Positions 1-64,000 of a DNA stretch of 64,000 nucleotides are shown in pieces; position 1 is the first letter of the stretch, and each line of letters starts with the position of its first letter. The notes under the pieces are model-generated. The model was not told the origin of the DNA, made no database searches, and was given only the letters and a program-made list of their open reading frames with translations. The stretch lies in assembly GCA_051883495.1 (NCBI GenBank), contig JBJETV010000017.1:28911-92910 (forward strand), written 5' to 3'. This DNA is from Christensenellales bacterium. GTDB lineage: Bacteria; Bacillota; Clostridia; Christensenellales; UBA1242. The position numbers and the translations under genes are program-made.

Positions 1-15
1 GGAGCTAGTGTTACA

Positions 16-1284
16 GTGAATGATATCTACACTATAACACCACCAAAAAATCCTTTGGATGCAAACAAAGCAAATGAAATTGAATATGGCAAGCTTCCTC
101 AAAAGGAACAATCGCCAAAGGCAAAAAAGAAAAAAAGATTACTCAATTTTTTATATTTTGCATTAAATATTGCAGTTATAATCATTGTTTTAGCAATACA
201 ATTATCTAAAGAACAAAATCCGCTGGAATCTCTTTCCGAAATTCAAAATGTAAATGTATGGTTTCTTTTAGCGGCACTTGGTTGTGTAATTCTTGGTATG
301 GTTTTAGAACAAGTGCGGACGACCTGTCTTATCACAAATACAACCAAAGTTTATAGACCCTCGCTGGGATATAAGGTTGCTGCATTAGGTAGGTTTTATG
401 ATGTAATTACGCCACTTAGCACTGGTGGTCAACCTTTTCAAATATTATATATGTCCAAATATGGCATAAAGGTTGGCGAAGGCGTATCAGTATCAATGGG
501 AAAATATACATTTTCTCAGATAATATTCTTCTTGTGGGTAACTTTCTTCCTTATGAGAAATCTAATAACTGGTGGGATGCAAAATGTCTCCTCCATTGCA
601 GGTGGCTTGGCAACAACATTAAGTTGGATTGGTTATGCGGTTCTTGCGGTGGTTATTGTAACAGTTCTAATTATTTCACTTAACAAGCGCGTTGGGGCCA
701 GTTTTGTTGTTGGCATCTTAAAACTATTGAGCAAAATACACATCGGAAAGTTTAGGATTATTAAAGACTACAAAAAGACTTTTAGAAGTGTTATGCGCAC
801 AGTAAACATTTGGCAAACTACAACAAAACAATATAGCAAATCACCTTGGGTTGTGTTTGTTTCATTTGCAGGCTCGTTGTTGTTTTATGCGATAAGTTAT
901 AGTATGCCATTCTTCCTTTACAGTGCTTTTGCAGGCTGGCATCCAGAGATGTGGGTGGAGATTGTTACTCTTGCCGTTATGATTGATATGTCATCGGCTT
1001 TCAATCCAATTCCAATGGGCACAGGCACAGCAGACTTGTCCTTTACAGCATTCTTCTCATCATTGTTTATCACCGCAGGGCTCGGTGCAGGGGCGCAAGT
1101 TTGGGCTCTATTGATATGGCGTTTCTTCACCTACTATATATTCATTCTTCAAGGAATGTTTATATTTGTTTATGACATAGCAATAGGTGATAAGAAATTG
1201 GAAAAGAATAAAGATTATTGGGCAACACCTGTTAGACAACGTAGAAAATCAAAAGCAGAATTAAAATCAACTAGTCAAAAATAG
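16..1284 (+). CDS. Polytopic membrane protein, flippase-like / lysyl-PG-synthase-TM (UPF0104) family; N-terminus may extend beyond the window
   Basis: 422-codon ORF with GTG at 16; the frame stays open back to nt 1. Several hydrophobic spans and a K-rich N-tail (PKAKKKKR). The motif GRFYDVITPLSTGGQPFQILYM is typical of this family. An intrinsic terminator follows at 1351-1378. Confidence 0.65.
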   Translation: MNDIYTITPPKNPLDANKANEIEYGKLPQKEQSPKAKKKKRLLNFLYFALNIAVIIIVLAIQLSKEQNPLESLSEIQNVNVWFLLAALGCVILGMVLEQVRTTCLITNTTKVYRPSLGYKVAALGRFYDVITPLSTGGQPFQILYMSKYGIKVGEGVSVSMGKYTFSQIIFFLWVTFFLMRNLITGGMQNVSSIAGGLATTLSWIGYAVLAVVIVTVLIISLNKRVGASFVVGILKLLSKIHIGKFRIIKDYKKTFRSVMRTVNIWQTTTKQYSKSPWVVFVSFAGSLLFYAISYSMPFFLYSAFAGWHPEMWVEIVTLAVMIDMSSAFNPIPMGTGTADLSFTAFFSSLFITAGLGAGAQVWALLIWRFFTYYIFILQGMFIFVYDIAIGDKKLEKNKDYWATPVRQRRKSKAELKSTSQK

Positions 1285-1350
1285 TTGGCTTTTCGACCAA
1301 TAATACGCAAAAATTTTTGCATAAATATCGCATTATTACTGTTAATTATT

Positions 1351-1378
1351 AAAACCTGACCATTCGGTCGGGTTTTTT
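1351..1378 (+). terminator. Rho-independent terminator
   Basis: Stem AAAACCTGACC / GGTCGGGTTTT (one G-T wobble), loop ATTC, then a T-run. Lies 67 nt after the stop at 1284. Confidence 0.7.
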
Positions 1379-1603
1379 GCTTAATTAACTTTTTAGAGCC
1401 TTGACTAATGAATTAAAGGAATAAATTGATACTTATTGAATGTCTTTTGAAAGATGCGAACTATTGGTCTGCTGAAAAGATATCTTTAATGCGGGGCCCC
1501 TTTAGAAAGAATAATAAAGAGTAATAAAATGCAAGATGATTGAAATAGTGCAGAAAAATTGATTAAAATAATCTAATCTGGATATAAATTATTCAGGTGA
1601 AAA

Positions 1604-2113
1604 ATGAAAAGACAATCACGTAAATTCATATTAAGATTATCTACATATCCAATGTTAATAATACTATCTATCTTGTTATTGACAAGTTTTTGCTCAAGAG
1701 ATATTTTTTATGAATTTTTTTCAAGATATGAGGGAGTGGAGTTTTGTTATATATACAATTACGAAAAGGTGCAGAATGTACTCCTTTATTCTATGTCGGA
1801 CAGTTCTAAAAATGATAGAATTGTAAAAAATGGACATTATTTATTTGTTTATTCTAATAAACAATTTTTTTGCAATCCTAAATTCAAACAAGGTATAATA
1901 AGTGGAGATAAAGAAAAATATTTTGAAATGATAAAAATGCTTAATCTCAAAAATATTTATACAGAAAAGATAGGAGATATAATCGCTACATATGGCTATT
2001 CATGCGGATTTGGTGATTTTAGATATATAAATAATTATAAGATAAATATTCAAATTGTTTTATCAAATGAAAAGATAATATTTGGCTCACCAATGATATG
2101 TGGTTCTTATTAA
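1604..2113 (+). CDS. Hypothetical secreted or membrane-anchored protein (orphan); C-terminal end faintly YwmB/DUF1779-like
   Basis: 169-codon ORF with RBS AGGTGA about 4 nt before the ATG. N-terminal basic stretch plus a hydrophobic span (MKRQSRKFILRLSTYPMLIILSILLLTSFC). Clearly more AT-rich than its neighbours. The ending NIQIVLSNEKIIFGSPMICGSY recalls the YwmB family from memory only. Confidence 0.45.
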   Translation: MKRQSRKFILRLSTYPMLIILSILLLTSFCSRDIFYEFFSRYEGVEFCYIYNYEKVQNVLLYSMSDSSKNDRIVKNGHYLFVYSNKQFFCNPKFKQGIISGDKEKYFEMIKMLNLKNIYTEKIGDIIATYGYSCGFGDFRYINNYKINIQIVLSNEKIIFGSPMICGSY

Positions 2114-2364
2114 AAGCGATATATTATAGAGTGTAATTGTATTAAGGAGTTAAGATTTATAAGGAAATTTTTGTTTTATAATTAAGACAAATTTTCTTAA
2201 TAATAATTGAAATTTATATGATTATTTATTACTTGGATTTATATGTTCTATAAATTGTATCTCTGCGAAAAATAGGGGTTTTTAGCGAATATTTTTTGTA
2301 ATGAAAAATAAAAAAAATGATTAAAATTTTTCCTTTGGTCAACAATTCTGTCAAGGAGGGAAAT

Positions 2365-2952
2365 ATGAATAGGATTGACATTAGATGGTTGTGGCATAAA
2401 TACAAAAGAGCAATAATATCTTCGGCTATGTGTCTGTTGGCGGTGGTGCTGGTTGCTGTTATTTCTGCAACAAGCCTAAACAGCTCAAAAGTTTCGAAGC
2501 AGAATGAGGTGCAGACCAGTTCTCCTACATCAATCACTTTTGTTTCGCCTGTTAAAGATGGAACAGTGATAAAAGACTATTCCAACAAGACTCTCAAATA
2601 CAACGCAACTCTAAAACAATGGGAAGCACATAAGGCTGTGGATATCAAAGGCCCTGAAGGTGCAAGTGTTGTAGCGGTTGCCGATGGAGAGGTTGTGTCG
2701 GTTGAGTCTAATTATCTAACTGGCACAGTGGTAACAATCAAACATAATGAAAAGTTGCAAACTGTGTATGCGTCTCTTGGCGAAACTGTTGAAGTAAAAG
2801 CTGGCGACAAAGTGAAAAGCGGACAAAAAATAGGAACAATATCCACCACCGCAAAAAATGAGTCGAGTGATGGCCCACATCTACATTTTGAAGTGTTGCT
2901 GGATGGCGTTAAGGTTGACCCAAATCTTTATCTAGAAAATTCTAACAAATAA
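2365..2952 (+). CDS. Membrane-anchored M23/LytM metallopeptidase, SpoIIQ-like candidate
   Basis: ATG at 2365 follows RBS AAGGAGGG; the track start at 2317 has no RBS. N-terminal TM segment (AIISSAMCLLAVVLVAVISA). Intact LytM motifs HKAVD (HxxxD) and HLHFEV (HxH). Sits just upstream of spoIIID, as spoIIQ does in clostridia. Confidence 0.8.
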   Translation: MNRIDIRWLWHKYKRAIISSAMCLLAVVLVAVISATSLNSSKVSKQNEVQTSSPTSITFVSPVKDGTVIKDYSNKTLKYNATLKQWEAHKAVDIKGPEGASVVAVADGEVVSVESNYLTGTVVTIKHNEKLQTVYASLGETVEVKAGDKVKSGQKIGTISTTAKNESSDGPHLHFEVLLDGVKVDPNLYLENSNK

Positions 2953-3033
2953 TCTTTTTTTTGAAAAAAATACTTTACTAATATTTTATTTTAATATATA
3001 ATGTTGGTATGAGTTAAAATTTCGGAGGAGATT

Positions 3034-3264
3034 ATGACACTAGACAAAGTTAAACAAATGCTTGCAAATCAACTTAATGTACAAGTTGAAAAAATCAACG
3101 AAGATTCTAGACTTATTGAAGATTTGGGCGCAGACTCACTGGATATGATAGAAATGCTTATGTCGCTTGAAGAAGAATTTGGAATAAATGTTCCAGATGA
3201 CAAAGTCGAGGACCTTAAAACCGTTGGAAACATTGTCGCGTTTATAGACAGTGTAAAAAAGTAA
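3034..3264 (+). CDS. acpP: Acyl carrier protein
   Basis: 76 aa with RBS GGAGGAG. Canonical phosphopantetheine site LGADSLDMIEMLMSLEEEFG. Acidic four-helix ACP pattern. Confidence 0.9.
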   Translation: MTLDKVKQMLANQLNVQVEKINEDSRLIEDLGADSLDMIEMLMSLEEEFGINVPDDKVEDLKTVGNIVAFIDSVKK

Positions 3265-3279
3265 TATTTACTTTGCAAG

Positions 3280-3310
3280 AAAACATCCCTTTTTTGGGGG
3301 TGTTTTTTTT
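3280..3310 (+). terminator. Rho-independent terminator after the ACP gene
   Basis: Stem AAAACATCCC / GGGGTGTTTT (one wobble), T-rich loop, followed by a T8 run. Confidence 0.7.
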
Positions 3311-3413
3311 GTATAAAATGTTCAGTATTGTTGTATATTATTCAATAAAATTTGACAAAAAATGACATAATTTTTCGTTTGCGTTCATAAGGATTACAAA
3401 GGAGCAAAACGGA

Positions 3414-3671
3414 ATGGAAATGTCAATTACGTCTAGAGTTTTTGCAGAGGCAGACTTTATATTGAAAAGCAATGGAACAGTAAGAAGTGTTGCAAAATGT
3501 TTCGGCGTGTCAAAAAGCACAGTGCACAATGACCTGTCTAAAAAACTAAAAAGACTTAATAATTCCTTGTATGAAAAGGTAAACATTTTGTTAAAATTTA
3601 ACCTTGCCGAACGACATATTCGAGGCGGTGAAGCAACCAAAAAAAAGTATAAAGAGTTGGAGAAAAAATGA
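3414..3671 (+). CDS. spoIIID: Sporulation transcriptional regulator SpoIIID
   Basis: 85 aa with RBS AAAGGAG. The HTH TVRSVAKCFGVSKSTVHNDL nearly matches B. subtilis SpoIIID (TVRVIAKEFGVSKSTVHKDL). C-terminal basic region RHIRGGEATKKKY. Confidence 0.85.
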   Translation: MEMSITSRVFAEADFILKSNGTVRSVAKCFGVSKSTVHNDLSKKLKRLNNSLYEKVNILLKFNLAERHIRGGEATKKKYKELEKK

Positions 3672-3850
3672 TATAGTTTTTTAACTTTTTTTTATGATTA
3701 AAATTATTAGACGACTTTGAGTTCTATTTTATGGTAAAAATGCCATAATAAATTCATATTCTCCACTTATAATGCGGTCTTTATGAAATAAACTGTATAA
3801 TTTTGCCATAAATTATGAAAAAATTCATTATATATGCTAATTGTCGCTAG

Positions 3851-3891
3851 TTATCCACAATTTAGAAAATATTGTGGATAATTTTTTATTT
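3851..3891 (+). terminator. AT-rich hairpin plus T-tract, probable spoIIID terminator; both arms are perfect DnaA-box 9-mers
   Basis: TTATCCACAAT (3851-3861), 9-nt loop, ATTGTGGATAA (3871-3881), then TTTTTTATTT. Confidence 0.5.
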
Positions 3892-3989
3892 GTAAAAATG
3901 CAAAAAATAGCCAAAAAATTTGTCAAGTAAATTTGATGAAAAAATTGCAAAAAAAGTGATATTTATTTTTTTATTTTTACCCCATTTCT

Positions 3990-4019
3990 TTGACAAGAAA
4001 TGCCAATATAGTTTATAAT
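3990..4019 (+). promoter_or_regulatory. Sigma-A-type promoter of giant gene 1
   Basis: TTGACA (3990-3995), 18-nt spacer, TATAAT (4014-4019). Roughly phased A-tracts lie upstream at 3894-3955. The ATG is about 60 nt downstream. Confidence 0.6.
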
Positions 4020-4084
4020 ATTACATAAATAAAAACTCAATTATATTTCTGCTAAAATTTAACATAATAAGGATAGGTGCTGGT

Positions 4085-4150
4085 ATGAAAAAGTTTTTTG
4101 TATTTATGTCAATATTGCTTCTTTCTTTGTCAGGAGTGTTTGTTGCATGT
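4085..4150 (+). other. Lipoprotein (SPase II) signal peptide of giant protein 1
   Basis: MKKFFVFMSILLLSLSGVFVA-C22-GGG: a basic N-region, a hydrophobic core and the lipobox FVAC (Cys codon at 4148-4150). Confidence 0.75.
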
Positions 4151-7100
4151 GGAGGAGGAAGATATGATGACCTGAACATTTCGGTCATCTCTGTTGTCAC
4201 GTCTGAGAACAAGAACGTGGAGTATAGCAGCAAGGACGGATGCTATATCCTAGAGCCTGGTGATAAGGTTACTATAAAAGCCAAGGCAACTTGTTCCAGT
4301 GATATTGCAGAAGACTTGCTGTTTGAAAACTATTCGCCAGCATCGCTTGTGCCAGATGAAAATGCAAATAGGAATGCAAAGACCTCTTACACTTTTGATG
4401 TTAATGCTCCAAGCGCAGGAGGAGTTTTCAAGATTGTAATTATGTCTCGTGAGTCAAGCAATGGGGCAAAGACTCTTTTGTTCAAGGCACAAGACACGCC
4501 TACTCAAATTGCCTTTAAGGATGGTGGTGTGGGTGCTGTATATGGCTCAGAAGTGAACCTTGCAAGTTGTGTAAACTTTTCTAGCAAGTTTAGCGAAAAA
4601 TTCCCAGAATATGAAGTTTCAGATAAAAGTTTGAGATATGAAGTTGTATCTACATTGAGAAATGATGATACTGAATACGAAATCTCGTATGACGAATTAA
4701 CTTCAACCTATTATGTGAAAATGGGTGATTTGGATATCGAGGCATTTAAGATTGAAAACGGTTTGCTTACTATTTTGGATAACAGAGTTTATGGAGAATT
4801 TGAAATAGTAGCAAAAGCCAGCAATTATATTGATAACCTTCCACCAACATCTTCTTCTGATAAGAAGACTGCCAACGAAAAACTGAAAACTCAAACAACC
4901 GTAAGTATTGTTGAACCTATTTCTCTTGAGAAGATAGAAATTAAGAGTGGAACAAGTGCAGGCCAAATAAACTTTACAAACATCCCACTTGAAACTAAAC
5001 TTTCTGCGTTGTTGTTGAACAATTTTTCGGGTGAATGGAAAGATAGCGATAATCAAGGGCATTTCTACAACTTGGAAAATGTTAATGTCTTATTGAGAAA
5101 TAGCGATGCAGACAAAATTGATATTACCGCATCACTTGAAGAGGGAACTAATATCGTTGCTGTTGATAGTAAAAATCCAGTAGAACTGACAAGTGAAGGG
5201 ACTGTAAGCGGAAAGAAAAGAGATTTTGCTTTTATGGCAAACGCATCTGCTGGCACTGCTGTAGTAGACTTCTTGTTTACATACAAATTTGGAAATAACT
5301 TAACAATAAAATTTTCTGACTTATATGAAGAATATTTTGAAAGTTTGTCGGAAGACGTAAAAAATCAATTATACAAACTTTATGGAGAGAGTTCTAGAAG
5401 TAAGTATGTTCAATTTGATGTGCAATCTATTCCAAATGGAGTAAGTGTTTATAGGGAAAACGATAGAAATCCTTTGGAACTAAATGAGACCGTTGCTGTT
5501 TTTGATAGTTATAGTGGCACTCGTGGAACAAGATTTGAAATAAATATTCCATTTGGCAAAGGAACAAGTGAAAATGATAAGAAAGTAAGGGTATATATCA
5601 ATTCTTCAGACAATGCAGATTCTTATCTAGAAGTAAGCGATTACAATGGAACTATAGCCCTGCAATCTGAAAATGTTGATGGACAAGTTGTCTATTTCTT
5701 TGAAAGAAATTTGGCTATAGAAACACACAATGTGTTTTATGTAAAGGCAAAACAAGGCACAGATTTTAATGGAAAAAGTTTTGAAATAACTGTTGAAAGC
5801 TTGATTGAATCAAAAATTACACTTTCTAATGGAACTATCATTGCTTCTGGATCAGAAAATGGTGATTTGAGAAATGAAACATTTACATTCAACATTGAAG
5901 CAAAGAAGGGTGTTAGCTCTATTGTAGCAAAAACAATGGTTGCGAGTGACAAATTCCCAACTATTGGAGAAGAAGGGGTTTATAGCAAAATTGTTCTGCA
6001 AAAGCAAAGTAATCCTTCTTCAGCCAAAGGAACATTGGTTGCATTTGCTATTGATGCAGACCCTAGCACTGCAATTACAGTGGGGTATGATTCAGATATC
6101 GTTAAGATAGATGTAGTTACTCTTGAAGCAGGAAGTTTGTTTGCGGGTAAATTTGCTGAAGGTCAAAATATTGCCGGAGTATTGTCTTTGGTTGGGCTAA
6201 AGAAAGGTGAAACAAAAATAACTCTCCAAGCGGACAATGGATACAAGGTTGTTTTGTCTGTGTTGGTTGTGGAAAGTTTTGCAGATGACTATGTATCACT
6301 GATTGTTGATGGTGACAATGCAATAGCCAACAACGACTTGGCAAATAGTAGAACTATCAGTGTTTTTGTAGGAGAACCTTTCGAGGTGTCTTATACAGTT
6401 GCATCTTCTCAAGATGCTGTAAGAGCAGTAAGATATTCTTCATCAAATGAACAAGTGGCAACAATAGCAGGGAATGGGAGAGTATCAACTCTTACCGCAG
6501 GGGAATCCATTGTAACTCTTGAAATAAAATTTTATGCTTTTTCTATAAATAATGGTTATGCGGTGTGGAATGAGAGGTCTTGCACTAGACAAGTAAAGAT
6601 TCGGGCGTTTATTCCAGCTGTTTCTAAAACATTGTCAAGAACAGAGATAAATGTATATGACTACAATTCGCTTGGTGGAGATATGCCAAGTTTTGATGTC
6701 CAAGGCAAAAAAGATTTGTCCAAGGTGTCGTTTAGCGTTGATTTAAGAGGTAAAGATGACCAAACACCAACAATTGCTGGGACAAATTGTATCACAGTAA
6801 AAATAGCCCCAGAAGATAGTAGATATATAGTTGGCACGCTTGAAGGCAATGTCTTTACAGGGTTTGCTTATTTGCCTGAAGGGATAAATTCTAAACATGT
6901 TAGAATAGAAGTGGTTATTGAAGAATATGGCACAGCTGTTTCAAAATATTGTGATGTGTATATCGAACGAGCGATAATGGTGGAAGATATTGGTGTTGCT
7001 GTTATGGAGAATGGTTCGGATATAGACGTTGAATATGTAGAAGATAAAACTGCAACATTGCTAACATCTACCAAGGCAGGCAAAACATTGACATTTGAAA

Positions 7101-10100
7101 CATCAATTTTGCCACAAGATGCTAGAGATAAATCTTTGGTGGTGGAGTTGTTCCGTTCAAACAACAATTATGACAAAAATCAGCCATTTACAAAAGTTAT
7201 GAACGAAGGGGTGTTGCCAGTTATTTCATATAAAGGCGAGCCTTCTTACGAAACTATTGTGCGTGCTGGAGAAAGTTTTGATGTTTATATAGATAGCAAC
7301 TGTTCGGGAGTATTTATTGTTTCCATTTCCAGTGCAGATAGTGTGCAAAGTGAAACACAGGTCGCAAATGGAGAAGACAATATATATTATGTAAGAAATT
7401 ACAATAAAACAATTGATATAGTTGTTAAGATCGAAGATGGCAGACTGGTTCCTTATGTTATCAAAAATTCTGAGGAATTGAGAGAACTGGAAAATTCAGA
7501 TAGAAACTTTGTCCTTGGAGCAGACATTTCTCTTGCCAATGAAAATTGGACCCCAATAAAGGGCTTTACTGGCTCTCTTAATGGTTATCTAAATGGCAAT
7601 TATTACAAAATTTCAGGCTTGAGCCTAAATAATGTTGACGAAGAGTATGTTGGCTTGTTTGCTACTCTTGACAACAGAACTGAAGGTGGAGAAACTGAAA
7701 GTGCCCCAGTGAGTAAATATTATGGTGCAATACTCAATGTTAAACTTGTTGTTTCTAAAATTGTGGTATCTCCAAATGATAAAACTAACATCTCTTTAGG
7801 TACATTGGTGGGCAAAAATAATGGTCTTATTGCAAACTGCTCGGTAGAATTGAATGGGGTAGATATCAAATCTACAAGTGCTATGAATATCGGTGGTTTG
7901 GTGGGCGAAAACAATGGACTTATTATATCTTGCGAAGAATCACTTGGAAAATCAAACGACGAATTGCAAAATGAACTGGATATGTTGAGTAGAGATACTC
8001 TAGCATACACTGCAGGAAGCACCAATGATTTTAATTCCCTTGCCGATTTTGAAAAACTTAATTTCGTTTCTGAAACAGTGGTTAAAGGTAATATGCAAAT
8101 TGAGGCTACTGGCGCTGTTAATGTTGGTGGTGTTGCAGGAAAGAACTCTGGCATTATAAACGGAATTTATGGAGTATTTGCTAAAAGAAATGAAATAGCA
8201 AGTATGACAGATAATGTATTTGCAGTGTCTTATCAAAGTGAAGGTGTAGATGCTGATGTAAATATAAATGTTGGTGGTGGCAATATTTCTAGCGAAAATG
8301 CAAACGTTGGTGGTGTTGTTGGTTATCAATATGGCGGGAACTTGTTCAACGTGTCTGCTGATGGGCAAATAGGTTATATTCAATCAAATAATGTATCTGG
8401 TGTTAATAAAAATGTCGGTGGCATTGCAGGCTATGTGGCAGGAAACGGCGAAAATACAAATATTTCTAATGCTCTTTCTTCTGTGAGAGTTTATGGAAAA
8501 GATTTTGTAGGTGGTGCAATAGGCAAGGCATATGATGCATTGCTAGACCTTATCCGTGTTGAGAATGCAACAGGAAATGTTGGTGCTTTGATTACAGCAA
8601 ACGGTGGCACAGTTGGTGGTGTAGTTGCTTATGCAAAAAATGTTGAAATTACACACAGTTATTCTCAAGGTTATGCTGACCAATATGACAGTGTGTATGT
8701 TGCAAATGGCGACTTGAAAATGCTTAACTCTTCAAATCTTGTTGGTGGAATTGTAGGCAAAACAGAGGGTTCTTGTGCTATAAAAAATAGCTTCTCTATG
8801 TTCAACTTTGTTGGTGCTGGTAATGCTGTGGGTATAGCAGAGAAAAGTGATGTTTGCCGAGTGGAAAATGTTTATTATATTGGCGTAGGGGCTAGCACAC
8901 TTTGTGGAACAAGCAAAACAGCAGAAGGCTTTAACTTCTTTGTAGAGTTGGAATATAGAGATATAGCAGAAGAAAAGGTTTTAACTGCAAAGTCTGTTGA
9001 CCTAACTGGATTGAATAATGAAAGTGATGCTATTTTCCTGTCTGGCAAAAAAATGAGAGTGGTTTACCCTTATGCAGGATCAGAAGGAAACCTTGACTTT
9101 GAATCTAAAATCTTGGCATATTCCAGTAATGTGGGAGTGTTTAGCCTTGCAAGGAATATTCCTACAAGCATTTCTACAACTGCAAATAGCAATTCTGGTG
9201 TGGCAACTTTGCACGAAACAAAGTGGAAATTGACATTCGATACCAACGAAGATAATTTTAGAAATGCAAAATTCTATGTTTTGAAAGATAATAACTACAA
9301 TGATGGCGAAATGGCTGTTGTGCTAAATCTTTCTAGTGAAGAAGAAAAAAATATCATTGCTATACAAGATTTGTTTGACATTTTGGCATTGCCAAGCGGA
9401 ATAAGTTATGCTCATCTTTTGGCTAGTTTGTCAAAAAGTGATATTGCAGAAGTAACTTCTGACGGCAATATTATTCTCAAAAACACAGGGAAAACTACTC
9501 TCAAACTGACCGTTAAGGAAAATAAAAAAGTTTGGTGTGAAGTTGACATATATGTGGTGAGAAACTTTGACAAGCTTGTGCTAAACTCGGGCATTGCATT
9601 GGCTCAAGATTATATTGGAAGAACTACAACTGTTGGAATAAAAACTGACATAAATATTATTGCTACATTGTGCGAATATACAAAGGAACAATCAGGTAGA
9701 GTAATATATGGCATTTTGAGTGATTCTCAATATGTGTTGTCCACCATTCCTGCTCAAGATGGTTATTCACTTAGGTTAGATGTTTTCGATGGTGAAGACA
9801 ACAGAGCAAAAGAATATCTTTCCACCAATTCAGAGTCGGAAAATGAAGATGCTGTGTTTGTTAGGTTGGCAAATGGTCTTAAGTTCTTGAAAGTAGGCGA
9901 ATGGACTGTAAAACCTATTATCGAATATTCAAAAGATGGAGTAGAATTTGAATACATTTGTGACGACTGGTCTTTTGTTTTGAACGCAATCTCTGGTGCA
10001 ACAAATATCACTACAAGGACAGAATCCAAAGAGATTACTCTATATGGTGAAACACGCAACGACAATCTAGCAGTGGTTGTTACGGCTGATACAGAAGAAG

Positions 10101-13100
10101 CACCAAATCTTCAATTCAAGGTGTTAAAGCAAGTAGATGGAGAATTTGTAGAAGTAAGTAAAACTACGGATGATTTTCCATTTGAATTGCCAACATTTGA
10201 AAGCAAAAAACAAGGCTCTGGCTTTATATATCAATTCTCATTGTCATTAAAGGCCAGCATGAGGAATATTTCTACTGTTGACTTGTATAAAATGTTGATT
10301 TGGGACGAAGACAACGCTCTTATAACAAAGCCGGCAGAAATAATTATTCATGTTGTTCCACAGATTGTGGATAATATATCATCCTCTCATTACGCATACA
10401 CCAAAACTGTTGCAACTATAGGAACAGGCAGTGTGGAAGAAAATTATGTATATTCATATACAAATATTCCAACAAACACTTTGATTGCAGGCAGTGATGG
10501 ATTGTTTGTAATAGACATTAGCCCATACTATTCCAATATAAAGAAAGTAGTTGTTAGGTCTTCTTGCACAGATGGAACTAGCAAACTTGGGTTGATGCAA
10601 CTGGTGAAGATTGTTGCAGATGACGGCAAAGAATATCTTGTATATGCCCCATTGCAACAGGGATTGGAAGAAGGGGATTTGCAGTTGGCATTGGCTTCCA
10701 CTGCGACAGGCGACTTTACAATTAACGGAAGTTACGCCTCTCTTACCAATGCAACATATTCCTTTGGCCCAGAAACAACCGGAGAAGTGTCTAATGTAGG
10801 TAAATTGTATGTAAAAACTCTTACACCAAGTGATGTAAGTAGAGATGCAAGATTTAGTATTACTGTAGAAGTCACTTGTGAACAGGCAGACGAGAACAAC
10901 GAAGGTTTGATAGAAACCACTAGCACCAGCGAGCATATGTTTACCATCCAGAGCGTTCCTGGGGTAGATTTGAAGATTTCTCACAATGACAACGAAAGAA
11001 AAATCATTGCATACACAGATTCTGGCACAGAGGCAGACTGGTTGGATATTGAAGCGATAGTCCCTAGCGGATCAGAAGGAGAACTTTCTCTTGAAGTTTT
11101 CAACGAATCGGGCAATCAAATAGCAGAGGAAGATGTCGATGAATATGCAACACTTGTTACCAGCAATGGCAAAACAAAACTTTATTTGGCTGGCAAGGCA
11201 AATGTTGGTTACAAGATAAATATTGTTCTTTCTACAGAAGTAAAACTAGACAATGTGAAAGTTCCTTACACTCACACTAGCACAGTAAATGTCGTAGATG
11301 TGGTAGTAGAAAACATTTCCATTTCTGGAGCAGAAAATGGTGTTATTGAAATGACAAGCGCCTCAATAAGAGTGCTTGGAGTGGAGATAGAAGGCTTTGG
11401 AAAGAGAGAAAGTTTGGAAACTCTCAAAAGGCTTATCGCTCAAAGTGTATTCTTTGCAGGAGAAGAAACTTCAGGAAAGGCATTGTATTGGTTTGCATCG
11501 GTTGAAGGTAGCGAAAACGAATATAACCTTGACTCATCATCTTTTGGAGATAGTTTGCCTTTTGAAGTGAATAAGGTTGCTACTAGCAATACATCATCTA
11601 CAAGGCAAAATATTGATTCAAATGCGCTGGGATATGATGGCAATAGGCTTGTTGAATTTGTATATGGTTCAAGGATTATGTATCTTCAAGGTTCTGCATC
11701 TTCAGGCAAGGTAAATCTTAGAGTAGAATTTAATTATGTTTACAGCGCAGGTAGGATTATTCCAGTTCCAACAAGTATTTTACAAACGGATTTTGCTGTA
11801 AGTGCTCAAGCAAGCATCGTAGTAAGCGAATCGCTAGGTGAAGAAAACTTGCGTCCAGTGGAAACTGTGCAAGACCTAAAGTCTATGGTTGATGGCGGAG
11901 AATATATTTTGATGAATGACCTTGTGCTTGAAGATTGGACTCCAATTACTGCCAATTTCACAAGTTTTGATGGAAATGGCAAAGTTATTACAATAAAGAG
12001 TTTTAGATACGAAACAGTATCAAACAACACTTCAATAGACCTTGGCTTGTTTAGTGAGATATCTGACAAGAGTTTGGTGAAAAATGTTATTGTTGCATAT
12101 CCAGACAATCTAGGTGGCAGTGCAGTTGTAGATGAGTTTGATGGCATTGACTTGTCTTCATATGGAACAGTGAATTTTGGCGGTCTTGCTGCAGTAAACA
12201 ATGGAATAATAACCAACTGCGATGTTATTTCTGTTGCTTCGGATAGCACAAACTACAATAAAGCGATTAACAGTTACAATAATGATAAGTATGCCCTTGC
12301 CATAAAAACAAATAAAAATGCAAAAGATGCAAATATTGCTGGTTTTGTGGCAGAAAACAATGGCACAATCACCAACTCTCGTGTGGGTAGAAATGTTGTT
12401 ATGGTTTTCCCTCATCCATCAGGGGAGAAGGCTGTAGAATCCCCATTAAGATATGACAAAGTTGCTCCTGTATTTGTTATGAATGTTGAAGGAGCTGGCA
12501 ATGTTGCTGGTTTTGTTGCTCAAAACAAAGGTACTATATCATCAAGTTATGCAAGCAATTTGCAAATGGAAGTGTTCTCTCAAGGCTATGGAACAAAGAA
12601 TATCAAAACTTCTGGTTTTGTTGTTGCCAACAATGGTTTTGTGCATGGTTCTTATGTTGCAGGTTGGGAAGGATACAAGAGAAATAGTACATCTATGGTG
12701 GCGGAAGAACCAAACAACAGAAAGCATGGCGGTGGAATTTACTCCAACGGTATTGTTTCTGGCTTTGTGTATTACAATGACGGCTTTGTAGAAGATTGTT
12801 ATTCCAATATCAATATAAGTGGTGACCACACATATGCTTATATGTCTGCTGGGATTTCAAATAGAATTTCCAATGATCAAGACATCAACATTCCTGTGGC
12901 AAGTGGTTTTGTGTATGTCATGGGAGAAAATGCCACAATAAGAACTTCATACTCATTGAGTTATGTAAAATCCAAAACAACCAATGCCCATGCAATGTTC
13001 CAAGGTTGCATAAATGGTGTTGATGTGGATTCTTCTAGACGTCCAACACAAGAATCAATCAAGTATGGAACTATAGAAAATTGCTATTTCTTGATGGAAA

Positions 13101-16100
13101 AGGGCGAAGAAGTAGAAAGAAGCCACGAAAGAGCAATTATGCTTTCAACTGGTGATTCTATTGATGAAACAGGTGACAGTGCTACTATCAACGAGTTCAT
13201 TTCAGAAGGCAGTTTTAACGGCTTTGCATTTGACCCAGTTTCACTTAAATCAAGTAGTTATAAAGGTAGTGGTGGTGTTTGGACTATTGTAAAAGATGGC
13301 AACTTCGGTTATCCAGAACTTTTGAGTGCCAACGATATCGCTTTCTCTGCAAGAGTAAGGGGCATTACGGAAACAGAACAAGGGGTTGTAACAAAATATT
13401 ACTTCAATTATATATCTAACTATGATCAAGGTTCGGATAACAACCCATATATTGTTTATAGTGAAGAGTCTTATAACAATGTATTCAAAAGCAAACAACA
13501 AGAAACTTTTGATAACAATATAACTGCAAAATTTACAGGAAATATCAGACTTGTAAAAAGTTTTGTTATGGAGAAAAGGTCCACATATTCGTCCAGTGTA
13601 GAATACACCTCGAATAAAGGACAAGTATCAGTGTTTGACGGCAATTATCTTACTATTTCTAACATCGACCTTGGCGAAAGTGCAGAAGATTCATTTGGCT
13701 TGTTCAAAGATATTTATCACGCTGGGGTGAAAAATCTTACCTTGGGTATCAACTCAATTGTATCCGGCAACTGCACTGCTGTAGGTGCTCTTGCAGGGGT
13801 TATTGTTGACAGCACAATAAGCAACATAAGTCTTGTAGCAATGGGTAATGAGGATAATTGGAACATCACAGGCAATAATTATGTTGGTGCTCTGGCTGGT
13901 ATAGTAGTATCTAGTGCCTACTCTTCAACTTCTATAGGTGGAACAGTATTTAGCAAGATTTCTAACATTAGATCAAACCTTTCGGTTACAAGTAGTAGAA
14001 CTACTGACCAAGGTTCGCAAGCCAGAGTGATAAACTCCACAGATATTTGGCAAGCAATAAAACCAATAGGAGTTACTAGTGGAGGCAATTATTCTTATGC
14101 AAGCAATCTAAGACTATCCAATCTTCCAAAGGATGTTTATTATGCAGGTGGTGTAATAGGGGTTGTGTCGTTAAGCCAAAGAAGTGATGACCAAGAAAAT
14201 GTTATTCTTGAAAAAGTGAATGTAGATAATATTCATGTTGGAACCTTCGTTCAAGGTAGCAAGTTTACCGGTGCAAAGATGGGGGCAGATGGATATTATA
14301 CAGGCAATTTAAGGATTCTTTCCAATTATGTGGGCGGATTGTTTGGTTTTGTTGGCGAAGAAACTTTTGTTGAAAACTCTAGTTTTGTTGTTGGAGATTA
14401 CTCTACTTTCACAGCATCACAGGTTGTTGGTGGATTGACCGCCTTTAACCTTGGAAAAATTAGCAAGAGTTTTGTGGGCTTTGACGAGGACACAACCGAA
14501 AAGTTGAATGAACATCTTGTTGCAGTTGCAACAGGCAGTATCAATCTTGATACTTTCAACAATACATTATTTGGCGGAACTCCAGAAATTGTCGGTGGTT
14601 TGGTTGGTGTGAACTACTCGACACAAGTGTATAGATCTGGTACGATATCAGACTGCTACAACAGAGTAGATGTGAGAAATGCTACTGCAACAACTGTTGG
14701 CGGAATTGTAGGAGCCAGTTCATATGGGACTATAACCAATGTGTATACAACTGCTAGTTTGATGGCAAATAATGATGTCTCAAATACTCATATTGGAGCT
14801 ATAATTGGTGAGATAGTTGACAGCGAAACCAATTATATAACTGTAGTAGACAATGTTGGTGGTGAAGATGCAAAGCTACATCTAGAAAACATTGTTGCTC
14901 TGAATGTATTTAGCCAAAATGACTTTGCAAGATTGGTGGAATTTGACAGCAACGGCGGAAAGATTGGGGCGCTGTATGGAGAATATAACAATAAAAAGAC
15001 TGATGGCAAAAATATAGTCGACATTCCAAACGAAAATGGAATATATGTCAATAGTTATGCGTTGAAGGATATCGGTTGCGCTTATGTTAGAGGTATAGTT
15101 ATTCAGAATGGCGAATTGGAAACCTCTCAATTTGATATTGCACAGTACGAGCAGAAAGAATCTAATGGGACAAGTTTTGAATATTGGGGCTTGGGAGAAG
15201 GCTCAAAGAGAGATGCTTATCTAAAAGAATCCGTTGAAGCTTTAATGCCAGACCAATTTTTCAAACTATTCTCCACTTCACTTTTGGCAAACCAAAAATT
15301 GAGAGAGAAATATTTCAGTATAGACAGATGGAGTAGGCAAGTTTGGAGATATGACTCTCCTAACACACAAGACTATGACTACGACATATTGCCTGTGCTT
15401 GAATATGGTTACAATGCTTCTACAGAGAGAATTTATACCGCAGAGGATTTCTACTCAAAGCTTGGTGCAAAAAACACCGCTGGTAAAACGTATATGATTA
15501 TGAGAGATATAGACTTTGGCGGTGCAAATGGCGATGATCCATTTAGTGTGATTACAGAAACATTTGAAGGTAGTTTGTATGGAGCAAACATATCATTTAC
15601 ACAAAACAGTGGCTCTGGTATCGAAACTTATAGAAGAAAGCCTATTTTGTTCAACGTAAACCTTGTAAATAGTTCTGCTAATCAAGAGTATGCAATGTTC
15701 CTTTCCACAAGGAATGCAACTTTCTCCAACTTTAATATTGTAGTAGGAGATTACAATATTACTTATAATAATACCATTTCAGGTACCCAAACATATGGGG
15801 CAGTACTTGCTGCTAGAGCAGAAAATTCTACACAAATAAATAATGTGAATATCTATGGTTCGTTGACCGGTTCTTTTGGAACAGTAGCCAATCAGAACCT
15901 TGTAGGTAGTTCTGTAGATGATGAAGCAAATCTTCCTTATGTAAGTCAGGGAGTAAAATATAATAATGGGAGATCAGATTATTCCAATCCATATCTTGTA
16001 GTAGGCGAAGATGTACTTAGGACATATGTATATGACTCTACTAGGGGCGTATTTGTCTTAAATGACGGTTCGAATACAGTTTTAGTTACAAAAAATTGTG

Positions 16101-19100
16101 AGTTACTTAGAACAAATGCAACTACATTTGGCTCTTTGGCTGCAACTTCATCTAATACTATCATAAACATTGGATATGCTAGTGCTAATATTAATATTGC
16201 TGTTGATTACAGGACAAATGCAAGTTCACTATCTAGAACTATTGGTGGTATTACTGGTTCTGCCAAAGGGGATCTTCATAATATTGTTTCAAAGGTGAAT
16301 TTGAATGTTATTACAGGAGAGGATGAGAGAATAAGCTCCTTAAATATTGGTGGAGTGGCTGGCTCGATGATGGGCAGAATGAGAGATGTGTACGTAAGCG
16401 ACAGATCGATTGCAGTTGGGACGACTGAAAATCCAATAAGGACAATAGATAATACTAGTGGAATATACGTAGGTGGTATTATCGGCTCGGCAGATTCCTA
16501 TCTTGCCAATCAAGGGGATGAGGGCTCTCGAGTGGGCAGTGCAGAAGCAATTTTTGTTCAGGATATAAGTATAGAAGTAAATTCAATAGGCAATACATAT
16601 GTTGGTGGAGCTATTGCGTTAAGTACATTCAATATAACCAATGTAAATGTAAAACAATCAACTGGAGCCTTAGAAACAAATAAGATTAAGTTAAATTGTC
16701 TTACAGAAAATGAATCAACTGATGACCTTTATGTCGTTGGAGGTGTAATTGCTACAAGTTCAGCACAATATTTTAGTTATGTTTATAATAATATCCCTGT
16801 AGAATTTGTTGGTTCTTGCTTTAATACAGCGATTATTGGTGGAATTGCAGGCTATTTGACCAGCAAAACATCATATTCATTCGACAACATAGTGTGTGAT
16901 GCTACTAGTATAAAGGTCTTAAAAGGTAATCAAGATATTCCAGCAGGGGCGAGAATTTATGTTGGTGGAATTGCTGGCAAAACAGCAATGGACAACAATA
17001 ATACAATTTCTATAAATAAAGCAATATCCACAACAGATATAATCTGTGATCAGTATGCAATGATGAATGTTGGCGGATTTGTAGGCTCAGTGTCAAAACT
17101 AAAAGTGTCAACTGCTATTGTCTTGGGAGATATCACTCTAAACAGGGCTCTTGGATCTACGACAAATTTTGAAAGGATAACTTCCACACCAGCAAACGTG
17201 GCATCTATGTTCCTTCCTGATGGTGGCGACCCAACATATATTGGTGGTTTGGTTGGTGATTGTAAGAATTTGGACAATGGCGCTGACAATGGAAATGTGT
17301 TGGTTGCTTCTACAATAAGAGATTATGCAATTGCACAAAAGTTGAATGCTTATTTGGGGGCTGTGGTCGGCAGACAAGGAGGAAGTGATAAAGCTAGAGT
17401 TTCCAGTTCCTTAATTGTTACTTGTGAAAACATTGCATTGGTTGGCAACGAACTTTCGGGGATAAAAAATGTTGCTCAAGATACATTATCTGATGTAAAT
17501 GGTAATGGGGTGTTTGGGTTAATATACAACGATCTCTATCTAAAAGTTGACAGTTCTGTAAAGAGCAGATTCTTTACAAAGTATGCAGAAAGTCAGTCTG
17601 ATGGAACAATTAATGTTAGAGAAGGATGCAAACTTGCTCCAAAAACTTTTGACAATGATACAGTGCTTGAAAATAATAAATATTACATATTAGAAAATAA
17701 TGTAACTGTTGATGACACAATAACCACAACTGCAAATGGTTGGGTTATCAACGGTCAAGGATATTCCATACAAGTTGGCACAGATAGTAGTAAGATGAAA
17801 ACTGTGTTTGGTGAGATAACACAAAGATCAGCAGTTTCGGCTGTTATGCTCAACCTATCTGGCACTGTAACAACAAACAGTAAGGAATTGTTTGCTCCAT
17901 TTGCAACATACAACTACGGATTTGTCTTTTCTTGCTTTGTTGTAGGAGATGTGGTAACTGGTCTTGATTCATCTACATTTGTTTATTCCAATTTTGGGGT
18001 AATTAACAAGTGCTTTAGCATGGCAAATCTCAAAACTAATGGTGGTGGCGGACTTGTTTCAGCGAATGGTAACTATATTTCTGATAGTGAAATATATATA
18101 GGAAATATTTACGACAGCTACTATACAGGATCTATTACTATTGATGGTAGTAATGATAGCAATACTGCTATAGGAACTTTGGCAAAGGATACAACTTATG
18201 GTGTAATATCAAACTCTTACACAATGGCTGACGTCTCCGCAGATTTTGGGACTAACAAATATAATGCAACTCATCCTGTAGCATCAATAAGAACTTCGTT
18301 GGAGCATTCATGGAATCCTACAGAAAACTTGTATAGAGTTTACTATGACTACATTCCATATGTTGCTGGCAATGAAGGTCAAAATATGTCCGCCATTGGA
18401 GATAGAACAAACAACCTGAACTTTATTTCAAAAGAAGGTTTCTATTTGTGGACATCTTCCTTTACAGGAGAGGTAAACAATGTGTTCCAAACAGCAAATA
18501 CTAGCAATGCAACAGTTGCAGAAATGTTCCAAACTCATTGGGTTGTCCCAGAAAGAAATAAAACTACTGGCGAATTGACCGGTGAACTGGTGGAAATATT
18601 TAACAAAGCAGAGGGGGCAGTAACATCAGAAGGCGCTATTGGAATAGATTCTACTTGGTTCAACTTTGGATACATAACCAAAAACTACTCTAACATATTT
18701 GATGGAGTAGGTGGCTCAGATGTAGGAAAATTTGCAAGTCGTATTAGAAATTATTTCAATTCTATATACACAGGCAATGGTCTTGCCGACAAAAATGGCA
18801 ATTCTTATGCACCTGATGTTGTAGAAAGTTTGGCTATAAATGGGATAGGTCCTGTTTCTAATGGAATAGTTCAAGGTTTTACAAATATGCCTTATTCCAT
18901 AAAACATGCTGGTTTGCTTGATATATTTGTATCTTCAAACAATGCAGGCACAGTGCCAAAGTATAGATATTATAGATTCACAAAGGAAATTGTTAACTTT
19001 GAAAAGTATTCCAAGGTAACATATTGGTCAGAAAGTTGGGATACTCAAAGTATGGAGTTCTATGGCAATCTTGACGGGGCTTTGACGACAGAAAAAACAA

Positions 19101-22100
19101 CAAAAATCTCCAATATGTATGCAACAAATGGACTAGTGCGTGCAATTGGTTCTTACTCCAAAGAAATTATGGTCCAAAACGTTGGAGATGAAGAATCACA
19201 TCCATACAATGTTGCAACGGTTGTTCAAAATATTACTTTTGTAAATTGCTATTCCAAGACTGGTTTGGTGGCTGGAGTAGTAGATAATCAATATGCAGAA
19301 GTGAAAAATGTTGGTGTGGACAACGAGAATCATGTATTCAACGGGAATATTGCCAATATGTTTGAGTCCAAGGTTGAAACAATTTCTAAGAGTGATTTAG
19401 AAGCGGTCACGACAACAGAAGGAGGCTTAACCACTACAACATACAAGCTCAACAATAGTAAAGTTACAGCATTCAAGACCTCTCTTGGAAGAGATTTCTC
19501 ATTGACAAGGATTTCTAGAGGTCAATACGAAAGCATTAAAGAAAGCGATACAATCACTGTGGTCAATACAAAATTCTTTGCAGTTATTTTTGTAGGTGAG
19601 CTAAAAGAAAAACTAGTTGGTGCAACTTGGGACAGCAGTGGCAAAATAACAAAAGTTTATGGAGTTGACCTAAATGACCTAAACAGTTTGTCTAGAGATA
19701 AAATTCTTGTATACCAAGGTGTATCTCGTAGTGGTGGACAAGTATTGCCAGACATCATTTGCAAGACGATAAACTCTATAACAGTAAAATCAAAGTTCTC
19801 TATTGGATCCACAACTTACGAACTAACGGAACACCCATATGGTGGAAAGGCTGGCTTTGCAGGTGGATATGTGGGCTATCTAAATAATGGCAACTTGGCA
19901 AATGTATTCTTCGGTGATACAAGCAAGTTGTATGTCAGCACTTATGATGACTCTTATAATTCCGTAAGTTATACAGGTGGTATTGCTGGTGTTATGACTG
20001 GGGGAGAAATAACATTAAAAGATAATAAACTAAAGAATGTTGAGGTTGGTGGAGCAATGAAAATGGAACAAGTTGTTCAACCAAAATCTTATTCTGGTGG
20101 TGTGGTTGGCATATTGACCAGCAAAAATTCTGGTTCAATACCAGAACTTTCAAATATCACTGTTGGTAGCAATGAAGGTTCTTCATACTCAGCAAGCAAT
20201 GTCAAAGTGTTTGGTATCTATGGCGTGGGCGGTATCGCAGGTGTGGTCTATGGTGGAAAGATTAGTAATTGTCAAATCTTTGGCGATATTGGTTTGGATA
20301 TTATGGGCAAAAATTATGTTTCAAATGAAACAGGCACATACGAACAAACATTTGTATCGAAAGATAATGAAACAATAAAAGGCAAACTTGGGACAAACAC
20401 TATATTGACTACAAACAAAATATCTGAAAACATAATGACAATGAACGATGTTCTGGTAAGCAGTGTCAATATAGGCGGTATCGTTGGATTGGCATATGCA
20501 GACAGAGATGAAACATCAATAGATAATTGTTCTTTTGGTGAAGAAGTGGATGGGATAGGACGAACAGCTTCTGCTACTATTTCACATAACATTAAGTATA
20601 TGTCTGGGTTCTATACAGTGGTAGTGGGTGGCATTGTTGGAAATATGGGTCAAAATGGTAGCGAAACTAAGGTAACAGTTACCAACAGCAAGTTTGCAGG
20701 TTCAATCAATATAACCGGTTCACAGACAACTATTGCAGGTGGTATAGCAGGTGCTATGAAAGGAGGCAAGATAACTGATTGTTATACATCTCAAGGTGCA
20801 AAAATCAACACAGATATTGGATTCTATTTTGATGTTCCATGGATTTCTCCAGAGCTTATTGCCCTTGATGTCGCCAACAAGAATGGTGTTAAGAGAAGGA
20901 TAACAAAAGATAATCTACTAGATTACTTAAAATCATCACTAAATAGCACATTTGATTTTGGTAGTATAAATCTAGACAAAATCATTAAAAGTGTTACTGG
21001 TGGAGTAGGTGGAAATCTAAGTTTTAACAATAATGATGATTATATTAATTTCAGTGTTGGTGTTAGATTTATTATAGACGGCTATGCAGTGTCTGGCGGT
21101 ATTGTGGGTAGAATGTTAAAAGGTGAAATAGGCAATGCTACAGAAAACGGAGTATTGAATGGTGCAGATATAGTTGCAGGAACAAGGGCTGGCGGTATTG
21201 TAGGTGAGGCTTTATCTAATGGGGATTTTATTATAATTCAAAATGCCAAAGATACAGGTCGTGTGGCAGCAAATGGCAAATTGAAATTGCTTACCAGTGC
21301 TTCAATAGAAGGTGACCTTTTGGGAGATGCTAGTGCCGATTGGGCAACTGGAGAGATGGGTAGAAATAAAAATTATTTTGGAAATACCGGTGAAAATGGT
21401 TCTAACAGCAGTGTTGTGGCAGGATTATTGATGAGAATGGCTAAAGCTATTTGGCCTAAATGGTTTGAAGAAGGCAACAATGAAAAATATGGTGTATTCT
21501 CCTCAGGGTCATTGATAAATATAAACCTAGCAGGTTCAGTAGATGGCTCTATTGATGCAAAAGTTGCGTTCCAGCCTGTATTTAATGTTTCAGTAATATT
21601 GGATGACGGCATGGCTGGTGGTATAGTCGGTGCAATAGAATGTTCAAGTAAATTGACAGGTAGTTCTTCAACTACATATGTTCAAATTACAAATTGCAAC
21701 ACAGAAATAAGTGCCAGCACCGAATTTAATGTTGCTAATTTCATCAATCAAGTAAGTGGTGTAGGCGGACCTCTCACTCAATTCGCTGGTGGTATAGCCG
21801 GTGTTGCGGTGGCAAACAGCGAAAGTAATATTGTTATTTCTAACTGTATAAATGATGCCCTAATTCGTGGGTATATGATAAGGTCTTTTGCAGGCGGTAT
21901 TGTTGGATTTGTTCAAAATGCAACAATTCAAGCTTGTAAGAATGTATCTGGCGGACTAAACGATTTGTTTACCAATGTGTTTACTGATACAATTGTAGAC
22001 CTTGTCAACACTTTCCTTAATATAAACTTCCTTTTAAGTTTCCCAAATATTGCAGGTGGTATTGTTGGTTATATGAATTCTGGTGTTGTAAGAAATTGTA

Positions 22101-25100
22101 GCACTGGTCAAGGGTTCTTTGACTCGACATTTACAGGTTATAGTCTAGTTATGGGGCTTAGGGTTGCTGGTGGTATTATCGGTGTAATGAATGGTGGAAC
22201 ATTGTCATCTGACATAGGTAGCGAAGGTGGATTTGTAACCAATACAGGTGCTGTTTGGGCGATGAACGGTATTGCTGGTGGCATAATTGGTTTGATGTAT
22301 GGCGGAACTGTGGCCAGCCTAAAGAGTGCTTCTAGCACAGAATCTATTATGGAACTCTTTGCAACTCTTGTTTCAAAGAAGTCAGAGGGAGACAATGATG
22401 GATTGAATGACTTAAAGAAAGGCAATGGACTTATCCTAACATCACCAACCAGTGTGGTTATTGGCGCTGTTAGTGGAGGCTGTATCGGTTATCTTGGTGA
22501 CATAACTCCAGAGGCAATAGGAGAACCTGTCCATCTTGGCGGTATGATTAACATGGGTTATGTATTGCATGGGCTAGGTGCGCTTTTCTCCACACCAATG
22601 GTAAATGGTGCTTTGGGTGAATTAAGTGGCAACAGTCTTGCTAATGTGAGCGTTGAAAGTTTACTGACAGACAAGCAAGAGAAGATAAATAAGTCTTTGA
22701 CAAAGAATGCTAAAACAACTTCTTTGAAGGGGACGCTTGACTTGGTGATTGACGGCGAAGCAACAACATTGGCTAGTGTTCAATTTGGTTCTTCATTATC
22801 CTTCGGCTTTGTAGGTGAAATCTTAAAAGCAGTGCTAAAAACTGTTTATAAGATTGGCGTAGGGGTAGATGGAAATATTCCTATCAAATATTACATAAAT
22901 GGTGTGGTTGTAAATTCCTACAAATACAACATTGACCCAGTTAAGTTTGATGCAAACGAAACTTATCCTTCAAAACTGCAATATGTAAGCAATATTCTTT
23001 GCATGACAGACAATGATCTTGCTATTGTAGAAAAGAAAGATGGTAAAGATGAATTTGGCTTAGGTGGTGGTGCAAGTGGTGGCATAATAGGTATGACAAG
23101 AATCAACAGAGAACTTACTGTTTCGTGCGTTATGAGTTACGGATTGTCTTTAAGCGGGTTAGGAATAAATGGCTTCTTTGGTAAATTGCTTGATCTGTTA
23201 AAGACTGGTGTTGTGTATTCAAGTGGTTCTGCTGGTGGTATTATTGGTGCAGTAATATCTGAAGAGTTTGAAACTGAAAAAACTATCAGCGGAGGAACGG
23301 GAAGTGGTAAAAATTATACAAATGGCAAAGTAATTGTGTCGATGGCATCCAACTTCTCTACAGTTATTGGAGTTAATAATGCAGGTGGTATTGTAGGTTA
23401 TGCCAACAAAAACACATATATTATGTCTTTTGATAACAATCTAAAGTCTATATATGGAATAGTATCAAATTACGGAGCAGTGAGTGGGGTTGATTGTTCA
23501 GGTGGAATCATTGGTCTTTCTAATGGGGCAAGAGTAAATACAAAAGAAGTTGAGAGTGCATTGTTATCTCATGAAGTGTCCCTTCAAACAACATGGAATG
23601 GTGAAGTAAAGTGGCAAAGTGGAGTAATGACCACCCCTGACTTTACAAACATTGGTTTGTTCCGTGTAGTAAACTCTGGACAAGTGGCACATGGAAAATA
23701 TTCAGGTGGAATAGTTGGTGGGTTGATAAACAAAAGTGAAATGTATATGGCAACTCTTGCAGGAAGTGCGTTTGTATATCTATCACAACCATTGGCAATG
23801 TTTAATGGTTCAGCAATAACAATATCTTCTCCTTTGTATGCAGGTGGACTTGCTGGTTATATAGAAGACAACTCTGTTATTTCTGGCACATGTGCAGTGG
23901 GAACAGACGGAATAAATATCTTCTCTCCACAGATAACTATATTTGCAGGTAAATGTTCAGAAACAATTGCCACAACTGAAACGACCAGCGGACTAACTTC
24001 TACAAGCAGTTTGGTTACAAGCAATCTTGTTGGCGAGGGTGAAGGTTCTGAAGATGGGGATAATTATGAGTCAAGCATCGAAACCCCAAAAGAAAATGAG
24101 ATTCCACCAGCAACTGATCCTGGTTATGTAGGTGGTGTTGTTGGCAGATACAATGGCGGACAAGTCGGTGGTATAACTAGCAGAATGACATCTGTAAGAA
24201 GTATCCCAGTAACAGATGGTATAAATATTGGTGGATACACTAAAAATGGCAAAGAGGTATTGAAGTCCAGTTATGTTGGCGGTGCTATTGGATACATTAA
24301 CGATACCATTGCTACTACTAAGATCAATGGAAAATCTATGTCGATGATAAATGTAGACGTTAGGAGCAAGAAAGTTCAAAACGGAATGATTGCTACAGGT
24401 GGATACATCGGCAAGGCAGAACTAGAATCTGATAAAACTTTGCAGCTGCAATTTATATTTGGCGCTGATGTTATTGTTACTGCAGGCAAGGGCGGTGTTG
24501 CTGGTGGTGTGATTGGAGAACTATCTGGTGGAACATTGTCCAATGTGGTTTCGCAAGCACAAGTAATTGCAAAAGAAAATTCTTCCATAGGTGGTATTGT
24601 GGGTAAGTTGACAGGTGGCGCAAAGATACAAGATTGTTATGTTCTTAAGATTGCAGAATTGAACCGAAAATCATGGTCTTATGCTGGTTACAACCCAAGT
24701 GATGAAGACAGGATTGGTGAGTATAGCATCAAAAAGGTAACTTATCTTCGCACTGGAGAAATCGTTACTCCAGTTAAAGATCCAATCACGGGTGCTACAT
24801 CAAATGTTGTCAGTAGGTGGCTTAATAATGAATCTATACCTCCTACTGATGTGATAGAAAGAGATGATATTGTTTATACAAACAATGCTATTACAATGAA
24901 GTTGCAAAAAGTCTTATCAGGATATTCTTCCAATGGAGATTTTACTTACAGTTTAGCTGAAGATGGTTATACTGGGCGAATACATCTAACAAAAACTTAT
25001 TCTACCAAAGTTAGCAAAGACCCTCTTACTGGAGAAGAGTATGGAACAATGAAGAAAAAGAATGTTGAAGTGGAAGGTGAAGATGGTAGTAGCCATTATG

Positions 25101-28100
25101 AAGAACAAGAAGTATTCACTCCACGTTCTGTTATGTTCAATGTAACCTCTACATTTGAAATAGTTGATGCCAGCCTAATCGGAGACTCTTCAGGAGAAAT
25201 TGCTAAAGGTGCAACTGCTGGCGGTGTTGTTGGTGAGTTGAATGGTGGAACAATAGCAGACAACGTTTATGTAGATTCAACAGTTTCACAAGCAGAAACA
25301 GTTGGTGGCTTGGTGGGTACAGTAATCAGTGGAACTATTGGCAAAGATTCTAGCGCTTTTGTAGTAGGTGGAACACTAGCCAATGCTACATATGGTGGCG
25401 GTGCAGTGGGCAAACTTGCTGGAAGTGTTACATTTAACAAAGCTTATGTAAGACAGATTAAAGAAATCACTGGCGACATCCATGGTGCAGATTCTGTAAT
25501 CCAAAAGAAAACTCGTGCCAAAGGAGCAAAAGATATCCTTGGTGCAGGGGCGTATGTTGGGGTAATGGAGAGTGGCTCTCTAGATAACAAGACACAGGAT
25601 GCCCTTACAATTATAGAGTCTTACGATGGTGAATTTGCAGACCAAAGTGGTGTAACTAAGATATATGGCAGATACATTGCAGGCGGTGCAGTTGCTTGGC
25701 TTAAAGATGGAGAAATTTCTGGCTGTTCATTTGCAGAAACAGATGAAAATACAATTAGTATTTCAGGTGGTGGTGATTATAAAATTGCTTGTGCAACATC
25801 CTATCAAATCCGTAACAATAAGGATGCCGTTAGTGACCTTTGTGAAGGAGATGACTCCCTAGACAAAATGCTTAACATTGCCCACAAAGTTGGTGTTGGT
25901 GGTCTGGTTGGCAAGATGACTGGTGGAAAGATTATTGGTGGTGTAGCTCCAGATATCAGCGGTGTCAATGTCGGCGGTTTGGTCGGTTATATGGGCAAAG
26001 ATAGAAATGACGATGGAACTGATATTGACTTTACAAGTTCCGAAGTCCCTCAAATTGGAGATACCAGTGGCGAAGCCCCAGAGAGTGGCAATGTTAGATT
26101 AACAGGCAAAGGGTTTGCAGGCGCTTATGTTGGTGTTGCAAATGGTGGAAAGATAGTTGCAGTGTCTTCAAGAGAAAACTCTTCAGGAGAAGAATCTACA
26201 GTATCAAAAAGTGGAAGTTCCAGTAAAGGTGAAGGAACCTATCTTGGTGGGGCTGTTGGTGCATTGATTGGAGAAACAGAGGTAAATACATCTCAACTTA
26301 AAAAAGTTGTGAATGGTGAATTTGCTGGTGGTGTGTATGGCTATGTTTGTGTAGAATGTTCTTTTGATAATTCTATAAGTCCATATGTTGTTGGAGCTGT
26401 ATATACTGGTGGTGTAGCAGGTAGAATGGATGTCGGCTCTTTGACAAGTAATATAGATATTATTACTAGCGAAGACAGAGGATTGAGTGGGGCATACGTT
26501 GGCTCTTTGGTTGGATATGTTGGATACAATGGCAATGTGGGAGAAGATGTATCTATAGTTAATTTGTCTGGTGAATATACATTATCTCTTAATATAAATT
26601 CTAACGAGATTGCTGGTGGGTTAGTTGGCGTAGTTGGCGAAAGTGGAAAATTAAAATTAACCTCTGATGAAGGATCAATAAAGGTTACAATAACAAATAC
26701 TGCTAATATCAAAGCAACCAATTTTGGTGGTATAGTAGGACTAGTTGAACAAGGCGGAAAAGTTGGAGCAGAAGGAGATAATAAAGCAAATATTATATTC
26801 AATATGCCTCCAGCAACTGAAGGAAGCACAGATAAGCCATTGACTGTAAATGGTTCAATAGGTGGCGTAGTTGGACAGCTTAGCCAAAATGCATATGTGT
26901 TCAATATAACAGCGCAAACGCCTGAAGTTGACTTTGCAAGTCTAGGAGAATTTGATTATAACTATGGCAACATAGTTGGATTAAACGAAGGTATCGTAGG
27001 ACAATGTGATAGCAAGGTGGAGATGGTTGATGGTAAATATGTAAAGCTAAGAGAAGGTAAGTCATTTGGTGGTATAGTAGCATTGAATGAAAATGGCATT
27101 ATTTATGCTTGCACAACGACAGACGAATCTTCGAAATATCTTAGAGCTTTCTCAGATAATGAAGCGTATTTTGGTGGCATTGTAGGAAAAGCTAAAGATG
27201 GACAAATAATAGACTGCGAGAACAAAATGAATCTCACTGGATTGGGCAATGGCATATACATTGGAGGTATTGTAGGTAGTGCTAGTGGTGTTACAGTTAT
27301 CAATTCCAAAAACTCCGGATATGTTGTTGCAAGTATTCAAGAAGAAGACGGTAGCTTTGAGGCTTCTAAAAACTATGTAACAGGCTGGAATCCAGAAAAT
27401 GCAAGTGATATAAATAATGAATGTAGAGATGTAGTATTTGAGGAAAATAACCTGTCAAAAGATAATTATACAAATTACAAAGGTGCAGTTGGTGGCTTGG
27501 TTGGCTACGCTGAAGGCGAAGTAAAATTCGACGACAAGTGTTCTTCAAGAGAAGAAGTATATGGTTATGCATTCTATCAACGCAATACTCCTTATAATGA
27601 AACTAAAGCATACAATGAAGGCATGAGTTATATAGTAAGTGGCAATACAGAAAAGAGTGATTATGTATATAAGGATACCATCTATGAACGTCGTGGCTTA
27701 TATGTTGGATATGCAAAAAGCAGGGATAATGTCAATATAAAGAAAGACACGACATACGATTCAACAGAATATGAAGGAGTCGCTCCAAAATCAATAACTT
27801 GGGCTGATAGAGGAAATGACAGAACATATAAAGACGAGGATTATGTTGTATTGTATTTCAATGTTAATTATAATAGTTATGGTGCAGGAGTTTCCAATGA
27901 TAAATATGGTTATTCTGGGTCGAGTTTCACAGGAATTCAATATTTGAAATCAAATTCTGAAACTCCAAAACAAGGTGAGTTCAACGAAATAAAAGAAATG
28001 GATGAAAATTTCATTAATAATAAAAAGAATGAAGTTAAAGCCTATATTGAAGAAAAGTATGCTAAAAATGTGTATGATGAAGAAACTATCATTAATGTGA

Positions 28101-28399
28101 ATTCTACAGAACTTGGAGATCCTTTCAAGGTTGAATCTCAATATAAAGATACAAAGTTTACTCCAAGTACTTTGCCATATATTGGAGGAACAACTGATCC
28201 ATCACAAAATATTCAAGTTATTAGATATGCAAGAGAAAAGTATAATGAGAAAACCTCATATGTAACTCAAGAAACTCAAGCGACAAATACTTTGCTCAAC
28301 CTTTATAAATTTAGTTCAGATGGTGAAATTGGAGAAGTTGATAGAGATCAAATAATAAGCAACCTTACTTTTTCCAGAAATAACTCATCACAAGGTTAA
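4085..28399 (+). CDS. Giant surface lipoprotein (8104 aa) with Ig-like domains and many GLUG-type beta-helix cassettes
   Basis: Uninterrupted 24,315-nt ORF in AT-rich DNA. AGGTG lies 5 nt before the ATG. Lipobox signal peptide. Dozens of GG[LIV][VIA]G-x4-G-x-I-x-N/C turns. No LPXTG or HEXXH motif found on reading. Confidence 0.9.
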   Translation: MKKFFVFMSILLLSLSGVFVACGGGRYDDLNISVISVVTSENKNVEYSSKDGCYILEPGDKVTIKAKATCSSDIAEDLLFENYSPASLVPDENANRNAKTSYTFDVNAPSAGGVFKIVIMSRESSNGAKTLLFKAQDTPTQIAFKDGGVGAVYGSEVNLASCVNFSSKFSEKFPEYEVSDKSLRYEVVSTLRNDDTEYEISYDELTSTYYVKMGDLDIEAFKIENGLLTILDNRVYGEFEIVAKASNYIDNLPPTSSSDKKTANEKLKTQTTVSIVEPISLEKIEIKSGTSAGQINFTNIPLETKLSALLLNNFSGEWKDSDNQGHFYNLENVNVLLRNSDADKIDITASLEEGTNIVAVDSKNPVELTSEGTVSGKKRDFAFMANASAGTAVVDFLFTYKFGNNLTIKFSDLYEEYFESLSEDVKNQLYKLYGESSRSKYVQFDVQSIPNGVSVYRENDRNPLELNETVAVFDSYSGTRGTRFEINIPFGKGTSENDKKVRVYINSSDNADSYLEVSDYNGTIALQSENVDGQVVYFFERNLAIETHNVFYVKAKQGTDFNGKSFEITVESLIESKITLSNGTIIASGSENGDLRNETFTFNIEAKKGVSSIVAKTMVASDKFPTIGEEGVYSKIVLQKQSNPSSAKGTLVAFAIDADPSTAITVGYDSDIVKIDVVTLEAGSLFAGKFAEGQNIAGVLSLVGLKKGETKITLQADNGYKVVLSVLVVESFADDYVSLIVDGDNAIANNDLANSRTISVFVGEPFEVSYTVASSQDAVRAVRYSSSNEQVATIAGNGRVSTLTAGESIVTLEIKFYAFSINNGYAVWNERSCTRQVKIRAFIPAVSKTLSRTEINVYDYNSLGGDMPSFDVQGKKDLSKVSFSVDLRGKDDQTPTIAGTNCITVKIAPEDSRYIVGTLEGNVFTGFAYLPEGINSKHVRIEVVIEEYGTAVSKYCDVYIERAIMVEDIGVAVMENGSDIDVEYVEDKTATLLTSTKAGKTLTFETSILPQDARDKSLVVELFRSNNNYDKNQPFTKVMNEGVLPVISYKGEPSYETIVRAGESFDVYIDSNCSGVFIVSISSADSVQSETQVANGEDNIYYVRNYNKTIDIVVKIEDGRLVPYVIKNSEELRELENSDRNFVLGADISLANENWTPIKGFTGSLNGYLNGNYYKISGLSLNNVDEEYVGLFATLDNRTEGGETESAPVSKYYGAILNVKLVVSKIVVSPNDKTNISLGTLVGKNNGLIANCSVELNGVDIKSTSAMNIGGLVGENNGLIISCEESLGKSNDELQNELDMLSRDTLAYTAGSTNDFNSLADFEKLNFVSETVVKGNMQIEATGAVNVGGVAGKNSGIINGIYGVFAKRNEIASMTDNVFAVSYQSEGVDADVNINVGGGNISSENANVGGVVGYQYGGNLFNVSADGQIGYIQSNNVSGVNKNVGGIAGYVAGNGENTNISNALSSVRVYGKDFVGGAIGKAYDALLDLIRVENATGNVGALITANGGTVGGVVAYAKNVEITHSYSQGYADQYDSVYVANGDLKMLNSSNLVGGIVGKTEGSCAIKNSFSMFNFVGAGNAVGIAEKSDVCRVENVYYIGVGASTLCGTSKTAEGFNFFVELEYRDIAEEKVLTAKSVDLTGLNNESDAIFLSGKKMRVVYPYAGSEGNLDFESKILAYSSNVGVFSLARNIPTSISTTANSNSGVATLHETKWKLTFDTNEDNFRNAKFYVLKDNNYNDGEMAVVLNLSSEEEKNIIAIQDLFDILALPSGISYAHLLASLSKSDIAEVTSDGNIILKNTGKTTLKLTVKENKKVWCEVDIYVVRNFDKLVLNSGIALAQDYIGRTTTVGIKTDINIIATLCEYTKEQSGRVIYGILSDSQYVLSTIPAQDGYSLRLDVFDGEDNRAKEYLSTNSESENEDAVFVRLANGLKFLKVGEWTVKPIIEYSKDGVEFEYICDDWSFVLNAISGATNITTRTESKEITLYGETRNDNLAVVVTADTEEAPNLQFKVLKQVDGEFVEVSKTTDDFPFELPTFESKKQGSGFIYQFSLSLKASMRNISTVDLYKMLIWDEDNALITKPAEIIIHVVPQIVDNISSSHYAYTKTVATIGTGSVEENYVYSYTNIPTNTLIAGSDGLFVIDISPYYSNIKKVVVRSSCTDGTSKLGLMQLVKIVADDGKEYLVYAPLQQGLEEGDLQLALASTATGDFTINGSYASLTNATYSFGPETTGEVSNVGKLYVKTLTPSDVSRDARFSITVEVTCEQADENNEGLIETTSTSEHMFTIQSVPGVDLKISHNDNERKIIAYTDSGTEADWLDIEAIVPSGSEGELSLEVFNESGNQIAEEDVDEYATLVTSNGKTKLYLAGKANVGYKINIVLSTEVKLDNVKVPYTHTSTVNVVDVVVENISISGAENGVIEMTSASIRVLGVEIEGFGKRESLETLKRLIAQSVFFAGEETSGKALYWFASVEGSENEYNLDSSSFGDSLPFEVNKVATSNTSSTRQNIDSNALGYDGNRLVEFVYGSRIMYLQGSASSGKVNLRVEFNYVYSAGRIIPVPTSILQTDFAVSAQASIVVSESLGEENLRPVETVQDLKSMVDGGEYILMNDLVLEDWTPITANFTSFDGNGKVITIKSFRYETVSNNTSIDLGLFSEISDKSLVKNVIVAYPDNLGGSAVVDEFDGIDLSSYGTVNFGGLAAVNNGIITNCDVISVASDSTNYNKAINSYNNDKYALAIKTNKNAKDANIAGFVAENNGTITNSRVGRNVVMVFPHPSGEKAVESPLRYDKVAPVFVMNVEGAGNVAGFVAQNKGTISSSYASNLQMEVFSQGYGTKNIKTSGFVVANNGFVHGSYVAGWEGYKRNSTSMVAEEPNNRKHGGGIYSNGIVSGFVYYNDGFVEDCYSNINISGDHTYAYMSAGISNRISNDQDINIPVASGFVYVMGENATIRTSYSLSYVKSKTTNAHAMFQGCINGVDVDSSRRPTQESIKYGTIENCYFLMEKGEEVERSHERAIMLSTGDSIDETGDSATINEFISEGSFNGFAFDPVSLKSSSYKGSGGVWTIVKDGNFGYPELLSANDIAFSARVRGITETEQGVVTKYYFNYISNYDQGSDNNPYIVYSEESYNNVFKSKQQETFDNNITAKFTGNIRLVKSFVMEKRSTYSSSVEYTSNKGQVSVFDGNYLTISNIDLGESAEDSFGLFKDIYHAGVKNLTLGINSIVSGNCTAVGALAGVIVDSTISNISLVAMGNEDNWNITGNNYVGALAGIVVSSAYSSTSIGGTVFSKISNIRSNLSVTSSRTTDQGSQARVINSTDIWQAIKPIGVTSGGNYSYASNLRLSNLPKDVYYAGGVIGVVSLSQRSDDQENVILEKVNVDNIHVGTFVQGSKFTGAKMGADGYYTGNLRILSNYVGGLFGFVGEETFVENSSFVVGDYSTFTASQVVGGLTAFNLGKISKSFVGFDEDTTEKLNEHLVAVATGSINLDTFNNTLFGGTPEIVGGLVGVNYSTQVYRSGTISDCYNRVDVRNATATTVGGIVGASSYGTITNVYTTASLMANNDVSNTHIGAIIGEIVDSETNYITVVDNVGGEDAKLHLENIVALNVFSQNDFARLVEFDSNGGKIGALYGEYNNKKTDGKNIVDIPNENGIYVNSYALKDIGCAYVRGIVIQNGELETSQFDIAQYEQKESNGTSFEYWGLGEGSKRDAYLKESVEALMPDQFFKLFSTSLLANQKLREKYFSIDRWSRQVWRYDSPNTQDYDYDILPVLEYGYNASTERIYTAEDFYSKLGAKNTAGKTYMIMRDIDFGGANGDDPFSVITETFEGSLYGANISFTQNSGSGIETYRRKPILFNVNLVNSSANQEYAMFLSTRNATFSNFNIVVGDYNITYNNTISGTQTYGAVLAARAENSTQINNVNIYGSLTGSFGTVANQNLVGSSVDDEANLPYVSQGVKYNNGRSDYSNPYLVVGEDVLRTYVYDSTRGVFVLNDGSNTVLVTKNCELLRTNATTFGSLAATSSNTIINIGYASANINIAVDYRTNASSLSRTIGGITGSAKGDLHNIVSKVNLNVITGEDERISSLNIGGVAGSMMGRMRDVYVSDRSIAVGTTENPIRTIDNTSGIYVGGIIGSADSYLANQGDEGSRVGSAEAIFVQDISIEVNSIGNTYVGGAIALSTFNITNVNVKQSTGALETNKIKLNCLTENESTDDLYVVGGVIATSSAQYFSYVYNNIPVEFVGSCFNTAIIGGIAGYLTSKTSYSFDNIVCDATSIKVLKGNQDIPAGARIYVGGIAGKTAMDNNNTISINKAISTTDIICDQYAMMNVGGFVGSVSKLKVSTAIVLGDITLNRALGSTTNFERITSTPANVASMFLPDGGDPTYIGGLVGDCKNLDNGADNGNVLVASTIRDYAIAQKLNAYLGAVVGRQGGSDKARVSSSLIVTCENIALVGNELSGIKNVAQDTLSDVNGNGVFGLIYNDLYLKVDSSVKSRFFTKYAESQSDGTINVREGCKLAPKTFDNDTVLENNKYYILENNVTVDDTITTTANGWVINGQGYSIQVGTDSSKMKTVFGEITQRSAVSAVMLNLSGTVTTNSKELFAPFATYNYGFVFSCFVVGDVVTGLDSSTFVYSNFGVINKCFSMANLKTNGGGGLVSANGNYISDSEIYIGNIYDSYYTGSITIDGSNDSNTAIGTLAKDTTYGVISNSYTMADVSADFGTNKYNATHPVASIRTSLEHSWNPTENLYRVYYDYIPYVAGNEGQNMSAIGDRTNNLNFISKEGFYLWTSSFTGEVNNVFQTANTSNATVAEMFQTHWVVPERNKTTGELTGELVEIFNKAEGAVTSEGAIGIDSTWFNFGYITKNYSNIFDGVGGSDVGKFASRIRNYFNSIYTGNGLADKNGNSYAPDVVESLAINGIGPVSNGIVQGFTNMPYSIKHAGLLDIFVSSNNAGTVPKYRYYRFTKEIVNFEKYSKVTYWSESWDTQSMEFYGNLDGALTTEKTTKISNMYATNGLVRAIGSYSKEIMVQNVGDEESHPYNVATVVQNITFVNCYSKTGLVAGVVDNQYAEVKNVGVDNENHVFNGNIANMFESKVETISKSDLEAVTTTEGGLTTTTYKLNNSKVTAFKTSLGRDFSLTRISRGQYESIKESDTITVVNTKFFAVIFVGELKEKLVGATWDSSGKITKVYGVDLNDLNSLSRDKILVYQGVSRSGGQVLPDIICKTINSITVKSKFSIGSTTYELTEHPYGGKAGFAGGYVGYLNNGNLANVFFGDTSKLYVSTYDDSYNSVSYTGGIAGVMTGGEITLKDNKLKNVEVGGAMKMEQVVQPKSYSGGVVGILTSKNSGSIPELSNITVGSNEGSSYSASNVKVFGIYGVGGIAGVVYGGKISNCQIFGDIGLDIMGKNYVSNETGTYEQTFVSKDNETIKGKLGTNTILTTNKISENIMTMNDVLVSSVNIGGIVGLAYADRDETSIDNCSFGEEVDGIGRTASATISHNIKYMSGFYTVVVGGIVGNMGQNGSETKVTVTNSKFAGSINITGSQTTIAGGIAGAMKGGKITDCYTSQGAKINTDIGFYFDVPWISPELIALDVANKNGVKRRITKDNLLDYLKSSLNSTFDFGSINLDKIIKSVTGGVGGNLSFNNNDDYINFSVGVRFIIDGYAVSGGIVGRMLKGEIGNATENGVLNGADIVAGTRAGGIVGEALSNGDFIIIQNAKDTGRVAANGKLKLLTSASIEGDLLGDASADWATGEMGRNKNYFGNTGENGSNSSVVAGLLMRMAKAIWPKWFEEGNNEKYGVFSSGSLININLAGSVDGSIDAKVAFQPVFNVSVILDDGMAGGIVGAIECSSKLTGSSSTTYVQITNCNTEISASTEFNVANFINQVSGVGGPLTQFAGGIAGVAVANSESNIVISNCINDALIRGYMIRSFAGGIVGFVQNATIQACKNVSGGLNDLFTNVFTDTIVDLVNTFLNINFLLSFPNIAGGIVGYMNSGVVRNCSTGQGFFDSTFTGYSLVMGLRVAGGIIGVMNGGTLSSDIGSEGGFVTNTGAVWAMNGIAGGIIGLMYGGTVASLKSASSTESIMELFATLVSKKSEGDNDGLNDLKKGNGLILTSPTSVVIGAVSGGCIGYLGDITPEAIGEPVHLGGMINMGYVLHGLGALFSTPMVNGALGELSGNSLANVSVESLLTDKQEKINKSLTKNAKTTSLKGTLDLVIDGEATTLASVQFGSSLSFGFVGEILKAVLKTVYKIGVGVDGNIPIKYYINGVVVNSYKYNIDPVKFDANETYPSKLQYVSNILCMTDNDLAIVEKKDGKDEFGLGGGASGGIIGMTRINRELTVSCVMSYGLSLSGLGINGFFGKLLDLLKTGVVYSSGSAGGIIGAVISEEFETEKTISGGTGSGKNYTNGKVIVSMASNFSTVIGVNNAGGIVGYANKNTYIMSFDNNLKSIYGIVSNYGAVSGVDCSGGIIGLSNGARVNTKEVESALLSHEVSLQTTWNGEVKWQSGVMTTPDFTNIGLFRVVNSGQVAHGKYSGGIVGGLINKSEMYMATLAGSAFVYLSQPLAMFNGSAITISSPLYAGGLAGYIEDNSVISGTCAVGTDGINIFSPQITIFAGKCSETIATTETTSGLTSTSSLVTSNLVGEGEGSEDGDNYESSIETPKENEIPPATDPGYVGGVVGRYNGGQVGGITSRMTSVRSIPVTDGINIGGYTKNGKEVLKSSYVGGAIGYINDTIATTKINGKSMSMINVDVRSKKVQNGMIATGGYIGKAELESDKTLQLQFIFGADVIVTAGKGGVAGGVIGELSGGTLSNVVSQAQVIAKENSSIGGIVGKLTGGAKIQDCYVLKIAELNRKSWSYAGYNPSDEDRIGEYSIKKVTYLRTGEIVTPVKDPITGATSNVVSRWLNNESIPPTDVIERDDIVYTNNAITMKLQKVLSGYSSNGDFTYSLAEDGYTGRIHLTKTYSTKVSKDPLTGEEYGTMKKKNVEVEGEDGSSHYEEQEVFTPRSVMFNVTSTFEIVDASLIGDSSGEIAKGATAGGVVGELNGGTIADNVYVDSTVSQAETVGGLVGTVISGTIGKDSSAFVVGGTLANATYGGGAVGKLAGSVTFNKAYVRQIKEITGDIHGADSVIQKKTRAKGAKDILGAGAYVGVMESGSLDNKTQDALTIIESYDGEFADQSGVTKIYGRYIAGGAVAWLKDGEISGCSFAETDENTISISGGGDYKIACATSYQIRNNKDAVSDLCEGDDSLDKMLNIAHKVGVGGLVGKMTGGKIIGGVAPDISGVNVGGLVGYMGKDRNDDGTDIDFTSSEVPQIGDTSGEAPESGNVRLTGKGFAGAYVGVANGGKIVAVSSRENSSGEESTVSKSGSSSKGEGTYLGGAVGALIGETEVNTSQLKKVVNGEFAGGVYGYVCVECSFDNSISPYVVGAVYTGGVAGRMDVGSLTSNIDIITSEDRGLSGAYVGSLVGYVGYNGNVGEDVSIVNLSGEYTLSLNINSNEIAGGLVGVVGESGKLKLTSDEGSIKVTITNTANIKATNFGGIVGLVEQGGKVGAEGDNKANIIFNMPPATEGSTDKPLTVNGSIGGVVGQLSQNAYVFNITAQTPEVDFASLGEFDYNYGNIVGLNEGIVGQCDSKVEMVDGKYVKLREGKSFGGIVALNENGIIYACTTTDESSKYLRAFSDNEAYFGGIVGKAKDGQIIDCENKMNLTGLGNGIYIGGIVGSASGVTVINSKNSGYVVASIQEEDGSFEASKNYVTGWNPENASDINNECRDVVFEENNLSKDNYTNYKGAVGGLVGYAEGEVKFDDKCSSREEVYGYAFYQRNTPYNETKAYNEGMSYIVSGNTEKSDYVYKDTIYERRGLYVGYAKSRDNVNIKKDTTYDSTEYEGVAPKSITWADRGNDRTYKDEDYVVLYFNVNYNSYGAGVSNDKYGYSGSSFTGIQYLKSNSETPKQGEFNEIKEMDENFINNKKNEVKAYIEEKYAKNVYDEETIINVNSTELGDPFKVESQYKDTKFTPSTLPYIGGTTDPSQNIQVIRYAREKYNEKTSYVTQETQATNTLLNLYKFSSDGEIGEVDRDQIISNLTFSRNNSSQG
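6347..6535 (+). other. Bacterial Ig-like (BIG2-type) domain within giant protein 1
   Basis: SRTISVFVGEPFEVSYTVASSQDAVRAVRYSSSNEQVATIAGNGRVSTLTAGESIVTLEI fits the BIG2 pattern (..SSN..VATI...G.VT....G...I). Confidence 0.55.
7457..8930 (+). other. GLUG-type beta-helix cassette 1 of giant protein 1 (approximate bounds)
   Basis: Cap-like VIKNSEELRELENSDRNFVLGADISLANENWTPIKGFTGSLNG. It is followed by IGGLVGENNG, VGGVAGKNSG, VGGVVGYQYG, VGGIAGYVAG, VGGAIGKAYD, VGGVVAYAKN and VGGIVGKTEG. Confidence 0.6.
11858..13330 (+). other. Beta-helix cassette 2 of giant protein 1 (GFV-variant turns); paralogous to 37030-38390
   Basis: Cap VETVQDLKSMVDGGEYILMNDLVLEDWTPITANFTSFDGNGKVITIKSF. Turns FGGLAAVNNG, IAGFVAENNG, VAGFVAQNKG, SGFVVANNG and SGFVYYNDGFVEDCYSN. 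C-cap GGVWTIVKDGNFGYPELL. Confidence 0.6.
13436..15410 (+). other. GLUG-type cassette 3 of giant protein 1 (approximate bounds)
   Basis: Turns VGALAGVIVD, VGALAGIVVS, AGGVIGVVSL, VGGLFGFVGE, VGGLTAFNLG, VGGLVGVNYS and VGGIVGASSY. Ends with WSRQVWRYDSP...ILPVLEYG. Confidence 0.5.
15427..17550 (+). other. GLUG-type cassette 4 of giant protein 1 (approximate bounds)
   Basis: Cap RIYTAEDFYSKLGAKNTAGKTYMIMRDIDFGG...FEGSLYGANISF. Turns IGGITGSAKG, IGGVAGSMMG, VGGIIGSADS, IGGIAGYLTS, VGGIAGKTAM, VGGFVGSVSK and IGGLVGDCKN. Confidence 0.5.
17625..27540 (+). other. Further GLUG-type cassettes of giant protein 1 with long non-repeat excursions
   Basis: GG[ILV][IVA]G turns recur throughout, for example YTGGIAGVMTGG, IGGIVGLAYAD, VGGIVGNMGQ, AGGIVGEALS, AGGIVGYMNSG, AGGIIGLMYGG, AGGVIGELSGG, VGGLVGYMGK and VGGLVGYAEG. 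They are interrupted by 40-150 aa inserts. Individual cassette borders were not resolved. Confidence 0.45.
27541..28396 (+). other. C-terminal non-GLUG domain of giant protein 1 (about 285 aa, Tyr/Asn/Lys-rich, unknown function)
   Basis: After the last turn (GAVGGLVGYAEG) the sequence switches to YGYAFYQRNTPYNETKAYNEG...YGYSGSSFTGIQYLK...NLTFSRNNSSQG with no GG[LIV]xG turns. Confidence 0.4.
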
Positions 28400-28521
28400 A
28401 AGTTTGAAGGTGAAGTTATCCCTATGGGCGTAAATGCTAAAATTAAGGCTTTCCTTTTGCCTGATTTATAGCAAAAAGTTTTGCAATAACATTGCAAAAA
28501 AAAAAAGGAAAAGTATGAGTG

Positions 28522-28544
28522 TGTGGGGGCTTTGCCCCCCCACA
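28522..28544 (+). terminator. GC-rich hairpin, putative terminator of giant gene 1
   Basis: TGTGGGGG (28522-28529) pairs with CCCCCACA (28537-28544). It is the only GC-rich element in the spacer. The downstream T-run is weak and displaced (cttttac). Confidence 0.45.
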
Positions 28545-28551
28545 ATGATAC

Positions 28552-28683
28552 TTTTACAACAAGTTTTACAACAAGTTTTACAACAAGTTTTACAACAAGA
28601 TTTACAACAAGATTTACAACAAGAGTTACAAAAAAAATTACAAAAAAATTTACAAAAGAAATTGCAAATAACAATGCAAAAAA
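28552..28683. repeat. 12-bp tandem repeat, 11 units, degenerating 5' to 3'
   Basis: The first 4 units are exact TTTTACAACAAG, followed by ATTTACAACAAG x2, AGTTACAAAAAA, AATTACAAAAAA, ATTTACAAAAGA, AATTGCAAATAA and CAATGCAAAAAA. The core TT(A/G)CAA recurs every 12 bp. Confidence 0.9.
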
Positions 28684-28709
28684 AAATTAAAGAAAAATGA
28701 TAATAATCA

Positions 28710-28738
28710 ATACAAATTCGACTAGAAGGTGCTATAAT
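28710..28738 (+). promoter_or_regulatory. Candidate sigma-A promoter of giant gene 2 (extended -10)
   Basis: Weak -35 ATACAA (28710-28715), 17-nt spacer, TGcTATAAT (28730-28738). The ATG is about 110 nt downstream. Confidence 0.5.
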
Positions 28739-28769
28739 TATTGAATGGGAAATTTGTAAAAACAAAAAA

Positions 28770-28791
28770 TTGCAAAAAGGGATTTTTGCAA
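28770..28791. promoter_or_regulatory. Perfect 9-bp inverted repeat (operator or 5'-UTR hairpin) upstream of giant gene 2
   Basis: TTGCAAAAA-GGGA-TTTTTGCAA, located between the candidate promoter and the RBS. Confidence 0.55.
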
Positions 28792-28854
28792 AGAAACAAT
28801 GAATGAACATCAACGACAAAGAGTTAATTTCCAAGATAGAAAGAGGAAGATAAA

Positions 28855-28923
28855 ATGAAGAAAATTTTTAGCAAGATAATGGTATTGTTGCTGATAGTAT
28901 CCTCACTGGTGATATTTGGATGC
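28855..28923 (+). other. Lipoprotein (SPase II) signal peptide of giant protein 2
   Basis: MKKIFSKIMVLLLIVSSLVIFG-C23-NE, lipobox IFGC (Cys codon at 28921-28923). Confidence 0.75.
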
Positions 28924-31900
28924 AATGAGAGATATGGAGATCTAAAAATGTCTCTAAATTTTTGCTTTTCATCTTTCTCTTCCAAAACCTTGAACGATGG
29001 AACAAGACGTTGGACAAACAATACAGATAATTCTGTTGTTGATGAAATGTTGGACGGCTCTTACACACTTTATATTTCTGGAAGCACTCAAACCACTGCT
29101 TATATAGATGCAACTTTTTCAGGTGTTCCAGAAGATTTTAATAGTGATGTGCAAGTAAGTCTTTCCAATTCTATTTTGACTGTTGGCAAAAAACAATATA
29201 TTGATGGCGGAATGAGAGTTTCTATTTGCGCCAAGCAAGAGGGCTCGACCACACTCACAGTGCTCAGTTCGGAAGGGAGCAAACAGAGAAGCCTGATGAT
29301 TCAAGTGGTGGAAGTTCCAAGTGTGTTGAGATTTAGGCAAGGCAATGTTGCTTTGTCCTACAAAAGAGGAACAACATACAACATTTCGTCTGGGCTAGAG
29401 AACAACCTAAGCCTAAGAAATATGACTTTTGATTTGGGGACATTGTCCGGCGCGGGCGAAACGAATATAGAAAAATTTGTTCCTTTCTCCTCACTTCAAC
29501 TGGCATCAAAAAATATCTCTCTTGTAGAGTCGCAAATTCTCTTGCTGGAAGATTATGACCTAACTGATGATGAAGTTATTTATGCAAGGGCAACCTACAA
29601 AAATCCACTTGGAGAAGATTTGGTTCAAATTCAGCAAATAGAATTTTTGCCACAGATATCCAACTTTGAAATTTACTCTTTTGACTCAACCAAAGATAAT
29701 GGGTTGGGGCAAAAGGTGGGTGGAAGCGAAGAAGATTTGCTATCCACTATAGATTTTGTAACAAATATTGCCATAACTCACAAGGATTTCGTTTTGAAAA
29801 CCAACACATATGGCAAAAAAATAAATATTATTGGCATTCAAGATTCGCTATGCCCATTCAGCATTTTTGTGCAACCAAATTACGAGAATATGGGGTTTGC
29901 CTTTGGTGGAGATAGTTTGCGTGTTAGATATTTTAATGCTGATGGAGAGATAACCACAGCAGAAAATATAGGCAGGGCAACATATGGGTTGTCTTACATA
30001 AGACTGGTGCCATCAAAGATAAAATCTACAGAAGGTTCTGCTAGTTATCCAGACGGAACATACAATATGAATTTTGAATGCAGTTATGTAGATTATCCAC
30101 AAGAAGAATTCCTTTCCGTTGCTACACTTAACACAAGATGTTACACTGTTGTAAACAACTATTCTGTCAACGGAAATATCTTGCAAAACAACAATATTCT
30201 TACTGATTTTGACGAAGAAAAATGCTATTCTACAGAAGTGATGACCAACTTTGACGCTTCTTTGGGGGTTAAACTATCTGTAGAAGTAGGCGACCCTCTC
30301 AATGTCCTAAAGAGTAGGTCAGTGTTTGGTTTAACTTTCTATAGACGAGCAGACGGCAGTTCAACTATTTCTCGTCTTAACGAAAGTGAAGTGCTAAATA
30401 TCTTTCAAATATTTGTAAATGACGAAGACCACTTGCTAGACGCCAATTTCAGCAACCAGCAATTTCCAGCGGGTACCGATTTCTATTTCAAAATTAAACA
30501 AAGTGGCGAAATTTTTGTTGGAGATGATATTTTTGTTCAAATAACATCAATAGAAGATGACTCTCAGGCAGAATGTGTCGCAAAACTTTCACTGGTGCAA
30601 GGTATAAGAGAAATAACAGGCTTTGAAGTGGTGTTTAGAAGTAGAGAGATTGACGAAGCAACAGGTGATTATATAATTTTTGACACGCAAAATATCTCTT
30701 TTGAAAGTAACAAAGCGACACTAGATTTGGACTTGTCCAAAGATTACATCGCAATAATCTCACTGCAATATTCACCAATAGAGGCTACTTTGAGCAATAT
30801 ATATGTTTCATCTTTAGTGGATAATGTAGTGTTGGCAACAGTGAAAAATGGCAACATAATTTTAGACCCAAAAAGCGTAGGTAGAAATATATCGGTTTCT
30901 CTTGGGGCATCAAATTTAAGACAAGTTTATTCGCTAAATGTAAATGTTTATTATCCAGTGCTTAGCATGGAAGCAGAAATTGTTGACATTTCCTCAAATA
31001 GCAGTATTGGAGATTATTCTATCGGGACAAGGAATGTATATGCAAAGGTCAAGACCAAAGAACAAGTAGAATTTATGCTTACAACAAGACCTTATGACGC
31101 AAACAGATACAATCTTACATATGCGGTGTATAACATAACAAGCGGAAGCAGTGTTCAAGTAAAGAATTCCTATACAATTTATTATGATGGCAGTGTAGCA
31201 GGTGCAAATAAGATTTATGATGAATATTTTGAATTAAATTGCACAGCAAACGCATTTAGGTTTACAAATGATTCTGCAGAAGGCAAAACATATGTGGTGG
31301 AAATTGTGCTAGAAAATTTGGACGGCACAGTGCTTACGTGGACATTTACACTTTTTGCATTTGTCCCTGTGGAAGAAATGGATATCAACTTATCTCGTGC
31401 AGAGGTGGTCAATCCAAAAACAGTGGCTTATGAAACAAAGTTGGAGTCGGGCATTACTTTTGATACGCAAAATCCACCAGACAATGTTTTTGGGTTTAAT
31501 GTAACAGTCAACAAGACTTCTTCCAGAGTGCCAACCAACACCTTTGAAGAGGAAGCGACTGTAACTATAAGTATTGGTGGACGCACAGACGGAATTTATC
31601 AAGTATCAGGCGGAGTGATGAGCAAAATTTCTGAAGGCGAAAGCGTTGTAAGACTGCTATATCCGGGAGTTTTTGGCGGGAAATATTGGTTTGAATTGCA
31701 GGACAATGTTGATTCTTCTTATACAACCATTCAAATTGGTGTAAGAGTCAATGAATATAGAAATTACCATTATGCTACCAAAAACATTTCAATAGTAAAT
31801 CACGAACAGGTCACTGAAATTTATACAAATGCCCAAACGACTTTGAAACTTAGAGATACAGATATTTTGGACGATATATCCTTTTCTCTTGAAATAGGCA

Positions 31901-34900
31901 ACGAAAAAGCAAGCAACAAGACTTTGCTTGTGCAAAACTTGTCTATAGTGGAAGTGGGTGGAAACACAATGTATTTGATTGCAGGGGAAGGGGCAATGAG
32001 TGCTTCCATTCAAAATCAAACAAATATGCACTCTACTCTCAGCCTTTTGCCAACAGGGAAAGCAGGCAAATCTATCCTTGTAGTTATGCCACAAGACAAA
32101 ATTGTAACAAGAGAACAATATGAAACTTTCTGTGGAACAATGACAAGCATAAGCTTAACTTTGGAAGATTTTGTGGATGGAATGTTTTATGAAAAAGTTT
32201 CTGATGCATACGAGATTGCGCATGAATATCAATCAGGCAAGCAGTATTATGCAAAAGTGGTGAATTATGCTGAACTTATAAAAATATGGAAAGGTGCATT
32301 GACTATCCAAATAGATATAGAAAATGGTGAAGATGTTCCATATAGCATATCTTCAATGCAAGACCTTTTGGGAATTGCCCAAAATCCAACCAAAAATTAT
32401 ATCCTTGCAAACAATATCAGATTTGACAACTCAAAAACCTTTTCACCAATTTCTTCTTATTATCCAGTTGAATTGACTGAAGATGAATTCAATAAGGGCA
32501 TTTATTATTCAAAAAATAATGCCGACCAGTACATTTTGCAAACTACATATAGCAATACCCAAACCTACTATGCTTATGGCTTTGGGGGAAGTTTGGTTGG
32601 CAAAAACAAAGTTCAAGACAGAAAAACTGGAGAGAGTTATTACGAATATTATTCAATCGAAAATGTTTATCTCCCAGCGCAAATAAATCAAAGTCGCTAT
32701 GGTTTGTTTGAAGTCCTTTATGGAACGGTGTCAGATGTTACTATAAAATATGCTTTTGCACAGCCAACTATCAATGTTTCAACAACTTTTGGTGGAATAG
32801 CAGGGGTAAACTTTGGAAGGATATCCAACTGCACCGCACAATATACAGGAGCAATATTTAGGGCAGAAGAACAAATTGTTTTTGGTGGAGTTGCGGGTGT
32901 AAACTTTGGCGAGATTGAACAAAATACACAGCAAGAGTCCAGACTAAACAGAGGAGATGTGGAGATTATAGCCAAAGGTGAGAATACTCTCCTTGCAGGT
33001 GGAATTGTAGGGTTTAACTTTGGAGATTTGTCCGGTAGTTATAGCAGACAAAAGGGCGGAGAAGTTTCTTTTGGCAACAGTGCTTATGACAGCAGTCTAA
33101 ATATCAAGGTTTCCATAACAGAGACCAGCAACAGTTTGAATCAATTTAATATTTACAGCATTCCTTCTGCATTGGTTACATTGTTTGAAAATTATCTCAT
33201 CTCTCCAGATGTAGACCGAGGTGGAGCATTCCTCATTCCACAAAACTATGCTCATTTGGAACAAAATTATAATGATGACACATCAACAACCACTTCTGAT
33301 GGCTTAATGTGTGGAATTGGCGGAGTGGTAGGTATAAATATTGGCAAGGTGCATAATATTAGTGTTCAAAGTGTAGTTGATGCACAAGATTGTGATTTTG
33401 TTGGTGGAATTGTTGGACTTGCATTATCCAGTGAATTGTATAACAGCAAAATTGGTGAAGTCAGTTATAAGTTTGATGATAACAAATATTCTATCTATTG
33501 CAGTTATTCTTCTTCAAAAGTAACAGGCAATCACTATGTTGGTGGCGCAGTGGGTGGCGCTAGAGGAATTTTGACAGAGTCTAATACAGATATCCCAGTT
33601 GCGATGTATGATGTTGGAGCAGAAAACTATGTAAATGACGAGCACTCTAGAAACTTTGTAGTGGGCAAGGGTGAGGTTGGTGGATTTGCTGGTAGGCTGG
33701 TTTGTGTTGTTGCTCATTACCTATCTACAACCAGTTACTATGATGAATATTCTTCACAAGGTGCCGATTGGCTGGGGAAAGAAGAAAATTATGATATCAT
33801 GGCAACAGCAACACTAACATCTAATTTCGAATTACGATCGGTCAACGATGGGTTGGCTGGGGGATTTGCTGGTTGCGGTGAAAGTGTTAGATATTATGCC
33901 TGTGGTGCCAATGTTAATGTTTGGGCTCCAAATACAAAAGCAGGTTATATATTTGCCTTTACATCAAATATGGACGTATATTTTGCAGAAAATATATTTG
34001 GCAAAGGTGTGGTATATTCTAATAATAATACAAATAAATTGCTAGGAGTTAATTCTTTTGGTTCAAAAAATACTATTTCCTATTCCAAAATTACTGATGT
34101 TAAGAATATAATATCAGGAAGAAATGGAACAATTTATTCTATCAATGGTTCAGAAAAAACAGAAACTGAATTTACAACTTTGATAAACAGCATATTTAAT
34201 GAGAACAGAGATTATCTGCCTTGGAAGGTGGAAAAAGATACTGCTGGAAAGATTGCTGGTTTGCCTATGCTTTATATTACATACAAAGTTGACCTGTCTG
34301 GTGTGGAAGTGGTGAAATCAGAGCCTTTGTTTGTGCTAGGGCCTGTGGTTATTACCGCAACTGTAAAGGACAACCTTGATAGCGATGAAGGGTGGAAGTT
34401 TGTAAAACTGGACGATAAGACTATTATGTTGTTCTTTGCGTTGTCAGAAAGTGACTTGATTTCTACTGAATCATTATTAAGATTGAATACAACAAGTTTG
34501 TTAGATTTGCTAAATATTTCCGTTTCGCCAAGTGGTGTGAAGTCAAACAAATTGAAGGTTCAAAGCAATTCTGACCTTTTGGAGATTAGCGGTGAAAATA
34601 TTATCATCAAATCTATAGGTAGAGAGGGAAGTTCTGCAGTAACACTTACAGTTTCATCAAATCTTAGTTCTACAAACCCTGAAAATAATGCAAAAATTGA
34701 TGTGATTTTGTGCTATGGACTAACTGATGTGAATGTTTATGCAAACACCAGTTTTACCATGCCACTTAATGAAGATTATGGGATAGACTTGCTATTATCT
34801 CAAACGCAAACAGTGTATGCAAATCCAGAATATATTGTCAATGTTGACAATGAAGATGTTTCGCTAAGAGCGATGGAAAATGTAGGCTTGCGTTTTGAAG

Positions 34901-37900
34901 TCTTGGCAGAAGATGTAAATGTAATATTGGACAGCCTAAATGGAACAGCATCAGGCATTGGAAACATATTCACAATAGCATCAAAACAATGGACACCTGT
35001 TAATTCAGGTGGAAAAGTTGAAAAATATTATGTAAATGTTGATTCTACATTTGCTTCATTTGTTCCACTGATTGCAATCCCTGATGGTGGCAAGTTGGCT
35101 ATTGAATGTATCCCATATATTTATCAAACAATCAATGGCGAAAGAAAAACCGCTTTGTTGCAAGAACATTCTACTCATTTCTACCTTTCCATAACACATG
35201 GCGCAACAGCAATATCGCTTTTGGATAATATGCAACCAAACTTTGTTATGAACCAACTTCAAAAATTGGCATTTACAATAACAATGGATACAGATAGCAT
35301 TGACGACAGGATTATTTTGGATAATGCTATTGAGTTGGGCAAAGAGTTGGGGATAAATATTGGCGAGTATCAATATGAATTTGTTGATGAAACAGGCAAA
35401 ATCCAAATAGTAGGGTCATCAGATGTTAGAGGTAAAACAGGGCTTAGAAAGATATCTCAATCATACACAGTGTGGTTCAAAGACAAACTTTCTGGCATAA
35501 AAGAAGACAAAAATTATATTTTTAATTTTCATTCTAACATCAACACCACAATTGCATTGCCAGTGGCTATTAAGATTATTGGAGAAAATGAAGTAAAAAG
35601 TGTATATACCAATGTTTACGCTAGTTATGATGATTTCCCTCAAAAGAGCAGTGGAGGATATATCTATTCTGGACTAAATGACACACCAGCTGTTCTTGGA
35701 GTGGAGGTGTATCCTTATGTAACAAACTATTCTCATGTGAGATTGTCATATACCAGCACAAGTGGTGATTTGTTGTTTATTACGCCAGTGATACTTGATT
35801 TGAACAACGAACACGGCAAACAGTTTGTGGATAATGGCAGTGTTGCTGTGTATAGTTCCAATGGCAAGACTCTCACAATAAACAAATCTATTGGGCAAGA
35901 CACCTTCTTAAGCAATAATAGTGGGGTGTATTCTTATGCGAGAAGTTACTTCTTCAAATTGTTTACCGACTCTCATGTAAAAGACGGGACAGAATTTGTT
36001 GTTAAGATAGACATACTAAATGAAGCAGGGGCAGTTATTCTTTCCAAAAGTGAAGTTATTTCTACACTCAAAAAACCAGGGATTACTTTTGCACTGGATA
36101 ATGACCTTTTGGGCAATGATGGCAAATATTATGTTCCAATAAATACCAAAAACGAACTTATAGTAGATACAATCAATTACAATGATGAAATAAAATGGGA
36201 ACTTTCGGCAGTAGATGTTTATGGAAACGCATATTCTGGTTTTAGTGACTACAAAGAGGGGCTTGAGCCAAAGAAAGAAGGTAGCAAATATTATATTCAG
36301 TTGCTCAATTTTGAGGAGGGTATTTGGTGGAGCACCGACCTTGTGGGCAAAACAATAACTTTGCGTGGAGAGATAACCAGCAACAAGCAAACATATAGTT
36401 ATGAAATTCAAATTGTTGTAACAATGTTTACAGTGAAAGAAATAACAGTTGACAAGGTTGAAAATGGCTCGATTAATATTCCAGTGGCTACAACTTATCC
36501 ATTAAGGGTTAATATAGAGGCATTTTATGATGACAACATCAAAAACAGTGGCAGTTGGTATGAAGAATGGTATAACAATATCTATCTAAACAATAAAACA
36601 GATGACAGCCTTTATATAAATATAATCAAAGCGGGCTATCAAGTAAAAAGATACTTTGTAGATTATATAAATGAATTGGCTGATAATATTGCAAAGGCAA
36701 CTTTTTCCAGTTCAAGCAGTGATAGCAAGGTGTCTGGTGTGTGGCAATATAACGCACAAGAAAACCTAATCAGTGGAAGCAAATATAATGATGAAACTTT
36801 TGGAGTGGAAACATTTAATGATTTCTTTGCTCTATATGGACTAAAAACAGACAAACAATCCAACATATTGTTTGATGCCAAGATTGCATACACTGCAAAC
36901 AAAACTTCAACTACAGAAAGGGCTTCTGGTATTCCAAATGTCAAAGATTATTCAACAATAGACGGCAAGAAAGAATTTAAGCAGGCATTTGTAGTTACTT
37001 TTGTTTATCCAAACGAACTGAAAAATGCTATCCCTGTATCCACTGCGGAAGAATTCCTAAGTATGAAGGAAGGTGGCGATTATAGGTTAGTTAATGACAT
37101 AGTCCTTTCAAATTATAGACCACTAACAACAAACATTGCATCTTTTGACGGAAACAACAAAGTAATATTTATCACTGGATTTAGTTATGATTATTCCACT
37201 ACTGGCGATGTCAATTTGGGCTTGTTTGAGAAGATTGAAAAGGAAGTGGAAGTAGGTGGAGTGGCAAAACAAGTCCTCATTGAAAATGTTACAGTATATT
37301 ACACTCCAAGTGTTACACAGCAATCTTTGGCAGGGACTGTGGTGATAGAGCCAAGTTTGGAAAGTTTGAGAATAAATCTTCCAAATGCCAGCAGTGTAAC
37401 TTTTGGTGGATTGACATGCTCCAATGCAGGTGTAATAGCCAATGCAAACATTTTGGGTGGAGTAAGGATAGAAGTCAACTCCTCTGATGTGGCTGGTGCA
37501 AGTGGCTCTGCTAGTTCTAATATTGGTGGATTGGTAGCCAACAACGAAAAAAGTGGTTATATCAGCAACAGCACAGTAGGCGCAAAACTATTTAGAAAGA
37601 AAACAACTAGCGATGAAGTAGAAAAAGTTTATGACGGATTTAATATCTATTGTTATGGCAATGCCGGTGGTGTAGTATGCACCAACAGGGGAAAAATTGT
37701 TGCTAGTTATTTTGAATCTGGCTCTATAGAACACAATTCCAAACAAGAGGGAGTAGGTGGATTTGTTTGCTCCAACTATGGTGAAATTTTGGAGAGTTAT
37801 GTCCAAGGTAGGCGTGCAGAGTCGGACAAAGATATTAGAAATACTGGTTCTGGCATGGTATCTCGTGCAGGTATCGTGGGCGGTTTTGTTTATTACAACA

Positions 37901-40900
37901 GTGGTGTTATTTCAGATTGCTACTCTAATATTTGGCTAACTTCTTCTGGTGCGATTGCAGGATTTGTTTATGAAGACACAGCACAAAGTGTAATATCTAG
38001 ATGTTATTCCATCAGTTACAAAAAAGCAGGGGACAACAACACAATGGCCTATCCTTTTGCAGGGCCAAGGACATTGGTTTCTACAGAAGTGTGCATAAAT
38101 GGTGTGCTAAACGATTGTTTCTTCTTAAATGACAAAACAAAAAATGATAAATGGGAAAACACCAATTTCTACACTCCAGGAAGCAATGATCCATCAAAAA
38201 CTCCAGCAAACAAAAAGGCTGTGGAACTTTCAATATCCAACTTTGCTACTCATACATATTTCACCAATTACGACTTGTCATTGGTCTATTATAGTGATAA
38301 GTATGCCAACGAAGAAAGTTATAACTATGTTGATGGTTACACTTGGGCAATTATCGAAGGAAAACCAGTCATTGCATCAACTCTTGTAAGGACAATTTCG
38401 CAAAGAGATTATTTGGGCAAGAAGAAAAAGTATAAAGAATCAAGAGAAATGTTTGCGGTGGACACGTCTTCTAGCGATCTAAAAAGCACAGTGAGAGCAG
38501 AGGACAAGTCGATAACAGATTACACTAGCGCTTCGACAGGTAAATTGTTGTTCTCAACAAGGAAATATGCTGATAATAGTAAGATAGAGTTTATATACAA
38601 TGCAACAGAAAATTTTGAAAGCCTTGTGATAACCTACGAAATAACCAACATAGAGGGCAAGCAGTCTTATGTCAATCCAGTTGCTGAATATGGCGAAAGC
38701 AAGCGAGTGCTGGATGTTCAGGAAAACAGCATCGATAGCGAACAAGCCAAAGACAACAACTTCCGAGCCAATGACACAATAGTTGTGGTGCTTGACTTGG
38801 ATAGGAACTTGATTTCCAACATAACCTACTATGTTCTTGACGAGAAAAATATAACATATTATTACAAAGGCAATGACCTTGCCATTTCAAAAGGAAGCGG
38901 AGATAGAAGCAATCCAATAACAATTTACGACAAAGACTCCCTAGTATATGCCTTTACAAACAGTGTGGGTGGAGAGGCCGATTTGAGCAAGTATTTTAGA
39001 ATTGTTAGTGATATCGACCTAGATGGCGACTTCCTTGCAACTAGCAAGGCAAACTTCACTGGAGTTTTGCAAGGCAATCATATGACCATTAGCAACCTTT
39101 CGATGTCCTATGACAGATGGTCTTCTGACCAAGTGGATAGAGAGTCGTTTGGAATGTTTGCAAAGATTACTGCCGGAACGAGAAAGGATACAATTATTTC
39201 TAACCTTAAAATTGGTGTCTTGCAAATTGCGTCCAATGTTCACACTTATGTGGGTGGTTTGGCAGGACAAATCGTTGGAAGTTTGGAGCAAACGGCAAAC
39301 AAGGTGCTATTAAACAATGTTTCAGTGGTCAGAACTTCTACAAACAATGCCCCAGTGCAGGGTAGGAATATAGTTGGCGGATTGACTGGGCTTGTCCGTG
39401 GCAATGTCATATTGAAAGATATCGTAACAGATGTATCGGTAGTGTCTACATATGATGCTTCTTCTACATCACTTTATATCAACCCAACAGTCAAGAATAA
39501 TTGCAATGCCTGCTCTTATGTTGGTGGTGTAGTTGGTGTGTTTGATGCCACTCCAGTAGTGGACAATGCAACCAAGAAAAATTACAATGCCAGCAACATT
39601 TCAGTTTTGGCAGGAAATATGTATTATGGCGGAATAGTTGGCACTGCATTTGGTTTGTTGGGAAAAGATACTATAGCCAATTATGTCAATGTTCAAGTGG
39701 AGACTTCAAGTGACAGTTTTATCAAATCAAAGTCTTATGCAGGCGGAATAGTTGGCGAAAATAGAGGCACTTTGCTCAGTTCTTCAGCAAAAAATATTGA
39801 AGAAAGTGAAAGCACCGTTTCTATTGGTTCATCCAGTCTAGTAGAATATAGTTACTTCTTTAATGGAGATGGAACACAAACACTTGCAATAGGTGGCTTG
39901 GTAGGACTAAACAATGGTGGGCTTATATCCAATGCCCTCAGTGCCATTGATGTAAGGAGTTCTCGAACGGTTATTGCTGGTGGTGCAGTCGGCAGACAAC
40001 TGTCTGGCGGTATAGAAAATGTTATTGCCAGTGGTTCGGTGTTTGCAGACAAGATTATTGGTGGACTGATTGGAACAATAAATGACAAAAATATTATGAC
40101 CTCTCAAGGAGGATTTTCTGACGAAGAAGATGCAGATGCTTGCCTTATGGAAGCAGACAGCAGTCATCTTTCTCTAACAGGATATAGCATAGCGGAAGAT
40201 AGTTATGTTCTGTGCCGAATATCAAATTCTGTGGCAGAAAACAACTGGCTTTATGATGATTACTCTAGATATATCCAAAAAATAAACTCCAGCACAAGAT
40301 GTGCGATAGGTGGCTTTATTGGACTTATCGCAACGGAAGATGATGTAGAGGAAAGTAGGGTAAATGCTACTTGGCAAGACAAGGTAATATTTGACGGCAA
40401 GAGTGCTTATGTAGGCAAAATTTCAGACGGAGTGAACTCTAGACATATCAAATCTGTGTATGTTGACGGCACTTTTGATTATCCAAAAAATATTTCTGAC
40501 GAGAGTTATGAGTTCCCTCGCACAAACGATGGCGAACAAGCATTATTCCCATATTCATTGCAAGAATTGTTGACCAGCGCACAGACTTCAGACCTTTCTT
40601 ACTCTGTGGAAAAAATTCCATTTACAGCATACAGCGACCAATCTAGTATTGGTGACGAATATATTAGCACTATACTCAAAATTTCAAACAACCCAGGATC
40701 TATTAAGCAGCTTAATAATGAAGAAGGTTTTTATAAAGAGATAAAGGTTGTAAAGATAAATGGTCCAAAACCAACAGACACCAGTTCTTTTGAAGATGGT
40801 GTATGGTATGTTGATGACAGTTCTGGTAATGTAGATTTTGATTGGCTTGCAAAGCATTTTGGAATAGTATATTTCAGGAAAAATGATGATAGTCGTTTTG

Positions 40901-43900
40901 AAGAAGTTGTTAATTATACGAACCTTAACAATGAAGAGGTTAAGAGAAGTTTTAATGAAGTTTATTGTAATGAGGAGAGCGATGATTCTTCATTGACTGG
41001 GGCAAAGTGGTTAAACTTCTACAAACAGGAAGAATCAAATAAGGAATATGGCAAATTCTATTACATTGCAAATTCCACTTTATCTACTATACGATTTGAT
41101 AGAACGTACACTTATAAGTCAGATGGCAAAGTTCAAAATGAAATCGCATTGATTGGTGCTTCTACTGATAATAGAGGGGATGGAATAAATAGTTTTAAGC
41201 ATATAGAAAACTTATTCTATCAAAGCACATTTGTTCTTAATGGAGTGTGCATATTCGACTTTGATATAAACAAATCCATTTCAGAGGGGTCAACAGGCTT
41301 TGAGAATTTGTGGAGTAGTGTTGAAGGAGAAGGAAATCTTTACACACTAAACCTAGACAATTGCAAACCTGCTGGGGCAGGAGATGATTGGATTTGGTCA
41401 GTTGACTTGCCAGATGGTGGAACAATAGTTGACATAAAGATAAGAGTCGAAAGTTCTGGTGACGAATATTATGTGTCAGAGGTTATACTGTCTTATGAAT
41501 ACAATGGTGTGGTTTTGGAAAGTGAAACATCAAATTCTGCATTTATAAAAGAAACAAAAGATTCAAACAATCCACTTTTATCTAGTTATTCATTCATTTC
41601 TTCTGCCAAAAAGACTTCTTTTAGGTCTTTTAGTTCGGAATATTGGATTATTGGAGAAGATTTCTATTCGCAATCTGTTTCGTTTGAAAGCAAATATCCA
41701 AAAAATATAGAATTTGCAGAAACTTATGTGTGGGAAGACTTTAGGACAAAAAATGTCACAGGAAGAATAACAGAAATAAATACTGCAGAGGACTTGGCGC
41801 TATTTGCTTACTTGGTCAACAGTGGAACGGATTATACAAGGATTGAAGTAAAGCTAAAAGCAAATATTGACCTTAGCGGGAAATATTGGGTGCCAATAGG
41901 CAAAGATGAAGCGCATGCTTTTAATGGGACATTTACTGGCAATGGATATACAATAAAATATGTTTCTGTAGATGAAAACTCCTTGGCAAAAACTGATGAG
42001 GATAGAGTTGTTTATGCAGGAATATTTGGTTATGTAAAAAATGCAACAATTACTGGGCTTACTCTCATAGGGGGAAAGATTAGTGGCGAAACTGCTGGTG
42101 GATTAGTGGGTTATGCAGATAATGTACAATTCAACGCATTAGTCAATCGTAACAATGTTATGGGAGATAGTTATGTTGGTGGATTGGTAGGTTATGCAAA
42201 AGATTGTAGTTTTGAAAATTGCACCAACTATGCAGAAGTCAAAAACACAAACAACTATAATTCAACAAATGTGTATGTTGGTGGAATTGCTGGTAAAATG
42301 GATAATGGCAATTTGAAAACATCAGACACACGAAATGACAAAGGCATACAGAATTATGGAGTTGTATATGCTCAAGAAAGTCATAATAACCATTTCGGCG
42401 GGACTGAACATTTAGTTAATGTATGGCTTGGTGGACTTGTAGGAAGTGCAGGAAGTGTAGAAGGTATAACTATCAATACAAAACTTAGTAACTTTGGCAA
42501 GATAAATGCCAATTCCAATGCAACAGAGTTGCGTTGTGGTGGACTGTTTGGTTATTTGGAGTCAAACTCGTGTTCATCATTGTTCAACAAGGGAATTATC
42601 AAAGTAGCCAATTTCAACCGCAATACAACAGACGAAAGGTCTAAAATGTATGTAGGCGGAGTGTGTGGACAGGCAGAATGTGATATGTCTATTATGGCAA
42701 ATGAGCAAGATATAACTGTAACTTGCGACTTGGCAAGCAATATAAACTCCAATATAGGAGGAATTGTTGGTGCTCTTGCTGGCAATATTAACCAAAGTTA
42801 CAATGCAAAGAATATCTCTTATGTGTCAAAAGATAGCGATATTGCATATGTTGGTGGATTGATAGGGTTGTCGTGTATATCTGGCCATACATACAATGAA
42901 ATTGTTAATTGTTACAATGCTGGCAAGATAACAACCACTTGTGGTGGCGTTGGCAGTGTAGCAGGCATAGTTGGGTTGGCTGAAGAAAATTGTGGATTGA
43001 TTGTTCAAAATACCCTTTCAATAGGTCAAATATTGGCACAAAACGGAAGGGTTGCAAGCAATGTTGGGGCAATAACAAACTTTACAGAAGGATTGATGCT
43101 GGACCCTAGCGAATATCCAGATGAAGATGTAGAACTAGCAACCTTTGCAAACTTCTACCTTAGAGGTGTAGCGGTAGTTGGCTCGGTCAATGCTACTGCA
43201 GTTGGTGGTGGTGAAGTTGATGAAAGTGGTTTTGCTCAAAGCAAAATAGCCAAAACGTTAAAAGATGCAGAGACTTATGAAAGTGAAGGGAAACCACTTT
43301 GGAATTTCAGCGTAGAAGAAGGTGGAATTTGGGAATGGAAATATTCTACATGGTTCCCAACACTTAAGAAAAATTCACCAAACACACTTTGGACAGATAG
43401 CATAGAGAATATGGTTCAAGTGGGTGGAGATTATGTTATAGACACTGCAGAACAACTCGCCAATCTTGCCTATTTGGTCAATTCTGGAATGATAGACACC
43501 AAAGGGAAAGTATTCAGGTTGAGAGATGCTATAGATTTGTCCAACAAATTGTGGATTCCTATCGGAAATGAAGAATTTGCATTTGAGGGGACATTTGAAG
43601 GTGGCGGATATTCCATTTTCAACATGACGGTGGACGGCAGTGCAGTGGAAAAGAGTGGAATAGACAAACTAAACTATGGCGGATTGTTTGGCGTAGTAAA
43701 AAATGCAAAGATTGCAAACATCGGCATTATGTCGCCAATAGTGAGAAATGTTAATTATGCAACAAGTGTTGCTGTTAAAGCAACCAATTCATTGATAACC
43801 AATGTCTATACAGAAAAAGACGGTTCAAATACTTGTAAAATTGTTGGAGATATAAAAGCAGGCGGATTGGTTTGCGAACTAATAAACAGCAAAGACCAAT

Positions 43901-46188
43901 CTAATACAAAATTGGGATTGCATAAGAGTTATAACAATGTTCCTGTAGAAGCCAATACAGGTATTGTCGAAAAGATTCAAACTGTTGGAGCATTGGTGGC
44001 AACTCTAACTAGTTCATCAATAACCAACTGCTATAATGGTGAAAATGGTTCAGTAACTATTGCTGGCTCTGGGATTAGTGAATCAATTATGGTTGTGGGT
44101 AGTATAGGTTCAAGCAGTGAAGAGAGTATCTTGACAAATGTATTCAACTTGTGTACCAATGCAGATGGAAGTGTATCTTCCACCCCTGCAATTTATGAAA
44201 TTGCAGATAATGTGGTTAAAAAAGTTGATGGAGAAAATAGTAGCCCAATATTTGATAATCTTCAAGAAACTTCCACCGATGGAAGAAAATCTAGTGTTTG
44301 GGCAAAAGAATATTCTCTAAATTCAACAAAAGACGCATCTGGCAATCTCTATCCATCACTAAGAGGTGTTGGGCTGGAGTGGAAAAATACCGAATGTGAT
44401 ACACTGTTGTCATTTGATACAAATTCACTTTATAAAGGTGAAATAAGAAGTCTATTTGAGGGAAGTTCCATTATGTTTGCAGATGAAGTTTTGGGAGAGC
44501 AGGAACTTTCTAGCAAAGATTCCAGCATAAATAGAGTTTATCTTATCCAAACAGCACAAGAACTTGCTTGGCTTTCCTTGGCGGTAAACAGTGGAATGCT
44601 TACTTCGCATTGTGAATTTATCCTTATGGCAGATATCGACCTTGCGGGAAGATTCTTTACTCCAATAGGGTCAAGTCAACAAAATGCTTTTTGTGGTGTA
44701 TTCAACTTTAATGGGCATACGATAAAGAACTTGACCATAGACAGTCTAAACTATACACATTCAGGGTTGTTTGCCATCACTCAAAATGCTTATATAATCA
44801 ATGGATATATCAAAGACGCATTTATTAAAGTAGAAAACTCTAGTGTAACAACCAATCTTTATGCAGGAACTCTTGTGGGATTGGCATACAACACAACTAT
44901 CAAAAATATCACTGTTTCTACAGCAATGCTGATAAAAGGCGCAGGAAGAGTGTATGTTGGTGGCTTGGCAGGTCATGTGTCTGGAAGTATTCAATATGAA
45001 ATACAAAATGTTATGGCTATGCCTTCAAACAAAGAAGAATCGATTGGCGGACAAAATCATATAGACTTGACTGATTATCATACAAGGATATATGAGGAAG
45101 ACATAGATTCTTCCACTGCTTCAAAACTTAAAGATGTGTCCATAAATATTGGAGCAATAAGCCTTTCGGAAAGGGTTTTTGCAGGTGGTTTGATAGGGCT
45201 TGTTCATAATTATGACAGCACTGCAACTTCCGCAGGTATGACTTATTGCACCAATATGAACAATGTTGTTGCAATGTCAGTGGGCAATCAGCCAGCCAAT
45301 GTTTATGGTGGCGGTGTGGTAGGATACTTGGACAATCAAATGGTTATCGAAGCCTGCTACAACACTGGAAGCATCAAAACCAGTTCTACATTGTTTGATG
45401 CGGTGGGGGGCATTGTAGGTTACACTTACTATGGCACATTGCGAAATTGTCTTTCTACTGGTTATGTGGAGAGTTGCCTGAACTCTGCTATCAAGGGAGA
45501 GTCTTCCAGTGGAAGTATTTTCTCCTACATCGGAGGGATTGTTGGTATTGCAGTTGGAGGAACGATAACCAATACAATTTCACAATCAACAACATATCAG
45601 GATGTGCTGACAGGCAAAAACATTGCTGTTGGCGGTGTAGTTGGATATATGATGGGAAAAAATGATTTTACTTCAGACATAAATGTTTTGTTTGAAGGGG
45701 TAGGAAACTTTGGCTCAATCAATTCTGGCGTTGGTTTGTCGCAACCAATAGTAAATAGTTCATATAATATGGGACTTGATGGAAAATTCAATATCGATGA
45801 CAAGGTGTCCAATGGGTTTGTTTCATCATACTGGGCAGGCAGTGCTTCTGCTCCAATCCTTAAAGCGCAAAAAGCATATGTTGCATTGACCAGTGATTAC
45901 AATCTATCCGTTACTCTCAAAAACAAGACTCTTAACACCGAAAGCAGTCTTACTTACGAAAGACAGGGAAATAATCTTCGTGGGCTTCTCGCAAGTAGAA
46001 GTGATGAATTCGAATTGGTCTTTGCAAAAGATGAAGAAGTCAAAAAGATTTGCTTATCTGTGCTAGATACCAGTGGAGTAGTAACAAATGTGGAGGTAGA
46101 TGTAACCTTTACAGGTGAACAATTCGTATTAAGCCTTAATGATTACATAGCCAATGCAGTTAGCATATTTGTAAGGATAAAAAAATAA
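28855..46188 (+). CDS. Giant surface lipoprotein (5777 aa) with Ig-like regions and at least six GLUG-type beta-helix cassettes; paralog of giant protein 1
   Basis: Uninterrupted 17,334-nt ORF. RBS GAGGA lies 7 nt before the ATG. Lipobox signal. Repeated cap + GG[LIV]xG cassettes. An intrinsic terminator follows at 46196-46229. Confidence 0.9.
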   Translation: MKKIFSKIMVLLLIVSSLVIFGCNERYGDLKMSLNFCFSSFSSKTLNDGTRRWTNNTDNSVVDEMLDGSYTLYISGSTQTTAYIDATFSGVPEDFNSDVQVSLSNSILTVGKKQYIDGGMRVSICAKQEGSTTLTVLSSEGSKQRSLMIQVVEVPSVLRFRQGNVALSYKRGTTYNISSGLENNLSLRNMTFDLGTLSGAGETNIEKFVPFSSLQLASKNISLVESQILLLEDYDLTDDEVIYARATYKNPLGEDLVQIQQIEFLPQISNFEIYSFDSTKDNGLGQKVGGSEEDLLSTIDFVTNIAITHKDFVLKTNTYGKKINIIGIQDSLCPFSIFVQPNYENMGFAFGGDSLRVRYFNADGEITTAENIGRATYGLSYIRLVPSKIKSTEGSASYPDGTYNMNFECSYVDYPQEEFLSVATLNTRCYTVVNNYSVNGNILQNNNILTDFDEEKCYSTEVMTNFDASLGVKLSVEVGDPLNVLKSRSVFGLTFYRRADGSSTISRLNESEVLNIFQIFVNDEDHLLDANFSNQQFPAGTDFYFKIKQSGEIFVGDDIFVQITSIEDDSQAECVAKLSLVQGIREITGFEVVFRSREIDEATGDYIIFDTQNISFESNKATLDLDLSKDYIAIISLQYSPIEATLSNIYVSSLVDNVVLATVKNGNIILDPKSVGRNISVSLGASNLRQVYSLNVNVYYPVLSMEAEIVDISSNSSIGDYSIGTRNVYAKVKTKEQVEFMLTTRPYDANRYNLTYAVYNITSGSSVQVKNSYTIYYDGSVAGANKIYDEYFELNCTANAFRFTNDSAEGKTYVVEIVLENLDGTVLTWTFTLFAFVPVEEMDINLSRAEVVNPKTVAYETKLESGITFDTQNPPDNVFGFNVTVNKTSSRVPTNTFEEEATVTISIGGRTDGIYQVSGGVMSKISEGESVVRLLYPGVFGGKYWFELQDNVDSSYTTIQIGVRVNEYRNYHYATKNISIVNHEQVTEIYTNAQTTLKLRDTDILDDISFSLEIGNEKASNKTLLVQNLSIVEVGGNTMYLIAGEGAMSASIQNQTNMHSTLSLLPTGKAGKSILVVMPQDKIVTREQYETFCGTMTSISLTLEDFVDGMFYEKVSDAYEIAHEYQSGKQYYAKVVNYAELIKIWKGALTIQIDIENGEDVPYSISSMQDLLGIAQNPTKNYILANNIRFDNSKTFSPISSYYPVELTEDEFNKGIYYSKNNADQYILQTTYSNTQTYYAYGFGGSLVGKNKVQDRKTGESYYEYYSIENVYLPAQINQSRYGLFEVLYGTVSDVTIKYAFAQPTINVSTTFGGIAGVNFGRISNCTAQYTGAIFRAEEQIVFGGVAGVNFGEIEQNTQQESRLNRGDVEIIAKGENTLLAGGIVGFNFGDLSGSYSRQKGGEVSFGNSAYDSSLNIKVSITETSNSLNQFNIYSIPSALVTLFENYLISPDVDRGGAFLIPQNYAHLEQNYNDDTSTTTSDGLMCGIGGVVGINIGKVHNISVQSVVDAQDCDFVGGIVGLALSSELYNSKIGEVSYKFDDNKYSIYCSYSSSKVTGNHYVGGAVGGARGILTESNTDIPVAMYDVGAENYVNDEHSRNFVVGKGEVGGFAGRLVCVVAHYLSTTSYYDEYSSQGADWLGKEENYDIMATATLTSNFELRSVNDGLAGGFAGCGESVRYYACGANVNVWAPNTKAGYIFAFTSNMDVYFAENIFGKGVVYSNNNTNKLLGVNSFGSKNTISYSKITDVKNIISGRNGTIYSINGSEKTETEFTTLINSIFNENRDYLPWKVEKDTAGKIAGLPMLYITYKVDLSGVEVVKSEPLFVLGPVVITATVKDNLDSDEGWKFVKLDDKTIMLFFALSESDLISTESLLRLNTTSLLDLLNISVSPSGVKSNKLKVQSNSDLLEISGENIIIKSIGREGSSAVTLTVSSNLSSTNPENNAKIDVILCYGLTDVNVYANTSFTMPLNEDYGIDLLLSQTQTVYANPEYIVNVDNEDVSLRAMENVGLRFEVLAEDVNVILDSLNGTASGIGNIFTIASKQWTPVNSGGKVEKYYVNVDSTFASFVPLIAIPDGGKLAIECIPYIYQTINGERKTALLQEHSTHFYLSITHGATAISLLDNMQPNFVMNQLQKLAFTITMDTDSIDDRIILDNAIELGKELGINIGEYQYEFVDETGKIQIVGSSDVRGKTGLRKISQSYTVWFKDKLSGIKEDKNYIFNFHSNINTTIALPVAIKIIGENEVKSVYTNVYASYDDFPQKSSGGYIYSGLNDTPAVLGVEVYPYVTNYSHVRLSYTSTSGDLLFITPVILDLNNEHGKQFVDNGSVAVYSSNGKTLTINKSIGQDTFLSNNSGVYSYARSYFFKLFTDSHVKDGTEFVVKIDILNEAGAVILSKSEVISTLKKPGITFALDNDLLGNDGKYYVPINTKNELIVDTINYNDEIKWELSAVDVYGNAYSGFSDYKEGLEPKKEGSKYYIQLLNFEEGIWWSTDLVGKTITLRGEITSNKQTYSYEIQIVVTMFTVKEITVDKVENGSINIPVATTYPLRVNIEAFYDDNIKNSGSWYEEWYNNIYLNNKTDDSLYINIIKAGYQVKRYFVDYINELADNIAKATFSSSSSDSKVSGVWQYNAQENLISGSKYNDETFGVETFNDFFALYGLKTDKQSNILFDAKIAYTANKTSTTERASGIPNVKDYSTIDGKKEFKQAFVVTFVYPNELKNAIPVSTAEEFLSMKEGGDYRLVNDIVLSNYRPLTTNIASFDGNNKVIFITGFSYDYSTTGDVNLGLFEKIEKEVEVGGVAKQVLIENVTVYYTPSVTQQSLAGTVVIEPSLESLRINLPNASSVTFGGLTCSNAGVIANANILGGVRIEVNSSDVAGASGSASSNIGGLVANNEKSGYISNSTVGAKLFRKKTTSDEVEKVYDGFNIYCYGNAGGVVCTNRGKIVASYFESGSIEHNSKQEGVGGFVCSNYGEILESYVQGRRAESDKDIRNTGSGMVSRAGIVGGFVYYNSGVISDCYSNIWLTSSGAIAGFVYEDTAQSVISRCYSISYKKAGDNNTMAYPFAGPRTLVSTEVCINGVLNDCFFLNDKTKNDKWENTNFYTPGSNDPSKTPANKKAVELSISNFATHTYFTNYDLSLVYYSDKYANEESYNYVDGYTWAIIEGKPVIASTLVRTISQRDYLGKKKKYKESREMFAVDTSSSDLKSTVRAEDKSITDYTSASTGKLLFSTRKYADNSKIEFIYNATENFESLVITYEITNIEGKQSYVNPVAEYGESKRVLDVQENSIDSEQAKDNNFRANDTIVVVLDLDRNLISNITYYVLDEKNITYYYKGNDLAISKGSGDRSNPITIYDKDSLVYAFTNSVGGEADLSKYFRIVSDIDLDGDFLATSKANFTGVLQGNHMTISNLSMSYDRWSSDQVDRESFGMFAKITAGTRKDTIISNLKIGVLQIASNVHTYVGGLAGQIVGSLEQTANKVLLNNVSVVRTSTNNAPVQGRNIVGGLTGLVRGNVILKDIVTDVSVVSTYDASSTSLYINPTVKNNCNACSYVGGVVGVFDATPVVDNATKKNYNASNISVLAGNMYYGGIVGTAFGLLGKDTIANYVNVQVETSSDSFIKSKSYAGGIVGENRGTLLSSSAKNIEESESTVSIGSSSLVEYSYFFNGDGTQTLAIGGLVGLNNGGLISNALSAIDVRSSRTVIAGGAVGRQLSGGIENVIASGSVFADKIIGGLIGTINDKNIMTSQGGFSDEEDADACLMEADSSHLSLTGYSIAEDSYVLCRISNSVAENNWLYDDYSRYIQKINSSTRCAIGGFIGLIATEDDVEESRVNATWQDKVIFDGKSAYVGKISDGVNSRHIKSVYVDGTFDYPKNISDESYEFPRTNDGEQALFPYSLQELLTSAQTSDLSYSVEKIPFTAYSDQSSIGDEYISTILKISNNPGSIKQLNNEEGFYKEIKVVKINGPKPTDTSSFEDGVWYVDDSSGNVDFDWLAKHFGIVYFRKNDDSRFEEVVNYTNLNNEEVKRSFNEVYCNEESDDSSLTGAKWLNFYKQEESNKEYGKFYYIANSTLSTIRFDRTYTYKSDGKVQNEIALIGASTDNRGDGINSFKHIENLFYQSTFVLNGVCIFDFDINKSISEGSTGFENLWSSVEGEGNLYTLNLDNCKPAGAGDDWIWSVDLPDGGTIVDIKIRVESSGDEYYVSEVILSYEYNGVVLESETSNSAFIKETKDSNNPLLSSYSFISSAKKTSFRSFSSEYWIIGEDFYSQSVSFESKYPKNIEFAETYVWEDFRTKNVTGRITEINTAEDLALFAYLVNSGTDYTRIEVKLKANIDLSGKYWVPIGKDEAHAFNGTFTGNGYTIKYVSVDENSLAKTDEDRVVYAGIFGYVKNATITGLTLIGGKISGETAGGLVGYADNVQFNALVNRNNVMGDSYVGGLVGYAKDCSFENCTNYAEVKNTNNYNSTNVYVGGIAGKMDNGNLKTSDTRNDKGIQNYGVVYAQESHNNHFGGTEHLVNVWLGGLVGSAGSVEGITINTKLSNFGKINANSNATELRCGGLFGYLESNSCSSLFNKGIIKVANFNRNTTDERSKMYVGGVCGQAECDMSIMANEQDITVTCDLASNINSNIGGIVGALAGNINQSYNAKNISYVSKDSDIAYVGGLIGLSCISGHTYNEIVNCYNAGKITTTCGGVGSVAGIVGLAEENCGLIVQNTLSIGQILAQNGRVASNVGAITNFTEGLMLDPSEYPDEDVELATFANFYLRGVAVVGSVNATAVGGGEVDESGFAQSKIAKTLKDAETYESEGKPLWNFSVEEGGIWEWKYSTWFPTLKKNSPNTLWTDSIENMVQVGGDYVIDTAEQLANLAYLVNSGMIDTKGKVFRLRDAIDLSNKLWIPIGNEEFAFEGTFEGGGYSIFNMTVDGSAVEKSGIDKLNYGGLFGVVKNAKIANIGIMSPIVRNVNYATSVAVKATNSLITNVYTEKDGSNTCKIVGDIKAGGLVCELINSKDQSNTKLGLHKSYNNVPVEANTGIVEKIQTVGALVATLTSSSITNCYNGENGSVTIAGSGISESIMVVGSIGSSSEESILTNVFNLCTNADGSVSSTPAIYEIADNVVKKVDGENSSPIFDNLQETSTDGRKSSVWAKEYSLNSTKDASGNLYPSLRGVGLEWKNTECDTLLSFDTNSLYKGEIRSLFEGSSIMFADEVLGEQELSSKDSSINRVYLIQTAQELAWLSLAVNSGMLTSHCEFILMADIDLAGRFFTPIGSSQQNAFCGVFNFNGHTIKNLTIDSLNYTHSGLFAITQNAYIINGYIKDAFIKVENSSVTTNLYAGTLVGLAYNTTIKNITVSTAMLIKGAGRVYVGGLAGHVSGSIQYEIQNVMAMPSNKEESIGGQNHIDLTDYHTRIYEEDIDSSTASKLKDVSINIGAISLSERVFAGGLIGLVHNYDSTATSAGMTYCTNMNNVVAMSVGNQPANVYGGGVVGYLDNQMVIEACYNTGSIKTSSTLFDAVGGIVGYTYYGTLRNCLSTGYVESCLNSAIKGESSSGSIFSYIGGIVGIAVGGTITNTISQSTTYQDVLTGKNIAVGGVVGYMMGKNDFTSDINVLFEGVGNFGSINSGVGLSQPIVNSSYNMGLDGKFNIDDKVSNGFVSSYWAGSASAPILKAQKAYVALTSDYNLSVTLKNKTLNTESSLTYERQGNNLRGLLASRSDEFELVFAKDEEVKKICLSVLDTSGVVTNVEVDVTFTGEQFVLSLNDYIANAVSIFVRIKK
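32341..34280 (+). other. GLUG-type cassette A of giant protein 2 (approximate bounds)
   Basis: Cap YSISSMQDLLGIAQNPTKNYILANNIRFDN. Turns FGGIAGVNFGRISNC, FGGVAGVNFGEIEQN, AGGIVGFNFGDLSG, IGGVVGINIGKVHN, VGGIVGLALS and VGGAVGGARG. C-cap YLPWKVEKDTAGKIAGLPMLY. Confidence 0.55.
37030..38390 (+). other. Beta-helix cassette B of giant protein 2 (GFV variant), collinear with 11858-13330
   Basis: IPVSTAEEFLSMKEGGDYRLVNDIVLSNYRPLTTNIASFDGNNKVIFITGFSY ... VTFGGLTCSNAGVIANANI ... GGFVYYNSGVISDCYSNIWL ... NDCFFLNDKT ... GYTWAIIEGKPVIASTL. Confidence 0.6.
38908..40440 (+). other. GLUG-type cassette C of giant protein 2 (approximate bounds)
   Basis: Cap SNPITIYDKDSLVYAFTNSVGGEADLSKYFRIVSDIDLDGDFLATSKANFTGVLQGNHMTISNLSM. 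Turns VGGLAGQIVG, VGGLTGLVRG, VGGVVGVFDA, YGGIVGTAFG, AGGIVGENRG, IGGLVGLNNG, AGGAVGRQLSG, IGGLIGTIND and IGGFIGLIAT. Confidence 0.55.
41761..43370 (+). other. GLUG-type cassette D of giant protein 2
   Basis: Canonical cap ITEINTAEDLALFAYLVNSGTDYTRIEVKLKANIDLSGKYWVPIGKDEAHAFNGTFTGNGYTIKYVSV. Turns AGGLVGYADN, VGGLVGYAKD, VGGIAGKMDNG, LGGLVGSAGS, CGGLFGYLES, VGGVCGQAEC, IGGIVGALAG and VGGLIGLSC. C-cap IWEWKYSTWFPTLKK. Confidence 0.65.
43432..44380 (+). other. GLUG-type cassette E of giant protein 2
   Basis: Cap VIDTAEQLANLAYLVNSGMIDTKGKVFRLRDAIDLSNKLWIPIGNEEFAFEGTFEGGGYSIFNMTV, then YGGLFGVVKNAKIANIG and AGGLVCELIN. C-cap SVWAKEYSL...GNLYPSLRG. Confidence 0.6.
44533..45870 (+). other. GLUG-type cassette F of giant protein 2
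   Basis: Cap RVYLIQTAQELAWLSLAVNSGMLTSHCEFILMADIDLAGRFFTPIGSSQQNAFCGVFNFNGHTIKNLTI. Turns VGGLAGHVSG, AGGLIGLVHN, GGGVVGYLDN, VGGIVGYTYYG, IGGIVGIAVGG and VGGVVGYMMG. C-cap SSYWAGSASAPIL. Confidence 0.65.
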
Positions 46189-46195
46189 GCAAGAT

Positions 46196-46229
46196 AAATA
46201 TCTCTCATTTTTGGGAGATATTTATTTTT
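46196..46229 (+). terminator. Rho-independent terminator of giant gene 2
   Basis: 11-bp stem AAATATCTCTC / GGGAGATATTT (one wobble), loop ATTTTT, then ATTTTT. Starts 8 nt after the stop at 46188. Confidence 0.7.
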
Positions 46230-46427
46230 GTGTAAAATGATTTTGAAACTTGAAAATGTCGAATTATAATAATTTTTACAAAAATTTGTGCAAATTTGAT
46301 ATTGTAATATCGCAAAAAGTGTGATAATTTATGTAATATAACACGACAACTAGCCAAAGAGAGTTATATTTTTGCCTAATATGGAAATAATTTGCAAAAA
46401 ATGCTATAAAAATATTTTGAAAAACTA

Positions 46428-46456
46428 TTGACTTAAATTTTCATATGTGGTAAACT
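46428..46456 (+). promoter_or_regulatory. Sigma-A-type promoter for rpoB-rpoC (extended -10)
   Basis: TTGACT (46428-46433), 17-nt spacer, TGgTAAACT (46448-46456). Implies a leader of about 225 nt before the rpoB ATG. Confidence 0.55.
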
Positions 46457-46688
46457 CTGAGTTACGTTAAACTGTTATATTGCGCTTATTGTTGGGTTAA
46501 ACAAATAAAAGAAGGTATCTGCATGACGAAATTATGTTTTTTAATTTAGTTTATTTTTGATTGAATTGAGTTATCAAACATAATTTTTTTTTGTAATGTC
46601 AGGTCGTTAAACCTGCTATGCGAGCAATCCTTTTATAAAGTTTATCCAAAAAGAAGAGTAATAAACATCTTATTGTTAAGGAGAAAAA

Positions 46689-49600
46689 ATGGCACAAAAA
46701 AGTCTTGCAATGAAAAAAACAAAATATGGCAATGTTGAAAGAATAAATTTTTCAAAGATTGAAGAACCAATCGAGATGCCATATCTTCTTGCTATCCAAA
46801 AAGATTCTTACAAACAATTTTTGGAAACAGGTATAGCAGAAGTTTTGGAGGAATTTTCTCCAATTATGGATTATAGTGGGAAGGCAGAAATTTATTTTGT
46901 CGATTACACACTAGACCCAACCAAAAAATACACAAAGCAAGAGTGCAAAAGAAAGGGGATTACATATTCCGTAGCACTTAAGGCTCGTGTGCGTCTTGTA
47001 AGGAAAGAAGACGGCGAAGTGGTAGAACAAGATGTTTTCTTGGGAGATGTTCCTCTTATGACAGAGGAAGGCTCTTTTATAATCAATGGTATCGAAAGAG
47101 TTATCGTAAGTCAAATTGTTCGTAGTCCAAGTGCTTATTTTGGCAAAGAACAGGACAAGACTGGTAAATATCTTTTCAACGGCACTATTATCCCAACACA
47201 TGGCACATGGCTCGAAATTGAGCAAACTGTTGCCGATGTTTTGAAAATGGTGGTAGATAGAAGTAGCAAGGTTTCTTTGGGGGTATTCTTAAAATGTTTT
47301 GGATACACATCAAAACAAATCTTGGATATTTTTGGCAACAACCCACTTATCAAGTCTACTCTTGAAAAGGAAGTGCAAGACACTCAGGAAGAGGCTCTTA
47401 TCGAACTCAGCAAAAAAATGCGTCCAACAGAAGTTCCAAGTGCCGAAGCAACTTATAATTATATAAACTCTCTTTTCTTTACACATCAATATTACAATCT
47501 TGCTCGTGTAGGAAGATACAAACTTAACAAAAAACTTTCTATCGCAACTCGTATCACTGGCGAAACAGCCTATGGGGATATAAAGATTGGCAATACAGTT
47601 GTTGTAAAAGACGGCGAAATTATCCCAAGAGATGTGGCAAAGCAAATTCAAAACGCAGGCATCAACGAAGTTTGGTTGAGAGCAAAAACCCTTAGAGGCG
47701 ACTTCCAAATGGATGGAGATAAATTTGTCCCACACAAAGTTGTGGGAAATAATAGAGTAGAACTTTCTGCCATTTTCCCATGTGATGAAAAAGAATTGGG
47801 AGTGTTGGAGATGGTGTATTATCCTACTCTACAAAAACTCCTTCAAGAATACAAAACAAAAGATGAAAGATTGCAAGCAATAAGAGACCATGCCAAAGAA
47901 CTTATGAATTTCCAACTTACAATGGACGACATTTTTGCAACAATCAGTTATCATCTTGACCTAAATGCTGGTATTGGAGAGATAGATAATATCGACCACC
48001 TTGCCAACAGACGTATCGCAACAGTTGGCGAATTGATGAAAGGTGCATTTAGAAGTGGTATTACAAAACTCGCAGGTGTTATCCGTGAGACACTTCAGGC
48101 ACAAGACCTCTCTACAGTCAGCCCAGCATCAGTTATCAATGCAAGACCAGTAAATAAGGCTCTAAAGGACTTCTTGTCAAGTTCCCAACTTTCACAGCTT
48201 ATGGACCAAGTTAACCCAGTAAGTGAACTGACTCAAAAGAGAAAAATATCTGCTGTGGGGCCTGGTGGTGTTAAGAAAGAAAGAGCAACTGCTGATGTTC
48301 GTGATATTCACTATTCTCATTATGGAAGACTCTGTGCTATTGAAACACCAGAAGGTCAAGGTATTGGTCTTATCAACTCTCTTGCAACCTATGCAAAAGT
48401 TAATGAATATGGTTTCCTTCTTTCTCCACTTAAAGTGGTTGATAAGGAAAAGGGTATTGTAACTAACGAAGTGGTTTACCTTATGGCAGACGAAGAAGAA
48501 AATTGCTGTGTAGCACAAGCCATCGAACCACTTACCCCAGAGGGCAAATTTGTAAACTCTCGTGTTATTGTTAGGAAAAAAGACGCAGTTGTCGAAGTGC
48601 CAGCAAGCGAAGTTGACTATGTTGATGTTTCTCCAAAACAACTTATCTCTGCCGCTACAGCACTTATCCCATTCCTTTCCAACGACGATACTGCTCGTGC
48701 TTTGATGGGTTCTAACATGCAACGTCAGTCCGTTCCTCTTATAAGGACGGAAGCACCTATTATAGGAACAGGTATGGAACACAAGATTGCAGTTGACTCT
48801 GGCGCAATGGTGCTTGCAAAGAAAGCAGGTTATGTGTCCTATGTTTCCGCAACAGAAATAAGAGTAAAAAATGACGATGGCGAAACAGATTGCTATCAAC
48901 TTATAAAATTTTCAAAGACCAACCAAGACACTTGTGTAAATCAAAAACCAGCAGTTATCAAAAACCAAAGAGTAGAGGCAGGAGATGTGCTTGCTGATGG
49001 TTTCTCCACCAAGAATGGTGAACTTGCACTGGGCAAAAATATGACCATCGCTTATATGAACTGGGAAGGTTACAACTATGAAGATGCTATCTTGATTTCC
49101 GAAAGACTTGTAAGAGAAGACATATTTACATCAATCACTCTTAAGGTAGAAGAAAGCAAAGCAAGAAGCACAAAACTTGGTGATGAAGAAATAACAAGGG
49201 ATATCCCTAACATTGGCGAAGATGCACTGAAAAACCTTGACGAAAATGGTATTATTCGTGTGGGTGCAGAAGTAAGAACAGGAGATATCTTGGTTGGCAA
49301 GGTTACTCCAAAGGGCGAAACAGAACTCACCCCAGAAGAAAGACTTCTTCGTGCAATATTTGGCGAAAAGGCAAGGGAAGTGAGAGATACATCTCTGCGT
49401 GTCCAACATGGACATGGCGGAATTGTTGTGGACGTTCAAGTGTTCACAAGAAAAAATAAAGACGAACTAGAAGCAGGCGTCAACACAATGGTCAAAGTTT
49501 ATGTTGCTCAAAAACGTAAACTCTCCGTTGGGGACAAAATGGCTGGACGTCACGGAAACAAAGGTGTTGTTAGCCGTGTTCTCCCACTATCAGATCTTCC

Positions 49601-50423
49601 ATTTATGGCAGATGGAACACCTGTGGACATTGTTCTTAACCCACTTGGTATTCCAAGTCGTATGAATGTTGGGCAGGTGCTTGAAGTTCTGCTTGGCAAG
49701 GTAGCAAAAGTACTCAACTGGAAAGTTGCAGTGCCAGCATTTGACTGCATACATGCAGACGAAATTTTCCAACTAATGAAAGATAATGACCTAGAAGAAG
49801 ATGGAAAAATGGTGTTGTATGACGGCAGAACTGGTGAACCTTTTGAAAATAGAGTTACTGTGGGCACAATGTATATGATTAAGCTAGACCACATGGTTGA
49901 TAGCAAGATGCATGCTCGTTCCACTGGGCCATATGCTTTGGTTACACAACAACCTCTTGGTGGTAAGGCTATGTTTGGTGGACAAAGATTTGGTGAGATG
50001 GAAGTGTGGGCTTTGGAGGCTTATGGTGTTTCGCACTTGCTCCAAGAAATGCTTACTGTCAAGTCAGACGACGTCGTGGGCAGAAACAAGACTTATGAAT
50101 CTATCGTAAAAGGCTTCCCAATCGCAGAGCCTGGTATCCCAGAGTCATTTAAGGTTATGATAAAAGAATTCCAAAGTTTGGGACTTGATGTAAGAATCCT
50201 AACTGAAGAACAACAAGAAGTGTCAATCAGCGAACTTACAAATGATGAAATTGAACCAACCCCATTTGTTATCAAGTCAAAAGATATGAGTCAAGATATC
50301 GAGTTGAACCTTGATGAAACACCAACCACATCGGATATCGTGTCGGAAGAAGAAGCAGTTAATGCCGAAAATGACACATTCGATAATTTCGATGAAAACT
50401 CACTGTTTGACGACTTTGAATAA
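46689..50423 (+). CDS. rpoB: DNA-directed RNA polymerase subunit beta
   Basis: 1244 aa with RBS AAGGAG. Hallmark blocks FGEMEVWALEAYG, GRHGNKGVVS and NPLGIPSRMNVGQ. About 80 aa of acidic C-terminal tail. Confidence 0.97.
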   Translation: MAQKSLAMKKTKYGNVERINFSKIEEPIEMPYLLAIQKDSYKQFLETGIAEVLEEFSPIMDYSGKAEIYFVDYTLDPTKKYTKQECKRKGITYSVALKARVRLVRKEDGEVVEQDVFLGDVPLMTEEGSFIINGIERVIVSQIVRSPSAYFGKEQDKTGKYLFNGTIIPTHGTWLEIEQTVADVLKMVVDRSSKVSLGVFLKCFGYTSKQILDIFGNNPLIKSTLEKEVQDTQEEALIELSKKMRPTEVPSAEATYNYINSLFFTHQYYNLARVGRYKLNKKLSIATRITGETAYGDIKIGNTVVVKDGEIIPRDVAKQIQNAGINEVWLRAKTLRGDFQMDGDKFVPHKVVGNNRVELSAIFPCDEKELGVLEMVYYPTLQKLLQEYKTKDERLQAIRDHAKELMNFQLTMDDIFATISYHLDLNAGIGEIDNIDHLANRRIATVGELMKGAFRSGITKLAGVIRETLQAQDLSTVSPASVINARPVNKALKDFLSSSQLSQLMDQVNPVSELTQKRKISAVGPGGVKKERATADVRDIHYSHYGRLCAIETPEGQGIGLINSLATYAKVNEYGFLLSPLKVVDKEKGIVTNEVVYLMADEEENCCVAQAIEPLTPEGKFVNSRVIVRKKDAVVEVPASEVDYVDVSPKQLISAATALIPFLSNDDTARALMGSNMQRQSVPLIRTEAPIIGTGMEHKIAVDSGAMVLAKKAGYVSYVSATEIRVKNDDGETDCYQLIKFSKTNQDTCVNQKPAVIKNQRVEAGDVLADGFSTKNGELALGKNMTIAYMNWEGYNYEDAILISERLVREDIFTSITLKVEESKARSTKLGDEEITRDIPNIGEDALKNLDENGIIRVGAEVRTGDILVGKVTPKGETELTPEERLLRAIFGEKAREVRDTSLRVQHGHGGIVVDVQVFTRKNKDELEAGVNTMVKVYVAQKRKLSVGDKMAGRHGNKGVVSRVLPLSDLPFMADGTPVDIVLNPLGIPSRMNVGQVLEVLLGKVAKVLNWKVAVPAFDCIHADEIFQLMKDNDLEEDGKMVLYDGRTGEPFENRVTVGTMYMIKLDHMVDSKMHARSTGPYALVTQQPLGGKAMFGGQRFGEMEVWALEAYGVSHLLQEMLTVKSDDVVGRNKTYESIVKGFPIAEPGIPESFKVMIKEFQSLGLDVRILTEEQQEVSISELTNDEIEPTPFVIKSKDMSQDIELNLDETPTTSDIVSEEEAVNAENDTFDNFDENSLFDDFE

Positions 50424-50456
50424 AATATTTGATGCAAAGAAAATAAGGAGATTCTT

Positions 50457-53400
50457 ATGTTTGAACTAAACAACCTTGATTCAATAAAAATTGGCATCGC
50501 TTCGCCAGAAAAAATAAGAGAATGGAGTTATGGTGAAGTTACAAAACCAGAAACTATAAACTACAGAACACTCAAGCCAGAAAGAGATGGCTTGTTCTGT
50601 GAACGCATATTTGGACCTAGAAAAAACTGGGAATGCCATTGTGGAAAATACAAGAGAATTCGTTACAAAGGCGTTATTTGTGACAAGTGTGGTGTGGAAG
50701 TTACCAGTTCCAAAGTAAGAAGGGAGAGAATGGGGCATATCGAACTTGCAACTCCAGTCAGCCATATTTGGTTCTTCAGAGGGATACCTTCCAGAATTGG
50801 AAATATCCTAGATATAACTTCAAAACTTTTGGAACAAGTTCTTTATTATGTCAATTATATTGTCCTTGACCCAAAAAACACCCCATTTGCATACAAGCAA
50901 GTGATTACAGATAAGGAATATCGTGACGCATTGGACGAATATGGTCCAAATTCCTTTAAGGCAGGAATGGGTGCAGAGGCTATCAAACAACTTCTTTCCG
51001 AAGTTGACCTAGAAAAAGACTATGCCGAACTAAAAGAAATAGTAAAAACTTCAAAAGGACAAAAGAAACTAAAAGCAATCAAACGTCTTGAAACTGTTGA
51101 CGATTTCCTCAGAAGTGGCAACAAACCAGAATGGATGATTTTGGATGTTATCCCTGTCATCCCACCAGATTTGCGTCCTATGGTGCAACTGGACGGCGGA
51201 CGTTTTGCGACAAGCGACCTCAATGACCTTTATAGACGTGTTATCAACAGAAATAACCGCCTCAAAAAACTCATTGAATTGGGCGCTCCTGATGTTATTG
51301 TTAGAAACGAAAAGAGAATGTTGCAAGAAGCCGTAGATGCACTTATCGAAAACGGCAAACGTGGCAAGGCAATCCAAGGACCAAAGGCAAGAGATCTTAA
51401 GAGTTTGACAGCAATGCTTCGTGGCAAGCAAGGACGTTTCCGTCAAAACTTGCTCGGAAAACGTGTTGACTACTCTGGTCGTTCGGTTATTGTTGTTGGC
51501 CCAGAACTCAAAATTTACCAATGCGGTCTTCCAAAAGAAATGGCTCTGGAACTCTTTAAGCCTTTTATAATGAAAAGATTGGTGGAGATGAACGAATCCC
51601 ACAACATAAAGAGTGCAAAGAGGATAATTGAAAGAGAAAAACCAATTGTTTGGGATGTTTTGGAGGAGGTTATCAAAGACCATCCTGTCCTTCTAAACCG
51701 TGCTCCTACACTTCATAGACTAGGTGTTCAAGCTTTTGAACCTGTCTTGTGTGAAGGCAGAGCAATAAAACTTCACCCTCTTGTTTGCGTGGGATTCAAC
51801 GCAGACTTCGACGGTGACCAAATGTCAGTTCACGTTCCACTATCTTTGGAGGCTAGAGCAGAGGCTCGTATGAATATGCTTGCCTCCAACAACGTGCTAA
51901 AACCAGCAGATGGAAACCCTGTTATGACACCAGCGCAAGATATTGTTCTTGGTTGCTATTATCTTACAATCGACAAGCCAGGAGCTCTAAACGAAGGCAG
52001 TTCCTACATAGATGAAGATGAAGCAATAATGGCATATCAAACCAAGAATTTGGAACTTCAATCCAGAATTTATGTAAGAAGAACAGTGGATTTCCACGGA
52101 GAAAAAATAACTGGCAGAGTGGAAACAACTGTTGGTAAAATATTGCTAAACCGTTGCATCCCTCAATGTATAGGTTTTGTGGATAGAAATCTTAAAGCAA
52201 ACGCATTGAGGTATGAAATAGAAGAAGTTGTTGGCAAAAAACAACTCGGGAAAATTGTTGGTGCAACATATGATGCTTTGGGTTCAACTCCAACCGTTGT
52301 CATGTTGGACAAAATTAAGGAACTTGGATACAAATATTCTACAATTGGGGCTCTTACTGTTAATGCCTTTGATATGAAAGAACCAGAAGAAAAGGGAGAA
52401 GTAATCAAAGAAGCAGAAATTAAAGCTCTTGAAAACGAAAAAGCATTCCGCAGAGGTTTGATTACTTTCAATGAAAAAATTTCAAAGAATGTAGCAATTT
52501 GGAATGAAACAACAGAAACAGTAGGCAAAGTCGTTATGAATAGTCTTGACAGGCTCAATCCTATTCGTATGATGGCAGACTCTGGTGCTCGTGGTTCGGC
52601 TGGACAGATCAACCAGTTGTGTGGAATGCGTGGTATTATTTCCAGTGCGTCAGGCACAAAGATTGATATCCCTGTTAAGTCTTGCTTTATCCATGGGTTG
52701 ACACCTATCGACTACTTCCTTTCAAGTCGTGGTGGTCGTAAAGGTCTTGCTGATACAGCTCTTAAGACGGCAGACGCTGGTTATCTTACTCGTAAGCTTG
52801 TTGATGTTGCTCAAGAAGTTGTTGTTACAGAAGAAGACTGTTTTGCCTCTCTTGGAGAACAACCAAAAGGACTTGTTGTTTCGGACATTGTCAAAGATAA
52901 GACAGTGGTAGAAAAATTGGAAGACAGAATTTCCGGACGTGTATGTGTTGGAGATATAGTAAATCCAAATACTGGTGAAATTATCGTCAATGCCAACGAA
53001 ATGATTACACCAAAACAAGCCAAACAAGTGGTTGATGCAGGCATAAAAGAAGTGACAATTAGAACACTTCTTACTTGCAAATCCAAGCAAGGCGTGTGCG
53101 CAAAGTGCTATGGACGTAATATGGCGTCCAATCAATTGGTTAGCATTGGCGAAGCAGTGGGAACAATCGCTGCTCAAAGTATCGGCGAACCAGGTACACA
53201 GCTTACAATGAGAACATTCCACACCGGTGGTGTTTCTGTTGAAGCGGATATCACGCAAGGTCTTCCTCGTGTAGAAGAAATTTTCGAAGCACGCAGGCCA
53301 AAAGGTGAAGCAATTATTAGTGAAGTCGCTGGCAAAGTCACTATTGAAGATGCTGGCGAAAGATTCAAAATCTTAATAAATAGTTCCGAAGGCGAAGTGA

Positions 53401-54041
53401 AATATTTGACTCCTCCAAAGAATAAAACTGTGCTTGTTGTTAAAAATGGAGATACAGTTGAGGCCGGTCAAAGCCTAACCGCTGGACCAATTTATCCAAA
53501 CGATATCCTAAAGATTATCGGATTGAAAGGTGTTCAGGAATATCTTCTTAAAGAAGTTTTGGGTGTTTATCGTGCACAAGATGTTCGTATCAATGCAAAA
53601 CACGTAGAAATCATCATAAGACAAATGCTTCGTAAAGTCAAAATTGAAGACCCAGGTGATTCTGATCTCCTTCCAGGAACTATGCTTGACCTTCAAAATT
53701 ATGAACAATTGAATAATGAAATTCTTATGAATGGTGGCAAACCAGCAACGGCAAAGCGTGTGCTATTGGGTATTGCGAAGTCTACAATTGCATCAGAATC
53801 ATTCCTTTCCGCTGCATCTTTCCAAGAGACATCTCGTGTGCTTACAGAGGCTGCAGTTAAGGGCAAAGTTGATCACCTTGTTGGACTTAAGGAAAATGTT
53901 ATAATAGGTAAGTTGATTCCTGCTGGAACTGGGATGAAGCAATATAGAGATATATTCCCAACCATTTCAAAAGAGTATCTTGCAAAGAAAGAAACTGAAA
54001 ACAAAGAGTTTGAAACCAAAGAAGCAGAAACTAATGTTTAA
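50457..54041 (+). CDS. rpoC: DNA-directed RNA polymerase subunit beta'
   Basis: 1194 aa with RBS AAGGAG. Zn-finger [23 protein letters not shown] and catalytic NADFDGDQM. Begins 33 nt after rpoB. Confidence 0.97.
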
Positions 54042-54130
54042 TATTTTATCGACATAAAAATACTTAGTGTTTATGAACATAAAATTGTTTAATATTTATG
54101 AATAAAAAATATTGTAAACTCTTGTAAAAA

Positions 54131-54157
54131 ATTATCCCGTTTGGGATAATTTTTTTA
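54131..54157 (+). terminator. Rho-independent terminator after rpoC
   Basis: ATTATCCC-GTTT-GGGATAAT followed by T7. An A5 run precedes it, so it may act bidirectionally. Confidence 0.75.
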
Positions 54158-54351
54158 TACTTTTTGATAAATTTTTTCATTAAAAACTATCAAAAAATTG
54201 TTTTTTTTAGACTTTATTTCTTGTGTGTATTTTTTGTTCCTTCAGAAACATATTATATATTAAATTGTCGAAATATTATATTTTCTACATATCGCAATTA
54301 TAAAGGGAATTAAGAATTTTTGTGTATTGCCAACAAAAGTATTTTTGGTTG

Positions 54352-54380
54352 TTGACAAAGGTTGCTTGTTATGCTAGAAT
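54352..54380 (+). promoter_or_regulatory. Sigma-A-type promoter of the 92-aa ORF
   Basis: TTGACA (54352-54357), 17-nt spacer, TGcTAGAAT (54372-54380). Confidence 0.6.
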
Positions 54381-54417
54381 ATCTACGGTGGAAAGGGTGA
54401 TAAAAGGAGCAAATATT

Positions 54418-54696
54418 ATGCCAAAATTTGAAATGATAAATGGAAACATTGTAATTGGTAGTGAGATTGCTAAAAAAATGGAAAAGAAAGGTCTTGTGCC
54501 AAAGGACTACGAGTTGACACCTGCAAGGACCAAAGCTCCATTGACAAGGGTGCTAGATACTCTGTGTGGGAGAAAAAAGAGAAGTATTAGTATGGAAGAC
54601 GGTTATATCGTCGTCAACAAATCTATTGAAGAACGCATAAACGAATTGCGTGCAAAGGAAAAGATGAATCTTGCCGATTGGGAGCCAATAAGATAA
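54418..54696 (+). CDS. Hypothetical small protein (92 aa), family not recognised
   Basis: ATG at 54418 follows RBS AAAGGAG; the track start GTG 54322 lies upstream of the promoter. Has its own promoter and terminator. Basic and soluble (MPKFEMINGNIVIGSEIAKKMEKKG...). Confidence 0.55.
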   Translation: MPKFEMINGNIVIGSEIAKKMEKKGLVPKDYELTPARTKAPLTRVLDTLCGRKKRSISMEDGYIVVNKSIEERINELRAKEKMNLADWEPIR

Positions 54697-54710
54697 ATTT
54701 TTATAAAAAC

Positions 54711-54739
54711 AAAACCCTACTTATGTGGGGTTTTATTTT
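54711..54739 (+). terminator. Rho-independent terminator
   Basis: 10-bp stem AAAACCCTAC / GTGGGGTTTT (one wobble), loop TTAT, then a T-rich tail. Confidence 0.7.
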
Positions 54740-54791
54740 ATACAATCATCTTTTATATAATTATTGCAAATGGATTTTGCTGTATTTATAT

Positions 54792-54834
54792 TAGAATATT
54801 ACTTTGCTGCATTGATAGTAGAATATTCCTTTGC
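54792..54834. repeat. Direct repeat of a 16-mer, 27 bp apart, upstream of the HicB-like gene
   Basis: TAGAATATTACTTTGC (54792-54807) and TAGAATATTCCTTTGC (54819-54834), 15/16 identical. Confidence 0.6.
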
Positions 54835-54898
54835 AATAGTATAACATTTCTAAAATTGCAAAATATATTCAAAATATCAAAAAAAGATAGGAATTTTG

Positions 54899-54928
54899 TT
54901 AGACTTGAATAAAAAATTGTGCTAAAAT
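54899..54928 (+). promoter_or_regulatory. Candidate promoter of the HicB-like gene (extended -10)
   Basis: TTAGAC (54899-54904), 18-nt spacer, TGcTAAAAT (54920-54928). Confidence 0.4.
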
Positions 54929-54964
54929 GATTTGCGTAAAGATAAAATAGGGTAGGTGTGCCAA

Positions 54965-55267
54965 ATGGAATTTATTTTTCCAGCAGTGTTTTATAAAGAT
55001 GAAGAAAATGATGATTATCTTGTAGCATTTGATGATGTCAGGATTTATTGCGAAGGTAAGACAATAGAAGATGCTTTTTATACTGCAAGGAAATATCTTA
55101 AAGACTTTTGCAAGTTATCTCTCAAAATGTTTGGCGAAGTGCGTGAACAACCAAGGACATATTTGGAATCTCGTGAAAATCACAAAAACGAAATTGTTTT
55201 GCTCGTGGATGCCGAGGTGAAAGGGCTGTCCAAAAAACAAGAAGAAGAAATTTTGAGTTTTGAATAA
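54965..55267 (+). CDS. HicB-like antitoxin-fold protein (N-terminal domain only), no HicA partner in the window
   Basis: MEFIFPAVFYKDEENDDYLVAFDDVRIYCEGKTIEDAFYTARKYLKDF follows the HicB pattern (Y/F-PA-V/I-F ... Y.V.F.D ... G.T.EDA...A...L). Only 100 aa, with no RHH/HTH tail. Confidence 0.55.
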   Translation: MEFIFPAVFYKDEENDDYLVAFDDVRIYCEGKTIEDAFYTARKYLKDFCKLSLKMFGEVREQPRTYLESRENHKNEIVLLVDAEVKGLSKKQEEEILSFE

Positions 55268-55291
55268 TTTTGCATCAAACTGTCAATACAA

Positions 55292-55328
55292 GCCAACACA
55301 GATTGTTATATGTGTTGGTTTTTTTTGT
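55292..55328 (+). terminator. Rho-independent terminator
   Basis: CCAACACA (55293-55300), 10-nt loop, TGTGTTGG (55311-55318), then a T-run of about 10. Confidence 0.7.
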
Positions 55329-55360
55329 GAAAAATTTTATTAAAATTGTCATTTTTATTA

Positions 55361-55389
55361 TTGACAAATTTCTGCGTGTTTGATATTAT
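55361..55389 (+). promoter_or_regulatory. Strong sigma-A-type promoter of the str operon (rpsL-rpsG-fusA)
   Basis: TTGACA (55361-55366), 17-nt spacer, TGaTATTAT (55381-55389). Implies a leader of about 305 nt. Confidence 0.65.
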
Positions 55390-55700
55390 TATCCTGTTGT
55401 AATTTGTAGGGATATCGTCAAAAATGATTTATAAAGTTTTTGAGTAAGATTTTTATAAAAGATATCCACAATTTCCACGATTTTTGTGGACAAATTTCAA
55501 CCAACTTTACAATCAATTTGTTTGTTTGGAACGCAAAATAAATTGTTTAAGCAAGGGCTTCCTTGCGACCAAACTGATGACAATGGATTATTGCAATTTG
55601 ACATTCCACACTTTGCAACAAGATATTGCTTTCAATTTGGGATTTTTCTTCTGCAAGTTGCTGATGCGGGAGAGAAGAACAAATTTTTAAGGAGGAAATT

Positions 55701-56072
55701 ATGCCTACAATCAATCAACTCGTCAGGCACGGAAGGACAAAAGTAACCAAAAAATCTCAAACACCTATCCTTGACCAAAACCCACAAAAGAGAGGAGTTT
55801 GCCTTTCTGTCACCACAACTTCACCAAAAAAGCCTAACTCTGCTTTGAGAAAAATTGCTAGGGTGAAACTTTCAAATGGACAAGAAGGAACAGTCTATAT
55901 CCCAGGTGAAGGACACAACCTTCAAGAACACAGTGTTGTGCTTATCCGTGGCGGAAAAGTTAAAGACTTGCCAGGTGTGAGATATCACATTATCCGTGGA
56001 ACTCTTGATGCTGCTGGCGTTGCAAAACGTAAACAAGCACGTTCAAAGTATGGCGCAAAGAAGGCAAAATAA
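55701..56072 (+). CDS. rpsL: 30S ribosomal protein S12
   Basis: 123 aa with RBS AAGGAGG. MPTINQL...[10 protein letters not shown]...[18 protein letters not shown]. Confidence 0.97.
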
Positions 56073-56125
56073 TTTTTGCAACTACAGCCCTTGTGGCTTA
56101 AAACAAACAATACAAGGAGGAAATT

Positions 56126-56599
56126 ATGTCTAGAAGAAATCGTGCAACCAAAAGAGAAGTTTTGCCAGATCCAGTGTATAACTCTACTGTTGTAACAAAA
56201 CTTGTCAACCAAGTTATGCTTGACGGCAAAAAAGGTATCGCTTTTGGTATTGTATATGGTGCTTTTGATATTATCAAAGAAAAAATGGGAGCAGACCCAA
56301 TGACAATATTTACACAAGCACTAGAAAATGTTAAACCTGTTCTTGAAACAAAGTCAAGACGTGTCGGCGGTGCAACATACCAAGTTCCTATGGAAATCAG
56401 ACCAGACAGACGTCAAACTTTGGCTATCCGTTGGCTTGTAAGTTTTGCAAGAAAACGTGGTGGAGAAAAAGAAATGGAGAAAAAGCTTGCCAGCGAAATT
56501 CTTGATGCCTACAACAATGCTGGTGGGGCAATAAAGAAAAAAGACGAAATGCACAGAATGGCAGAAGCAAACAAAGCATTTGCTCATTTTAAGTGGTAA
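56126..56599 (+). CDS. rpsG: 30S ribosomal protein S7
   Basis: 157 aa with [30 protein letters not shown]...[17 protein letters not shown]. Confidence 0.97.
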
Positions 56600-56613
56600 T
56601 TAAAGGAGTTATT

Positions 56614-58692
56614 ATGGCAAGGAAATTTGCACTAGAAAAATATAGAAATATCGGTATTATGGCTCACATTGACGCAGGCAAAACAACTACAACCGAAAGA
56701 ATTTTGTTCTACACCGGCAGAACACACAAAATTGGTGAGGTTCACGAAGGTGCTGCTACAATGGACTGGATGGTTCAGGAACAAGAAAGAGGTATAACAA
56801 TCACTTCTGCTTGCACCACTGCTCAATGGAAGGGACATTGTATCAACATTATTGATACCCCAGGACACGTGGACTTTACTGCAGAGGTTGAAAGAAGTTT
56901 GAAGGTCCTTGACGGTGCAGTTGCTGTTTTCTGTGCTAGAGGCGGTGTTCAACCTCAATCAGAAACAGTTTGGCGTCAAGCAAACAAATACAAAGTTCCA
57001 AGAATTGCATATATCAACAAAATGGACAGAGATGACGCAAACTTCTTTAGAGCAATTCAAATGATGAAAGATAGGCTCAAAACAAATGCAGTTGCAATTC
57101 AACTTCCAATCGGTCAAGATTCCAGTTTTAGAGGTATTATTGACCTTGTGGAAATGGATTCTGTTGTCTATAATGATGACTTGGGCAAAGATATGGTCGT
57201 TGGACCTATTCCAGAAGATATGATGGAAGATGCCAAAAAGTATCGTCAAATATTGGTAGAAGCAGTTGCAGAAACTGATGACGAACTTATGGAAAAATAT
57301 TTCAATGGTGAAGAATTTACTGTTGAAGAACTCAAAAAAGGTATAAGAAAAGCTACAATTGCTCTTCAAATGACTCCTGTTACTTGCGGAAGTTCATTTA
57401 AGAATAAAGGTGTTCAAAAACTTCTTGACGCAGTTGTGGATTATCTTCCAAGCCCAGTTGATATTGATGCTATTCGTGGCACAAAACTTGATGGCGAAAC
57501 AGAAGAAGACAGAATTGCAAGCGATTCTGAACCAATGGCTGGTCTTGCATTTAAGGTTGCCACCGACCCATTCGTGGGCAAGATTACTTACTTCAGAATT
57601 TATTCTGGTGTGCTAAAAGCAGGTTCTTATGTTCTTAACACAACCAAAGATTCTAAGGAACGTATCGGCAGACTTCTCAGAATGCACGCAAACCACAGAG
57701 AAGATGTGGAAGAAGCATATGCAGGAGATATTGTTGCTATTGTTGGTCTTAAAGATACAACTACAGGCAACACACTTTGCGACCCAGATCATCCAATTAT
57801 TTTGGAAAGTATGGACTTCCCAGAACCTGTTATCAACATTGCTGTTGAACCAACAACAAAGCAAATGCAGGAAAAAATGGTCAATGCTCTTATCAAATTG
57901 GCAGAAGAAGACCCAACTTTCAGAACATGGACAGACAAGGAATCTGGTCAAACAATCATAGCAGGTATGGGCGAACTTTATCTTGATATTATTGTTGACA
58001 GATTGAAAAGAGAATTTGGAGTTGACGTTAATGTGGGCAGACCACAAGTTAGCTACAGAGAAACAATTAGAAAACCTGTTGAAGCAGAAGGGAAATACAT
58101 CAGACAAACTGGTGGTCATGGTCAATATGGTCACTGCGTAATCAAACTAGAACCACTAGAACCAGGCAAAGGATATGAATTTGTAGACAAAATCGTTGGT
58201 GGTGTTATTCCAAAAGAATATATTCCAGCAATCAATGCAGGTATCCAAGAGGCTCGCCAAAACGGTGTCTTGGCTGGATACGAAACAGTTGACTTCAGGG
58301 TAACTCTTTTCTTCGGTTCTTATCACGATGTTGACTCTTCAGAAATGGCATTTAAGATTGCCGGCTCTATGGCATTCAAGGAAGGCGCAAAGAAGGCAGA
58401 ACCTGTTCTTCTTGAACCTATTATGAAAGTTTCTGTTGAACTTCCTGACGACTATCTTGGAACAGTTATGGGCAACCTAACTAGCAGAAGAGGTGTCCTG
58501 CAAGGCACAGAAACACAAAGTGGCTCTGTAACAATCAACGCAGAAGTTCCACTTTCAGAAATGTTTGGCTATGCAACAGCCCTTCGTTCTTCTACACAAG
58601 GACGTGGAAACTTCAATATGGAATTCTCTCACTATGCAGAAGTTCCAAAGAGTATTGCAGAAAAAATTATTGGCGAGAGAAAGAAAGACTAA
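56614..58692 (+). CDS. fusA: Elongation factor G
   Basis: ATG at 56614 follows RBS AAAGGAG; the track start at 56593 overlaps rpsG and has no RBS. G1 motif [15 protein letters not shown], plus DTPGHVDF. Confidence 0.95.
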
Positions 58693-58740
58693 TTTCGTCA
58701 AATGCAATCAAAATATTTGTCTAAATAGCGGAAAAAACGT

Positions 58741-58769
58741 TTGACAACGAAATAAAAAACATTTATAAT
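58741..58769 (+). promoter_or_regulatory. Consensus sigma-A promoter immediately upstream of tuf
   Basis: TTGACA (58741-58746), 17-nt spacer, TATAAT (58764-58769). Confidence 0.65.
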
Positions 58770-58821
58770 AACCAAGACAATAAAGAAATTATTTGTTCAA
58801 CATTTTAGGAGGATAATAATA

Positions 58822-60027
58822 ATGGCAAAAGCAAAATTTGACAGATCAAAACCACACGTCAACATCGGAACAATCGGCCACGTTGACCATGGTAAAACAA
58901 CTTTGACTGCTGCAATCACAATGTTCTGCGCAGCAAAAGGTTGGAGCCCAGACAAAATGAAATATGAAGATATCGACAAGGCTCCAGAAGAAAGAGCAAG
59001 AGGTATCACAATCAACACATCTCACGTTGAGTATCAAACACCAAACAGACACTATGCACACGTTGACTGCCCAGGACACGCAGACTACGTCAAAAACATG
59101 ATCACTGGTGCTGCTCAAATGGACGGTGCTATCCTTGTTGTTGCTGCAACAGATGGCCCAATGCCACAAACAAGAGAACACATTCTTCTTGCAAGACAAG
59201 TTGGCGTTCCATACATCGTAGTATTTATGAACAAGGTCGACCAAGTTGACGACCCAGAACTTCTTGAACTTGTAGAAATGGATATCCGTGACCTTCTTAC
59301 AGAATACGGATTCCCAGGAGATACAACTCCAATCATCAAAGGTTCTGCTCTTAAAGCTTTGGAAGCTGCACAAGCAGGCAATGCAGAAGACCCAGCATGC
59401 AAATGCATCGAAGAACTTTTGAATGCTGTCGACACATTCATTCCAGAACCAAAGAGAGCAACAGATCAACCATTCCTTATGCCAGTTGAAGACGTTTTCA
59501 CAATCACTGGACGTGGAACAGTTGCTACAGGCCGTGTAGAACGTGGTGTGTGCAAAGTTGGTGACACAATCTCCATCGTTGGTATGGGATCAAACAAACA
59601 AAGTGTTATCACTGGTGTAGAAATGTTCAGAAAACTTCTTGACGAAGCTCAAGCAGGCGACAACATTGGTGTTCTTCTTCGTGGTATCAACAGAACTGAC
59701 ATCGAAAGAGGTCAAGTTATCTGCAAACCAGGTTCAATCCACCCACACAAAAAGTTTACAGCACAAGTTTATGTGTTGAAGAAAGAAGAAGGCGGAAGAC
59801 ATACTCCATTCTTTAATGGATATCGCCCACAATTCTACTTCAGAACAACAGACGTTACAGGTTCTATCGAACTTGAACAAGGTGTCGAAATGGTTATGCC
59901 TGGCGACAATGTCAAAATGACAATCACTCTTATCACAGATATCGCTATCGAACAAGGTTTGAGATTCGCTATCCGTGAAGGTGGCAGAACAGTTGGTTCT
60001 GGTGTTGTTTCAGAAATCATTGAGTAA
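58822..60027 (+). CDS. tuf: Elongation factor Tu
   Basis: 401 aa with [27 protein letters not shown] and NKVD motifs. Confidence 0.97.
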
Positions 60028-60044
60028 TAACTTATAAGCAAAAT

Positions 60045-60077
60045 CAACTCCATCAATTATGATGGGGTTGTTTTTTT
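60045..60077 (+). terminator. Rho-independent terminator after tuf
   Basis: CAACTCCATC-AATTAT-GATGGGGTTG (one wobble) followed by T7. Confidence 0.8.
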
Positions 60078-60199
60078 CAAGCAAACAAAAAAAAATATGT
60101 AATTTGGATAGTTTATTTTATATTTTCAAATAAATATCAAAAATAAAATAATGTAATATAAAAAACTTTATAAAATGTTATCTTCAATAAAAAAATTAG

Positions 60200-60228
60200 T
60201 TGATTGAAAAGATGTTTTGCGTTATAAT
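60200..60228 (+). promoter_or_regulatory. Sigma-A-type promoter abutting the permease start codon
   Basis: TTGATT (60200-60205), 17-nt spacer, TATAAT (60223-60228). The ATG at 60235 is 7 nt after the -10 element. Confidence 0.5.
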
Positions 60229-60234
60229 GAATTT

Positions 60235-61884
60235 ATGGATAAGAAAGAAAAAATTGATTTTGAACCTGATAGCACAAAACGCAAACCATTAAGACTGTTT
60301 ACAACATTATTTTTGGCATGTCTTTTGGCAATAGCACTGGGGACAGTGTTAAGCCCTTATTTGTCTAATGTTTTGAAAGGCTTATTAACAGGTTGTACTT
60401 CGCTCCTTATTGGTATAGTGATTGCTTTTCTTTTCTCCAAACTTGTAGATTTAATAGAGAATAAACTTCTTAAAAATGTCCTCAAAAACAATCCACATAA
60501 ATATGGAATAAAGAGATTTATTTCTATTGTTATTGTTTTGCTTATAATAATAGGAATATTTGTATTGGTGTTTTCTATACTTGTGCCAAAAATTGTGGAA
60601 ATTGTAAAACAACTAACCACAGGGAATGGCGATGGATGGGAACAAATGGTCAATAGAGTTGTCAATGAAATTTGTGCTCTTATCCAAAATTGGTTTGGTG
60701 CAGATGTTGACCAAGCGTCTATCAAAAATACACTCAACTCTTTGTTTGACTCTTTGAGAACAACAGTGTTGTATATAGATAGCCTACTTGCCATTTCTGT
60801 AAATCTTATTTCGGGCATCTTTAGTTTTGTTATTGGAATATTGATTGCAGTTATGATTTTGCAAGAAAAGGAAAAGATTGCCAGATTTTCAAGAAGATTT
60901 TTGTATGCCAATTTCAAAAAGGAAAGGGCAGATAAAATCACTGTTATGGCTCATAATTCCAGCAAAATTTTGTATAGTTACGCCATTTGCCAACTTATTC
61001 AATTCGTATTATTGTTCATTCCTTTGGGGATAGGTTATTCTATTTTGGGATTGAGTTTTACATGGGAACTTGCATTGATTATTGGCTTATTCAACTTCAT
61101 TCCTTATTTTGGTATTTATATTGGTTGTGTGCCAGCAATGCTCATAACACTGGTGTTCGACTCTATGTCGGCAACAATTTATATGCTTATTGTTACTCTT
61201 GCCATAACTGTAATTGAATTTAATATCCTTTTCCCAATCATTATGGGTAACAAACTAAAACTTAGCCCATTTGTTGTAACAGCTTCTGTTATCATAGGCG
61301 GGGCGATGTTTGGCATTGTAGGAATGTTCCTTGCACCACCAGTAACAGCCCTTATAAGTGTTATTGTGATGGGAAATATAGAATTTAAAGAAAATAAAAT
61401 GAAGTATCTTATGGAACTTCAAGACTTGGAAGAAGAGCGGAAAAAGGACGAAGAAGCAACTCAATCGCAAGTTGTTGTGGCAACTGCTGTGGGAGATAAA
61501 AACACAAAAACTGCAGGAGAGAAATCAAAACAGGCATCAGTCAAATCCCCAAGTAAGAGCAAGTCTAGCATTTCAGGAACAAAAAATAATACAATCACAG
61601 TGCAAGGGGAGAAAGATTTAGCAGTAAAATCTAGCAAGTCTGAAACACAAAAAGTGCAGAAAACCAACAAAAAGGCAACAACTGCCGAAGAGAAAAAAGA
61701 AAATATAGTTGAGAAAATTGTATCCCCAGAGTCATTGGCTAAAAGCAAAACTAAAACAAAAATAGCAGCTGACAATCAATCGACTACAAAGCTAAAGGAT
61801 AACAATTCAACAAACAAAGCTACTGGAGAAAAAGCATCTAGCAAAACTACTAGCAAAGAGACTAAAACAAGTAAGACTAAATAA
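60235..61884 (+). CDS. AI-2E family (PerM/UPF0118) transporter with a C-terminal K/S/T-rich tail of about 170 aa
   Basis: Multi-TM core with the family-typical FNFIPYFGIYIGCVPAMLI. First ATG is at 60235 (the track ORF starts at TTG 60217). The tail EEERKKDEEATQSQ...KTTSKETKTSKTK is low-complexity. Confidence 0.7.
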   Translation: MDKKEKIDFEPDSTKRKPLRLFTTLFLACLLAIALGTVLSPYLSNVLKGLLTGCTSLLIGIVIAFLFSKLVDLIENKLLKNVLKNNPHKYGIKRFISIVIVLLIIIGIFVLVFSILVPKIVEIVKQLTTGNGDGWEQMVNRVVNEICALIQNWFGADVDQASIKNTLNSLFDSLRTTVLYIDSLLAISVNLISGIFSFVIGILIAVMILQEKEKIARFSRRFLYANFKKERADKITVMAHNSSKILYSYAICQLIQFVLLFIPLGIGYSILGLSFTWELALIIGLFNFIPYFGIYIGCVPAMLITLVFDSMSATIYMLIVTLAITVIEFNILFPIIMGNKLKLSPFVVTASVIIGGAMFGIVGMFLAPPVTALISVIVMGNIEFKENKMKYLMELQDLEEERKKDEEATQSQVVVATAVGDKNTKTAGEKSKQASVKSPSKSKSSISGTKNNTITVQGEKDLAVKSSKSETQKVQKTNKKATTAEEKKENIVEKIVSPESLAKSKTKTKIAADNQSTTKLKDNNSTNKATGEKASSKTTSKETKTSKTK

Positions 61885-61928
61885 TAAAACTTAACTAAAA
61901 TTAGTTACAACTGATTTATATTATAATT

Positions 61929-62105
61929 GGTTTAAGTTATCTTCAATTAAAATTATGGTTTATTATAGTCGATTAATACTCTAGTTAATTAGAGTTATGG
62001 TTTATAGATATTATAGTTGATTAATATTGCATTTGGTTTAGACTATATTTGATTAAAATTATAGTATGTTTATATTACAGTTGATTAAAAAATTTTTTCA
62101 ATTAA
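61929..62105. repeat. Degenerate iteron-like repeats (about 5 units, 28-42 bp spacing) in an extremely AT-rich spacer
   Basis: GGTTTA at 61929, 61957, 61999 and 62035 (GTTTA at 62068), each followed by (T/C)(G/A)ATTAA at 61945, 61971, 62019, 62051 and 62083. Best pair: TTATGGTTTAT..TATAGTCGATTAATA (61953-61978) and TTATGGTTTAT......TATAGTTGATTAATA (61995-62026). Confidence 0.6.
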
Positions 62106-62152
62106 TTTTTATATATTAAAGTATTAGATAAATAATAAAATAGGAGGTCAAA

Positions 62153-63139
62153 ATGGAAAATATTTATAGCGCAGTAAAACCTACTGGCAGGCTAACTCTC
62201 GGGCATTTTATAGGAGCAATAAACAACTGGAAGACAATGCAAGACAATTACAACTGTATTTTTGCCATTGCAGACCTTCATTCGCTGACAGTTGCAAACA
62301 AGCCAGAAGATTTAAGGAAAAATACATATCTTCAATATGCAACCTTTCTTGCATGCGGTCTAGACCCAGAAAAAAGTATTATATATTGCCAATCTCACGT
62401 GCATGAGCATGCAGAACTTGCGTGGATTATGAACTGTATGACATATTTTGGAGAAGCAAGCAGAATGACACAATTCAAGGATCACAAGGGTAAAGGCGAA
62501 AATGTTACTGTGGGGTTGTTTGCTTATCCAATGTTGATGGCAGCGGATATTTTGTTATACAACACAGACGTTGTCCCAGTTGGCAAAGACCAACTTCAAC
62601 ATGTAGAGATTTGCAGAGATATTGCAGAAAGATTTAATTCTCGCTACAGCGAAACATTTACTATTCCTCGTGGGGTTATAGGCAAGACAGGCTCAAAAAT
62701 TATGGGGCTTGCAGACCCAACAAAGAAGATGTCCAAAACAGATGACAATGAAAACAATGTGGTGTTTATTGATGACGATGATGACACCATAAGAAGAAAG
62801 TTTAAGCGTGCGGTTACAGATAGTTTGGGTAGAATTAAATTTTGTGAAGAGCAACCTGGAGTGTCCAACCTTTTGACTATTTATTCCATTATGAAGGGAA
62901 TATCTATAAAAGAGGCAGAAGAACATTTTGAGGGGTGTGGATATGGTGAATTGAAGACTCAGACCGCCGAAAGTGTTATCGAAAAACTTACCCCTGTAAG
63001 AAATAAACTGAAAGAACTGCTTGCAGACAAGGACTATTTGGATAAACTTATGAAAGAAGGGGCAGAAAAAGCAAGCGAAATTGCAAGAAAAACCTTGCGA
63101 AAGGTGTATAAAAAAGTGGGCTTGGTGCCTGCAAAATAA
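62153..63139 (+). CDS. trpS: Tryptophan--tRNA ligase
   Basis: 328 aa with RBS AGGAGG. Class-I motifs PTGRLTLGHFIGA (HIGH-like) and KMSKTD (KMSKS). GKDQLQH block. Confidence 0.9.
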   Translation: MENIYSAVKPTGRLTLGHFIGAINNWKTMQDNYNCIFAIADLHSLTVANKPEDLRKNTYLQYATFLACGLDPEKSIIYCQSHVHEHAELAWIMNCMTYFGEASRMTQFKDHKGKGENVTVGLFAYPMLMAADILLYNTDVVPVGKDQLQHVEICRDIAERFNSRYSETFTIPRGVIGKTGSKIMGLADPTKKMSKTDDNENNVVFIDDDDDTIRRKFKRAVTDSLGRIKFCEEQPGVSNLLTIYSIMKGISIKEAEEHFEGCGYGELKTQTAESVIEKLTPVRNKLKELLADKDYLDKLMKEGAEKASEIARKTLRKVYKKVGLVPAK

Positions 63140-63151
63140 TATGAAAAAATT

Positions 63152-63187
63152 ACCGTGGGAAATTTGAAGTTTCTTCACGGTTTTTTC
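63152..63187. terminator. Probable bidirectional terminator between trpS and the minus-strand small ORF
   Basis: ACCGTG...CACGGT stem with partial extension. T6 lies on the + side (63181-63186) and an A-run on the 5' side gives a T-run on the - strand. Confidence 0.55.
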
Positions 63188-63241
63188 TTGTGATTGTAAG
63201 GGAAGGAGTGCTAAAAATTCTTTAGCTAACTTGAAAGGTGC

Positions 63242-63409
63242 TTAAAACACTCTTGAGCCTCTGCAAGGGCAACCACATGATGAGGAATTATTGCCGGCCA
63301 GAGCCAACAGCAAAAGTAAAAGGAAGTTTGTATTGGTGTTGAGGTCTGTGCCGGTTGCAGAAGTAAAAATGGAAATTAAAAGTACCAAAAGCAGATAGTT
63401 TGTGCTCAT
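63242..63409 (-). CDS. Small (55 aa) hydrophobic protein with C-terminal CGCPC motif; not in the ORF track (under 60 aa)
   Basis: Hand translation of the - strand gives MSTNYLLLVLLISIFTSATGTDLNTNTNFLLLLLLALAGNNSSSCGCPCRGSRVF*. GGAGG lies 5 nt before the ATG. It ends at the bidirectional terminator and is divergent from an ArsR-family gene. Confidence 0.45.
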   Translation of the reverse strand: MSTNYLLLVLLISIFTSATGTDLNTNTNFLLLLLLALAGNNSSSCGCPCRGSRVF

Positions 63410-63465
63410 TTTGTCCTCCAAACAACAAAATTATCTTTTTTAGATTCTTTTTTGCCAAATGTCGT

Positions 63466-63479
63466 AACAAATGTTTGTT
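63466..63479. promoter_or_regulatory. Inverted repeat, candidate ArsR-family operator in the divergent spacer
   Basis: AACAAA-TG-TTTGTT (63466-63479), between the small - strand ORF and the ArsR-like gene. Confidence 0.35.
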
Positions 63480-63644
63480 GCTAGTGTATCTTCAAACTGC
63501 TACAATAAAGATACAATCATATTTTAGCCTTTCAAAATGATTTATGTAATGTATTTTGTAGTTGAATGGCTAAAATTTGCACAACAAAACCTTGCAAAAG
63601 AGAAGTTGAAAGATTTTAAGTAGTATATGATATGGAGGGTAGAG

Positions 63645-63992
63645 TTGCGACAAAATTGTGAAGAAAGTTCAGTGGAGTATTTGGAAGATATAAAATGGTT
63701 TTTGCCAAATTCAAAGACTTTTTGTGATATGGCTGATATTTTTGCCATTTATGCCGACCCCACAAGGTTGAAGATTTTGACGGCACTATCGTTAAGGGAT
63801 ATGTGTGTTGGCGACCTAGCGACAGTCCTAAATCTCAATCAAACAACACTTAGTCATCAACTGCGATTATTGAAAAATTGCAGTGCGGTCAAAAACTTCC
63901 GTAGTGGCAAAAGCATTGTGTATAGCCTTGCAGGAAGTGGGATAGAAAACCTTATGAGTGATGTTTCGTGTATGATAAACCAGTCAAAATAA
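63645..63992 (+). CDS. ArsR/SmtB-family (CadC-like) metalloregulator
   Basis: Winged-HTH core ADPTRLKILTALSLRDMCVGDLATVLNLNQTTLSHQLRLLKNCSAVKNFRSGKSIVYSL. Cys in the alpha3 position (MCVGDL) plus N-terminal Cys residues. TTG at 63645 has GGAGGG 5 nt upstream. Alternative starts are ATG 63627 (track) and ATG 63729. Confidence 0.7.
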   Translation: MRQNCEESSVEYLEDIKWFLPNSKTFCDMADIFAIYADPTRLKILTALSLRDMCVGDLATVLNLNQTTLSHQLRLLKNCSAVKNFRSGKSIVYSLAGSGIENLMSDVSCMINQSK

Positions 63993-64000
63993 CAAAAAAT

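Follow-up and report, generated by a model that had tools for sequence, protein, structure and literature searches.

What do two giant genes, lying one behind the other next to rpoB, encode, and what might their products do at the surface of the cell that makes them? Christensenellales are gut bacteria, mostly uncultured, and to our knowledge nothing is known of their cell surface. In the stretch of 64,000 nucleotides analysed here (the window), giant gene A (4085..28399, + strand; 24,315 nt) and giant gene B (28855..46188, + strand; 17,334 nt) encode predicted lipoproteins of 8104 and 5777 aa, respectively. Neither frame contains an internal stop. The genes are separated by 455 bp and together occupy 42 kb, or 65% of the window. 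The initial annotation had described two uninterrupted ORFs of these sizes on the same strand with this gap, and its coordinates proved exact. Its placing of A at the extreme end of bacterial protein sizes was overstated; 8104 aa is very large, but predicted bacterial proteins reach 85,804 aa (bioRxiv 10.1101/2023.11.21.568195).

A and B are genuine genes under purifying selection over their entire length, well outside what chance would give. The dN/dS ratio was 0.13 for A compared with L001 and 0.11 for B compared with L013, and in windows of 500 codons it stayed between 0.06 and 0.22 in all windows of both genes. The overall value of about 0.12 is ordinary and gives no sign of host-driven diversification. 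Mapping of orthologs, which had been proposed at the outset, found the open frame maintained in 22 of 22 related loci, all in uncultured Christensenellales/Clostridia genome bins. Orthologs of A are present at L001-L012, and the full-length proteins P0001-P0003 measure 7689-7808 aa. Complete B orthologs (5781-5812 aa) are present at L013, L014, L015 and L020; at the last three of these loci the C-terminal 530-552 aa of A lie in frame upstream of the B ortholog. The A/B pair has been kept over deep divergence, to ~30% identity. The C-terminus is the fastest-evolving part, with 32-35% identity vs 65-72% at the N-terminus in the same genome pairs; the C-termini are nevertheless colinear and homologous between species and are not exchanged cassettes. 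The family is rare, and its members carry only the name "hypothetical protein" in all sources. The relatives of the source bacterium include animal-gut genomes.

An assembly artefact or a decaying pseudogene is almost certainly not the explanation of such long frames. In favour of such an origin, an assembly of this DNA from short reads is broken within A (near window position 26416) and again at the tandem array between A and B; the same DNA is also in run SRR30616840. It is opposed by the low dN/dS in each window and by the equal length and frame in many independent genome bins. Exact repeats of at least 20 bp in the window are confined to the intergenic array and one 20-mer; since the DNA is nearly free of repeats, repeat collapse is unlikely. 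In an independent assembly of the same DNA, B is identical and was also called as 5777 aa.

The composition of the two genes is native to the region, with GC of 0.374 for A and 0.373 for B compared to 0.34-0.43 for the flanking genes. Their codon adaptation is intermediate, above that of ordinary genes and below that of rpoBC, a value that does not settle how strongly they are expressed. Directly upstream of A lie the genes for SpoIIID (Pfam 4.2e-29) and a SpoIIQ-like M23 peptidase; downstream come B and then rpoB. Other species share this arrangement, M23 peptidase - ACP - SpoIIID - A - B - rpoB, and in the third clade the SpoIIID gene still adjoins the giant gene, but on the opposite strand. 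This conserved synteny and the native composition agree with the initial view that the locus is not an obvious recent island. A scan of the window found no tRNA, as had been noted, and no match to an Rfam family.

The promoter of A (3990..4019, + strand) has the arrangement TTGACA-18 nt-TATAAT and matches the consensus at 12 of 12 positions. By eye, TTGACA and a TATAAT-like -10 at a similar distance were also recognised upstream of L001, L002, L004, L006, L008, L009, L010 and L012, and in the third-clade loci L016 and L019. The A-type loci have a common 5'UTR end, ..ACATAATAAGGxTAGGTG..ATG. For B, a candidate extended -10 (TGCTATAAT; 28730..28738, + strand) is identical in L013. Because it consists of an extended -10 only, with a poor -35, the promoter of B is a weaker call than that of A; of the sigma-A-like promoters initially assigned to each gene, the one of A is thus solid and the one of B less so. 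A terminator-like hairpin (28505..28555, + strand; core GGGGGCTTTGCCCCC at 28525) lies 3' of the A stop codon, with a z-score of -3.8 and 0 of 200 shuffles as stable. A hairpin with a T-run is present at the equivalent site in L014, L015 and L020, and a simple terminator scan made no call for the hairpin behind A. A 12-bp tandem array lies between A and B (28552..28698, + strand; TTTTACAACAAG x6.7, then degenerate TTACAAAAAAAA); in L013 and L020 the array has a different unit and copy number, and L014 has no array. Transcription of A would start at a promoter of its own, a conserved sigma-A consensus, and end at the hairpin. For B, separate transcription is probable, from a weaker promoter with the hypervariable tandem array in front.

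Both proteins begin with a lipoprotein signal of the Sec type, as had been proposed. In A, the signal peptide II and lipobox (..GVFVA-C22) are encoded at 4085..4150 (+ strand); in B, the signal peptide and lipobox (..LVIFG-C23) are encoded at 28855-28923 (+ strand). Lipoboxes follow a PROSITE PS51257-type pattern, [LIVMFWSTAG]2-[LIVMFYSTAGCQ]-[AGS]-C within the first ~35 residues, with a basic n-region and a hydrophobic h-region. Both N-termini fit it, with MKKFFVFMSILLLSLSGVFVA before the Cys in A and MKKIFSKIMVLLLIVSSLVIFG before the Cys in B. All 29 relatives retain the lipobox Cys (28 by regular expression, and L021, with ..GILAA-C, by eye), and the lipobox leads into a conserved C-x2-3-[RK]Y-x-[DN]-[LM] motif. 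The signal peptide is the sole hydrophobic segment in either protein. A motif scan of A and B detected no LP.T[GAN] motif or C-terminal hydrophobic segment, no HEXXH, in keeping with what had been reported from inspection of the sequence, and no GG.G.D (RTX) motif. Pfam scans of both proteins found no SLH, CWB2 or other wall-binding domain. By their predicted SPII signal, A and B belong to the bacterial lipoproteins and are presumably acylated. We know of no characterised precedent for a monoderm protein of 8,000 residues that is held by a lipoprotein anchor.

Beyond the signal peptide, A opens with an N-terminal stalk (aa 23-1122; 4151..7450, + strand) in which one Big_2 Ig-like domain is recognisable (aa 757-811; nt 6353-6517, + strand). 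Its score of 22.3 bits lies just below the Big_2 (PF02368) gathering cut-off of 22.8; Big_2 was matched in 7 of 11 A orthologs (best E-value 7.3e-9), and the A-ortholog profile finds PDB entries with Big_2-like Ig domains (9ifo, 5e-6). The stalk is followed by the first GLUG beta-helix module, located by iterated HMM (aa 1123-1616; 7451..8932, + strand), with a Pfam GLUG match of 32.7 bits at about aa 1405-1429. The next segment (aa 1621-2590; 8945..11854, + strand) belongs to no sequence-level family. A search of 1.84 billion representative proteins returned 10 matches to it, all giant orthologs or fragments thereof. The AF2 model of this segment (pLDDT 71) is all-beta and points to an Ig/cadherin-like array of beta-sandwiches; Foldseek matched it to NUP210 (2e-17), protocadherins and the S-layer proteins Sap, EA1 and SbsC.

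The most conserved portion of A is its core (aa 2587-3600; 11843..14884, + strand), which is the sole part common to A, B and the third clade. It was modelled (AF2; pLDDT 74, pTM 0.85) as right-handed parallel beta-helices with a short beta-stranded linker. The nearest Foldseek match of the model is the IgA1 protease beta-helix, at a probability of 0.97-0.99, and PL6 lyases, tailspikes and the adhesins Ag43 and PfbA are further matches. The PDB matches listed for the core are all beta-helix proteins, as are the matches named from the viral library. Two more beta-helix modules were located by iterated HMM (aa 3781-4327 and 4520-4873; 15425..18703, + strand), and the matches of both begin at the module N-terminal cap. 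HMM rungs then mark a GLUG-rung-rich C-terminal region with insertions (aa 5313-7887; 20021..27745, + strand), which is dense in xGG[IV][IVA]G motifs and has a Pfam GLUG match of 33.0 bits at about aa 7800. The modelling by AF2 covered ~2,000 of the 13,881 residues of A and B; both segments lie in A, the confidence is moderate (pLDDT 71-74), and the underlying alignments, with 8 and 19 sequences, are shallow. Both fold classes of the very long Ig/beta-helix fibre envisaged in the initial annotation are thus predicted, each for one segment of A.

B is built along similar lines. Its first beta-helix module was located by iterated HMM (aa 1162-1642; 32338..33780, + strand), and its conserved core modules (aa 2724-3892; 37024..40530, + strand) are the counterpart of A 2587-3600. 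In BLASTP the two cores share 31% identity (E-value 4e-36), and the B core has a GLUG match of 24.6 bits. Three canonical GLUG beta-helix modules found by HMM lie towards the C-terminus of B (aa 4305-4698, 4859-5205 and 5228-5578; 41767..45588, + strand), with Pfam GLUG scores of 32.3, 36.7 and 40.7 bits. In total, profile search detected at least five beta-helix modules in A and six in B. Neither protein has internal repeats that give a BLASTP self-match at 1e-5. The relation between A and B is best explained by their being ancient paralogs.

In both proteins, several GLUG matches (PF07581) exceed the gathering score of 20.5 bits, and 16 of 43 module copies match GLUG. The motifs were found when the proteins were scanned in chunks of 400-900 aa and overlooked with chunks of 3,000-4,500 aa; chunk size thus matters for A and B. 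Beyond GLUG and the one marginal Big_2 domain, the HMM scan suggested in the initial annotation yielded little else. Peptidase_M26_N matched below the cut-off in one module copy and one chunk of A, and the Peptidase_M26_C catalytic domain was not found in Pfam scans of either protein. In the last 450 aa, GLUG is the sole domain found by Pfam. NCBIfam gave no match for A or B, and a PDB sequence search gave none either, whether queried with chunks of A and B or with profiles built from the beta-helix module and from A 1620-2587. Catalytic, toxin, sortase, SLH and RTX signatures were not detected in A or B, and no ligand-binding domain of known type was identified in them. Neither A 1-1200 nor an alignment of A 1620-2587 from 11 orthologs gave a match in a word-indexed protein search; this reflects the sensitivity limit of the index, and not absence, since an exhaustive search finds orthologs. 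For Christensenellales, we found no literature on genes of these kinds (giant, GLUG or lipoprotein).

The architecture was compared with that of known long surface proteins. Giant fibrillar adhesins such as Ebh, SiiE, LapA/MpIBP and the Bap type are extracellular rods of great length, composed for the most part of Ig-like beta-sandwich domains. They are highly repetitive, and they are anchored by LPXTG and sortase, by a C-terminal transmembrane segment or by T1SS retention with RTX. Unlike these adhesins, A and B have no LPXTG, RTX or repeats and carry a predicted N-terminal lipid anchor. The modelled fold of A 1621-2590 resembles the assembly domains of Sap, EA1 and SbsC (Foldseek E-values 1e-11 to 1e-7), a likeness that is generic to strings of beta-sandwiches, as cadherins and NUP210 score equally well or better. 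Unlike these S-layer proteins, A and B have no SLH domains, are 5-10 times larger and are lipid-anchored. Halomucin, of ~9,000 aa, is a proposed cell-coating protein. In Haloquadratum, a GLUG-motif CDS lies in a region that was compared with a halomucin homolog, GLUG being named in the figure legend only (PMC4330952). These halomucin-like proteins are archaeal and compare with A and B by the shared motif name alone.

The M26 IgA1 metalloproteases (6xjb, 7uvk, 7uvl) share GLUG motifs with A and B, as well as the modelled beta-helix match at 0.97-0.99. A and B differ from these enzymes in having no HEXXH, M26 catalytic domain, G5 or LPXTG, and they carry about a dozen beta-helix modules on an 8-kaa scaffold where the IgA1 protease has a single small one (PMC7695701). 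Similar in general design are Giant1-5 of Apilactobacillus kunkeei, also a Firmicute, which are extracellular proteins of 3,000-8,000 aa encoded by consecutive genes on the same strand (PMC12863079). They too combine beta-solenoid and beta-sheet (Ig-like) domains, are predicted to be elongated to ~0.2 um and have a proposed role in adhesion or aggregation (PMC12863079). Unlike A and B, they have Sec/SPI signals and C-terminal anchoring by SH3b-like DUF5776, a single N-terminal SRRP-like beta-solenoid, and long recognisable repeat arrays that are alpha-helical in Giant1-3 (PMC12863079). A and B have lipoboxes and many GLUG beta-helices, and no DUF5776, BLASTP-detectable repeats or sequence relationship to Giant1-5.

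Taken together, A and B are probably N-terminally lipid-anchored, extended fibres that serve adhesion and/or form a surface coat. The proteins would be exported by Sec and acylated at the conserved Cys (+1), and the acylated N-terminal Cys would hold them on the outside of the cytoplasmic membrane. From there, the chain would project outward as a mostly rigid, non-repetitive structure in which Ig/cadherin-like beads alternate with GLUG-type right-handed beta-helix rods, with at least five capped modules and a rung-rich tail of ~2,600 residues in A and six modules in B. At an estimated ~4 nm per sandwich of ~100 aa and 0.48 nm per beta-helix rung, an extended A or B would measure roughly 150-200 nm and project well past the wall. 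The central conserved pair of beta-helices would serve as the constant module for function or assembly, and the fast-evolving C-terminal end a distal, exposed and variable tip. Likely targets of attachment would be glycans, host-derived material or neighbouring cells; the fibres may also, or instead, form a permanent fibrillar coat. In gut archaea, GLUG proteins are treated as adhesin-like (PMC9723798). Among the points that speak against this reading are the ordinary dN/dS, the failure to identify a known ligand-binding domain and the want of a characterised precedent for such tethering; in addition, the beta-helix fold is just as typical of glycan-cleaving enzymes, and the Ig arrays are as similar to S-layer assembly domains as to adhesins.

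A rival reading is a purely structural role, in which A and B would assemble laterally and constitutively into an S-layer-like or sheath-like coat for protection, cell shape or a barrier, and not for adhesion. S-layer proteins are typically of 40-200 kDa. Such a coat, which we regard as rather unlikely, would be in line with the match of the Ig-array model to the assembly domains of B. anthracis Sap and EA1 and of SbsC, with the conserved consensus promoter of A and the core neighbourhood adjoining rpoBC, and with retention of the pair to ~30% identity at ordinary dN/dS. The size of A and B (600-900 kDa) is unlike that of S-layer proteins, they have none of the wall-binding domains, and a fast-evolving C-terminus fits exposed tips better; the cadherin, NUP210 and S-layer matches merely reflect strings of beta-sandwiches. 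More doubtful than a coat is a tethered fibre for processing host or microbial glycans, in which some beta-helix modules would be active polysaccharide lyases or hydrolases (tailspike or PL6/PL1/PL3-like) on a long stalk. The best Foldseek E-value was that of a two-domain PL6 alginate lyase (7o7t, 3.8e-4), followed by fucoidan lyase, chondroitinase B, pectate lyases, polygalacturonases and phage depolymerase tailspikes, and the central beta-helix is the most conserved portion in all three clades. Yet the Foldseek probability of the lyases was low, 0.08-0.35 vs 0.97-0.99 for the beta-helix of IgA1 protease, a single small domain that acts as a gate and has no catalytic role (PMC7695701). Moreover, Pfam, NCBIfam and PDB sequence searches gave no lyase or hydrolase family match, and the near-invariant positions of the module are Asn, Gly and hydrophobic residues, with no conserved acidic/basic catalytic set evident.

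Two further roles were considered very improbable. A product specific to sporulation (spore coat, exosporium or engulfment) is suggested by the SpoIIID and M23 peptidase genes adjoining upstream and by the persistence of the SpoIIID adjacency in the third clade. Adjacency by itself is weak evidence, however; the promoter of A matches the vegetative sigma-A consensus perfectly and is conserved at the A-type loci inspected, and a lipoprotein anchor would place the product in the membrane of the producing cell. Least credible of the four is a contact-dependent weapon, a polymorphic-toxin-like delivery fibre with a variable C-terminal effector, even though the C-terminal ends differ between orthologs and diverge fastest. 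The C-terminal Cys/His segment of the distant ortholog P0002 (DCCGF...GHAVIY) is NlpC/P60-like by eye; it has no Pfam support at an E-value of 1 or below and is missing from A and B. Neither toxin nor peptidase families were matched at E-value <= 1 by the C-termini of A, B, P0001, P0002 and P0003, no small immunity-like gene lies downstream of A or B, and the colinearity of the C-termini between species argues against cassette swapping.

The family is a concrete candidate for attachment to hosts, food particles or partner microbes, and with it lipoprotein anchoring would extend to proteins of ~900 kDa. A and B are also unusual among giant proteins in that they are not built from recent repeats. 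Their predicted beads and rods have diverged past recognition by BLAST and are still under purifying selection, and may serve as a model for the origin and persistence of giant proteins. The central conserved beta-helix, A 2587-3006, lends itself to expression, structure determination and screening of glycans or other ligands. A bolder and improbable extension is that A, B and the third clade represent an ancient envelope organelle that is obligatory in this lineage of Christensenellales, a lipid-anchored, non-repetitive fibrillar layer hundreds of nm deep. If true, this would be a previously undescribed monoderm surface architecture, encoded beside rpoBC behind a consensus promoter, and it could underlie cell-cell aggregation or partner attachment. 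An example would be the formation of flocs with methanogens that has been reported for Christensenella (bioRxiv 10.1101/872333).

A and B, the tandem giant lipoprotein genes, lie on the same strand at 4085..28399 (24,315 nt, 8104 aa) and 28855..46188 (17,334 nt, 5777 aa), separated by 455 bp, and jointly account for 65% of the window. Neither contains an internal stop, and the pair is as described in the initial annotation. The view that 8104 aa lies at the extreme end of bacterial protein sizes did not hold; the protein is large but no record, since predicted bacterial proteins of up to 85,804 aa have been reported (bioRxiv 10.1101/2023.11.21.568195). Each protein begins with a basic-then-hydrophobic signal peptide, its sole hydrophobic segment, ending in a lipobox (..GVFVA-C22 in A and ..LVIFG-C23 in B). 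Motif scans confirmed the lipoboxes and the absence of LPXTG and HEXXH noted from the sequence, and detected no RTX motif in A or B. GC content of A (0.374) and B (0.373) is like that of the flanking genes, again as first described. These encode an LPG-synthase-type membrane protein, M23 peptidase, ACP and SpoIIID upstream of A, and rpoB, rpoC, rpsL, rpsG, fusA, tuf, an AI-2E transporter and a class I Trp/Tyr-type tRNA synthetase downstream of B. No tRNA, in agreement with the first reading, and no Rfam family was detected across the window.

Orthologs were sought in one genome per species with a query motif from the sole region common to A and B. The scan recovered 22 loci, all from uncultured Christensenellales/Clostridia genome bins, and the reading frame is open through every one of them. 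Four complete B-orthologs of 5781–5812 aa were found, and in two bins (JBNMHO010000001 and DLSM01000001) A- and B-orthologs stand in tandem on a single contig. The gene orders M23-ACP-SpoIIID-A and B-rpoB recur, and at three loci (L014, L015 and L020) the final 530–552 residues of an A-ortholog are in frame directly upstream of the B-ortholog. An exhaustive search added full-length distant A-orthologs of 7689, 7760 and 7808 aa. The dN/dS was 0.13 for A against its relative L001 and 0.11 for B against L013; other genes from the same genome pairs gave 0.094 for ACP and 0.063 for SpoIIID (L001), and 0.024 for rpoB (L013). Over all 500-codon windows of A and B the values ranged from 0.06 to 0.22. 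A and B are therefore under ordinary purifying selection.

Exact repeats of at least 20 bp in the window are limited to the intergenic tandem array and one 20-mer, and BLASTP at 1e-5 gave no self-matches; repeat collapse is therefore no concern. The lone 20-mer is common to A and B (16958-16977 and 42274-42293). In the Logan short-read assembly of run SRR30616840 the DNA is identical and B is called at 5777 aa. There A is called to residue 7444, at a contig end, the breaks falling at ~26,416 and at the tandem array. The contig carrying A stops at ~26416 though no repeat is present there, possibly because coverage is low or because strains differ in the fast-evolving C-terminal region.

NCBIfam and PDB sequence searches gave no match for A or B, and the Pfam matches were limited to GLUG motifs and a single Big_2 domain slightly below cut-off. 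With short query chunks, both proteins passed the Pfam gathering threshold for GLUG at several sites. A module HMM iterated from the region shared by A and B (A 2587-3006) located capped modules in A starting at residues 1123, 2588, 3120, 3781 and 4520, with rung-only matches over 5313-7887, and modules in B starting at 1162, 2724, 3353, 4305, 4859 and 5228. Among 43 module copies from the window and its relatives, GLUG was matched in 16 and Peptidase_M26_N in one. Two segments of A were modeled with AlphaFold2. The model of A 2587-3600 (pLDDT 74, pTM 0.85) has short strands almost throughout and matches right-handed parallel beta-helices in Foldseek. Those of the IgA1 proteases 7uvl, 7uvk and 6xjb scored highest (probability 0.97–0.99); the remaining matches were PL6 and pectate lyases, fucoidan lyase, phage tailspikes, Ag43 and the adhesin PfbA. 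A 1621-2590 (pLDDT 71, pTM 0.44) is predicted to be all-beta with long strands, and its best Foldseek matches are Ig/cadherin-like sandwich chains; they include NUP210 (2e-17), protocadherins, a mastigoneme protein and the S-layer assembly domains of Sap, EA1 and SbsC. Of 1.84 billion representative proteins, only 10 matched the same segment, and each is a giant ortholog or a fragment of one. Together, the HMM modules and predicted folds point to an architecture of a lipid anchor, an Ig-like stalk, and GLUG beta-helix rods alternating with beta-sandwich strings. This layout is common to A and B, conservation of both being highest at ~residues 2000-3500; A additionally has a very long C-terminal third rich in rungs. 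A third clade (L016-L022) is equidistant from A and B and has only the central module in common with them.

C-terminal ends evidently differ among the ortholog sequences. The last ~130 residues of the 7760-aa ortholog (P0002) comprise a Gly/Ser-rich linker followed by a Cys...His segment (..SDCCGFIRL..NGHAVIYLY..), which is absent from A and B. By eye it resembled an NlpC/P60-like C-terminus; it had no Pfam match at E-value <= 1.

The initial annotation had predicted a lipid-anchored, very long Ig/beta-helix fibre, and with both folds predicted in A this is the best-supported reading. After export and lipidation of the conserved Cys, A and B would stay anchored at the membrane by their N-termini and extend outward as long fibres, for the most part rigid. 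At ~4 nm for each ~100-aa sandwich and 0.48 nm for each beta-helix rung, their estimated length is ~150-200 nm. The sequence data establish the genes, their selection and conservation, the signal peptides and the GLUG motifs; the folds are predicted, and export, lipidation, extension and function are inferred. The central beta-helix pair would be an invariant functional or assembly module, and the C-terminal end the distal, exposed tip. As expected for such a tip, the C-terminal end evolves fastest, with 32-35% identity against 65-72% for the N-terminal end in the same genome pairs.

Adhesion or a fibrillar coat would be the most economical function, because motif and Pfam scans of A and B found no catalytic, toxin, sortase, SLH or RTX feature, because GLUG proteins are regarded as adhesin-like (PMC9723798), and because the closest solved beta-helix, from IgA1 protease, serves in binding and gating, not in catalysis (PMC7695701). 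An S-layer-like coat, to which the Sap, EA1 and SbsC matches could be related, and a tethered glycan lyase, for which the lyase-like beta-helices might be cited, are less supported, as are a toxin fibre and a sporulation product encoded beside SpoIIID.

By kind, the nearest described system is the Giant1-5 cluster of Apilactobacillus kunkeei, likewise tandem giant extracellular proteins with beta-solenoids; unlike A and B, those are repeat-built, with SPI signals and C-terminal SH3b-like anchoring (PMC12863079), and the two sets have no sequence relationship. By their Pfam scores A and B belong to the GLUG-motif group. The defining features of an M26 protease, LPXTG adhesin, S-layer protein, RTX adhesin or polymorphic toxin were sought and not found. 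Relatives are named 'hypothetical protein' in every case recovered, and literature searches yielded no publication on Christensenellales genes of this type. We rate A and B as putative giant fibrillar surface proteins whose distinguishing traits are predicted lipoprotein anchoring, an absence of sequence repeats over ~14,000 residues, and a promoter and core-genome position that are deeply conserved.

Of the two sigma-A-like promoters first proposed, that of A stands, with a perfect TTGACA-18-TATAAT at 3990-4019; that of B is less certain, the candidate combining an extended -10 (TGCTATAAT, 28730-28738) and a poor -35. Every A-type upstream region examined carries TTGACA, a TATAAT-like -10 box, a conserved 5'UTR and a ribosome-binding region, and these are kept even in orthologs ~30% identical in protein. 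A stable hairpin (z-score -3.8) lies 3' of the A stop codon. With a conserved consensus promoter and this hairpin, A is probably a strongly transcribed, separate unit. The codon adaptation of A (0.535) and B (0.50) falls between that of ordinary genes (0.42-0.49) and that of rpoBC (0.57-0.60). Ahead of the candidate B promoter lies a 12-bp tandem array (28552-28698; TTTTACAACAAG x6.7, then degenerate TTACAAAAAAAA), at which the short-read assembly breaks exactly. The array is hypervariable, being longer with different units in L013, AAAAATGCAC x7 in L020 and missing in L014, and it may modulate B transcription or bend the DNA.

Two perfect DnaA-box consensus sequences, TTATCCACA (3851-3859, +) and TGTGGATAA (3873-3881, -), lie as an inverted pair ~110 bp upstream of the A promoter. 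A closely similar pair occupies the same place in L001, L002 (one box 1-2 bases off) and L004, and L008 has two direct TGTGGATAA copies. Window-wide, 42 boxes with at most one mismatch were counted against 25.7 expected, a number reached in 0/100 shuffles. Because GC skew keeps the same sign throughout the window, this does not look like an obvious oriC; a DnaA-regulated promoter or a cluster of DnaA boxes could account for it. Positions 3901-3954, just upstream of the A promoter, hold a weaker A-tract array with a 13-bp period (CAAAAAATTTGT x4.6), which may be UP-element-like or regulator-binding. TTGCAA/TTACAA-type words recur upstream of both giant genes.

The M23 peptidase, with an N-terminal membrane segment (putative SpoIIQ-like), and SpoIIID (Pfam 4.2e-29) flank the ACP gene at 2317-3671. 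In each of the three clades a SpoIIID gene neighbours the giant gene, lying on the other strand in L016-L019. Since cultured Christensenella are described as non-sporulating, it is notable that these sporulation genes are retained. In the usual Firmicutes order rplJ-rplL precede rpoB; here the giant genes do (46189-46688). Ahead of the gene for the class I Trp/Tyr-type tRNA synthetase (62153-63139) is a degenerate tandem array with a 16-bp unit (TATTATAGTTGATTAA x8, 61961-62088), where the Rfam scan gave neither a T-box nor any other family. The 1.66-kb rpoC-rpsL spacer (54042-55700) holds two ORFs without family, 54322-54696 and 54956-55267, the latter with a weak PHD_like antitoxin match (0.005), and tandem arrays at 54038-54111 (25 bp x3) and 54776-54834 (27 bp x2.2).
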